64,000 nucleotides of DNA from Antedon mediterranea (taxonomy: Eukaryota; Animalia; Echinodermata), in the NCBI RefSeq assembly GCF_964355755.1, contig NC_092673.1:7130001-7194000 (forward strand). The letters are read 5' to 3'. Both the position numbers and the translations under genes were made by a program. Under the pieces are notes generated by a model that saw only the letters and a program-made list of their open reading frames with translations, was not told where the DNA came from and did not search any database. Every line of letters starts with the position of its first letter. The stretch's first letter is position 1. Below are positions 1-64,000 of this stretch, in pieces.

Positions 1-1474
1 CATTGTCCGATTTTATATCGTGATGGGGCGCTGTGCAACTTGGAAAACGGCACTCTCATTTTTGTTTGACAACAGTTGAAAAGACTACTTTATTTGGAAA
101 AAAATATGGAACTTATTTTTAAAATACAATGTTGTCAATATCGTCGCATTATTGTAACTTTATAATGCAACAGTCAAAAATACATTACAAATATTTTGAA
201 TGAATGAATGAATTTAGTTTGAATGATTTATACTAATTTCCAACATTTAGATGCTGCTTAGTGATGCTGTACAAATGTTAGTTATATATCTCTGTAAACT
301 TCATTCATCACATTACCATTGATATAAACAATATTATATAAACATTATTAAATGTACGATTGATTTAAAATACTGTAGACTGTATCTGTTAAAATATTCT
401 TCAAATTTTCTTTTGAAAATGAATTTACTTATTTAAATATTATTATAAATGCACATAGACAATTACAAACCGTGGCCAGATTGCATGCAATATCACACAA
501 ATAAATATATAATAAAATATTGTTCAATTACAATTGACTACAATACTAAATTACCGTATATGTATATATTTACAATGTATATACTGTAATACATAAAGGA
601 TATACTATGATATAAACAGAAAAGGAAACATTAAGAGAAAATGTAAAACCTTTTATTCCATCTATGATATCCAATTTATATGACAACGAAGAGTAGGCAT
701 AATATTAGGTTACCAATATGCATGTATGATGTTTACTTCGATTGTAGAAACAAATTGGTTCTTGCATTTGGTTATACTTGATTGGATATTAGATGAGAAA
801 TCAAGGTTTCGTTAAAATTCCGTAAAATTTACCTGTCATTATTATGTTTATTTGCATCTATCAACCTTGGACACTGATTTAAGCAGTTTTGTTATTTAAC
901 TATTATTTGTATAATACTCTCTCAACCATGGCCATCATACAGATGTTTGAATGTGAAAATCTTTTCAACTAGTTCAAGGAAATGACCATTTATGTAGTGT
1001 GATCTGAGTGGTCAGATTTTTTCCATGGTCAAGACTTGCATTGTTTACATTCTAAAAATTGATGCGATTATCTCGAAAGGCATCCCAAGGCTGCTTTGTT
1101 TGTGCCAACACAACATTATCTGCGCATGTGCAGTTTGGTCATATTCACTTTGGAAGGTCAATAGCTGGAAGTGCAAATTTTTGCTTTAATAATGTCATTA
1201 GTTTAATTAAATTTGCTCTTAGTTTTATTCAGTGTGATTATAGAAAAAATGATAATATATTGATCCTAAATTAAACAATTTCCAATTCTAATTTTTAACT
1301 GCAGAAATTACTAAATAAATCGGTTATTTATTACATTATTACATTTTTAAACAAGATTAATTAGATTTATGTTCACATTCCCTAATATGAATTTCATTTA
1401 AGGTATGTTTAATTTGAATTGTGAATTAATCGTGTACATTGGATACTTTATTAAGTCGAAACAAAGACCCAGGA

Positions 1475-1700
1475 AATAATTTTCCACTGAAAAATTATTT
1501 CGTTTTTTAAATATTAGGTTGAATATGCCATTTTAATGTCATATAAGTTATTCACTTCGACCAAAAATCGAGAAAAAAATCATTTACCTAGAAAAAATGC
1601 AATTTAACGCAAAAATAGTCCAAATTGACTGTTGGTTGAATTTAAGCGTATATTTTATCTTTTTATAAGTGAAAACATTATTTGTTTTTATACGCTATGG
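1475..1700 (+). mobile_element. Kolobok-like MITE family, partial copy
   Basis: GTTGAATATGCCATTTTAATGTCA...TTCGACCAAAAAT...ATAAGTGAAAACA, reverse-complement similar to 25647-25990. Confidence 0.65.
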
Positions 1701-2036
1701 AAATGTAATACTTTTCCTTTGCCTTTAATATTTTGCTTAAACGAATTTCTTTACTATGGACTTGTAACATTGTAATTTTGTTGGCGACTCATTTGTAAAC
1801 TGCTTTTCAACCAATACTACACCTTGATTAAATTGTAGTTTTTGTTTAAATATCGCCCAGGCTGAAACGGCGAACAAATTAATTATTTACAAAACAAAAT
1901 TCTATATACAGATAGTTTAACCAACAAATACCGTTTTATAAATAGATATAGTAGTACGATACCTGATCATTAACCAAATTAAAAGAATAAAATTAAAGAA
2001 CATTTTTAGGCTAAATCCGGTATAAAAGACTGGTAC

Positions 2037-2965
2037 TTTTTTTTTGTCTTATGTAGGATCGACCCACTTTTATTTCTTCATCAATAAAATGTTCGTTTAC
2101 AATGCATTGCACATCAGTAATGTAATGATACAATACAATATAATTGACATTAAATAACTTTCGGTACATCTGATATCTCACTCCTACACCATTGCATTTT
2201 ATATATAATAGTATAAGGAAAGAAGAAAAAAAAATATTTTCCTCTATGTTATACACTCTTTACACGTTTTTCAATCCTTAACAATGTACGTATAATTTAC
2301 CACAGAATTCTTTATTTTATAACTCTTTTTATCTCTTTCAGGCAATCAAAAAAAAGTTCTATTTTACTTTACCTAAATATCAATTTTATAAATGTTAATT
2401 TTATACCTTGCTAAATTGTTACGGTCCATATCTGACCACATTTTTTTTGCCTTTTTTTTATTTATTAAAAACTGACAATTGATTATACCTTCTAACTCCG
2501 CAGTGAACATTAACCATGGACATTTTTTAACAAGTCCTAGGCTATGTTTGACTTTACTTTTATAAACACAGAAAGTTAAAATGGAAAATATTTCATTAAT
2601 TTTGACATCATATTTTCCAAGTACAATTTTCTTCCATGTAACTTCCTGAGTAAAAGCAAAACATGTTTTCAGCATAGCGCAACATTTTACCCAGCAATGT
2701 TTTACTTCTTTGCATGTAAATAACATATGCTTTTCATTTTCAACCTCCTCATTACAATATTCACAATAATTACTGTTTGACAAATTCCATAATATTAGCT
2801 TACACCTAGTTGGTAAAATTTTATGTAGCAACTTAAAATTAAAGAAAGCCACTCTTTTTATGTGCAACATACTCTTAACTTTGTTTTTCCAACATAGATT
2901 CTAGTCAATAAAACAATTTTGAAGTTGGTTTTCCCATTTATCTTGTGCTTTTGGTAAGCACGCTT
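2037..2965 (-). mobile_element. 5'-truncated L1/Tx1-type LINE (C-terminal zinc-binding region of ORF2 plus 3' UTR and poly(A))
   Basis: ORF 2373-2870(-) has FNFKLLHKILPT...CEYC...ENEKHMLFTC, the CCHC C-terminal (zf-RVT-like) region of non-LTR ORF2. T-run at 2037-2045 is the minus-strand poly(A), with AATAAA shortly before it. Flanking direct repeat TAAAAGACTG(G/A)TAC at 2023-2036 and 2966-2979. Confidence 0.9.
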
Positions 2966-5786
2966 TAAAAGACTGATACTTTATAGAAAGCATCGCATTA
3001 CATACAATGCCACTTCAATATCCTACCATTAAACATAAAGATGTGTTCTTGAGATCATTGTAGACAAGTAATAACTATCTCTACTCGTTACAATGCTATT
3101 GATTTTATATAGGCCTAATTATTCTATTAGTATTATGTAATCGAAGCAATACACATTGACCTCTTAGAAGGTTGGGGAAACCGTTTAACCTAATTCCAGT
3201 GGAGGTTGGGAATACCCTTTGACCCTCAAGCTTGGGGGACGTTTCTTTATCTGCCTCCGACTGTTCAGTTATCCCCTTATACACGCTAGGCCTAGGTCAA
3301 AGTTACGCATCTACTCAACATTGGAAGGTTGTTTAACTGCATTACTGCTGCGTGACATTGTTAGTGAAGACCATGGCCTGCATAGCCTAGCAACGGTAAT
3401 AGCTAACTTAACCTTATGATAAAAGGCAGTAATCAGACAGAGATGGAGTTATCAGCCTTCTGCGTATAAGGTCGATGTGGAGAGGTGTTTCCCGGCCTTA
3501 CATCTATGTAATGATCTTCAAAATGGCCTCTATACTTTTGCTTTTAAACTTAGTCCACAATTCAATAAATGTATTCAAGACCAGTAAAGAGCGACAAGAA
3601 CGTACTGTAATTTGATAGAACCATGGTCTCCGTGACATAAATATGTAACTTCGTAAATGTGTTTACACCAATTATAACATTTCAGGCCTAATGATTATAT
3701 TTGTTTTTTTCTATTTTATTAAATAAATCATTCAAATACCACCTGTCAATTGCAGCAACAGCTTGTGACTGTATAGGACTGGTTGTGTATTACATTTTGA
3801 ATTATAGTATAGGCCAGTTTGCAACTCTCTAATGAGGCTACCAACAATGTCACTGTGGTTTTAGTTTTATATGTAGCTCTTAAATGGGTATTGAGGTAGT
3901 TTTAAGACAGTTGAATTTCGGGAGACGAGATATTATACAGAACAGTCTTCAATATCGATCATTAAGCCACCACATCTGATAGATAGATAGATAGATAAAT
4001 TAAAAAAAGATTCTTTCTGCAAAAAGTTTCTACAATTTTAGAATGCCTACTAAAAAAATATTCATATAATATACGTATCTTTACAAAGGATGTTAATTTT
4101 TTTTTATCAATTATCTTCAAGGTATTGATTACTACTATAGTTTATAATTCTAAATTATAGTTATTGGTAATTTTGAATTCCATAAATTATGAAAGTCAAT
4201 TATAAAGTCATGGACGAATGAAAAAATAGCCGTAATTAAATTCTACAACTGATCAAGTCCAGGCACCTGAACCACCAAAGACCTTGTGTAAAATCCAGAT
4301 AAATTGAAGTCCAAGCACAAATAGCCTTGTGATGTCCAGGGCCTATTATTTGACCATAGGCCCACAGCCTTGGTCATGCTGATTGCTCATTATGCGGGGA
4401 AACAAAAATACAGTATTGGCTTATTTCTTGCTGCTATTAATAATAATCGGGCACCATAAAATCCAACCAAGGTTAAATGTTACGTAATCTCAAGGTAGAA
4501 CTAATTTAAATGTCAATTGATGAAATGATAATTTTCAATGCAGAGTAGTCCTCCAAGGTTGTATTGAGTAACGATAGATGTAACGTCTTCCGTTTTTAGA
4601 ACACTAAAAAAAACTCGTGGTCTAGAGTACCTCTTGGTCATTTCGAACCCTAATGATATGAAAAAGTCTCAGAAAAACATGGTGGCATTATATTTTTCAA
4701 ATTTACAATTTGGAAAATTCATGACTGGGCTATTATATTATTAACAAGATTTTATCAAACAAATAATAAAATTGAATAGTCTACCTGATTATTTACCTTC
4801 AGCTAAAAATTAGTAAAATATTAAATCACAGTTCGTGTATCATAAAAAAGAAAACGAGCACCAAATCAATATCGATTAATCATTTTTGACAGGTTGTTGT
4901 CAATGAAAGTGTTAATTCACTCCAACAAATATATTCTTAATTAAACTCCACAACTTATATCATTGTTACATATTAATACTATATCATTTCTAAAACTTTT
5001 TAAATTGCATCGACCTTTAATAAACTCGATACGAGATTTTCATCCTTCGGTACAAACGAGTTTATTCTATATTAAAATGGTATTAAAACATTGTTTGACG
5101 AATTTTTACATTAAATAACTTTGTTGTTTGTTTCATATTCTTTTTCTTTGTTCATAAAAAGTCTAGATTTTAAAAAGCATATTTTTATTTTATTTTAAAA
5201 TTCCAATCGATTATTGATATCTAGCTGGTTAATTGTGTTATCAGCCATACCATAGCCATACCTTTTCTACTGAGTACTGTATTTGAATACAATCATTTCT
5301 CAAAAATAGAAAATAAAAAATAATGCCTATGGTGTAGGCTTTTACAATACATTGTAAATTGAACATGTTTTATTAAAACGTAAAATTATTCAGAGAGTTT
5401 AAAAAAAAATGTTGTAAAAAATAAAATTAAAATAATGTTAGGCTTTTAACAATGTTTAATAAGGATTAGTTTAACAAGGATTAGTTTTTTTTTCTCTTTT
5501 GTGGCCAAAACACCACTTTTATTCACATTCATATTATTTCATATTACATAAAATCGTATTATTTAACTTGTAAATGTCGTTACAGTTCATAAGTAACATT
5601 TTTACATATATGAATTCTGTATTACTCCTTTTTTCATAAATTTTCTTATATTTTGCTATACACTTGACAGGATCATCATTATCATCTATCCCGTTTTAAA
5701 ATAGTTTTTTCACATTTTTATTTGTTTGTTTTCATTTTACAACCCGGATTATACAATATATTTATATACATGATAAAAAGAAAATA

Positions 5787-7343
5787 AACTAGAATTTAAT
5801 TCGTCACTTTGACGAATTATAGGTGATCATTTTTATCGCTTTACTGACATTAATATTTTTTAAACATGCACGTACGTTAACATACAATAGGAAAATGTTG
5901 ATGTATACCATCCTGATATACGCTATAGTGCTGAGTTGTGCCTATTATGTGTCATATACAATATGTACAGTTTATATCTATATACAGTGTAGCATAGGTG
6001 AAATTACGGGACCCACATCATGTTCAAATTTTTTGGTATGATGGAATTATCAAAATAAACTCGAAGATGACAATTTCGAAAGATAATAAATTGAGCAAAT
6101 AAATATAAGGATTGGAAGATAATTTGACACGTAGAAGCGCAATGCGCGCTCTTTGAAATTTGTATAACTTTGACTAAAGAAATTTAAAAACAACGTTTTA
6201 ACTTCAACTGGCCATATGATAACATCACAACATCCGATGGGCTTAATTTTTATATGAATTCATATCTACATTTATTCAGCTTTCATAATAAATTATAATC
6301 TTCAAGGTCACCTTTAATTCTGAAGAGCTATAACATATTCAAATGTATGGTGTAGCTGAAATTACACGACCTTGGTTATTAAAGTTTTTACACATGATGA
6401 CGTCATCAAAATAAAAATGTTGACAACTCTTGAGAAAGATAATTAATTGAGCAAGCACATACTAAAATTTCGGCGAAAATCGGGCTCAAATAACGGAGAT
6501 GCGCTCTATTGAATGTGATAACCCACACAAAAAGATAAAAATTACTAATTTTTAAATTAAAGTGGCCATTTGATGACGTCATACCATTTTGTATGTCTAA
6601 TGTGTACATGAATATGTATCTACAACCCAATGGCTTCCCGAATAAGTTAAAAAAATTGGGGGTCACCTGCCATTCTGAAGAGTTATATTCATTTTAAAAA
6701 GGCCTTATTTTTCACCATTTTCAGCACTTTGATGCAATTAATTTGCGCATTTTGTTATTTTTAACCTGCTCGTATAGCGTTATTTTAAGTCGGAACTGAC
6801 TCAAATTTGGTGAATGTACTAAGGATGGTGAGTAGAACGCGATTTGTATAAAAAAATTGCAATTTTTACGCTTTGTAAGTATCGCGTGCGCAAAATATTT
6901 TTTTTGCGCAGTAATTTTTTGAAACACGCAATTGGCCTAATTCATGCTCTAAATTGATTAAAACGTAATTTTGAGCTTTTTAAATTGCGCATGACCCTAC
7001 GTGCGCGCGCGTTTTTACTTGCTAATATTTTTACCCTTGACCTGAAGTTTACGTGTAGTGAATTTCATAAATATGTGATAATGAATTATGGATATATGAT
7101 TGATAATGTGATTTCACAAAATGGCGTATACGTGACGTCACGGGTGAGAGATCACGCTGAAAAGCTTATTATGGCTAAGTTAAAGTATTTGAAAGACATT
7201 GTGAAATTTTTGTGATCATTGCTATTCAACTTTTTGAGATATTTGATGAACAAAAAGTGTACAGAAAGAATAATAACAATAATAAAGATTTTGTACAATA
7301 ACAATAGGTGATCATTTTATTCTAAATGAAATGATCACCTAAT
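5787..7343 (-). mobile_element. Non-autonomous Helentron-like (HINE/DINE-1 architecture) element, family A
   Basis: On the minus strand: 5' subterminal repeat within a hairpin (AGGTGATCATTT...AAATGATCACCT, 7306-7340), then a TATT/TGTT simple-repeat tract. The matching 3' subterminal repeat TAGGTGATCATTT is at 5820-5832 and a terminal stem-loop TAATTCGTCA-ctt-TGACGAATTA at 5797-5819. A-rich junctions, no TSD. Degenerate internal duplication ~6060-6400 vs ~6410-6690. Confidence 0.75.
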
Positions 7344-8832
7344 AAAACAATAATAGCTCAGTACCACCAGTAACCCGTATCACAGTAATTCCTTTTCTGA
7401 TAATCGTATCAAATTAGAAATTATATTAGCATAATATTATTTCTTAAAGCTACCCATTTTTATATACTTTATTTCTTTCTGTATTGTTATATGTTTCACA
7501 TTCAATGTTATATAACATATTGCTTTTAAATGAATTCCATAACGATTTACCCACTGGCTTATTTAGTGCTGATAACATTTTTATTCTATAAATAGTAAAT
7601 GCTGCAAAAGTGTATAAATATAATCTATTAGCTTATCTCCCGTTCCTAGTATTAATTGTTTAAATGATATATTATTGTGGTTTAAACTTACAAAGATACT
7701 AAGCATTTTCCTCCAAAATTTCTGAATAAATCTACAACTAAAAAACAAATGATTTTCATTTTCAATTTCTCCACATTTGTCACACGTTTGTGTTTCCTTA
7801 ACTTTCCACTGATACAGCCGTTTGTTGGTAGGCAGTATTCTATGTAACATCTTATAATTGAATTGTGCTAGTTTCTTATCTTTCATTTTACATACTTTCC
7901 GTAACCAAGATGTTTTCCAATCTATGTTGTTATCATTGAAGTACTCTTCCCATTTTAGTTGTGACGTTGGAATAATGAAATATTCTTTCACAAACCATGA
8001 GTATATTAGTTTGGTAGTAATAATCTCATACTTGGTCCCAACTAACTCATCATTATCATCGCAATTGAAAATATCTACCTCCTTAATAATACGTTTCCAT
8101 TGAATTGGTATTGCCTTAATAATGCACAAAAACTCATTTAACCAGTTTGTTTTACATTGTAGTTTCACCAGTATTTCGTTTGATGTTAAAACAGTGTTCT
8201 TATTAACAATGTTTTTAATACTGATAATGCCACTGTCAATCCAATGCTTGTAGAAAAGCGATTTTTTTTTTAGTTTAACGTAGTGGTTTCCCCACAGTTG
8301 CTCATTCATTATATCGTTATAAGTTTCAGGTTTTTTTTAGAGATTCTGTTATAATTTAATTTAAGTAGCTTTTATCATATTTTTGTAAAACAGTGGAATT
8401 TTATCAGAATTAACATCACTAATGCTATGACATGACATATTAAGTAAAACATTAACATCACATATTTTTTTAATATAATACATTGGAATATTTTTCCATT
8501 TAGCACCATTATCATTCATAATTCTTTTTAACCAGCCACACATGAGTGCGTTAACATGAAGAGTAAAGTCAGGCATTTTAATGCCTCCCATCTCATCATC
8601 ACCAATTATAGTTTTTCTTTTTATCTTTTCCCTTTTATTGTTCCAAATAAAATTATATATTAGATTTGTAACTTGTGTATATACATATTTTGGAACATCA
8701 GTGATATTTGCAGCATATGTTAATTTAGATAGTGCAAGACTTTTCAGGATTATTATTCTACCAAAAATTGAAAGATTTCTAGCATTCCATTGTTTTAAAG
8801 TCTTTTATAGCTCTATTAATTTAACATCCCAG

Positions 8833-9535
8833 TTTTTAGTCGCGTGGAAGCGACTCTATAGTTCACTATGTCAGTCGGTTGGTCGGTCGGTAAACACTAA
8901 CTTGTATATGACCTTATCTTGATATCAGTTTAATCTAGCTTAGTCAATTTTTCACAGTATATTCCTTATGGCCAGGAATCGATGTGGTTATGTTTTCACG
9001 GTGCGCAATAAAAAATTACGCGGTCTACGCACGATTTAACGAAATCACGTTTTTACAGTAATCAAATCTTCACAACCATGAATCACAATTAAATACAATT
9101 TGGTACTCATAAATTTCAGGGCATAAATCATCATATGGCAATACAATTACGCGCGTAGCGCATGTAACGCATGCGTACGCGCGCTTAAAATTTTCAAAAT
9201 TTATTTTCGATGAAATAAGAGTACGTTTCAGGCAATTTTAAGCGTTTACAAAATTGCCATGAGTGCGCAGATTTTTTGCGCGCACTGCACGTTAAATGTT
9301 ATTGCGCACTCTTTTTGCCCGATTTCTGTTTTCTTGACTTACTTTTCAACTTGAAATTACGTTATACGAGCACGTCAAAACTGACAGGCTACGCACGTGT
9401 AAATTTAAAAAATATAACTGTTTTTAAACATTTCAACATTTTTAAACATGTTCAGTAATTTCGGTCAGTTGGTAGGTTGGTCGGTCGGTCGGTAAACACT
9501 AAGCACGCGACTGCAGCCATCTATATGGCCTTGTT
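8833..9535 (+). mobile_element. Non-autonomous Helentron-like (HINE/DINE-1 architecture) element, family B, copy 1
   Basis: Starts TTTTTAGTCGCGTGGAAGCGACT (subterminal repeat plus hairpin), has (GTCG)n-type tracts, and ends CACGCGACT (inverted subterminal repeat), a GCCAT-ctat-ATGGC stem-loop and TTGTT. Inserted in a T-run; removing it rejoins LINE ORF2 (...EECTR-NWDVKL...). Near-identical inverted copy at 49627-50418. Confidence 0.88.
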
Positions 9536-10054
9536 TCTGGTACATTCTTCTGTATTATACCCTACATATATGCCTAAAATTTTGATCGGGTGTTTTACCC
9601 AATTTAATTCTAAAGGCCTATCTATTCTGTTCTTCCATTTACCAATCAAAAAAGCATTGGTTTTTTTTTTATTTAGTGTCATTCCAGATACTTCACAAAA
9701 AAGTTCAATTACACTGACTGCTGACTTAATACTTTTGTCATTACCAACATACAAAACAGTATCATCGGCTAATTGGCTTATTCTAGCTTCTATGTTATTT
9801 TCATTATTTGGAAGTTTAATACGCGGTACCCTTATATAGTCATCTTTGTTTCTTATTCTAGATGCCATTACTTCAACCACTAAAATGAATAACAGAGCAG
9901 ATAGAGGACAACCTTGTCTAATACCTCTTTCCATTTTAAAATTGTTTGAAACCCAGCCATTTTTAACTGTGACACATTCAACGTTATTATATAATACTTT
10001 TACCCAGTTACAAAAGGAATAGTTTAATAAAGATTGTGTATTTCTTTTTATTAG

Positions 10055-10739
10055 TTAACATCTGAGGAAATAGAAAGGATTATGTCTGGTGAAGAATATG
10101 GCATGGTAGAAAGTAGTAGTAAAGCAAGTGCGATGAGTCCATCTAGAAGTGATGGTTTTTCCGACCAGTATTCGCCGAACTCAAACGGTACAGACAGCGT
10201 TTACTCGGGTGATTCTGATCGCCAGGACGGACAACAACCTCAGGTAGATGTTGGAAGACCTAGATGGTTTCCAAGTAACAGTTCTCTTCTTCCTGAAGTC
10301 GAGAAGTTAATCATAATTGAAATGCAACAACATCTCCAAATACCATGTGAATATACTTCAAAAAAGGTAGTTGATCCAATAGAACTGTTTGAGTTACTTT
10401 GTAAAATAATGGACGAGACACTGCATATTGAAATCCTGTGGGCTAAGAGAATGCCTTATGCCCACAAAGTCCCGATTGCAGATCTGACACTTATAATCAA
10501 AAGTACATGGGCAGAGAATCTAATTCTTGCTGCTCTTCACTCCAAACCTAAAAATGTTGTTGAAGATATTAGTAACATTTTAGAAAGTTATCTCCCGAAT
10601 GACGAAGAGCTTCGTCGATTTGGTCAGACTGGCATTGAGATTATAGACAAAATGACCACAACTGCTGCTCGATATCACAAGATGGCTGTTAACCTCGGAG
10701 AGTTCGTTTGCCTCAAGACAATCAATTTCCTTAACCCAG
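10055..10739 (+). CDS. NR6A1: Nuclear receptor GCNF/NR6A-like, hinge and most of the ligand-binding domain (internal exon)
   Basis: Acceptor TTTCTTTTTATTAG ends at 10054; donor G/GTATGA at 10740 (phase 1). Translation LTSEEIERIMSGEEY...ELFELLCKIMDETLHIEILWAKRMP...DLTLIIKSTWAE...EFVCLKTINFLNP resembles vertebrate GCNF (ISEEEIERIMSGQEF; AINFLNQ) as recalled. Confidence 0.92.
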
Positions 10740-10836
10740 GTATGAAGAATATGCTTTCTAATGATAAATGTAATGTGTTTCTTTTTGCCATACTGTAAAT
10801 GTTTTAATTTATTTTGTTTTACCACTATACTCTCCT

Positions 10837-11119
10837 AGATATTTCCCCCCTGAAATTTTTTATTTATTTAACTTAAATTATTTTTTTTGCATATGCCATT
10901 TTAATCTCACATGATAGTCATTAACTGTAAAATTTCCCTGAAAAATGTGTAATTTAAAAGCAAAGAATAGACAAGTTGTCTGTTTTTTTGTTAAATTTAA
11001 CAGTTTATTTTTCCATAAGTGAAACAATTATTTTTGAAACTACTACAAAATGACCTACAGTATTTAAAGTATAATTTTATCAATCTTAATTTTTCATGTT
11101 TTTGGGGGATAATACATCT
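10837..11119 (+). mobile_element. Kolobok-like MITE copy filling most of the last NR6A intron
   Basis: Shares ATATGCCATTTTAAT..CACAT and ATAAGTGAAA and the terminal GGGGATAATACATCT-TTAA with the copy at 25647-25990. Confidence 0.7.
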
Positions 11120-11221
11120 TTAAATGTGGGCACATTAATTCTATATATACAGGTATTAGGCTACATAGCAACCATGTAAATTGCTAAAACATATTACTCT
11201 TTATTTTATTTTATTGAATAG

Positions 11222-11520
11222 AAATAGAGGGCTTATCCGATTCAACAGCCATTGAAGAATTGAGCAAGCATTACTGTTTTTTACTACACGATCATTCGCA
11301 GCTGAACGACAACGCCCAAACGGGCCGCTTTAGGGAACTCATGATGTTGTTACCAGACGTGCGTTTTCTCGCGCGCAAATTTAACGAAGTGTCCGTAGAC
11401 AATATCCCTCTACTGTTCAAAGCCATAACGCATGCGTGCCAATTGAGAAACAGTTCTACACCGAATGCCGTTGATAGCGGGCCAACGACATCTTCAGCAG
11501 TGTCAATGATTACTGAATGA
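11222..11520 (+). CDS. NR6A1: Nuclear receptor GCNF/NR6A-like, terminal coding exon
   Basis: Acceptor AG at 11220-11221, in phase with the previous exon (G+AA=Glu). EIEGLSDSTAIEELSKHY...RFRELMMLLPDVRFLARKFNEVSVDNIPLLFKAITHAC matches the recalled GCNF C-terminus (DIRGL...RFPDLMMCLPEIRYIAGK...LPLLFKVVLHSC). TGA stop ends at 11520. Confidence 0.92.
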
Positions 11521-11715
11521 CTGAATGGTCAATTTTTAAGGCAATGTTTTACCTCCATGGTTTTATACAATGCAATATAAATTATTTTAAAAGCTGCATT
11601 TTAAGACTTAAGCAACTGTCCATAAAGTACTGTACAAGTCAATACTGATATGGCACCACTCAATTATCCATATGATACCTTGTTAGTACCATTGGTTTTT
11701 TTTGTATTAATTCAG

Positions 11716-11721
11716 AATAAA
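11716..11721 (+). promoter_or_regulatory. Candidate polyadenylation signal of the NR6A-like gene
   Basis: First AATAAA seen downstream of the stop codon (~195 nt). The AT-rich context makes this weak evidence. Confidence 0.35.
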
Positions 11722-13374
11722 TTGAATGCATTACACTGTATTATTTAAAATATGAATGTCCGATTAAGCCTGGTTAGCAATAGAAACAAAACGGGTAAAG
11801 CTATTACATCATAGAAAATAATCATTTCTTCGTATAGGCCTACTCAGTATTGCATGGTTTTGTAGTTATATTTACATGTAGATTAGTTTAGTTGTTTGTA
11901 GTTTGTTTAGTTTTGCACGGTGGTTTTAAGATTTTATTTGAAAAAAAAAAAATTAATGTTCAGTAATTATATTTCGATTACAGCTCCCTTCAATTCGCTC
12001 TCTCGTGCTATAGGCCTTACTTCAGTATAACTTGATTTACCCATAATTATTACTCTCATAAAAATATGAAATATGGTAAACGTTACTAATTATAAATGTG
12101 ATTTTAAAGTAGAAAGAAGGATAAAACGAAATAGAGAAATATATACTGGTAAAGTATTATAATATCGTAGTATTGTGTACACTAATCAAAATGATCTTTT
12201 ACAAATTAAACATTCAGCTGAATGTTAGGTCTAAAGAATAGGCCATAACAATGAAATCTAGATTGCGACATGTTTTAATTAAGTGCCAACAATGATATTA
12301 CAAACGCTAGTACTGTAGTCTTTTATATTTTAATTCTTAATTATGCACCTTTGTGTAGACCTAACAACAGTGTGGTAGTTGTGCTATGGTGTACGTTCGT
12401 TCTCAGCTGATTGTATTGGGCTTAAAATGCAATTTTTATTACATTTCAAATGCTGCATATTTTCATATATTTTTCAACAAATGCAATTTTATTGTTTTGC
12501 ATATTTTTTTGTTATACCTATATATTTTTAATTTGGCAGAAATTTAATTTTCGATTATGAATGATCACTGTAAGTTTTTGAGTCTTATTCGTTCATTTGA
12601 GACCAAATAAAAAAGTATTAGTTTAGTCCGGTTATTTGAATTGTTTTGTTTAATTAGAGGCTTCTATTTTATTGTGGATGTACCGAAATTAGTAGTTTAA
12701 GGGACAACCATGTTTACACACTTCGGAATGCTTGACGACCATATACATTTTCGATGAAAACAATTAATCATTCCAACGTTATCTATCATTTATATGTATA
12801 CAGTGTTGATTTAAGGTAGATAAAGATAGTTAAAATACTCAGCTTAAATGCTGAACACTTTCTAATTATTGTGCTGTAGATAAGTTTTTGATTTTCCTTA
12901 TATTTTACATTATTTTAAGTTTATTTAATATCGTTTGTTATTTTTCCAATCGTTTTATTTATATAAATCGTTACATTCATTTAAACCAATATGGTTTCAT
13001 CTATTCTTTGAAGGTACAGTTGTTATATTATTTATAATTTTTGAGATATCGGTTTATGAGGTTGAAAGTACTTGAAACTGTCAGTGCTGTCATATAATTC
13101 TAAAATAATAGGGATTGGGATAAAATAATACTTTCAATTATGATATTATTTTAATACAGTGCCTCATTTCGGCATTGTAAAATTATTGACTTTTGAATAA
13201 TAAATCTGGATTAAAAGTTTACATTATTTTAAGGTTATTTATCATTTGTTACTTTTCGAAACGTTTTAATCTCTGCAACGAAATTGAAATCCTACAAAAT
13301 GGGGTTTATCATCTAAAATTAATGGACTTATAGCTTATACATAAATACTAGCTTATTAGGTAATTTTGAAAACT

Positions 13375-13645
13375 GATATAATTGTCCCCCTAAAAATATT
13401 CCATTTTAATGTCACATAATAGTTAATCACTAAATTGTCTATCAGACAATGGGTTTTGGTTAAAATTAAGCATTTCTTTTGTGTTTTTATAAGTAAAATA
13501 ATTATTTGTGTTGATTTTTTTTCTACAGAAATTATTAACTTTATTAAAAGTGCAAAATGGCCTATTCAAATTCTGATTTTATTCATCTTTATTTTTCAGG
13601 GTTTTTTGTTGGGGGGGGGGGGGGAGGGTAGAATACATTTTTAAG
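13375..13645 (+). mobile_element. Kolobok-like MITE family, internally deleted copy
   Basis: ATTGTCCCCC start, CCATTTTAATGTCACATAAT core, GGG...AATACATTTTTAA end. Confidence 0.65.
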
Positions 13646-16600
13646 GAAAGTCACTGATTTAAATAAAAGAAAAAAGTTTTGATGAATCTGCTACATCTAC
13701 TAAGTGTTATAAAACAACCTGAAATGAAAGACTGTATTTAGGCCTACTACGTGTCTTCTTGGAAGTTCCTGGATACAATTAAGCGCGGCTTGAATGGTCC
13801 TTCACAAAATTATGGCCAGATTTCGTGGTCAAAGTATGTTTCAATACATTAGGTACGTTGAAAGTTAAGCCTCTGACTAATCTACACTAAATCTATTTTT
13901 AATAAAAATGAGGGATAAAAAAGAATAGACCACGATGTTCTTTATTTACCACGATCTTTGGACATGAACGTGTCCAACGCATGAGGGCGATAACAGGCAA
14001 TGTCCTTCGAGGTGAATGACCTCGCTTTAGAGGTCATATAATTTGCCAGGTCTTTAAAAACTATAGTCCGCGAATCCTTGGGTTTAATGGAAAGACAACA
14101 GACAGTAATACTGGTAATAATTGAGTTTTATGTCCTAATATATGAGTCTATAATTGATATTAGTGTTCTTATACAATGGATTTGAATATGATTACTGTAC
14201 ATTTTCTGTATAAGAAAACAGTAAACTATTAGTATAAGAAATGATATACTATAGTAATAATATGTAGCCTAGTTAGTCCGTTTTATACGTGAGTTTAGTT
14301 ACCTTAACTGATGAAAATTGAAGAGAAAGAGAGAAACATCTCAGCCTGAAATAGAAATTGAAGAAAAATCTTAGCTGGTGTTATTGGTAGATACTAATAA
14401 TGTATTATTGTATTATCAGTTCCTCATCCATAGTTAGGCTCAGGGAAATACGGTTCTAATTTTGCTATGAAGGAAATAAATCTTTTATTTTCTTCTTCAT
14501 GTTATATTATAAATAAATAAAAAACATACATTTAGGCCTAATCTTTCTAAAACTAATATTTTGTTTACGATACTGATTTTCATTTTACATGTAACACGCG
14601 ATAGACCATGTTGTTGTAATGACTGAAATTCATGTAAATAGAATGGTTCATCTCACATACAAAAACAAAGAAAGAAAGAAAGAAATGTCGATTAGACACG
14701 CGAGGGAATGGTAAAGGATTGTTTTTCAGTTTGTATGAATAGGCGTATTCGACTTATCACTCGCAAACACCTCGCAGTCATCTACTGTCATTGCTTGCAT
14801 ATAGAGAAGAGTTTGAGGTGAGGCGTTAGATTTCAGATTATTTAAATTTGTATTTTAGGCGCTTTGGGGCAATCTGCTGATTGTTCAAAGCGATATATAA
14901 ATTCGAAAAACAGCCCTGTCGGATAAGCCTAATAACCATATCCATTCAATTCGCTGAAAGTTTTGAATAAGTCAATAACGCCCTCTATTATTGATTTTGT
15001 ATAGAATAATACGGTTTGATCTCCGGCAGTATTTTCTCTGTTTTGAGGTCAGCCAGTATCTGGGTCAGACTACTTTTTCAACATAATCAACACAAAGGTC
15101 TAACTAAAGCAATTTATATTTCGATTTAGAGAGGAATTACGTAGACTTATGTTATGATGTTATTCATATATTGACCATTCATGGCGGATTTCCATGATAT
15201 TAACAGTGCAGTGTTATAGCTCGATGATTTAAATAGACACCGATGAAGCCGAATACACATGGTTTTCTTTCTACGGTATTCGTTTGATGTACCCTCAGGC
15301 CGGAAATATAATGTAAAATAGATCTATAGAGTACTATATTATTTCGGATATATATGTAATCACTGTGGAATACATAATTACGTTGATAGAAACCACCATT
15401 TCTTTTGACATCATTGAGAATAGTAGGCCAAATCGGTACACAAAGCCGATTTGTATTGACGCCCTCTATTAAAACTTTGTCTTATACTGTATTATGCGTA
15501 CCTACGGTACGCATATTTGATGAGTGTAAACTTCAATTTCATATAGTGTGAAAAGGGTAATATTAATCGTCTTAATAGTAATAATACACACTTAGGTAAC
15601 ACCAGTATTTGTAATGTAATTTATAGCTCTAGCGCAGTGGGAATAGCCACTTTCTTTGTTTTTCGCAAATAACGGTCTTTAGTAGTCTTTTTTATAAATG
15701 AATTCACCAGGATTTGAACGTGACACCGGTAAGCAACCACCGATCTACACATTCGCGTATACACCTACTACAAGTTATATGGTTGCCTGGCTATAATCTC
15801 TTAAATGGATAACAACAGATAACACCATATTATGCACAAAGAGATTTTCAAAACCACATGAAAGCGGCAAACTCAAAACAAGAGGAAAACAGTGGCTTAG
15901 CAGTGGATCAAAATTATGTACAATTACTAAATATTAATAATAATACATACATAGTATGGTCGGGAAATTGCGTTGTGTATCTGGAGGCAATGTTTCACTT
16001 TTAGCCTTTTGTAGTAGCTGGTGGTGGGCAATGGCAATGGGCCATGTAGTGTGCTGGAAGATGTCCGATCGTTAGTAGGCCTAGATGTCAGGGCGGATCG
16101 GGGGAGGGGGGGGGGGCTACTTTTCTGTATACATTAGTTGACATTTGACATAGCAGACTATTTGTTTTATCTTTTGTGAACATATCAGACTATTAACATT
16201 ATGTTAACGAACCCCGTTTAAAAAATCCGTAAACAGCTGGAAAAGTTCATAGTAGAAACTCTTGAATTAGAAATAATTATTGTATACCAAAATCATTTAT
16301 AAAATTATAATACTTTTAATTTCTCTGCCTAATATTTTTACTCACAGAACCCGAAAACAATCAATAATTTTGTTTAGAAAACAGAAAAAAGTCTGTATGG
16401 GCCAGAGGCACAACGTTATTGAATAAAAAGCCAGGCAAAGCGCGTGGATGATAAATGGGCATTTTGTCAAGAATGTCGTGAACATACACTGGTCTAATCA
16501 TGTAGGAAAACAAAAAATCCTCCATGGTCTATGCAACTTTACAAGTGATGTTCAAATATAATAGACAGAAATGGTGAGCCCCGATGACATATGATATAAA

Positions 16601-17444
16601 TCTCCTAATGTTTTTGTATGCGGTAATGATATTAAACAATTAAATGTTCAAAAATGTGTAAAAGCAATGGTCTATTATGTTCGTTTACCACTTCGGTCTA
16701 TATTGGGCCTACGCAGTGTTCTTGAGTCAGTTTTGTCTAGCCTACACTGCGCTCAACCATAATGCGTGTACTATTGTGTAAGAGGGAACCTCAAGCAAAT
16801 TGAGCATTTTGTATTTATACGCGAATTTATCAATCTATTACAATTGCAAGGATTGTTTTTTTTTAATAATTGATAGTCGTAGTCTTGCCTTTTCCCCTCT
16901 GGCATTGACATTGTCGATTACTGTCTACATTTTCTATATCCTCATTTGTTTTTAGCGTATCAACATTGTGACTCCTTACGTCCGTAATATTAATTAATTC
17001 TGCACAAAAAATGTCGAACATTAATATAGTCAACTAGCGAAAAGCCGAGCAAGTTACGGTAACTTAAGAAAATGATCCTAATACAAGGTAGTGATATTAA
17101 ACAATAAATCGTACTAAGTTTTCACGCACGTTCATTATTTTTCGTATCAGAATAATATGTAGGCCTACTGAAATTGTTATTGTCGTCAATTTATCACGTG
17201 ACCCTGCAGGCAATTACTGTTGTATTTCAGAGAATTAAAAATGATTTAAACAATACGCAGAACTTGATTAATTATACCTCGCGTAATACATGTTGCTGAG
17301 TTTGAGAAACAAGAGACGATATTGATGAGAAAGAAATCCAAACATTTAGATGAAGTGTAAACACACTTATTACTAATATCTGTGTAAGCGCTTATCCGTA
17401 TACGAGGGAAATTATCAGTTAAGTTTTACATTGTGGTCACTCTG

Positions 17445-17630
17445 AGATGAATTGTCCCCCAAAAAATCAAGATTAATGAAAAAAAAATCAGACCTTGAAT
17501 AGGCCACATGACTAAAAAAATAATGATTTCACTTATAAAAAGACAAAATAAACGGAAACTATTTTGTGAAAGTGAATAACAATTATGTGACATTAAAATT
17601 GCATATTCAACAAAAAAAATACACAATTAT
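17445..17630 (-). mobile_element. Kolobok-like MITE family, degenerate copy
   Basis: AGATGAATTGTCCCCCAAAAAA start and ATTATGTGACATTAAAATTGCATATTCAACA core, same orientation as 25647-25990. Confidence 0.6.
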
Positions 17631-18051
17631 ATTTATTGGGGTTTTCTGCGGTGCGTGAACATTTTCTAGTTTAATTTGTAAGCCCATGTCCACAGGAGAT
17701 ATTTCCGTTCGGGTGGTGAAAATATTCAGGGGCTCACATCGATACGTATTATGTACCAGTCTCGAAATAAAATCATAAGTCCCTTGTCAACACATTTGGA
17801 TTGATCAGTTTTGCCCATCGACCTGTCTAATGTTAATCTTTTCTTCTTATCTTTGGAAAATTGTCATCATCGAAGGCTTCTGTCCATCAAGTTATATTAA
17901 TTTGCTTCATAAGGACAAGATATAGACTCATTACAATTTTAATAAGAATGTTTTACATTTTAAATACGATTTATTTTAATCGCAAAACTGTCCGACAGTA
18001 AGAAAACTCGACAAGTATTAACGACAGACGGATTCAAACAGATATACACAA

Positions 18052-18188
18052 AGATTGGTTCCCCCTTGGACGCAGCGCAAGGAAGTAAGCAATTGATTAA
18101 CCACGATGCGATAATCGTCCAAACTGTCGCTTGTGATTGGTCAATTCAGGTGCCTTGTCGTTGTGTTGCGTTCAAGTGCGAGCCAAGC
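18052..18188. mobile_element. Short palindromic MITE family (TTGGTTCCCACTAG termini), degenerate copy
   Basis: ACGCAGCGCAAGGAAGTAAG...TCGCTTGTGATTGGTCAA...TTGCGTTCAAGTG; related to 22749-22908. Confidence 0.6.
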
Positions 18189-20541
18189 GCCAACTACAAA
18201 TGAGGGAAATCTCACCCTGGTTCTGCACCATACATTGTGCCGTCCTAAAATGAATTGCAAACAATAAGAAGAATAGTTAGCATGGATAGTCTATATGGTA
18301 AAGCCCTATCATTACGGTAGTTTTTAAAAAGTGTAGGCCTAAATATACTGATACTACTAATACAATGTTGAAATGAGCTGCAGCCAAGCTTAATATCCCA
18401 CACCTCTATCGCGTATTTATGCAAATATTTATGTAAATAACAAGCGTTTATCTAAATTTTTATTTTATTTATTTATTTTTTATTCATTTTTGTTTTATAT
18501 TTAGGCCTAGCCAATTTTAGCACCAAGTATATTAATCATACTGTCAAATTTTAGAATTTGATCACCAAATATATTCTTATGGCGGATCCAGAATTTTGCA
18601 ATACGGAGTCTAGGACCTAAACAATTTTCGTTCTGAGTTAACTTAAGTGTATGCCTACAGTTCATTTTTGTTAAGTGCGGGGCGGGTGGTCCGGGTCTCC
18701 CCACTCCCTTTCCCACTTCTTTTGGTTTTACACGTTTAAATTAAATTTCTAAATCTGAATATGCCAAACTTTATGTCACCAGTTCTCTATGATATATAAT
18801 TAGTAATTCGAATTACAAATGTTTGCTGCTAGGGCATTGCGGTGACGCGCAGATTTAAGATGGGATGAAGGATACATGACAAGATACTGAAAGACTGCAC
18901 GCAATCGTGACTCAGTGAATGAAAAAAGGATAGCAGAGCCAGTGGCATGGAGCCAAGTCAAAGATAACGATCAAGTCGGAAGTCGAGTAATTTATTAAGG
19001 GTTTCTCTTGATGTTCGCTTAAAATATATTACGTATGCAGTATTAAGCACGATATCAACGACGTGTTGATTATGTCATGTTTGTGATTTAATTCAATTAT
19101 TGGTTGTTAGACATTATCTATATATCTTTATATATATTCAGTTTTAATAAAAACAAATTGTAAATAATAATTTGTCATATTTAATAAACATATTATAAAT
19201 AGCAATAAGTATTTATTTTATTATTATTGTATAAATGTTTATTCTAATCGTAGCGATATTGCGGTAACAACAACAGAAAAATAAATAAAACGCTCACAAA
19301 ATTCATTGAATGAATTTCGACTACCAGTTTGTTCGGACCAAAATTTTCTACTCCATTTACCAAAAACCAAGCTTATAACCAATCACAAGTGACAGTTCTG
19401 CACTTTATTTTTGCCGTATTAAAGTATGCGTATAAAGTTCTTAGATGATAAAGATTAAGATGGGACTTGAGTAGAATTATGCTGAGGTAGGCAATTCTAA
19501 GAAGAGACAGCAGGAACTAAAATTATTTTTGGCAATAATATTTGGAGTTAACACACCGAACAACTAATGTGTTTTAATCAAACGCGGGGGCATGTGATAT
19601 TACCATTTTACTCAGCAATGTCATTTTGCAAAACCGATCAAGTTGTGTATAAATATTTGTATATAAGTTATTACCTGTAAGCCTGTAAATAATTGAATTC
19701 GCCTGTATGAATTCAATTCTACTTATTACGCATTAAGGTAGATGTTGTTGTGAATGATACACCTTTGGTTATACAGTATATAATAACGAAAGTATTTCTC
19801 TTATTTTTTTTAAAAATTTATTTCGGTATATAAAACATTACAAAAAGCAGAACAAGTCTGAAATTATTGTAGCGCAATATATATATATCCAACTAGCTGA
19901 CTAAATCTCCAATGCAATGGCCTGTTTATGCGTACAAAGAATGATACAGTATTGGTAGGCATACTTTAGGGGGAACAGTTTCTATTTTCGCACCGCTCCT
20001 TTAGATAATCTGAGAACGGAATCATTAGGAAACAGTTGCCATGCGGTAGCTTATTGTTTATGAAAAAATGGGTATTTGGAAACGTGGACTGGGCATGCTC
20101 AAACCCAAAAGCACGTCTTGGAGAATAGAGTCTATAAACAATTTTTTAACGTAGGCATTTATCATTGAATAATGGTAACTTCATTCTTCTATGGTAAATA
20201 GTTTAGTGAATTGTGTGTGTATATCCTGGGTGTGTATAGGCCTAGATGAAGAATTGCTTGATTATTAGTAAGTACGGTACGTTTGCCGGCAGCTGTACTA
20301 TATCTGACCCTAACTCGACCTCTGATTGTTAAACAAATAAAATTGATCACTATTTATTAAATTATTAAAAAGAATATCAATTAAAAAAACATTATTTAAT
20401 GACAAAAAAGCAATAATTAAACTAAATTATTTCTTGCCACCATGTGAGTGGACGGTACTTACTCAACGGACCTATATAGTAAATTAAAAGTTGTCAAAAG
20501 ACAATACGTAGGCCTATAATAATTCATGTTTGTACAGAATT

Positions 20542-20833
20542 ACGGTTGCAGTTTTGAAAAATTATGTTACAATACAGCCCTTGTCTAGACACATTTTTTA
20601 ATTTGCACAGAAGTGTATCTTTCAAATAATTGTGTTCACAGAATTTTATATTTGAAATAATTCTGTGAACAGAATGTTTTCCTTCAAATAGTCCAGAGAA
20701 TTACTTCAAAGTAAAAATTATGTGTAATTTATTTTCAAACTACAGTACATAATTAGTGTGCAAAGTAAAAAATTGTGTCTACACAATGGCTGTATTGTGA
20801 CATAAGTATACATGTCTCAAACGGCGCCCCCGT
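20542..20833. mobile_element. MITE with long imperfect inverted repeats
   Basis: TTATGTTACAATACAGCCCTTGTCTAGACACA...TTTGCACA (20562-20609) pairs with TGTGCAAA...TGTGTCTACACAATGGCTGTATTGTGACATAA (20757-20805). ACAGAAT occurs on both flanks. A similar terminus ACGGGGCGCCGT begins at ~63936. Confidence 0.7.
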
Positions 20834-21460
20834 ACAGAATACGTCTGTCAATATAGAATCCATAGCGTGCACTATTTATTAACCGGTGGACAAATGTCTC
20901 CCTTGAGCTGGGACTCCAGTCTCTGAACCATGCTTTAAGACTTCAATCGGAAATCAGTTGATGAAATAAATCTAGCGTGGACATTCGAACGAGACGGGTA
21001 TACTCCGAGTCAATGTCCAGAATAATTCACACCGCAGAGGCTCCCCGTGAGTATATTCCAATTAAAACTATTAAATTGATTGCGTGTATCATGTTAGAGT
21101 TAATTTCTTATTAATTCGTTTCCGTCCCTTATGCGGTGCGTTTAAAATAAAATAAAATAAAACAAATAATTCTTCTTTCGCCTTGTTAAATAAAGGAATA
21201 AATATATTACGGTTTGTTATCGTATCATATGTTCACTATCGGGAATATTTTAGAAAAATGACTTAGTGTTAACATGGACCAAGCGTTTATATCATATTCT
21301 GTGGAAACGTACATTATGGAAGGAAATATTAATCATGCCATCATAATTTAATGTTCAATGTTCATGTTTATATGATTTGTATGTACCTAAATACCTGGAC
21401 TTTGTCAAAACAATCATAAACCTCAACTGTCGATTGCCATTGGCCAACTCGATTGATTAC

Positions 21461-21549
21461 AGCTTGGTTTCCACTGTACGCACAGCCGAGTTGACCAATG
21501 ACAAACGACTGTTCGGATAATCCATCGCTTGTTCTAGTGGGAATCAAGT
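21461..21549. mobile_element. Short palindromic MITE family, internally deleted copy
   Basis: AGCTTGGTTTCCACT...TTGACCAATGACAAACGA...TTCGGATAATCCATCGCTTG...CTAGTGGGAATCAAG. Confidence 0.65.
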
Positions 21550-22748
21550 ATGCATACTTTATATAAATAGATAGAAAAATAGTTCATATACTTGAAATTG
21601 GCTATAATTTAGTTGTAAAATCTCTAACGACAGTTCAAATTAGACAATATCTGTTGATGTTGTTTTAAAAGAATTACTCGCATTTATTCGATTTATAATA
21701 AAGTTTTTAAAATAGTCCCCGAAGAATACTTTTGCAGTCATTTAGCCTAAACGCAATAATATGAATCATGATATATATAAATTAGTCTTAAAATCATTTC
21801 CGATCGTGAGCTACGTATTTAGTGATGAATTGAGTTTGTATACCTTCATTTCGTTCATTCATTAACTTATTTAGCGTGATTACACAGCTTTTGCAGCATA
21901 GCGTGCTATCCAACTTCCGTTATGTCGTAGAGTAGTAGACAGCACAGAACATCCGCACCCCGGGATAAAGAGTATGGGGGATCTATCAATTTTGCATTTG
22001 AGTGATAATTTGTTACAAAAATTGTATCCATTGACTCCTACGTAATAAACAGTTATATACGGGTTGTTCACACCCGTTAATTCGTTAAAAAGGTGTGTCG
22101 GTACGTTGAAAGGTGGATGGAAACCGAATATTTCTAAATGTCCGACACATTCCTGGAGGATCGCCGTATATTTAACAATATTACATTACACGGTTGCGGT
22201 GAATCTATTGTATATAAAAATATTTTTAAGTAGGTCTACGTTTTTCATTTGTGTGTTCGAGCATCTTCTGCAACAATTTACATCGTAAAACGCTGAAACT
22301 GACCAATCATACCCATTCAAAACTTTATGGTGGCGTTTAAATCTATATGCAGTTAAAATATGCTAAAACCGATATAACGAAATGTAATGCGAGTGTACGT
22401 TTGTTGATTAATGAAAAGACAAGATATATCTTGTTACACAGAGTGACATCCCGCATGGTAAGTTTTAATATATTAATAAAGGCACATTTATATATATATC
22501 ATTACTACATCTGAAACACAACGTATACAGTAGGCCTAATAATAAAATAGCATTTAAAGTATTGGGAGAATCCTAATACTTTAAAAACAAAATAAATTAA
22601 TTAAAATATTTATTATAATAGTGTATAACTAATTAAAAATTTTTTTTGATAACTCGTTTATGATGCGCTTTATTAACGTTTTGAATACGCAACAATGCGT
22701 TTTATCATTAAGCTTAATAATAACATTTCGGATTGGTCAAATCACTAA

Positions 22749-22908
22749 AGGTTGGTTCCCACTCTAGAACGCAACGCAAGGACGTAAAGGCAACGCAACC
22801 GACTTGACCAATGACAAGCGATAGTTCGGATAATCCATTGCTTGTGGTTGGTTAAGTTATTTACGTTGCGCTTACGTCATTGCGTTACGTCCTAGTGGGA
22901 ACCAATCT
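22749..22908. mobile_element. Short palindromic MITE family, best copy (possibly PIF/Harbinger-derived)
   Basis: TTGGTTCCCACT..TAGAACGCAACGCAAGGACGTAA / TTACGTCATTGCGTTACGTCCTAGTGGGAACCAA; the whole element folds back. Four copies in the window. Superfamily is a guess. Confidence 0.75.
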
Positions 22909-23625
22909 TTCGTTGCCCTTACGTCCTTGAGTTGTGAGAATGAAACTATTTTTAGAATGCGTTCTATTACTATTTTTGATACGGTATTAGGCCTAGGCGT
23001 TTTTGTTTTTTTTATGTGTTATATTACCGTTTTTACGCGTTTTGTATTGTTAAAATGCGTTTTATTACCGATTAGGCATAATCAATCTACATTGCAGACG
23101 CACATCAATTATACAATTAAAACTGCAGATTGAACGAAATGAATAGTAATTTAAGGGTAACATTTCAATTGTCTTTCTAGTTTAAGTTTCTATTAATATT
23201 ATGCAATTAGAGGAATTTCCATAATCTGCAATGAGAAGTTCGTCGATCCGGATATCCTTGATTTCAAGTGTCAATAGGCGTTCCGTCTGTTTAATTTCAT
23301 AACGATTTTACTACTTAAAAAGTACTTGACTTAAAATCAACGTAATAACGATTTAGGTATAAAAAGTACAACATAGGTTTAAGTACATTGTTGGTTCCAT
23401 ATTGTCATCACCGTATTATCAGGAGGAATGTGTATTATGTTATTTCATTTTATTGTTGATTTTAAATGACATGCGAGTTTGTTACTATATGGTAATTTAT
23501 TATTATTTGCACAAGGTCATTGCTAATCTTATAAATCATATATCACAAACGTACAATAGAAATAATAAGCTGCGTATGTGCGTGATGTAAACGAACGTTG
23601 GCCAAGTTGAATATTATGCCTACAC

Positions 23626-23707
23626 CACTGTAAAAATAGTGTTTATCTATTTTGTACCCTTGTGGAAAAAGTTGGTACAAAAAACACGAAACACTAATTT
23701 TACAGTG
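23626..23707. mobile_element. 82-bp mini element with CACTGTAAAA termini (EnSpm/CACTA-like)
   Basis: CACTGTAAAAATAGTGTTT / AAACACTAATTTTACAGTG inverted termini, inner TTTTGTACC / GGTACAAAA. Confidence 0.65.
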
Positions 23708-24679
23708 TAGTGAGTGTGGGGTAGGCTATAATATACTATTACCATCAGGACTAGAAGGCGATATAAGCAGTTTACATCAATTTGTCCTTCAAATGAGATA
23801 TGAAATATCGTAGATATAAAACATGACTACTGTGTTTTCAATATGAAATATAAGATTTGTAATGGAACATTGAAAAAATGGAAAATTTAAAAAGTCATTG
23901 TTGAAAAGACAAACATCGTTTTTTAATAACCATTCAAATATTTAAATTCGAATATATTCATCTCTTTTTTATTCTCTTTTTTTAAATCAATTGTTATCGT
24001 CTTTTTTATTTAGGCCTATATTTTACGTAATTGTATTTTTTTTAAATGTAAATGGAGGTAAAGGTGTTTTTATAACATCGAAATCATTTTATGTACATAC
24101 AGTGTATAATAAAAGTGGGACGAATCCACACAATACAAAAAAAAATCTCTTTTAGGAAAAAACATACCGTAATAAAATACACATTTGATCTGAAATCCAT
24201 AAAGTCCATAGCAAACAAAAATTAAAATGGTTTTATCAAATTAAATAAAATATTAAGATCATTGTCCAATAATAGACCAATTTTGGTTTGTAAAAGTAAA
24301 ACAATGGTTTATAGGACAGAATAAGTAGTGTGTCGGAATTTAGTAATTTAGTTCGCGGAGTAAAACAACAGTAATTAGTGGTTTTGTTTCAAATGCGCAA
24401 CAGTCGTGTAGGCTCGAACAGTTAAACGTGCAATAGAACCATTAAATAGTATACAAATAATGAATGTTTATGAGTGCGATTGTACAAATAATCTCATGAG
24501 GTGAAAGATGAATTTTTTTGTACCATCACAGTTCCGTAGAACTGCTGCTATTATATTTCACGCATGTTTTTTTTTCGTACGCGAGAAGATTTTTTCGTAC
24601 AGGAAAACTTTTTTTTTTAAAGTGCTATTACACGATCGTGTAGAAGTTTACCCCGGTGTGTAATATATTCATGTTAGCA

Positions 24680-24795
24680 ACACAGTGCACTAGTACACGA
24701 GCCACTGTCACGCACAGCCACTCTTCATAACTGTGCCCTCTGGGAGAACAGTCTCTGACCAGTGTAAAGAATAAATAAATAATAATAATAATAAA
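24680..24795 (+). mobile_element. Possible SINE or LINE 3' end with (AAT)n tail
   Basis: GC-richer 90-bp body ending abruptly in AATAAATAAAT(AAT)n. No TSD seen. Confidence 0.35.
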
Positions 24796-25646
24796 TTAAA
24801 TACTACGTACTATCGCACGCAATGTGAAGACCCACAATCGTTCAATCAAACGGTAATGTATGGAGTTAGATGCTTAAGCCAATGAGAAATGTATTTATTG
24901 AAGATATAAATAATACCGGTAACACATGGTTAATTTCCATGAAATACCGTACTATAAAAAAAATAGTTCGAATCAGAATTACTTTTTTATCATGTATACG
25001 TGTGTTTGTATAAGTGCTTTTCGGAAATAGAATGTTGGATATTGTCCAATGCTTACTCTGATATGATATAATCAATTTAAATATTGCGCGCACTTTTTTA
25101 TTTTCTTATTTAGGCCTATTTTATAGACAAGAAAAAAGGGAAAGTATAACAAAATGTGAATAGTTATGGTACTAATGCTTTACTCTGAAAGCCAATAATT
25201 ACCATATTTAGTCGATTTATTTCCCTTTCTATTTCTATGTTTTAATAGTGAATTGTAAGCCTATCAAGATTCAAGATTACTTTATTGTCAAAAATATATA
25301 ATTTGAAATTTGTCTTTCTCAAAGATAGCCTAAGGCAACAAACAGAAAATATATATTGATGAAATTATATATTTCTAATTCTTTATAAATGTAAATTTTG
25401 TTACATGAGATCTGTGAGACAACTCATGAGACAAATGTTAAAATAAATATAAAATAAAAAAAGAAATTGGTCTACAAAAACAAAATAAGAATAAAACACT
25501 AGTAATTTCGGTTGCAAAAAAAGAGGTATTTTTATTGCAATTATTTATATAATAATACACTGAAATCTAAAAAAAAGAAAAAAAAAACATAATAGGAATA
25601 ATATACAATTTGCTCAAAACGAGACAAATACTTCAAAATATATCAA

Positions 25647-25990
25647 AGATGTATTGTCTCCCAAAAACATGAAAAATGAAGATTAATCAGACTTTGAATA
25701 TGTTATTTTGTAGTTTTAATAAAGTTAAAAGTAAACTTCCGTAGAAAAAAAAATGAAAAAAAAATATTGTTTTCACTCATAAAATGACAAAATAAATGGT
25801 AACATTTCACCAAAAACCATTGGCTGGCAGCCAATTTGACCATTTTTTGCTTTAAATTACAGTTTTATCAGGTACGGTAGGCCTAAATACATTTTTTTTC
25901 GATCCTATTTTTGGTCAAAGTGGATAATTATTATGTGACATTAAAATGGCATATTCAACACAAAAAAATGTTCAGGGGAACAATACATCT
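25647..25990 (-). mobile_element. Kolobok-like MITE, best-preserved copy
   Basis: Terminal inverted repeats AGATGTATTGT / ACAATACATCT flanked by TCAA and TTAA. TTAA target plus AG terminus fits Kolobok (superfamily inferred). At least six related copies in the window. Confidence 0.75.
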
Positions 25991-26468
25991 TTAACTAATT
26001 TAAGGAGGAAAGTATCAAGAATTAAATGAAAATATAAATCTATATTAATATTATCTTTTTTTAATACATTTACGGTACCTTATGGAATCAAACTAATTAT
26101 GCATTTCAATAAAACATAATGGTTTGTTTGTAGATAAGCGGCAACTAAATAATATCTTTATAAATCATACAAGATGAATCGGTATTGTATTTGTATATTA
26201 AATGCATGATTTAAACGGATGATTTGTGTGGGTTTCATTGTGGTCTCGTGGGTTACGTGTGCCCATGACTCCCACACGCTCTTTGTCGGCTTCCTGTTTT
26301 TATGTCTTTTAAATTAACAAATAAAAAAACCGCTTACATAAAATGTTACATTATCGAAAGCAATGGACTTAATCAAAATGTCTTCCCTTTGAATTAATTT
26401 GTTTTTATTTATTTATCTGATATTTTTATACGGTACTGCATACCGTAACAAAAGTATAGAGTAAATAT

Positions 26469-26640
26469 AGTAGAACACTTTCCTTGCGAGGCATCAGTTC
26501 AGGAGAGGAAACACCCCTACCCCTATCCCTATCACTTTCCCCCGTGAAACGAACGAGGGGAAACATGTTTTAATACGATATATGGTCAACCACGGGGCAC
26601 CTTAAATTATGGGGGACACTTTCGAAGGAATCAAATATTT
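26469..26640. mobile_element. Degenerate MITE family with GGGGACAC / CCCTATT motifs (Tc1/mariner-like)
   Basis: AGTAGAACAC start, CCGTGAAACGAA core and GGGGACAC motif shared with ~30005-30226, ~56225-56297, ~58672-58900 and ~59770-59990. Confidence 0.5.
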
Positions 26641-26654
26641 AGTAATATAGCTTA

Positions 26655-26806
26655 ATTCACTAGGGACGCAACAAAAAGACGTAAGTGCAATGCAAGCGAA
26701 TTGACCAATGACAAGCGACATTTCGAATCTTACTCTGCTTGTGATTAGTCATCTCACTTGCGTCGTATCTACGTCCTTGCGTTAAATTCTAGTGGAAACC
26801 CAGCTT
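26655..26806. mobile_element. Short palindromic MITE family copy
   Basis: CACTAGGGACGCAAC...TTGACCAATGACAAGCGA...GCTTGTGATTAGTCA...CTAGTGGAAACCCAGCT. Confidence 0.7.
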
Positions 26807-29210
26807 TAGGCAGTATAACTGTTATACATCACATAATTATTACAAAACATAGGCGCACATCAGTTCATTGTACTTTCACATACCGTAATACAAAAAAAAA
26901 GATCCTAACAAACTGTACAGGAAATTACTCGAAGTTTCTATATAGATGTCACCAACAATTCCTTGGTGATTCAATAAGTGGGTGTAGATACACGCAACCA
27001 TACGACCTTATTAATTGTTTCACAGTACTGTATTTTATTTACCGTGTAAGTATTCTGGATAGCCTAGGAAATCATCCGGATTCTTTGATCATATAATATT
27101 ATTAAATAAGGTAACTTTTTCAGAAAAATTAAGCTGAATCAGTTGAAAAAATAAAACATAATTATATGTATAAAATTATATTATGACAAAGTCGAATGCG
27201 CATGCTCATAATAGAAATCGTACCGGAAGAGCGTATTTCCAGGCGCGCGTGTACCGGAAACGCGTCTGCGCTCGGTTGCTATTAGCATATCGGAAGTGCG
27301 TATAACCGGACGCGTGTGTGTATAATTACGCACCTGCGCAGAGCACGTCTATACTTTCTATGAAGGCACGTCTACTCTGAAAACGTTCATTCCTCAAATC
27401 AAATCAAATAACGAATGAACACAAACGGATTGCATGTTGCATAGTTTAGAACAAGGCCTATGTCAAGGTTAAAAACTATATTGACAAGTCACCTCTCTTC
27501 CGATGTGTCACTAAAGAAGAATCGATGTATTAGATTCTTGTCAGATTAAATCACCGGTTCTGATTGATAAAATTCCAATTTCAGAATCGCCGACAGCATA
27601 AACTTTGATTTAATTCGTAAATAATTTTGAATTTTGAAAAACTTTTTTAACCATTTAATTGGTTTCGTATCGTTTCGGAGGTAGGGATTATTATTAATTA
27701 TAAACCAACGAAAACTGACCATTATTGATAATAATTACGGTATAAAATGTAATTACTCTTCATCTCATTATTATCTCGTTATTTGGATTTCATTCACAAG
27801 TTTTAACTTTTCAATGTTTGCTATCAAGAAACAAATTTATTTTAGTTTATTTTTTTAAATGTCCACCACATAGTAAAAAGATCATCAGTTTCAAAATAGC
27901 ATTTGAATAAACTGTTTAGTTGTAATGATATTTCCGTATATTTAAAAAATAGATCACTGATTGCCGGAACAAGACAAAAATAAATAAAATTAGTAAGTCA
28001 TATCCTTAATTTTTAATCTAACTAAGTCTTAAAATATATTTCGTGTATGCCGAAAATAAAGTAATATGTAAAAGCAGTCATGAGTATGTTGTCATCATGA
28101 ATGAACTGCCTATGCATACAGTTTGACAACATGCATGAGAACTCTGTGGTTTTTCACTCGGATGTTGCGTGCGAATAGGCAACTTCCCGTATTTGATTTG
28201 GACCTGTGCTTGTCATTGAGAGCCTAGTTGAAGCAATACTTTAGCTATCTTTAGCCGGCAGTAAGCCCCCTACTAACGACACTAACGAACACTGACGCCT
28301 AGCTCAATCCGGGTTTCTGTTTTTGTGTCATTATTTAGCGATGAGTCACGTGTGTTTTTTGAAAAGGGAATCCTTCCTTAAAAATGAAAATAAAAAGACT
28401 CAACGAAATCTACTTTCGCGTAAGCGTGGTTTATACAAAGGTTTTGTTAAAGTAAAAACAAGTTCAATGTACTTTTTAATTTTAGAATAATTGTATCCTT
28501 TGTTTAAATAATAAGGTTTAGAAAATAAAATAGGCCTATATTTTTAATATTTTAATTACAACAGCCTATCCCAGTGCAAGGGATATACCATGAATGTATA
28601 CCTCTTATCACGGTCCCATTCACGCTTCTACTACGGGTAAGTTGGTTCCCACCAAAGCTATCGGTAACTGTGTTGAATGTGTAAGTATATTAAATATTGG
28701 AAAAAATATATATATAGTTTAGTCCTTGGTGAAGGGTATAGGCTAATTAATCTAAAACAAATATTATTAACATGAAAGATAAACAATTTTATATTTGCCA
28801 CAGTTTATTTTACCCACCTCTTCAATTCAAATGTAACTTTGCATGGAAATAAGTAAATTATTTTTAAACATAATGGCTGAGAGCCAAACGAACATTACGC
28901 CAACATCAAAATAATTAGTGTGTCTATCTCGCAATGTGTGAATACAGCGTGCCCTTTACATTTGATACATGTGGACTAAAAACAGTGCCTGTCTAATGTT
29001 GACACGAGCTAACATTCATAAAATGATAGCTTACATTTTATTAGAACACTTGGCTGAAATCGCCAAAAAACATATATATATTTGATAAAAAGAAAGATAT
29101 AGAAAAAATATTGAAGAAATTGTAAAGCGTTGCTGCCTGGTTCAAATCTGGATCAGACCTGTATGGGTGAATTTCTCATAGATAAATGGCGCCATCATCA
29201 TAATGAGTTT

Positions 29211-29387
29211 AGAACGCATGTCCTCGAGAACTCATCATGTAATTTGGCGGGTGCTTACGCGCTGGTTAGAACGGAAACGCAACATATTATAATTGGCGGG
29301 TTAGCTTACGCGCTGTTTATAACGCATGTCGCCGAGAACCCAACATGTAATTGTCAGGTTAGCTTACGCGCTGGTTAGAACGCATGT
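29211..29387 (+). repeat. Three-copy ~55-60-bp GC-rich tandem repeat downstream of a B-box-like motif
   Basis: Unit approx. AGAACGCATGTC..CGAGAAC.CA.CATGTAATT.GCGGGTTAGCTTACGCGCTGGTT; GGTTCAAATC at 29139-29148. Confidence 0.7.
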
Positions 29388-30004
29388 GTCATTTACGAAG
29401 ACAAAATTAAAATATGTTTGATAATTTTTAATTAATTAGATTTCTTCCGAATATGATTATTATTAGGATATCAATAATAGTACTATAGAGCAACGTTTTG
29501 AAAAGTTTAAAGCGCATGATGTTTTGAAGTTACACAACATTTTATTATTATCTAATTTAGCACGATTGGATCATCGTCGAATTAATCAATTTTGGCGGGA
29601 AGAAGACATGTTTCCGATTTTCAACAGCTGTTTTTGGTCCGGTCTATGTTGGCACAGGAAGAACGACATCGTTTTGGAGCACATGTGTCAATTCTGCATC
29701 TAAAATCACGTAAAATATAACTCGATTATTTCTAATTACTGCGTCAACAATATCAGATATAAATAACTGATAATATAAACAATTAAACATATAAGGAAAT
29801 GTATTATAACTGTAAGAAACGTTTTGTGACATCAGTCAAGCCGAGTAAACCTTCTTAAATATTAATTTGTTTGATAAATTATATTTTTCTGTTTTGATAT
29901 TAGTTACCACTTGCTTGTTGTTAGAACTATATAATAGAAAACAACAAAGTGTCTCCTTAATACAATATTCTCCTGAATATAGTGGTTAGCCGTAGTGGTA
30001 AATA

Positions 30005-30226
30005 AGGACACATCCTTTGAAACACCCTCCATTAAAGGGACATCCCCATTAAAGGATACTTTGTTGAAACGAATTCGGTGAAACCCGTTAAACCCGTGAA
30101 AAGAACGAATAGATGTTTTAACACTAATGTAAAATCCTATTGAGGGGACATCCCCATTAACTACTGTATATTTTCCTTGTTCATTTCACCTTCAACATGG
30201 GTGTTCCAAAGGAGGTATCCTACTGT
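30005..30226. mobile_element. GGGGACAC / CCCTATT MITE family copy
   Basis: Repeated CCATTAAAGGGACA, CCGTGAAAAGAA, ending GGAGGTATCCTACTG-TA (CAGT...ACTG termini with TA, Tc1/mariner-like). Confidence 0.55.
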
Positions 30227-33200
30227 ACTACATAACTTCCTAAATGAAACTGGACAAATTTCTGATTTCAGATTTTTCAGCCACTTATTATCCGGCAATT
30301 AATAAATAAAAAAACGTCAACGATCTATAAAAATCTAATTAATTAAAGTATTAATTAAAGTATAAATGAAAATTATGGTTAAAGGCAACGGGAGAACATT
30401 TTTCAATCGGCTGGTGAAAACACATGAATGTGAAATAAAGATATGGCCTATATTGAGATAAGAAATTCGCACTTGTTTTTATTAATATAACCAAACTTTT
30501 TAAATCCTAACTAGGTTTATACATTACTTAAGTGAAAGTCTTAAATATTTATTGACTTAAGTGAAATATCTCAGTAAAGTTGATTGGTGAATACAAAGAG
30601 AACATAGCATTTATGGATATTAGACATGTGTGATCGAATTCAACAATCGCATTTAAGTGATATAATTATTTAAAGTACTTTTATATATTAATAGAGTCGG
30701 TCACTATCAGTATGTATAATTTAATATTACACAATTATGTTTATTATTGAATTTATTAATATATAATCAATGACATTATTGATTATTTTTAATATTGATG
30801 GATTAAATGAATTTACATGGACAGCATTTCTTTTATAAAAACTATGATTCAGAAATTTCAATAGTGACATTGACCTTTCAATTACCTTTCTTGCGGTTGT
30901 ATATAATTAAGAGAATTATGGTAACCATCCTTAACACAAAGAAAACTAAAATCACAAATGAAATAAATATTTATAATAAATAATAATTATGTTCCAATAT
31001 CGTTGAGAGTGGAGTTATTTTGTCACGAGAACATCTTCCGGAAGAAGGACGATGGGACTGTACGTTGAACAACTAATTTTTGACGATTGATTGTAAATAT
31101 GATTTTATAGGCCTATTTACTTCGTTATGTACTTATGTATGTGTTTATGAGTGACGGACTTGTTTGAGTCTCTATGAGAAAAATCTGTTTTGTTAATAAT
31201 AATAATAATCTTGCATTAGTAAGTTGTAACTATTGCCATAATTATATGATCCCATTCATATTCACAATGTTTTTTTTTTCTTTTTTTAAAATATTTGTTT
31301 TTGTCAATATCATATAGTTTTTACTTGTCATGTCGACAACTGCTTAAGTGTTCTGTTCTTTTTTGTACAATGTGTAGAAAATAAATATTTTCAGTTAAAT
31401 GAAATGTCATCCATCGACCAAATGATACTTTGTTGTTGCTTGTTTTGGTTTGCTGACTTTGGTCGAAACAAATGTTGAATTGAATTGAAAGTTTAGATTT
31501 ACAGACACATTCTACTCCAATCAGTAATAATAGCCATAAGTTCTATTAAAATACCTTGATGCAATAATTATACATTTTTATTTATTATAGATTTTTATTG
31601 CCATTGTCATTAGACAATCCTTCACTCTCAACATTTATTTCGACTGATCTTTTATAACAAGTTTAGACCATTTGTATGAACTTGTATTTATTACTATTTT
31701 TATTTAGGCCTATTTATTATTTATTAATATTGATATATATTATTTGTTTTTTTTTTTTTTTTTTGCCTAGTGGTAATTTCAGAGTAAAAAGAAACTTTGA
31801 TATTTCCGTTCGCCGAACTTTCATTAAAGACATCAGTTACTGGTTACATCCTATCTTCAATACAGGTAATGTGTTATCTTTCAAACGTATTTGATGATTA
31901 GTATCTATTATATCTTATAATTGAGGAGATTATCATGCCGTATTCTTTTCAGAAAAAACATAATTATAAGTCATTTAAAGTATAAGAGTTTGTTGGAGGG
32001 CAATATTATCATCAGTCATATGGCAAAATAAAAATAGTTTTAACGTGTACCCATAGCTGTAGATTGATAATACAGGTGCAATAAAAGTTGTTCTATGATA
32101 ATAGAGACAATGTCTTAGCACATATCCCCCTTCATTATCATAATTAAATGCAAACGCCCATGGACTTTTTGACGAAGCTGGGTAACGGGTGTATATTAAG
32201 ATTATATATTGAACCAGAGGAACAAATTTAATTCATCATTGTAGGCCAACAATAAATTGATTTTACAATCATTCAGGCCTAAACTTCAAATTTCACATTT
32301 TAGTTTTTTGTATTTAGTTATAGGCCTACCGGTATTTATTATCATATAATTTTTTATTTGATGCTACGGTTGAATATGATTAGGCTGCGGATTCCTAAAA
32401 AGGAACACGTCCTTCAAAAAAAGGGACCAGTGCCTGAAAATAAAAAACTGAACATTATTTATTGATTCTGCTAATAAGGTAACCGTTTTTTTTCTTGGAA
32501 TAGCCGCTCCATAATCTCTTTGTTTTTCTTCTTTATATCTATATTTTATTTTTAAAATTTATACTAACAAATATATTTTTATTAATATTATAATCATAAC
32601 AATAAATATTTTAAAAATATATAAAATATTATTTATCGCATAATATGCAGTCTAGGATAATTATTTAATATACAAAATCATTACACCCAACCACGCCTAC
32701 TATCTTCATCTCCTATATGCGGAACATCATTTGGATAATAGAACAAATCATACATCTACACATAATCAAGCATCGTATACTCTATCTCTAACAATATTTC
32801 AATCTTCTATCGACTAAAGCTGAAGTATAGTCGTTATCTCGGAACCGTCCTATGGTTACCACCAGGTAGGCTTGCTTCATCAAGGCTTCTATGAATGGAT
32901 GTACTGGTTGGGAGCAGAAAATCTAGTAGACCATACCCAGTACCGTTTTGATTACGATCAATCGGGAATTTACCTCACGACAGTAAACGAAATAATTCTT
33001 ATTCGCTTTTTCACCGAAAGCGAATAATTGTATTATTACAAATAGCCTTTTCAAACATTGATTTTACTTCTTTCTATATGTTTTAATGTTTTGAAACCCA
33101 TTTTTAATCATTATCTTCAGTTTGACAGTCATAAAGTGGTTTTTCGTTATTCTCTCACGAAACATACTATCAGAAGGAAATGCACAACTGACAACACACG

Positions 33201-35704
33201 TTTGATGAACATATCAATTTGCAATCCAGCTGTCCTGTACACATATGGAATCCATTCAACGTTCAAATGACAAATCTTTACTATCTGGAAAACGAGAAAT
33301 TTCTCACCAAAATACTAATACGGAAATCGTAATGAATTGCTTACTAATTTTACAGTAACATTATCACATTATTGCATGCAAACTTTAAGATGTATGATAC
33401 GATTTGAACCCTATTAAAAGAACACATTTTTTTCAATTTTATTTTGTAAACAAAAAGCATTTCTCATCTGTTTTTTGTCATGCATCCCGCAGGCACTGTG
33501 TTAATATTTATACTCAATTGGGTTCAATAAAGACAGTCCGTAGAAAAAATCGCTTTTGTCCTAATCAAGTGAACTCGTTCAATGCCTGATAAAATATTGT
33601 AGGACTGAACACATTCACCGGGGTTGTTAATTTTTACTATTAGGCCTACTACTTGTTTTCTATGAATTAAATCTTTGAATAAAGCATATTATGAGGCCAA
33701 ATTGTCTAATGTATTTAAATCCATCCACTATCTACGTTGTAATTATTTCAATTTAAACTAAAATTGAGATAGTGTTGTCAAACACATTATTTGATATATC
33801 GCGTCACAGTATGCCTAAGGCGCATAATAATAATATCCTCGTGAATGTTAAACGCATGTCAATTTGCATCTGGGGTTGGTCACCCCTGATGTTATCATAC
33901 AAATTCAATTTGTACAATGATTCCCTATAGACAGAAATGTGTGAAATGTTAACAAAGGTACCGGTACCTTGCTAACTGCATTATTGTTGATGGTGAGAGC
34001 GGGTTTTTTCAACATGACTTGACATAAATTTCGAACGTTTAAATGCGAGTTCAAGTGTTATGTATAATAGAGCTAACAACTTATGTTACTACACCATGAC
34101 ACCTAGGAGAACTATTTTAACATCTTTATTACAGGCCTATGTATATTTTGATCAATGAAATAACAGTTAAAAGAACTGTACGCCTAGACCAATTATTGCA
34201 ATGATGAAATGTTTTTTTGTAAACATATACCGTATCAATGAATTATAACTGTCCATATAAGAATATTATATTATCCCAGTGAGGTGCATGAGGTGGAGAT
34301 GGTACATCGAGAAAGTGGCATGCAAATGATCTACTTTGTGGCTAGAAGTTTCATATGCTTGGTATAGACAAGGCAATCTATCAACTGGATGCTGAGCTCA
34401 AAGGGTTTATCTGTGGCTGCGACACGATCAGTTCCACGCCCCTTAATAAGCACCGCGCCATGGAGAATATGTACATAGTACAGTGCTGTTGGTATTTGTC
34501 GCAGCCAGACAGATCAATGGAATGTTACGAGTTGCTATCTTGGACAGGTGAGCTCATGTGTCCTGTTGTTACATTGCCTTGGTATGGACAATGAAATTGG
34601 AGTTACCTTTTAATGTTCCAATGGCAGGCCACCATATTGAGTGTCATTTTGATTTGTGATAACAAAAAAAAGTGATATGCTCTAAACCCGGAGTAACCCT
34701 TTAAGCTTACAGTGGTCTTACAGTTATTGCTTAAATATCATAATTACCTCTTCCTAGGAATACCACGCGGACAATCATTCCTCGTGGGACAACGGTTGCC
34801 AAAATTGCGATGGGATAGATGGAGTTCGAACATGAAGAAAATGTCGAGGTCGTTTTGATGAGTAAGGGTTTTTTTTAACTGTTTATATTCTGAAATACGG
34901 AAGCTGTAAACAAATTTTTAATAAAATATGACGAGTTGGTTCCGATACGACGATAAGAAATCAATCGTCCTTCCCTTCAATATTTGTCGACCTTAACCAA
35001 AGTATATCAATTTGTATTATGTAAATTAGGAAATAAGTTCTGTGAAATTTAATAAATTACGAGTATCCTTTATATTAATCAATTTTATAAAATTCATGAT
35101 TTTTTTTTTTGTCTTAATTTTTTTATTACTGGAGATTATTTTTTTATGCTGATTTACATGCTGTACCGGTATACAATATTGTAAGTTAAATCACGTGTTT
35201 GTGTTCATGAGCTCCAAATTAATTATTAATATTATTGTAATCGTTTCACCTCGATTACGGGGTATGTTATGTAATGCCGTAGATAAAGTGCATTGAACCT
35301 TAAAAACATTCAGTCAATCTCAAACGTGTTGTACTAAGTTAAAATTGTATTCACTTAGGCCTGGATAGGAGATGTTTCTTAATTTTCATAATAATTAGCC
35401 TACGTGTGAATGGTGCCCACTGGAGAGCTGTTCCTAAAAATAAGTTTTGACGGGAACGCAACTTACATCTACTACTAAATACCCACCCCACAATACTACT
35501 ACAGTATAGGCCTAATACGATTTTAAACACGCGAATATTAATATTATTAAGAAATATTTTTAGACACGTAAGCCTATAAAATATTGTACCATAACATCCG
35601 TTAGTAGGCCTATATAGTCGAATATGAGCACTGTTTCAATAATTTAACAGTACGATTTATACACTATACTATATATCTACACTAACGAATGTTATGTACA
35701 ATAT

Positions 35705-35706
<2 letters not shown>

Positions 35707-35760
<54 letters not shown>

Positions 35761-35885
35761 TTAGGTATTTGTATAGCGCCAGAATCAACTAAACCGAAGT
35801 AAAAATCTAAGGCGCTTATATTGGATGTTAAAAAGATGCGTTTTAAGTTCTTTTTTAAAAATAGCAATAGAAGTTGAATGAGTAA
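35707..35885 (-). mobile_element. 3' end of an L2-clade LINE with (ATT)n tail
   Basis: Minus strand encodes STSIAIFKKELKTHLF (typical L2 ORF2 C-terminal motif), then AAGCGCCTTAG...GGCGCTATACAAAT and ~18 ATT units (35707-35760). Confidence 0.8.
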
Positions 35886-36746
35886 AATAATATATTTTAA
35901 TGAAATTGTTGTCTATTCCGTCCTTCCCGGCTCGATTTTTATTTTTAATATGTCTTCGTTGATCAAACAAACCTCAGTAAGGTTTAAATATAGATGCTGG
36001 TACTAAGTATAGTGAATGAAAATATTATGCAATCGCATGCAAGTTATCACTTTAATATAATGAAATTAAAGTGAGGGTAGATAATTCGTTCATTTTTTGA
36101 TGAATGTAATAACAATTGACACAAAATTGTTATGATTTATTTAAGATTTTTTTGTAACACATGCAATATCTATTTTCTGTATGTTTTTGACTTGTTTTTT
36201 ACTATAACTGCACTTTGCTCTGAATTGGACATTTTTTGACAACACAACCAAGTGTATAATTCAATTGTTGATTTGTATCACGTTACCGTGCATTATTTTC
36301 CACAATTTCAAAGTTACGCGGCCATCTTTTTGTAAGACGTGGTAGGCTGGTAAATGCGCGTTCGAAATCCACACAGCGTAGAATGTGCGCCGTCAAAAAC
36401 GATTCTGTTCACCAAATCTAAGCACCGCTTTTTTACATTGCCCAACCTTCGACATTCGATTTAGGATGTATTTTAGCGGACTAATTGAGACTTCAAACAG
36501 AATAAATAACGAATGTTTTGTATTCGTTGAATGGAGAGGATATTTTATTATTCGTTGAAAAATCGGACCGTCCAATTTAGATTTTTCAAACTTTCGCTGT
36601 TCAACAAATTTTGTTAAAGTCAAAACGAAACGGCAACGGAAGATGCAGGTGAAGCTGGTCTAACTTATCTTATCATTCGCTATTTGTTGGTATTTATAAT
36701 GCCAACGTCATGACATCATAAGGGAATAGGATTTCTGGTCCTTTCC

Positions 36747-37177
36747 TGTGTTCGGTCTTCATAATACCGGTATTGTGTTCGGTCTGCATGCTACCGGTAT
36801 TGTGTTCGGTCTGAATGGTACCGGTATTGTGTTCGGTTTCCATGGTACCGGTATTGTGTTCGGTTTGCATAATACCGGTATTGTGTTCGGTCTTCATAAT
36901 ACCAGTATTGTGTTCGGTCTTCATAATACCGGTATTGTGTTAGGTCTGAATGGTACCGGTATTGTGTTCGGTTTGCATGGTACCGGTATTGTGTTCGGTT
37001 TGCATGGTACCGGTATTGTGTTCGGTCTTCATAATACCGGTATTGTGTTCGGTCTGCATGTTACCGGTATTGTGTTCGGTCTGAATGGTACCGGTATTGT
37101 GTTCGGTCTGAATGGTACCGGTATTGTGTTCGGTCTGAATGGTACCGATATTGTGTTCGGTCTGCATGGTACAGGTA
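36747..37177. repeat. 27-bp minisatellite, ~16 copies
   Basis: Unit ACCGGTATTGTGTTCGGT plus 9 variable nt (CTGAATGGT, CTTCATAAT, TTGCATGGT...). Confidence 0.97.
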
Positions 37178-37310
37178 CTGGTTTCTTGGTGCCACCATTC
37201 TGTTCCCCGTACATTTATAACGAGCGCCACCAACCAAGGCCACGCGTCAAAACGTTATCAAAAAAATATGCTGTGGTATCGAAATGTTGTATCACTCTAT
37301 ACGCTAGTAC

Positions 37311-37783
37311 AAAGTTCTGTCTATCAAACTTTATGTGACAAAAAATGTGATATGCCCATATATAGACATGATAATGTCATATCACTACAAAATTTGGGCA
37401 TATCACTACCATAATTGGTACTACCTTTTTTGTCAAACTATTTTTTGTCAAATTAGTGTAGAGAGATAAAGAGATAAAAAGAGTTATAAAATAAAGAATT
37501 CTGTGGTAAATTATACGTACATTGTTAAGGATTGAAAAACGTGTAAAGAGTGTATAACATAGAGGAAATTTTTTTTTTCTTTCCTTATACTATTATATAT
37601 AAAATGCAATGGTAGGAGTGAGATATCAGATGTACTGAAAGTTACTTAATGTCAATTATATTGTATTGTATCCTTACATTACTCATGTGCAATGCATTGT
37701 AAACGAACATTTTATTGATGAAGAAATAAAAGTGGGTCGATCCTACATAAGACAAAAAAAAATTAGTGTAGAGAGAGAGAGCT
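37311..37783. mobile_element. MITE (CTGTCTACACTATCAAACT family) disrupted by a LINE 3' UTR insertion
   Basis: CTATCAAACTTTATGTGACAAAAAATGTGAT...CATATCACTACCAT matches 38891-39031. The right terminus AGTGTAGAGAG is duplicated around the LINE fragment. Confidence 0.8.
37467..37760 (+). mobile_element. Severely 5'-truncated copy (3' UTR only) of the LINE at 2037-2965
   Basis: Near-identical reverse complement of ~2037-2338, ends in an A-run, flanked by a perfect TSD AATTAGTGTAGAGAGA (37451-37466 and 37761-37776). Confidence 0.95.
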
Positions 37784-38890
37784 GCAGCAGAGCTTCAAAT
37801 TGTTCGGGGCTTCTTCTTACCATAACAATAACATGACAATCTCATTCTAAGTATTATTAATCAATCTCGACGGCTTCATTCAGAAAATTGTTATAATCAC
37901 AAATCGATTACAATATTACAATTATTATTATAAATAATAGGATAATAATAAGTGATTGTAACGACATGATTTTTAATATAGGCCTACATTTTTCCTCATC
38001 ACGGCAATATTTCTATTTTGATCGTGAGATTGTATTTATCAAACAGTTTTGAACTTTGCAATGTAATGCTACTGAGATGATTGTTAGACATGCCAGTAAG
38101 ACAAATGTAAACATTTTTTTTTTAATATCTTGTTATTTATATAGGCCTATAGGCCCATTATATCTTTTTTTTAAATTTCATTTAATGAAAACGTATACTA
38201 AATGGAAAGTTGAATCACAATGTGATAAAGGAATTGTTTGGGAAAAACTGTATTTAATGTGCTGTGTAATATTGATGTTACATGATAGGCCCATAAAATA
38301 AAATAGTAAATTTAATATTAAAGGTAAAAAGTGCATGTCAAAAACAATAGAGTTTGCACTAATACTACACACAACCGTAGCCTTGATCTTGGCACAACTC
38401 ACGTACGCAAGTGCTTCGGGGAGCCACACAGTCCAAAAGAACATCCCCTTCAACATTTAAATTCCTAATCGTTTTAATGGGTTTATTTTATCGCCCACTG
38501 CACAGACGAAGCTGTTACTAAATGGTGTATGTCTACTGTGTACGAACCTGCGCATTTCGACACATGTCCCAAATAAAGTGCAGGTCTCATTATAAACCAC
38601 TGTCATCCGGGGACATGCAGGGCTTCCAAATCAAAATAAACACTCACCCTTTTTTTGTCATTTTAATCATTGTAATAAAGACCTAATGTGCTAAATATGT
38701 GAATCGAGAATTAGTATTGGTTATCTATTTATAAGAAAAAAAAAAAAACAGTATCGTCTTTTTTTAGATTTACTACCTCAATCCGATAGATATTCTGTCT
38801 CTCAGTTATTTAATAATAAAACGATTTTCCTTCTATAACAGTCAAATCAAATGTCGAATGTCCTATAAACGCATCTTCTGGTTTGGCTTA

Positions 38891-39031
38891 AGCTCTGTCT
38901 ACACTATCAAACTTTATGTGACAAAAAATGTGATAAGCCCATGATATATGGACATGATGATGTCAAAAAACTACCATATTTGAGCATATCACTACCATAT
39001 TTTTGTCAAACTAGTTTGATAGTGTAGACAG
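38891..39031. mobile_element. MITE with 19-bp terminal inverted repeats
   Basis: CTGTCTACACTATCAAACT / AGTTTGATAGTGTAGACAG perfect inverted repeats; second copy at 37311. Confidence 0.85.
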
Positions 39032-40549
39032 TTGTTTACAACCACCTTGTGTACGAGTTGACCTAATCACGCTGGATATGTTTCAATAGGGCATTACTCG
39101 ATCTACACAGATCTGATCATGATGTAATACGTACGTCCTAATGGCAACGTTATGCAATCTAACACAATTATGGACAATTAACCAAATGGTCATTTGCCTC
39201 AACAAAGCACGTTTAGCTCTTAATATTTCAATAGAAATTAAAATAACTATAATATACAAAGGTCTAAGTAGAGACCCTAACATCCAAGCAATATTTATAG
39301 AATGTCCAAATTAACAAATGGATAAATTAACTAAGGATCATCATTTAATATTAAATTACAGAAAAGTCAGACTAACGATGGAAAAAGCTATGATACAACG
39401 CGGTAAAAACGAAGCTAATGCAATTTTTAGGCACACTGTATTCATAAAAACGATTAAGGAAAACATAGCTTGGTGGTTAAAAAAAAATGTTCGCATTTTC
39501 GAACCTCGCCCATCGCTTTCAACATAAAGGCCGCAAGCCAATGCAGTATAAAGTCTGTCCCCTTTTACGAATCTTCTTTAACAAAGTTCGTTCAAGGAGA
39601 TGTAGAATGTATTTTACATCTCCCTTGTTCGTTCGAATATCCGTCCTTTGGGTACATTTGCGTTGATTATGGGCGCTCTGACCGATTTGTGTCGACGATT
39701 GGCACTAACTAAGGTAAACATTTAATTAGGCCTAAGGTGTTTTAACTGAAAGGACGAAGGTCCTATGTCAGTATTATGCAATTATTGACGAAAGTAATTA
39801 TAATATCATCAAGACTTTGCTTGCTAACGATTCCTTGGCCTTTTTAAGTTGAAACGAGTTTTATGCCAGAAGACATCTTAGTCTAATTCATATCTCATCA
39901 AACATCAATTATTTTATTCGTTTCAAAGGTAAACATTTACTAATGTGTTAAATACTGATGATTAATTTTGTAAATTGAAATATTAGCCTACGGATATGGA
40001 AAAAAAAACATGAAATTAGTCTTTGTGTGTATTTAATATTTATAATTATTTTTCAAATATGATCTCCTAAAGATTATGTCGCGACGATGAGGAAATAGTG
40101 TTTTGAAAATATGACGTGGGGGTTGACGAGTTAGTAACGCAATATGGTTGACTCTTTTCTAGTACTTTATATTGTTGTGACGGATACATGAGAGCGGTAA
40201 CGCAATTAAGAATGTTTTGTATAGAATCAACGTATTTATTCCGTTTATGAAATAACAATGAGCGACAAATGGGGCACATGAAGTTCCTGTGCCTTTGTAA
40301 GAGCGCCACCATTTAATGATTCGGAAACGGATATAGAAACCGGAAACGAAATTGATTGCTAACACGACACTTTTACAGTTCCATGGAGTCTAGTACAAAC
40401 ATGGAGGTATACCTCCATGGTACAAACACACCAGACGTTTGTTGGTATATACACTTTCCGCTTTATTTGTTCATACGACGAATATAGAGTATAATAGAGT
40501 ATAACCGATTTCCAGGGCTGTATCTCCACATACTACAATCCAGCACTAC

Positions 40550-40740
40550 AATATTTTCCGGATAGTAGGCCTATATAGGAATATTTTGTGATACAGCATC
40601 TCGTGCAATATCATGTGGTGCCTGTATCACGTAAGGTTTATAGGTTAAGAGTTAGGTTATGGTATGATACTAGGGGAAATACATGCGAAACACATGTGAC
40701 GTTGTATTACCAAATATTCCTATGATACTGTAGAAATCTA
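40550..40740. mobile_element. Palindromic MITE family with central GGTTA-rich tract
   Basis: ATAGGAATATTTTGTGATACAGCATC / GACGTTGTATTACCAAATATTCCTAT inverted arms. Related degenerate copies at ~46260-46410, ~53030-53120 and ~54700-54870. Confidence 0.6.
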
Positions 40741-43696
40741 GATACAGTACCGCATTGGATGAATAAAGCGCATCGCCATAGTTAACGTCTACAAAAGGGA
40801 CGAACTAAAGATAATTTTGATTTGATTTGTATTTCTTTTTTTTTTCAATTTTGTGTTTTTGTTTTTTCTCAAATATTGTGTAACTGTACATTGTGCTTTT
40901 GTGTTACTATTTTGGCTGAGTGCCACTGATCTAATCTCCAAATATAATCATTATTACTTCAGAATATATCCATTGTTTGAAATAACAAACACATTTCAAT
41001 TCAATAGCAATGTCGAAATAAAACATTGTGATCTTTAAAATGTATTTATATTTTTACTAAAAATTCTTATTCAAAAGTTAAACAGTGAAATATAGACTAT
41101 AGGTTCGGGCGTTAAATATAAATCTCGAAATTGATTGGATAAAAGTTGTAAGCTGTTTATACGCATGCGTCGTTGAAATAAACAAAAGGTGCTATTCTCA
41201 TTTAGAACATAATTTTTTAAACAACCAATCACGAAACACTGAAATGATGTATGCCTATATACGCATGCGTAGTTGGAACGTCAAAATACGTACAGTATAA
41301 CTGTATTCAAAGTTTAAAATAATAATAATAATACATGCAATGCAATATAATATAATATGAAGTGCATAAGTTTTCAACAGTTCCCTTGGTATTTGTCGCC
41401 TACATTTTAAAACCAATCGTTTAACCGTTATGCCGCAATACAATAATGTTAGAAGGTTCATTTAACGCGCAAATGAATACCTATTGATTGGACAATATCT
41501 ATAACATTACATATTTCACTAATCAATATACTCCTCCCAATATCGATTAATCGATTTTAAATAAATACTTAATTATTTGATACTTTAACGCTTGGTGAAA
41601 TATAATATCATACAACACAATAGATTTAACACGGCACATCAACCTGATGGAATGATGACAAACTTATCCCCGGAAGTTTCTCTTTAGGCCTACACCACCG
41701 GCATGCAAACGCGCCTAGTTACACCTAGTCAAAGGGTATTTGGACGGGTGAAGCGTGAGAATATAGAGTAAATAGTCTATGGGAACATCAGAGTGTCAAC
41801 AATTTTGAAAATAAATAAACGTAATTCGTCATGGTATAAAACCAACAAAGAGGGGATAAGAATTATTGGCGATTACCGGGTCTTATCCATATTTATATTG
41901 AAGGGCCGGGCCCCACTGGTTCCCGTAATCTTCCGTCTTCTTTTGGAGTGGAGTTGTTTTTGTTGAGAGATATAGGATTGAACGAGGGAAGAGCAATTTC
42001 AGTCTTCCCTGGATTGAATCCAGGACTCGGGGTGAACAACCACCAAATTGATATAAAGTAGGCAAATAACGACCACGTGAAATAGAATAGGACGGACATA
42101 CTGTATCTGATTATAAAGAAAACGGAGTGTAAAAAAGCCTGGTACCAAAGATTAAGATATGGGACCACGAAAATATTATATTAAGCCGACGAAATTCAAA
42201 TGTTTTTGCAAGAATCTTTTACACAAGACAGGCACACAATTCTATAAAATAAATAAATACAAATAAAAAATGTCGTTACCTATGGTATATAAAAAAATAC
42301 ACACAATTCTAAACAAAATCAAATCAAGACCTAAAACGATAAAAATACAGTATTCCTTTCCTGTCTATTAAAACAACTTCATTGTTTTATATGTAATATA
42401 TTTTAAGATATGTATAGTTATCTTAAGTAATTGATTGGAATAATTAAGAATTATGTAGGCCTAGGCCTAATATTTTTCGCTATCAAGTAGGCCTACTATA
42501 TTCAGGATGATCTGAAAATTTCCTCCATGCTCATAATATGCCTGTATACAATCATTATTGATCGAATCAAAAATCATTAATCGAAGTTAAGTCATGAGGT
42601 ACTGGCAAATATACAATGCATGTTAATTATTTTACGGTACATCTCCCCCTTCTTTGCTTTACCCGCGCAAAGACATTCACGAATCACAAAGAATTACAAA
42701 GTCCTTATTGAGCTTATACAAACAAAGATATTGATATGCATGTTGTTTAGTCAAATGCAAATATTTTGAAAAAGGCCTACGCATAACTATAGAAATAAAT
42801 TACCGTATATCTTCCATCCATCAAAAGTACAATAGACACAGCACGACGGTATGTTTCGTTGACATTGTCATTATATAAATATTATGAAGGCATCAATTAT
42901 TGGCCTTGAATAATATTATATCTTATAAATTAGTTGTATATCATTTCGGTACAGTATTCAAACTATTCTTTGGAGATAATTAAACATTTGTTTATGAATT
43001 ATTTACCATTTTGTATAGTGTTATGATCGAAAATGGAATTGAGATTTGGAAAGTTGTTACCGGTATTCTAAATACCTATAACATTCCTACTGCTGTAGAT
43101 GAATTGATAGGCTAGGATTTTGTATAACTTCACTCCAGGGTATGCATTTCTTAGGCCTACACGAAAGAAAACTACAGTTTATAAGTATTTTATAATAGAA
43201 GCATTTTCACCGAATAAACTAATATTATCAAGTATCATTAAATATAATGTAACACTAAATTAACTTTTCCGCAAATTTATTTATGGTTTAATGGCTGATG
43301 TTAATTTCATTTCATGGGTAGATTAGCGCAATGCGTACTTCGTTATGGTCACTTCCGACATTTTCTTGTCCTATAGGATTTACAAGACTAGTCCTCTGGC
43401 AATAAACTTATAACATTACGTGGCTACATACGTTTTAGAGTTGACCTGTATGAGGAATAAAAGACAACGATGACCCTGCCCTCACTCCCCTTGGTTTCTG
43501 GAGCAGGCCGACTTCCGATTCTACTTTCGTGTCAAGTGAAATCTATATACGTCAGTCAATCTCGAATGTAGCCTAAATGACAACGGTGAGATTATTCGAA
43601 AGGGGAAACGCATTACGGGCACTGTATTCCCGGAGGAGATCCAACCCCTCCACAACGGCTGTGACGTCCTTCATAACGACTGGGACGTCTTGGAAC

Positions 43697-44773
43697 GGGT
43701 GTCACGAAAGCTCAGACCACGAAAGCTCAGACCCCCTAAGACCTAAGATCACGAAAGCTAAGACCCAACACCTAGATTACAAATATTTATCTTTCGCACC
43801 TGCCTTGTATTTTAACTCCCAACATTTATTCTGAATACCACACCTTAGAATTGGCACTTTCATGAAAAAGAATCACATAAAAAGTAACAAATACATTTTT
43901 AAATTGATGATTTTACAGACGTTTTTCTCGCACACAAAATGACTAGCCTACAGTACAGTAGGTCATGTTCAATGTTTTTGTTTCTATGGAACGTCAAAAG
44001 AGCAAAAATTATATAGAGGGCTGAAAACTCTGTGGAGTCCATCTACAGTGTGGATGGAACAATGTAAAATTAAAATTGTAATGATAATAGTATAATCATG
44101 CAAGTACGAAGAAAAAAATACTGGCAAATAAATTTTATTTTAAAAATCATGATAAGTTTTTTTGTTTCGTTTTCTTTCTGTTTTTATACTTGTACTATTA
44201 TTGTTGCTCTTTTGGCGCTCCATAGAAACAAAAACATTGAGCATGGGTAGCTCGAGGAGTTACATTGTCATTACAGTATACAGTACAAAGAAACACATCT
44301 GTAAAATCATCAATTTAAAGGATTTATTTATTTGTTATTATGTGTTTCTCCTTCTGAAAGTACTTATAAGTCCTAATTTTAAAGTGTGGTGTTCAGGATA
44401 AAGTTAGTCAACAAATTTGGAGTCAAAATACAAGAAAGGCAGGTGCGTAAGAAAAACATCCTCTGAACCAACACAATGGAGTAAATATATACCAACAAAC
44501 AACCCGTCAAGTTTGTTTGTTGTAAAGAAAAAATATACATTTACTCAACGGGCGTAAATAATGTGAGTTTATCTATGTTTTGCGGTAGTATTAAATTATA
44601 TTTATGGTAATAAATAAAACCTACTGTGTTTAAAATTATGTATGGATAAACAAGTATTGTTTTTAAGCTGTAGTATATCTTAGTATTTGTAATCTTAGGT
44701 GTTGGGTCTTAGCTTTCGTGATCTTAGGTCTTAGGGGGTCTGAGCTTTCGTGGTCTGAGGTTTCGTGACACCC
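43697..44773. mobile_element. Non-autonomous foldback DNA transposon with ~90-bp internally repetitive TIRs (MULE-like)
   Basis: TIRs 43697-43785 and 44684-44773 (GGGTGTCACGAAAGCTCAGACCACGAAAGCTCAGACC...), near perfect. Direct repeat GTCTTGGAAC at 43687-43696 and 44774-44783 (10 bp, or 8 bp if the TIR is read one base longer). No transposase ORF. Confidence 0.92.
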
Positions 44774-45080
44774 GTCTTGGAACCGTAAATTGAATGACTG
44801 TTTGTTTTATAGTATCATATCTATGTGATTATTGACTATATGAGAATGTCAATGACCGATATTTCACCACTTGACCGACGAATGACATGATCAAAACATC
44901 ATAACAAACTGAACATGAAATGATATACGATATAGGCCTATGAATATCTGTAAAATAGAATTGCGACGTATTCCAATGTAACACAATATGCGTTACGGTG
45001 AAATTTGAAACGCTTTGAAACAAATTGAAAAGCTCATGCTATTTTTGCATTAGTGATTATTCAGTAGAAATAACAACTAA

Positions 45081-45300
45081 TCGATATACCTGTACTAAAA
45101 TAGGTATATACGTACTGAAATAGATATATCGGTAAAGAAATCAATATAACTGCACCAATATCGGTATAGCGGTACAGAAATCGGCATACCGGTACCAAAA
45201 TCGGTATGCAGTTACAAATATAGGTATAACGGTACTAAAATAGTTTTAACGGTACAGAAATCGGTATCGCTGTAACAAAATCAAGATACCCGAACCAAAA
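45081..45300. repeat. Degenerate 20-bp tandem repeat, ~11 copies
   Basis: Phased units resembling TCGGTATACCGGTAC(A/T)AAAA with strict 20-bp spacing. Confidence 0.8.
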
Positions 45301-47039
45301 TGTACACTGCTTTCCGAAAATCGTTCGGTATCTACAGTCTCAGATACTAAAACCCTCCAAAAACTGTATTGCTTATGACAATAACGTGATACCATATATT
45401 ATATCTACATTTACAGCTATTTGTGGATAATCCACACTCCGCAGTTTAACGGTATCAATCGATATATTCAATTGTAGACTGCTAAATAAAGAATCTAATG
45501 ACGCGATCTATTTCATATTAATCAAAAATCGAAACGAATCTAATTTGTGGACTAGAAAAGATGAATCAATATATACATCTGTCATTCACTCCTAATACCA
45601 CTGTTTCATGCTGCCGCACCATAACTTTGCGTTTCTCATGACCATATTTACATAATATCCGCACGTGTAATGATACGTATAGTTGCTTCATGTCATGAAT
45701 GACATAAAGGTGAATCAATTTATAGCGACCTTAAATCAAACGGAGAATTACGTCACGAGTGTTTGAAATTATTTTAAAAGTTACCATAACATGTTACATT
45801 CATTCCTCATAACCGGATTTGTATACTATGCGCGCGCAGATGGTTACGATAATAGTTGTTACATGTCATGAATGCCATAAAGATGAACCAATTTAAAACC
45901 GATCTAGGAATTATGTACCTAAATAGTACACATATAGGAAAATCGAACAGAGAACTAACCTCACGTCACGAGCGACCTTCAACGGGGTGGTGGGGTCAAT
46001 GGCCGTGAACGTATTCGGCACGTTCACTTTCATTGAGTGTGGCATTTATCTGTTAGTGGCTTGTACTCATGTCATCGTTAAACGAATGCACTCTCAGTGC
46101 ACTCTTGCTGAACTCCATATGTTACATCACAAAGCAAATTACGGTACTCGTGTATATTTTTGGCCAGACTTATGAATGGTGCTGTTAATAGATCTCAACA
46201 CGTTCCATACTTAGCGCGTTTTCTGGATTGCATAACTTGCCGATTCTCAGTAGGCTTGTATGCAGTATCATAGGCAAAGTCCGTGATACAGCATCACATG
46301 TGAGACACATAGCGCATGTTGTAGTCCTTGATCTTACATGATACTGTACAGGATAACATATGAAACATATGTTAATATGGAATTTGCGTATGATACTGCA
46401 GAAAATAGCGGTACAATCCATACAGAACCAATAATCCGGTGGCATAACATAGAGTATTTTGGAAACTATCCTAGGTCATTTTTAATTTTAAAATACGACT
46501 ATCGGTATCATTAGTTCATTACTGCAAGTATGGCAATGTTTTGTTGTTTTATAGATTATTGTTTTGATATTCTTAATCACCGTTACGAAATATCAAATTA
46601 AGTATTAATAGGCCTATTCAAATAAAACTAGTACAGCACTATTGACATTCTATTTGATAGCTATATCATTGAAAGAAGCGTTATGAATTAACATGGTAAA
46701 CAATCCATGCGGTTTCTCTACCCTGGATAAAAAATATGGAACTTTTCCAAGTAAAGATCTCAAGATTATCAAACCTGCTTTAAAGTCATCTGTGCACATG
46801 CGCAATAAGTGAATGAACTTCAGATGAACTGTTTTACTTCGGCGATCATTGAAAGTTCGATGTTTGGTCATCGAAGTGGGAATTGTCTACAAGTGTGATT
46901 TTATAGCATGCCCTCACACTTATTTCAATTAGGTCTACTTAGATGATTACCCTATTCAATTCAAACTAACCAACCATCTTCAATAAAATGCCGCTATTAA
47001 ACTAGTATTCAACAGAGAATCCAATGCAATAGATAAAAT

Positions 47040-49600
47040 AACTGATCGAGTCGAGACAATAGGCAATTCGTCTTCAAGAAAATATAAAAATAGCTACATA
47101 CAGTCATGTCAATAGGCAATTCGTCTTCAAGGAAATATAAAAATAACTACAATCATGTCAATGGACAATTCGTCTTCAAGAAAATATGTTCCTTGTCTTC
47201 AAGACAATAGATAAAGTAACTAATGTCAAGACAATGGGCACTTCGTCTTTAAAAAAAATAACATGTTACCAGGGAAGAGTGAAATTAATTTCACTCTTTT
47301 CCATTATGTTATACCTTGATTCAAGACAACATATACAATAACAATAGTCAAGACAGTGACAATTCGTCTTCATGACAATATAACTATTCTTCAAAGACAA
47401 TAAGACAAGACAGATACTAGCGTATACCTTCAAGGTAAAATATATTGTACAAGGCAACATGTAACGGGTCTTTATAAGATATATATATAACTAAGGTTGA
47501 AGAGGTACCTATATTTAAGACAATAAAGAAATGGTCATACATATGCCTAACTGGTTTTCACCTGTCTGGTTTTTAAGAGAATGTACCTTGTTCTGAGACA
47601 TGGTCAATATAAAATGTTTTTCAAGAGAATAGGTACCTTGTTGTGAGACCTTTTCTTCAACAAAAACTTATATTTTTTAATAACTTCGGGGCTATATAAA
47701 TGGTCTTCAGGAGAATATGTACAGTTACCAGTGTTCTGAGGGAATTATATATAACTAGGTTTTCAGAATAATATTGTCTTTAATACAATAGATACCTTGT
47801 CTACAAGACAATAGATAATAGATACCTGGTCTTCAAGAAAATAGTACCTGGTCTATAAGCAAATAGATACATGGTCTACAAGAGAATAGATACATTGTTT
47901 TCAAGGCAATAGATACCTGGACTTCAAGACAATAGTACTTGGTCTACAAGCCAATAGTTACCTGGACTTCAAGACAATAGATGCCTGGTCTTCAAGACAA
48001 TAGATAATAGATACCTGGTCTTCAAGACAATAGTACCTGGTCTACAAGCCAATAGATACCTGGACTTCAAGACAATAGATGCCTGGTCTTCAAGACAATA
48101 GATAATAGATACCTGGACTTCAAGACAATAGTACCTGGACTTCAAGACAATAGATACATTGACTTCAAGACAATAGTACCTGGACTTTAAGACAATAGAT
48201 GCCTGGTCTTCAAGACAATAGATAATAGATACCTGGTCTTCAAGACAATAGTGCCTGGTCTACAAGCCAATAGATACCTGGACTTCAAGACAATAGATGC
48301 CTGGTCTTCAAGACAATAGATAATAGATGCCTGGTCTTCAAGACAATAGATAATAGATACCTGGTCTTCAAGACAATAGTACCTGGTCTACAAGCCAATA
48401 GATACCTGGACTTCAAGACAATAGATGCCTGGTCTTCAAGACAATAGCTAGACAATAGTACCTGGTCTACAAGCCAATAGATACCTGGACTTCAAGACAA
48501 TAGATGCCTGGTCTTCAAGACAATAGATACATTAACTTCAAGACAATAGTACCTGGACTTTAAGACAATATATACATTGACTTCAAGACAATAGTACCTG
48601 GTCTACAAGCAAATAAATACATGGTCTACAAGAGAATAGATACATTGTTTTCAAGGCAATAGATACCTGGACTTCAAGACAATAGTACCTGGTCTACAAG
48701 CCAATAGATACATTGACTTCAAGACAATAGTACCTGGACTTCAAGAAAATAGATACATTGACTTCAAGACAATAGTACCTGGACTTTAAGACAATAGATA
48801 CATTAACTTCAAGACAATAGTACCTGGACTTTAAGACAATATATACATTGACTTCAAGACAATAGTACCTGGTCTACAAGCAAATAAATACATGGTCTAC
48901 AAGAGAATAGATACATTGTTTTCAAGGCAATAGATACCTGGACTTCAAGACAATAGTACCTGGTCTACAAGCCAATAGATACATTGACTTCAAGACAATA
49001 GTACCTGGACTTCAAGACAATAGATACATTGACTTCAAGACAATAGTACCTGGACTTTAAGACAATAGATACATTGACTTCAAGACAAAAGTACCTGGAC
49101 TTCAAGACTTTAGTACCTGGACTTCAAAATAATATTATCTGGTCTACAAGACAATATAGGTACCTTGTCTACAAGACAATATAGGTACCTGGTCTACAAG
49201 ACAATAGTACCTGGACTTCAAGACAATATATGTACCTGGTCTACAAGACAATATAGGTACCTGGTCTACAAGACAATAGTACCTGGACTTCAAGACAATA
49301 TAGGTACCTGGTCTACAAGACAATAGATACTTGGTTTCCAAGGCAATATAGGTACCGTACCTGGTCTACAAGACAATACAGGTACCTGGTCTACAAGACA
49401 ATATAGGTACCTGAATATAGGTACCTGGTCTACAAGACAATAGATACTTGGTCTCCAAGGCAATAGATACCTGGTCTTCAAGAGAATATGTAGATGGTTT
49501 TCAAAACATTATGTACCTGCAAGGTCGTCAATAGAAAACTGGTCTTCAATAGATAACTTCAGGACAATATAACTGGTTTTCAGAATACAGTAATACCTCA
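47040..49600. repeat. ~2.5-kb satellite of ~21-24-bp monomers with higher-order blocks
   Basis: Monomer TACCTGG(T/A)CT(T/A)CAAGACAATAG(A); homogeneous 47800-49480, degenerate at both edges. Remnants resume at 50419-50530 after the inserted element. Confidence 0.97.
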
Positions 49601-49626
49601 GCTGGTCTTAAAGAAAACTGATTCTC

Positions 49627-50418
49627 AACAAGGCCAACAGCCATTAAGTCGCGTGCTACAATGCATAGTGATACCGGACCGACAGACAGACCGACAGACC
49701 GACAGACAGACCGACAGACAGACCGACCGACCGAAATTAATGTTTAAAAATGTTGAAATGTTTAAAAACATTTATATTTTTTTAATTTACACGTGCGTAG
49801 CCTGTCACTTTTGACGTGCTCGTATAACGTAATTTCGAGATCAAAAGTAAGTCAAGAAAACAGAAATCGGGCAAAAAGAGTGCGCAATAACATTTAACGC
49901 GCAGTGCGCGCGCAAAAATATGCGCACTCATGGCAATTTTGTAAACGCTTAAAATTGCCTGAAACGTACTCTTATTTCATCGAAAATAAATTTTAAATAA
50001 ATTTTAAGCGCGCGTACGCATGCGTTACATGCGCTACGCACGTAATTGTATTGCCATATGATGATTTATGCCCTGAAATTTATGAGTAACAAATTTTATT
50101 TAATTGTGATTCATGGTTGTGAAGATATGATTACAAACGTGATTTCGTTAAATCGTGCGTAGACCGCGTAATTTTTTATTGCGCACCGTGAAAACATAAC
50201 CACATTGATTCCTGGCCATAAGGAATATACTGTGAAAAATTGACCTAGCTAGATTAAACTGATATCAAGATAAGGTCAGAAAGCGATAAAACGCATAGTG
50301 ATACCGGACCGACAGACCGACAGACAGACAGACCGACAGACAGACCGACAGACAGACAGACCGACCAACCGACCAACCGACATAGTGAACTATAGAGTCG
50401 CTTCCACGCGACTAAAAA
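49627..50418 (-). mobile_element. Helentron-like non-autonomous element, family B, copy 2
   Basis: Reverse complement of 8833-9535 with longer (GACA/GACC)n tracts; same termini (AACAAGGCC...AGTCGCGTGCT and AGTCGCTTCCACGCGACTAAAAA). Confidence 0.9.
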
Positions 50419-50984
50419 CTTCAAGAAAATAGAAAACACGGAGTCATTAGATAACTTCAAGGAAATAGGTACCCGGTTTTCTAGACAATAGGTGCCTGGT
50501 CTTAAGACAATAAATTTGTGGATAACTTGTCTTTAATATATAATATAATAGTGTTTAAGATGCATTCTTAAATTGTCTTAAAGCTACAAAACCACTTCAC
50601 ATATACATGTTTAAATAGGCAGCTATAGTTCAAAATTAGTTTAATGTACAAAAAAGCCAAGCCATTCGCCATCTTTTATTCTTTATTGTTTTGCTGTATA
50701 GATACATTGTTGGAAGTAATCTCAAGCCCCTGACCGGAAATGATTAGTGATAAGTTATTCGATAAGGGTTAAGCTCAATTTCCGGTTGATGAGAATTTCG
50801 AGTTCATGCCAGGAAAGGGAAACTTCCTTGGAATGCTCCAGATGACCCTATGAACGACCTGTTTACTCCTGGGAAGTGGCGCTTAACTTTCGACCCCTTT
50901 GTCTTTTCTTAAAGGAGAAAGCCTTTCTATCATTATATGTCAATCCGACACCATACCTGATTCATGTAGGCCTGTATTAATAAC

Positions 50985-51222
50985 ATTCATAGTGCATTTT
51001 TTATTTGTTCCTATAGAATATAATCGAATTTGAACATATAATGAAAGCTGCAGTGGTACAATTGTTAGGATATCTGCATATATCAAGATGTTCCGATATT
51101 TGAATTCGGAACATCTTGATATGCAGATGTCCTAACAATTGTACCACTGCAGCTTTCATGATATGATTCAAATTCGATTATATTCTAGGCCTATAGGAAC
51201 AAATAAAACATGCACTATGAAT
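50985..51222. repeat. Near-perfect ~240-bp palindrome (foldback MITE-like)
   Basis: ATTCATAGTGCA...ATCAAGATGTTCCGA pairs with TCGGAACATCTTGAT...TGCACTATGAAT; arms ~110-115 bp, loop ~10 nt. Confidence 0.95.
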
Positions 51223-51605
51223 CACCTTGTCCTACAAGTTGACAAAATTGCAATATAAAAGATACACAAGATCTTTCAGTAAAAAGGGGCTCTTTATCAA
51301 ATACATATATTTTTAGATTCTTTAAGAAAAACATTTCTAACATATCTAATTCTAATTGAAAATTAAACATACGTTACATTAGGCCCATACTGACTTACAT
51401 TCATAGAACAAACCTTTAAAACAATCACTGCCGCTCATTTTTAGGAAATTCTAACATTTTACTAAGAGCGTCGAGTAACCAAATTAAAAAAAATGCTTTC
51501 TTGTACGAATAATTAGAAACTATACACCTGCAACAGTTTCTAAAGGTTTTGTTAAAATCTTGATGATAGATACATTGAGGTCATAATAATCGATAATCTG
51601 TGTTG

Positions 51606-51763
51606 CATCTAATACTGTAATGCGTACAGCAATAATCGGTTACTTTTTAACCGATTATCTATTTTGGTGATTTCGTTATTTCGTCATCTAATACTGTAAT
51701 GCGTACAGCAATAATCGGTTACTTTTTAACCGATTATCGATTTTGGTGATTTCGTTATTTCGT
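51606..51763. repeat. 79-bp tandem duplication
   Basis: 51606-51684 and 51685-51763 differ at one position seen; each holds a hairpin ATAATCGGTTA...TAACCGATTAT. Confidence 0.95.
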
Positions 51764-53454
51764 TATGTCCTGTTTCTACTGACCCCTATGATAGAGACGA
51801 AACGTCAGGAAATGGTAAAACAATTTGACTTATATAATTAATAATCGAATAATTAATTTAATTAATAATCGAATAATTAATTAAATTAATTAATCGAGTA
51901 TTCATTGGCAAACGACACATCAAGTTTTGGATACAATTATTTGGATACAATTATTTGTATCTATATACACACGACGAATAAGTATGAATTGTTTTGAATA
52001 GAAAACAACAATACCAATATAAAAATACGGCACACAAGAAACAATTGGCTAATGTTATATCCTGCACAATCCGGACATACCAATGAATTACTATTATACT
52101 AAGAACCTTGCTAAAATTCGAAGATTTACTTATTAACTCAAATCTTACAAGTCACCGAAGTAATAATTTCCTATTCCCGTGTAATGTTTAAAGAAACTAG
52201 TGAACGTGTTTGGTCACATATGTGTCAAGGTTGGTTTTACTAGTCGCATAGTTGTGATTTTCCCCCTCCAAAGTGCTGGTAACTCAGCAGCGCATCAGCA
52301 AGTTGGTATCGACCTAAGAAAAGTTCTTTATTGATTTCTTTTGTATTAATATTATGTGATTGATATCTGAACTCGGTCACGTGATTTTGCCGCTTTTTTG
52401 TATGTACATCCATGAGTGTCCTACTTTTAAATTCTTCCAGCTGAAGATTTCCTTTTCCAACAAGCGTTTTTCCATTTATTTAAAAACGTTGCCAATTTAT
52501 TTTAATGTATATAAAGCGGATTAAAAGCCATTTAGATGCACTATGCAAACATTTATTTGTATTAATGTTATCGACTATTTTGGCCCTACTACATTTTCAG
52601 CGGCCGAAATTCACAATATTCAAAGAAATCGAAGTTAAATTTGATAAAGCACAACTTATTTATCCGTGGATAAAGTTGGCCAATCATCATCACCATAGAT
52701 AAATATGCATTTTCCTACATAAAACAAAAGAAATATGAAAATGTATTAATTATAGAACTATTTGGATAACCATTTTATGTTGCCTTTGATAAAAAATAAT
52801 AATACGTCCAATCAAATGACGTCATTATTAGTAATAGCAATAATATCGTGACGAGATTGTATTGTTCTTATTGACAATTACGTGATTTAATTAGATTTTT
52901 AAAAATATTATTTTTATTAGACAGCATCAATGGTTGTGCTATAATTATAGTTCTAGAATGAAAACCTTTACAATTTCTTTTGTTTTATGTAAGATAAAAT
53001 GTATAACTATACTACAGTATAACTAACTGTGTCGCAGCATTAAGGTTTCGGTTTATGGTCTATGATACAATGCGAAAGATGTAGGCGATACATGCGATTT
53101 ATATACCCGAATATTCCTATTATTATTCCTGTTTCAGTAGGCCTACCGAGAATCGGGTGTACGTGTGATTGTGATGCCTAGAAAGTTGCAACATAACACG
53201 GAAAAATAACCATGGTTATGTGATTGGCAAGTTATTGTTGGGTGTTTGTGAAATAAATAAAATAAATAATTTAATTTGTCTCTCATGGCTAATTGTTCAT
53301 TAAATTTCCTACTGATTTTCTTTTTAGTTTCAGTTTCACAAATGGTGTGACTGTTCCCATACAAAAAAAAAACAAGGAGAAGCGATAATAAACAAGAAAT
53401 ATTTCTTACAAAAAACGCTGCTCGCTTATTAAAAAATGATTTTTTATGTCAAAT

Positions 53455-53680
53455 GTTTTTGAATGTGTCATTTTATTGTCACATAATAGTTATTTTACCT
53501 GAAAAAAATGTAATTTAAAGCAACAAATACTTAAATTGTCTGTCAGACAATGGTTTTGGGGTTTCTTTTCTCTTTTTATATGTGAATAAATATTATGTTT
53601 ATGTTTATGTTACAGAAGTGAATACTCAATTTCTGTCACTTTAGTTAATTTTATTGCTAAGGTCAAGTCTGGGGATCACT
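53455..53680 (+). mobile_element. Kolobok-like MITE family, degenerate copy
   Basis: CATTTTATTGTCACATAATAGTTATTTTACCTGAAAAAAATGTAATTTAAAGCAA...AAATTGTCTGTCAGACAATGG. Confidence 0.6.
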
Positions 53681-55342
53681 TCATCACCCTAGATATTTCA
53701 AGTGTGAAGTACAGTATCTTATTACAAACACAAACTTTAATGGACTCTTTCGATAATAATTCAATGAATATCTGACAGTGAATATACCAGAAATGCTTTG
53801 GGATTTGTAATTTTAGCATGACATGTCCTAATAGACTCTTTTCCCAGATGTTTTTTGGGTCTACTGTAGCAGCTGGAATCAATAAATTATAGTGGAGTTT
53901 CCATTTTCGCAAAACTGTCGTCCTTAGAACTATAACTGCTGCTTGCTTTAGCTTCTGATTGAGTAGTCCTAATGGGACGTAGCGGGCTAGAGCAGCAGCG
54001 TGAAAAAAACATTTGGAGACGAATTCAAATGGCCGGAGGAAACAAAAAGAATATAAACTTGGTTACATCAACAGCGCCACCACAAGTCATCTAAACGCCA
54101 ACTTTTTATGGCACGTGGTGTAAAAAAATTCTTATATCTATAAAATCGATAACATGTGTTTTTTTTATTATTTATTTATGTATTCTTTGATTATGTTTTA
54201 TTAACTAGCGCGATTAAACCTTTTGATCTTCGACACTCATTTCTTGAAGAATGTAAGTGTTAACCTGGTTATCGAGTAGTCAGGTCAGCCTGGGGCAAAT
54301 CAAACATACACACATGAGATTCAATAATGTTATTGAACTACTCGGATACTGTTTGATCATTCCTTTGTGTGGTGAGCATTTTATTGATGTTAACTGTTAA
54401 CATGTTTTATAAAAACCATTCTCCTCGCGAATACACATTATTAAAGTTTATTGAACAAAAACCAACACATTTGAACTTGATGTATTTCTGATCGTTCCGA
54501 TTTGTTAGGCGAAGCTTTAAAATGCAATTCTTGTAATAATCATGTGCGTTAAAAGAGAGATTATTCCATAGGCCAAGAGACACTTAATGTACAGGCGCGT
54601 ACAAATACGAGTACGGGTTGTATCAATGTTTTAACGCGTGTTTCATAATTTATCTTGATGTGTTCACTCGATTATCTGTAGTACTACTGTATTATGGCAT
54701 TGTCCAGTTAGCATAGCCAAATTATGTAACAAGCGCAACATAATTGTATGTGGCGCCTGTAATATATTACATCGGGGTTAATTAGGTACCGTATTTCTTG
54801 TGATACAGACGTCACATGTGATGCGTATGTGGCACCGTATCACCGAATTTCCATATAACACTGGACAAATTATAAATACTGTACAGTACCGAGAATCGAC
54901 TACTGTGTCAATGAAAACTACCACCAAATTCAAAATTAACATATTTTGAAACTTATTTCGAAAATTGATGGTAACAACGGTAATTTTAATAAAGTCATAT
55001 TAACTTCACTACAAAATTACCGAAGCAGTCAACTTCCATAAGCGGTATGATTCGATATGACGTAATGTCAATAAAAACAATTTAATTAATTAATTAATTA
55101 ATTAATTAAGTACCTCATTTTGATTAAATATTACTATATATTAATCATATTCAATTATTGTATATTATCCTTCGAACTAACTCATTTACAAATAGGTACC
55201 GTAAGGTCACAAATAGTTTATAATAATATAATGGGTTGTTTTTCAGTACTGAGATTAGGTACGGACAATACAAAATACTGTGGTTAATAGAGCACTGGAC
55301 TTAGTAATCTTTTGTAAGTAAGTGTATTATTATATTACTCAC

Positions 55343-55495
55343 CATCGATATAAGTCTTAATCCAGTTGTTTGCCAGCCTGAAACAGGACGTTCAAGTTCC
55401 AAGAAAGTATATCCATACACCCACTGCTCTTTTGCTCCGGGTGTGAAAATGTTGTGATTTAATTCCTCTACGATGTCACTTGACACTGACAATAA
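55343..55495 (-). CDS. Candidate isolated 153-nt symmetric exon, unknown product
   Basis: AT-rich acceptor ...AATTATAG, 51 open codons (LLSVSSDIVEELNHNIFTPGAKEQWVYGYTFLELERPVSGWQTTGLRLISM), consensus donor ATG/GTGAGT, higher GC than flanks. No family recognised and no partner exon found. Confidence 0.25.
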
Positions 55496-55863
55496 CTATA
55501 ATTAATAATAAATAATCGGTTTAATCTTTACTAAAAAAAGATCATGCTTTATTAAAAAATTAAAATCATTTAAGTCACCTTCATCGTCATCAAAACAAAA
55601 GCAATGGTCTATGTTATAATGTTGATTTTTCCCAAGGGACCAAAAGTTAATTATTAGGATGCCACACCCGATAATTATTCGTGAATGTTTAGAGGAGAGT
55701 TCTATCAATATACAAAATATTATACAGTACAACTAAAAATACGTCAGAGTAGGAAAAACATCTGACCAATTACACTATTTCAAATTGCGATTTCATTAGT
55801 TACGTGCAGTTACGATGACCATGACAGTGCTATGGTGTGTATAGTCCGACTCGTAGCGGTATA

Positions 55864-55962
55864 TACCAGGGACGAGTGAAATTAATTTCACACTTAATTC
55901 ACTGGGTATACAAAGTTGGTGTTCAGAGTAAATTAAAAAGTAAAATTCACTCTTCGCTGGTA
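55864..55962. mobile_element. Small inverted-repeat element
   Basis: TACCAGGGACGAGTGAAATT / AAATTCACTCTTCGCTGGTA; the same left end (TACCAGGGAAGAGTGAAATTAATTTCAC) recurs at ~47267-47294. Confidence 0.55.
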
Positions 55963-58671
55963 TTAATAAACAAAATCAATTAATGAATCTCATCTTTTAA
56001 TCATGTTTTTTATTATTATTATTATTATTATTAATAATAATTTATTGGAAAGCTTTATACATTTTCCATTGTATTTTAATGTATTGCCCAGTACAAATCA
56101 AAGTCTCTAAATGACCGTTGGTACATAACAGACAATGTTGATTTATGTAATTAACTTTTTAAAAAGACACTTTTCTGTAACGAAGGAAAGGTAATACTTA
56201 ATTATATTTTAAACTATGACCAATTCAAGGGACGCACCTATTAAGGAGACACTTAGTCGGGTCCTTGGTGTGTCCCTTTAATAAATAGAGGTTACTCTAA
56301 CATAAATCACGAAAGGGCGCCACCTAACTCTACCACTCGAGAAACTAAAACGCGCCCCAATTTCTCTATTATTGACACAGCACCACACAGTGACCCTGGT
56401 ATTTTGTTGTACAGAACAGTATTATTATTTTTCTAAATCGAATCTCATCTATTGACCATTCAGTTTGACCATTACAAACATAATGAAGTTTATGTTTCGA
56501 ACCAAGGCCATCGGTTCAATAGATCCGATCATGGATAACATAGCATGTAAAATCAGAACCATTTCGATCACGTGATTACATGTTTATCATGATAGACTAC
56601 TATACATTCAAGTCATTATTATTATAATTCGTTGTCTTGTAAATTTAAAAAGATTACCGTGATTGTAGGTAAATCTGATTACCCGAGTTGCTATGGCACT
56701 ACATTTGCTTAAATGGAATCTACATCTAATGGGTCCGACTATTACGTAATACGCAGACAATTAAAATACGCGCAATTACAATGCCGGAAAAAATGTTATC
56801 TTTACGCAATGTCCAAAGTCTGTTTCAAATTATCTCTATGTTCTTTCTACACTCCAATATAAAAATAAGATAGTTCAAATATAATCTATTTAGTTGTTTT
56901 TTCAGACATCCAAAGATGTTTTTCTTTTTTTTTTTTTAAGTTGATTAATTCCAGCTTTAAGTTTGTTTTAATTTGAAATTAATAAATCTTATACCAATGA
57001 ATGTGTTGCTTTTATGGAATAGCCCAGTTGGTCAAGGGGCTAGATCATGTTCGTATAAAATAAAATCAATTCGCACCGAAAACAAATATTAGACCCAATC
57101 TTAATGATATAATGTTGCTGCTTGTTGTTTTGTCTTGCACTTACAATGTGTTGTCTGAGTTAGGATGATTTTATAAGGAAAACGAAAAATTCTAAACGAA
57201 ATAGCCTAATGACAAAGTATCTGGCAGATAATAAGCAAAACATACAAATAAATCATTATCATTAAATCATAACATTACACACCAAAAAGAAAAAATAACC
57301 TCATGGAATTAATATACTTAAGATAAGATAAATTTATTGAACAAACGATTTTGTATCACTATCAGCGGCACACGTTTATTTACAAGACAATGTAAAAACA
57401 AAAAGAAAAGTAGTAAAAATAACATTTAAGTAAAATGAAATAGTAAAACAAGGTAATCTTACAGATCGAACAATACTTAACCTATATGATGGAGTTACGT
57501 TATTATCTATTTTTTATCAGTATTATCAAAATTTTCAAGTTTAAAGCGAATATTATCATTATTATTATTTAAAAAAATATAATTGATAATTAATTTTATT
57601 ATACTGTTCTTATTAAAATAAATGCAACTGTTATATGATTATTTGTTCTTATTATATTTCATTTTAATAGTTATTTGTAATTTAATTAATTGTGATACTG
57701 TTTTTATTATACTATATAGTCTTATTTTTAGTACTGTATTATTTATTTTATTTGGATTTAGGTTAGTTATTAAAGCACGTATGTAACGTATGTGAACGCA
57801 ACTCTCACTTATGAAAGACCTAGTTGACCTTGGGTATTTTTATACCTCCATGATCGCATCCGCCATTTTGACGCCGTATTCTTCCTACGAGATGTATTAC
57901 AAATATGCTATTTATGTTATATAGAATTAAGTATACAATATTCTTCAATTTACATTCATATTTAATGTGAGTTACATAAATATATAATCCTATCAGCCAA
58001 GTGTTTCAACCAAAAACATTTACAACAATTAAGGTTTAGGGGCAAAGAAACAAGTTCTGATGAGATGATGTGACACATGCTAGTAATTCCTTAAAAATAT
58101 ATAATTGAAATATAGTCGATAAACAAGCATGGAGCATATTTTACCGCAGGGTTTTATTAAGATAATAAAATATTAAATAGCATGCATTAATATTAAAGAA
58201 ATTAAATTGGGCTAATTTGAGATATAAGGCGTATACATCCTAAGTGAGGGAGCATAAGAGCATAAACAAAAATATGTTATCATTAAAAATAACGAAAGAT
58301 ATAACAATAATTGATAACAATATAGAATTAAGAACGTTTATCATTTACAATTTAATATTTTGTGTGTAACGTTTATCGAAATTCGATAATATGTGGCAAG
58401 TCTAAATATATTTTGTTGCATGATATACTCGTTCAATGTCCAGTTTGTAAACAACCGTATACGCATTCTAACTATTCGTGTTTATATTCATATTTATTTT
58501 TTATACCCTATGGTCAATAATGTTTATCGATATTGAATATCTGTAAACAAAATTAACATAACAATTCGGTTGTATTTTCATTTGTAATTACATTTTTCTC
58601 TACGGAAACGACCGTGCGACCGATGTAAAGTTGGGTCTATGCAGAGAAGAACCGTACTTTATACCCTTCTT

Positions 58672-58900
58672 CATAGGACACCCTATTCAAGGGACATACC
58701 TATTCAGGGGACACTTTACCGTGAAACGAAGTGGAAAATAATTAGGTTTTTTACAGTCACAACACATACAAGTGACACCCCTATTCAGTGGACACTTTCC
58801 TGTGAAACGAAGAGGAAAATATGGGGGTTTTGTTAGTCAGGTCAACAACTACTATTAAAAAGACAGTTCGTTGGATCCTCTAAAGGTGTCCCTTAACGAG
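58672..58900. mobile_element. GGGGACAC / CCCTATT MITE family copy with internal duplication
   Basis: CCTATTCAG(G/T)GGACACTTT..(C/T)GTGAAACGAAG.GGAAAATA present twice (~58699-58740 and ~58779-58821). Confidence 0.6.
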
Positions 58901-61900
58901 ATGACCAGTAATCCATTATCATCATCATCATACGTGTACCCAGTATATTTACCAACTTTTCCACTCGATCATAATGAAAAACAACTGTTAATTATGTATT
59001 TTGGTGAATAAATGAAAGTTTAAACTGCAACACTAATTCAATTACACTGAAATAATTATATAACAACACCTGAAACCGTTCTATTCACAGTTGTATTCAC
59101 TCTATTGTTTAGGTGAATTAAAGGTATTTAAATAAATGAATTAAACAGAAACCCGTTACTTACCGTTATAATAATAGTGGACTCAATTTATAAATAAAAT
59201 TGGCAGTAATAAAATAAAATGAATGACATAATATTAGTCCAATGACATAGAAAGAGGCTTAAAAACATTATTTTTTACATCTAATTCTAATACAGTAAAC
59301 TCAATAACAACCATGGAGAAAATCCTCCATCCAGTAACCTAGCAACAAGCACTTGTGTGTTCGATTGAAAAACAAAATCAAATTTTCTTTAATAAACCAT
59401 TTTTAATAAAATAAAATAAAAAGCACTCGTTTGCTTATTATTTTTACAGGGCAATGTGATTTGTTTTGTTTGTTTTTGTTTGTTTGGTTTTTTTTGCTTT
59501 CATATTTGCATTCATATTTAATTGATATTGAAGGTACCGTATATAATTATCAAATTATTAAAGACAGATAAAACTTTAATTCGTCAGAATGTATAGGTGA
59601 TTTATATTTCTGTTCATTTTGAAACTCTATTTGACATTCGTTTATAAAATTTATGAAATTATACTCTGGTTTTTATAAGCACATAATTAAATTTAAATAC
59701 ATTTAAAATAAAAATGATCACAACTTTTATGACAATCCATATTCATTAAAATTGAACTAATTGTTGCTGAATAAAACCCCCTAATATAAGGAGTCCCCTT
59801 AATATAGAGGCCCGTTGTTGTCCCAAAGTGACCCAACAGCCCTTTTTAATATAAGGGGTGTCCTCAAATAGTGGTTGGCCATGTGTTAAATGACACTGCC
59901 CGTCCGACGTTTCAATGGAAAGTTTCCCCACCCCCACCTTATTAGGAGTGTCCCCTCAATAGGGGTGTCCCATCGGATTAGGGGTGTCCCAAAATCGATA
60001 TTCTACTTAATAAAATACTACCAAGCTGAAATAACCAGACATACGGACTGGTTTTTAAACGATAAACGATTTTATTTTTGAATTCATATTTGTGAATAAC
60101 TAAGTTAGGCTAATCGAAAATGGACATGGATTTTAAAAAAACAAACGTGATAATTGACCAAAATATTAGGACGTAGGTATAAAAACGAAAATATGTTAGC
60201 AAATATTTTAATATACATAATAATATTATTACTGTTTAAAACATTCAATATTCATAATCAAATGTTTTTATTATATAAGTGTGTGAAGTTGGTTGGAAAT
60301 ACGATTATATTTTATTGAGGTTTTTTTTAAGCCCAGCTGCTTAGACATGCGTTTCCCCCCATCCTTCTCCCTAGAGCCACGCCTGGCTACGGCAGTATTA
60401 GGCCTATCTTAAATAATTTGTCGCCATACAGTTAAGTACATGAGCCATTATGTTAATTCCAATGTGTTTCTGAGGTAAATAATAACTACTTAGGCCTAAT
60501 TGATTATTAATGAACACTTGGAAAGCATGAAGAACAAAATCAATAGATAGAAGTTGGCTTTTCCAAGGCCAATACTTTTTATGTAAAATATTGTTTATTT
60601 ACACTGTAGTATATACAATATTTATCAACAACACCTTTAAATCACCCATTTCAGTGACTTTGAACTATAAGTTAAATGTTTAAGCTAAATTTTGTTTTTA
60701 TTTAGCTAGTTTTATTTAGTCTTCATTTTGTTCAATATTTTAGCTAGTTTTATTTATTATTTTTATTTTATTTATTTATATTATTGTGTTCAATATTGCT
60801 AAATTTATTTTTCATTTTCTTAAATAATTTTGCTAGAACTTTCATTTTGATATTGTTTATTGCTTAAATGTGTAGCCGAAATGTGTAGCATAAATTTTGG
60901 ATGATGACATGACAAAAAAAATATTAAATGAAAAAAAAAGCTAAAACATTAAAAACAAAATGCATTGCATACCACAGTAACATCTTTCTTTTGGGGCATT
61001 TCTAGTCAGAAGCAACCCTTATCAAAAAGGGATACTTTGTTGGGTAACTGAAGGAAGAAGGGGATATTAACATAAAGCTGTATGTTCTTGGACAACCCGT
61101 CCGTAGAATCCTCTAGACCCAAGTAAGTAAGTAGATGCCAGTTTCGAAAGTTATCATTTATTTAGCCACAACATTATAAACAAAATGTACATGAAAACAG
61201 AACAAAATCAATAAGGCAGGATGACCCAATTGCTATATATCAAAAATAGCATAACAAAAGTGCATAAACAGCATATTACATTATGCAATATATGCCAGGA
61301 TGAGAAAAGTTCGCATCTGAAGGCAAACCAAAAGGTAGCTGCGGCTATAGGGACAAGGGGTTATGGTGGTGATTTTCTTCCTGAATTGTTCTCCGAGGCA
61401 AGACACAGAAATAAGCTTACAATATTAATGTGAACACTTTAAAGGGGCCTTACCCGTAATTTATAGTGAAATCTGCCAATATGAAACTTATTGTAGCACC
61501 ACGATAAACGTTTGTGATATAGTACATAAAGCATTGCCCATGGATTATGTCACCACTCTGTCCGTGTTCGTATCACCGCCATTAGCCAACCTATTTTGCA
61601 TATTTTCCAACCGTTTGTCGTTTCACCGGCTGGACAATTGATGTTACGTAACATTGCGTAACGATTGTAGAACAGCGTGTTTGGTAATAATGAATGGTAT
61701 ACCCGGGATAAACACACGCTCATGTTTAGCATGGTAAACTGAACGAACAATAGCGACGTGAGCTGTTTGTAAATCTCCAATCAATATTAATTATCAAAAA
61801 TTCTATATATTGTGATACTGCAAAAATGAGTTTATAGAGAGTCACATTTTAGTAATACTTTCTTACTAAATTATATATTAATCTGTTTGTATTGAATTAT

Positions 61901-62349
61901 AGCGGTTTTTTAATTATAGATGAAGCTCCATACTTCTCGAGTTTTCTCGTTTACAATACCGTAAATATTCGATGATTTCCAGCTATACCCTTCTCGCTAG
62001 GCGAATCTAGAAGTATTAATATGCAGAGGAAGGGGAGGATTGGCTGGTGCAGGCTAAGGCACGAACTAAATATGAGGGGATGTATAAATTATATTCTTGC
62101 GTGACATTATAACATAATAAACCAATTTCAGGAGTAGAGTTATACACAAAAATCATTAAGTTTAGTTAGTAAAGGGGTTGAACTTTGGCGTGATATACCT
62201 GAGACTCTTAAGTTACTTAAGAATCCTATAACTTTTAAAATAAAATACAAAAATAAATTACTTTTGCAATACTCTGATTAGAACAGTTTTTTTTTTTATC
62301 TTTTTTCTTTTTACAATTACATCTTACTCTCTGAGAAATCTTTTTTTTT

Positions 62350-62584
62350 TAAGATAAAGAAAAAAAAAGAAACTTTCTTAAAAGTTACATTTTGTTTGCC
62401 TATGCCGTTGTGCCTTTGTTTCATATTACTATTTATAAACTGTTTTGTAACAGGGGGTTTCTACTTATAAGCTGTGCTTCAGAGATTCCCCCTTTCCATT
62501 CTTTCATTTTTGTAATGAACATTTATGTATGTTAATGGTTTTATTTTGTTGTGAATGGAAATAAAGAAACAAACAACAACAAAC
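62350..62584 (+). mobile_element. Probable 3' UTR of an L2/Crack-group LINE
   Basis: GGGGG...TATAAGC.GTGCTT...CCCCC stem region, T-rich tract, GGAAATAAA followed by a (AAAC/AAC)n tail. Confidence 0.5.
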
Positions 62585-64000
62585 ACGTTTACCAGCGTGT
62601 TTTAGATAATCCAAATTTGACCATTTCGTTTTATCAACCCGTACGATATTTCTTATGACTAAGCCAATTTTTGTTATTCCAACTCAGGGGAGGGTGGGCA
62701 AAGTCTTCATATTCTCTCTTCGTTTACATTTAATAGGTCGACCTGCCTGGTCCCCTGCACTCCTCTAATTCCCGGTTCCTTCTGCCGTCTTCCACACTGT
62801 TGAACAGAATAACGAAAACCGGAACCAATTATTAAACAAACGTATCTGTATGATTTCACTAGTATAGTTTCTGTGAATGATTGCACTAAATTCTCATTTA
62901 TTATGTTTTTTAATTCGTTCTAAATGAAGATTTAAAAATAAAAAATATACTTTGATCCCGAAATGGATGTAATGTATTTGAAAACCACATTGTAAAATTC
63001 TTCACTCTCCAATCATGGAGATTTACATCTCTGTTCTCCAATAATAGAGGAACTCATGCTCCAACCATGGAGATAGCTCCAGGTGATATTCGTATTCGTA
63101 CTATAATAATATAGTTTATACTGTGTTTATAACGCTTTTAAGATATGTATCAGGGCCTATTTTTGAGACACAAATGTGACAGTTAGCAATCAAAGTATAC
63201 GGTAGAGTTAATCGGTATTTCATCATTTCAACTATAGTCATAAGTTTCTAAAATGCAACAACAGGAAAATAAAGTGTTTTCATCTGGTTTTATATTAATA
63301 TCTGTATACGGTTCACGTTAAAACAGTAATTAAATACACACACGTAACGTATTTACGTACTGGTTTAATTAAAGAATTATTGGAAAATAAAATGAAAATG
63401 GGGTTTTTTTTATGGATCATCGCATTATACCGGTAACAATATAATTTATTCCATTGGTTGGATTGGTACCGCCCAATATTTAACCAATATAGGCCTAGTA
63501 CATAAAATACAATAATATTTATAGTTTCCATTGATTTGTTTGTATGTTCAGACTTGCGAAGTACATGTTATTGTTATAATAGAATAGATAGAATTAAATG
63601 GGAATAATGAATTTCACTCTAAATCAATCCTTCTATCATGTTCCAAGTTTGAGAAAATTTTCAAACAATTGGCATGCAGGCTGTATACTCTTTCTTTTTT
63701 ATGGATGGCTGTTAATATAATATTATGGTATATCATTTCATTTTTCTTCATTCATGCCAATAAAATGTTACATAACAGACAGCTGTAGGTTGAAATGCTT
63801 AAAAGACACTTTAAAAGAACATGACACGGATTTCCTTAATGTCATTTGATAATATTCAATGTGATGATGAGATTCAAGTTTTGAGTCACTCAAAACCGTT
63901 TACGATAATATCGTAAACTGTTTTACGTTTTTCATACGGGGCGCCGTCCAAAACATTTTTGTTTATATTTTCCATGGCACACAACCATTTGCATCATCAA

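Follow-up and report, generated by a model that had tools for sequence, protein, structure and literature searches.

Results

The window, by which we mean the whole 64-kb stretch of DNA that was analysed, carries a gene for a nuclear-receptor ligand-binding domain together with LINEs, Helentron-like elements and several palindromic elements. A protein search with the nuclear receptor gave a single match.

Dispersed over positions 3110..63497 are 39 exact copies of the palindromic word TAGGCCTA, with a mean spacing of 1.59 kb and unrelated flanks. The number expected in the window is 0.56 from base composition (GC 32%), 0.68 from an order-2 and 2.4 from an order-3 Markov model, and the excess over the first two values is about 58-70-fold. 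The initial annotation had reported at least 39 copies, which was borne out at all 14 coordinates that it listed, and an excess of ~80-fold, which was too high. It had also proposed a count against a Markov background, as done here for the window. After masking with Tandem Repeats Finder, which removed 3,402 bases, 38 copies remained against 0.63 expected, rank 1 among all 8-mers. The words hold 78 of the 6,802 TA dinucleotides of the window, and the base adjoining them, with strands pooled, was A25 C10 G21 T22 (n=78), so that a flanking consensus is absent. One-mismatch neighbours numbered 37 compared to 15.1 expected, and the decay is ~7% per base. As noted previously, no copy was found in exons, LINEs or Helentron-like elements (0 vs 3.7 expected from the TA count, P=0.02, for intervals drawn by hand).

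The shorter words TAGGCTA (7) and TAGCCTA (11), which had been described as frequent, occur 18 times between 2007 and 60112 compared to 5.0 expected, about 13 above chance; one of the positions listed for them, 14266, is in fact 14265. This pair is among the top three of the 32 TA-N3-TA word pairs in the window, together with TACAGTA/TACTGTA (42 vs 13.5 expected) and TACCGTA/TACGGTA (24 vs 6.1), and none of the ten TA-N2-TA words was enriched there. The CCG-class 8-mer TACCGGTA was found six times in the window (0.5 expected), whereas the CAG-class 8-mer TACATGTA, with 2 vs 3.1 expected, was not enriched, and the predicted 9-mer was absent (0 vs 0.2 expected). Some words are joined through a common TA: two TAGGCCTA at 42456..42469, TAGGCCTA and TACCGGTA at 32321..32334, TACAGTA and TAGGCCTA at 22526..22538, and TAGCCTA chained with two TACAGTA at 43944..43960. 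As evidence of stacking this is weak, with 5 of the 76 outer TAs compared to 2.0% (P=0.018, with the tandem pair counted twice).

A related copy was available for five of the 39 TAGGCCTA sites, of which two were clean (51186, 25878), one was nearly clean (40566) and two were ambiguous (35605, 53138). The palindromic element at 50985..51222 has the word in its right arm (51186..51193) and a single TA in its left arm (51014), which serves as the empty-site control; the flanking bases are identical at 24 of 24 positions, confirming the clean +6 change at TA claimed earlier for this palindrome. At 25873..25885 two stacked fillers, one of the CGG class and one of the GGCC class, add 11 nt to the single TA of the repeat family, as carried by the related copies at 1518 and 53456; the loose-end consensus at 25884 comprised 138, 115, 120 and 151 paralogous contigs in runs X1-X4, respectively. 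In the MITE with TAGGCCTA in one arm (40566..40573), a single TA is present both in the opposite arm and in the copy at 46270. The change from TA to TAGGCCTA that had been proposed here was confirmed, but it is not fully clean, with a net gain of five bases, because one neighbouring C was lost. The palindrome 35575-35710 has the word in one arm (35605..35612) and an arm of the same length with different letters opposite, which is ambiguous, and the word at 53138..53145 stands where related MITE ends read CAG-TA-CCG, with a diverged left flank, and is suggestive only. As a calibration, the TACAGTA site at 11056..11062 on the forward strand was a clean +5 relative to the single TA of three out of three paralogous copies.

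At 51186 and, in stacked form, at 25878, TAGGCCTA is a six-base insertion at TA. The initial annotation had stated that the word demonstrably replaces TA; this holds cleanly for two of the 39 sites and was too strong for the others; for 34 of the 39, no related copy exists in the window. In an ungapped search for empty sites, a strong partner was obtained for one of the 38 8-mers and one of the 42 CAG words, and for none of the 18 G-type 7-mers, the 30 CCG words or the 300 control sites. Some candidates were rejected as scars: the +5 indel at 9054, which resembled a TACAGTA scar, aligns mismatch-free as a different insertion, and the half-words at 13562 and 17500 are part of a repeat family's own sequence.

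Among the matches listed, no TA-flanked GGC...GCC element was found in the window, nor was one found in 121 metagenome loci (348 kb of other contigs). A hairpin in one of these loci (L017), bounded by TA-GGCC, was rejected as a separate TIR element because it forms the beginning of a larger element that bears a microsatellite. A Pfam scan of 63 ORFs, 62 of them from a list of 216, gave no DDE transposase in this very small sample. Runs X1-X4 derive from one sample, from which the assembly may also have been made. For the 15 covered sites, no scar-free contig of the one sequenced individual was present among those listed, and five of the 15 lie in places where allelic differences could be seen; this comparison is based on the indels listed for that individual and is dominated by repeats. 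Two contigs were longer than the window by 11 and 5 bases within 30544-32526, and the long contigs of run X1 matched the window without differences across 15 TAGGCCTA sites.

In the metagenome loci, counted with masking of the pairs used for selection and of 100 nt of sequence surrounding them, TAGGCCTA was found 118 times (3.2 expected), the 7-mers 112 times (29.8 expected) and the 9-mers 19 times (1.4 expected). TACATGTA was also enriched (22 vs 6.1), and TAGGGTA showed no excess (23 vs 23.4). Viral loci chosen by the identical pattern served as a control and gave 7 TAGGCCTA compared to 4.7 expected. A clean +5 change from TA to TAGGCTA was found at L069:1009 and L034:1088. Pfam matches show that some of the metagenome loci are bacterial, and the pool is therefore mixed.

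Discussion

What the data show is the over-representation of TAGGCCTA, its insertion at TA at two sites, the word spectrum and the decay; from these we infer the transposon, its ends and the path of repair. We consider it probable that TAGGCCTA is a repair scar and that it was left on excision of a cut-and-paste transposon which targets TA and whose ends are GG...CC, most likely in the form GGC...GCC. This scar model, put forward in the initial annotation, agrees with the insertion at TA at two of the five comparable sites, and nearly so at a third, and with the word spectrum; the lack of copies in exons and in the younger repeats (0 vs 3.7) also speaks for it. Its GGC element was not found, among the matches listed, in the 64 kb of the window and the 348 kb of other contigs. 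The candidate element would insert at TA and duplicate it, and its transposase would cut a few bases inside each end, so that both flanks carry identical short 3' overhangs, which would be sealed by end-joining. If the overhang is GGC, full three-base overlap with a central mismatch would give TAGGCTA or TAGCCTA, two-base overlap via the self-complementary GC would give TAGGCCTA, and one-base overlap would give TAGGGCCTA or TAGGCCCTA. Such annealing of a 3-nt GGC overhang fits the enriched 7-, 8- and 9-letter words. Each scar would contain two TAs open to new hits, which may account for the stacked words, and would then decay through point mutation, at the rate of ~7% per base estimated here. 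Two more TA-targeting families, with CAG and with CCG ends, may have left parallel scars in the window. The occurrence of 8-mers in the GGC and CCG classes and not in the CAG class would follow from the last two end bases, which are self-complementary in the former two; however, the enrichment of TACATGTA in the metagenome loci indicates that 8-mers can form without an annealing overhang.

Within the transposon reading, we give the larger share to a 3-nt GGC overhang and the smaller to a 2-nt GG overhang. The latter, which draws on the probability of the transposon reading and does not add to it, is on its own somewhat unlikely. It supposes ends that start with GG and are free at the third base, with a cut 2 nt into the element, as in Tc1 and Tc3, and with both overhangs filled to give TA-GG-CC-TA and the 7-mers arising through loss of one base. 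A GG overhang filled from both sides yields the same 7- and 8-mers, so these words do not fix the third terminal base, and the window ratio of 8-mers to excess 7-mers, about 3:1, agrees with it. Cuts of 2 nt have been described in Tc1, Tc3, mariner and IS630 (bioRxiv 10.1101/659086), and TACATGTA, enriched in the metagenome loci, is cited as a Tc1 footprint (PMC3520976). Against this, the commonest footprints of Tc3 are described as of the 6-letter type (bioRxiv 10.1101/659086), and 6-letter words were not enriched in the window (TAGGTA/TACCTA 22 vs 32.6, TAGCTA 6 vs 9.9). The number of one-mismatch neighbours suggests too little decay for the ~13 excess 7-mers to have arisen by deletion, and the 9-mers of other genomes require a third base. 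Ends of GGG would also yield TAGGGTA and TAGGGCTA, neither of which is clearly enriched.

A process outside transposition, such as template switching in replication or repair, or a nuclease-polymerase activity, could write a fixed palindrome at TA, and we regard this as unlikely. No source element was found in the DNA searched, TAGG adjoins the site in both earlier controls (51186, 40566), and the +5 indel at 9054 is best interpreted as neighbouring bases copied in inverted orientation, indicating that such events occur in this DNA. However, TAGG or CCTA lies within 15 nt of only 7 of the 39 inferred empty sites, compared to 14.3% of 6,087 background TAs; the filler is fixed while the flanks are unrelated, and both of the accompanying series, CAG and CCG, agree with the ends of known transposons. 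Should a GGC-ended element prove not to exist, a host process that inserts a constant word at TA would become a candidate.

It is very improbable that TAGGCCTA is a selected binding site, with the palindrome recognized by a dimeric factor; for comparison, ZFX of vertebrates has the motif AGGCCTAG. The palindrome is scattered through non-coding DNA near a nuclear-receptor gene, and a comparable Phytophthora word has been interpreted as a binding site (PMC3520976), but TAGGCCTA is found inserted within repeats, is subject to decay, occurs stacked on other scar words and has flanks without consensus. An assembly or library artefact, for which the single sample behind all four runs, possibly the assembly's source, could speak, can practically be dismissed given the agreement of the X1 long contigs with the window, the decayed neighbours and the enrichment of TAGGCCTA in unrelated public contigs.

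Excision footprints are already well known from assays; here they appear to have accumulated in nature to the point where one of them is the top over-represented 8-mer. No description of TAGGCCTA as such a scar was found in the papers searched, which were judged in part by title and the beginning of the abstract. If the transposon reading is true, a very common "motif" is a record of past transposition and not a regulatory signal, and motif discovery in such genomes would wrongly report TAGGCCTA as a regulatory element. The scars would count past jumps that left no element, their decay would date the activity, and three end classes in one genome would test how end-joining is steered by the overhang sequence. 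From TAGGCCTA one can also predict how a transposon family ends, which opens the way to a direct search for it. The genome-wide process and once hyperactive family predicted earlier are extrapolations beyond the 64-kb window. Perhaps, although we would put it at somewhat below even, an undescribed GGC-ended, TA-targeting lineage was active across many unrelated animals and inserted TAGGCCTA into their genomes on the order of 100,000 times, with scars far outnumbering surviving copies. In that case, germ-line end-joining could be read, as from a fossil record, in the ratios of the 7-, 8- and 9-letter scars.

Comparison with known transposon systems

The TIRs of ISL2EU usually start with GG, and AT-rich targets are preferred by ISL2EU, PIF/Harbinger, Zator and Sailor, with target duplications of AT, TWA, 3 bp and TATA, respectively (PMC4482050, PMC10045372, PMC8533490). 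These duplications would fix bases outside TA, which are not fixed here, and the four families were therefore rejected as source: ISL2EU duplicates AT in an A|AT|T target, whereas the unit here is TA with free flanks; PIF/Harbinger and Zator duplicate 3 bp, whereas the base outside TA is never fixed; and Sailor (DD82E) has GT or CC ends.

In the pogo table, GGC starts among the rows found were one fungal FotA with a TAA duplication and one primate Tigger (PMC7386202), neither of which matches the predicted element. TA duplication is reported for 50 Fot-like and 54 Fot elements, some of which begin with GG, and the GG-starting Fot rows among those listed have TAA/TAAA duplications, with fungi, algae or oomycetes as hosts (PMC7386202). 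TAA/TAAA-duplicating Fot and Fot-like elements are excluded by the base adjoining TAGGCCTA (A25 C10 G21 T22 of 78), and TA-duplicating members are still candidates; unlike for the TAA/TAAA-duplicating elements, the flanking bases vary and TAGGGTA is without enrichment. Passer (pogo, DD35D) begins with CCGTA, duplicates TA and leaves footprints of 0-4 bp (PMC7386202; PMC9976928). Its ends fit the companion class TACCGTA/TACGGTA/TACCGGTA, but it was rejected as source of TAGGCCTA since CCG termini cannot give GGCC, and no Passer copies were identified in the window.

The C. elegans Tc1 footprint TACATGTA is likewise a palindromic 8-mer with two bases per end between TAs, with CA/TG there and GG/CC here, and it is described as rare (PMC3520976). 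As in footprints of the IS630-Tc1-mariner-pogo group, TA is doubled around a short filler, cleanly at 51186 and 25878, and two mirror 7-mers are present (18 vs 5.0), with the clean +5 seen only in other genomes. Sleeping Beauty, with the canonical footprint TACAGTA/TACTGTA (PMC6943129), and Tc1-mariner elements similarly leave a few terminal bases between the duplicated TA, as two mirror 7-mers (PMC6943129; bioRxiv 10.1101/659086), and the Sleeping Beauty words are enriched in the window, with a clean insertion at 11056. Unlike for Sleeping Beauty, the filler here is GGC, GCC or GGCC, the 8-mer is dominant and the source element is a predicted one; and in contrast to the scars of Sleeping Beauty assays, those described here are natural and have reached a density of roughly one every 1.6 kb.

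Abundance of TAGGCCTA and features of the window

The window (32% GC) contains 39 exact copies of the 8-letter word TAGGCCTA, a GGCC filler between two TAs, and these include every coordinate listed for it in the initial annotation. As base composition predicts 0.56 copies and an order-2 model 0.68 (order 3: 2.4), the excess was approximately 60-70-fold, and the over-representation is real but smaller than the 80-fold previously given. After tandem-repeat masking, which removed 3,402 bases, 38 copies remained against 0.63 expected and TAGGCCTA ranked first of all 8-mers. The copies have a mean spacing of 1.59 kb and unrelated surroundings, with no fixed base outside the word. As noticed earlier, none was located in exons, LINEs or Helentron-like elements (0 vs 3.7 expected in intervals drawn by hand, P=0.02).

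LINE fragments in the window match RVT_1 and zf-RVT. An L1/Tx1-type fragment on the minus strand (7581-10054) ends just upstream of a nuclear-receptor exon and is interrupted by a Helentron-like repeat (8831-9493) that is 91% like 49702-50326. The nuclear-receptor ligand-binding-domain exons at 10082-11520 were identified by a domain match; FTZ-F1 was the best solved relative (E 3.8e-10), and the protein search gave a single database match with 37% identity. The element at 43696-44774 is flanked by a target duplication of 8 bp (43688-43695 and 44775-44782) and has terminal inverted repeats of about 90 bp that start with CGGG; a second inverted-repeat pair is nested inside it at 43783-44459. 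The complex satellite at 47057-49560 consists of 22-25-bp units with higher-order periods.

Insertion at TA

A related copy exists for five of the 39 TAGGCCTA sites, the remaining 34 having no partner, and at two of the five the word is an insertion at TA. At 51186, the opposite arm of the palindrome 50985-51222 carries one TA, and all 24 flanking bases compared agree. Two consecutive fillers lie at 25878 in the window, where the related copies (1518 and 53456) show one TA. The loose-end consensus before 25884 (agreement 0.64-0.70 across four sequencing runs, which gave 138, 115, 120 and 151 contigs) continues directly into a single TA, and therefore the state of the repeat family is empty and the window copy has 11 additional bases. 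The earlier statement that TAGGCCTA replaces single TAs thus applies cleanly to these two sites; at 40566, in the MITE 40550-40740, the same change was seen but one adjacent base is missing. The comparisons at 35605, where the two arms have the same length and different letters, and at 53138, which aligned on the right flank only, were ambiguous.

Companion words and end classes

Among the 32 TA-N3-TA pairs, the three most enriched in the window were TACAGTA/TACTGTA (42 vs 13.5 expected), TACCGTA/TACGGTA (24 vs 6.1) and TAGCCTA/TAGGCTA (18 vs 5.0), the last already described as frequent. None of the ten TA-N2-TA words was enriched in the window. TACAGTA/TACTGTA is given as the canonical Sleeping Beauty footprint in the accessible text of PMC6943129, and TACAGTA at 11056 is a clean 5-base insertion compared to three of three paralogues. 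The TACCGTA/TACGGTA words fit Passer elements, which have a CCGTA motif in their terminal inverted repeats and a TA duplication (PMC7386202 supplement 3, accessible part). Because the CAG words match a known footprint and the CCG words fit known transposon ends, scars of three end classes (GGC, CCG and CAG, after the presumed terminal bases of the source transposons) are apparently present in the genome, which calibrates the reading of TAGGCCTA. The CCG-class 8-mer TACCGGTA was found 6 times in the window against 0.5 expected, and the CAG-class 8-mer TACATGTA twice against 3.1.

Six chains in which scar words share TAs were present in the window; the excess of TA sharing was modest (5/76 vs 2.0%, P=0.018, with a tandem pair counted twice). 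One-mismatch neighbours of TAGGCCTA numbered 37 against 15.1, indicating a decay of approximately 7% per base, and therefore the scars are old. From this decay level, it is unlikely that the approximately 13 excess 7-mers are deletion products of the 8-mer.

The TA-flanked MITE at 20573-20795 has CAG...CTG ends and represents a class from which the TACAGTA/TACTGTA scars may derive. Two further inverted-repeat elements, small, TA-flanked and ending in CAC...GTG, were observed at 23626-23707 and 38895-39031, although TACACTA/TAGTGTA was not enriched in the window (10 vs 12.0). A 27-bp tandem array at 36747-37177 has 16 copies with 13 TACCGGTA words and a 202-codon open frame.

Metagenome and viral loci

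Paired TAGGCCTA words at most 30 nt apart occurred in approximately 67,000 stretches of a metagenome collection, as estimated from one of its 64 parts, and in about 200 of a viral collection, the two being very unequal in size. In 121 metagenome loci chosen for such pairs, counted with tandem repeats and the 100 nt surrounding every selecting pair masked, we found TAGGCCTA 118 times against 3.2 expected, spread over 52 loci, the 7-mers TAGGCTA/TAGCCTA 112 times against 29.8 and the 9-mers TAGGGCCTA/TAGGCCCTA 19 times against 1.4; TAGGGTA, TACAGTA and TACCGTA were at chance level. The co-occurrence of the 7-mers with the 8-mer is thus independent of the CAG and CCG classes. As a control, 121 viral loci of identical selection pattern gave 7 vs 4.7, 32 vs 32.3 and 0 vs 2.0, respectively, and therefore selection alone does not explain the metagenome signal. 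Repeats in the metagenome loci showed clean 5-base insertions converting TA to TAGGCTA (L069:1009 and L034:1088); a 6-base insertion at L030:6294 was less clean. The gene content of several loci was animal-type and that of a few bacterial. TACATGTA was also enriched in these loci (22 vs 6.1).

Together with TACAGTGTA/TACACTGTA (15 vs 3.9), TACATGTA may form a parallel scar series there, with TA-flanked elements starting with CACTGTG as candidate source (L034:12351-12550, L042:10583-11369, L060:1400-2343 and L071:1231-2158).

Putative source element and allelic comparison

The TA-flanked GGC...GCC element predicted in the initial annotation was not found among the matches listed for the window or in the 121 metagenome loci, and none of the 63 ORFs scanned, 62 of them out of a list of 216, matched a Pfam transposase family. 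Contigs from the four runs, all of one sample, covered 15 of the 17 TAGGCCTA sites in 13001-32900 among those listed; none of these showed a 6-base loss at the covered sites, of which only 5 are in regions where allelic differences could be seen. Given approximately 7% decay and allelic differences below 1%, polymorphic scars should be rare, and the result is weak either way. In 30544-32526, contigs of two runs (X2 and X3) had 11 and 5 extra bases relative to the window, lengths compatible with scar insertions on the second haplotype.

Probable origin of TAGGCCTA

We consider transposon excision the probable origin of TAGGCCTA. Insertion would duplicate the TA, excision would leave the two flanks with the same short 3' overhang, and the scar would be written when these ends are joined. 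For a GGC overhang, a 3-base overlap would give the 7-mers, GC:GC pairing the 8-mer and a 1-base overlap the 9-mers. This model, proposed earlier for the 7- and 8-mers, agrees with the presence in the window of an enriched 8-mer for CCG ends and of none for CAG ends, but the same 7- and 8-mers would result if a GG overhang of 2 nt were filled in on both sides. Cuts of 2 nt have been reported for Tc1 and Tc3 (bioRxiv 10.1101/659086), and PMC3520976 cites TACATGTA, above chance in the metagenome loci, as a footprint of Tc1. Given the shared predictions, these cuts and the TACATGTA excess, we lean only slightly towards the GGC over the GG overhang.

Local template switching as the writer of the scars is disfavoured, as TAGG/CCTA was near only 7 of the 39 inferred empty sites compared to 14.3% of background TAs. 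An indel of such appearance does exist at 9054, and template switching is possible for single sites, including 51186 and 40566. TAGGGTA and TAGGGCTA were not clearly enriched, which speaks against GGG ends.

The indel at 9054 (9049-9060), in the Helentron-like copy, consists of 5 inserted bases that are the reverse complement of the adjoining ones; it may have arisen by inverted micro-duplication or, with one substitution, as a TACAGTA scar.

Comparison with known systems

In the literature searched, which was covered incompletely and excluded figures, Repbase and Dfam, TAGGCCTA was nowhere described as a scar; this literature also comprised accessible parts of PMC9976928, PMC7325037 (with supplement search) and PMC10379824. 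As sources of TAGGCCTA, Passer mismatches in ends or target duplication (PMC7386202 supplement 3), and the ends or target duplication of Sailor, ISL2EU, Harbinger and Zator do not fit (PMC4482050, PMC10045372, PMC8533490), as far as the accessible parts describe them. According to PMC7386202, a GG start is possible in Fot-like elements and a TA duplication occurs in some of them, whereas the GG-starting rows among the matches listed in its supplement 3 have TAA or TAAA. The first 20 of the 26 'TAGG' places in that supplement are Tigger rows. The TAGGCCTA scars behave like Tc1/mariner/pogo footprints, and we regard their membership of this class as putative.
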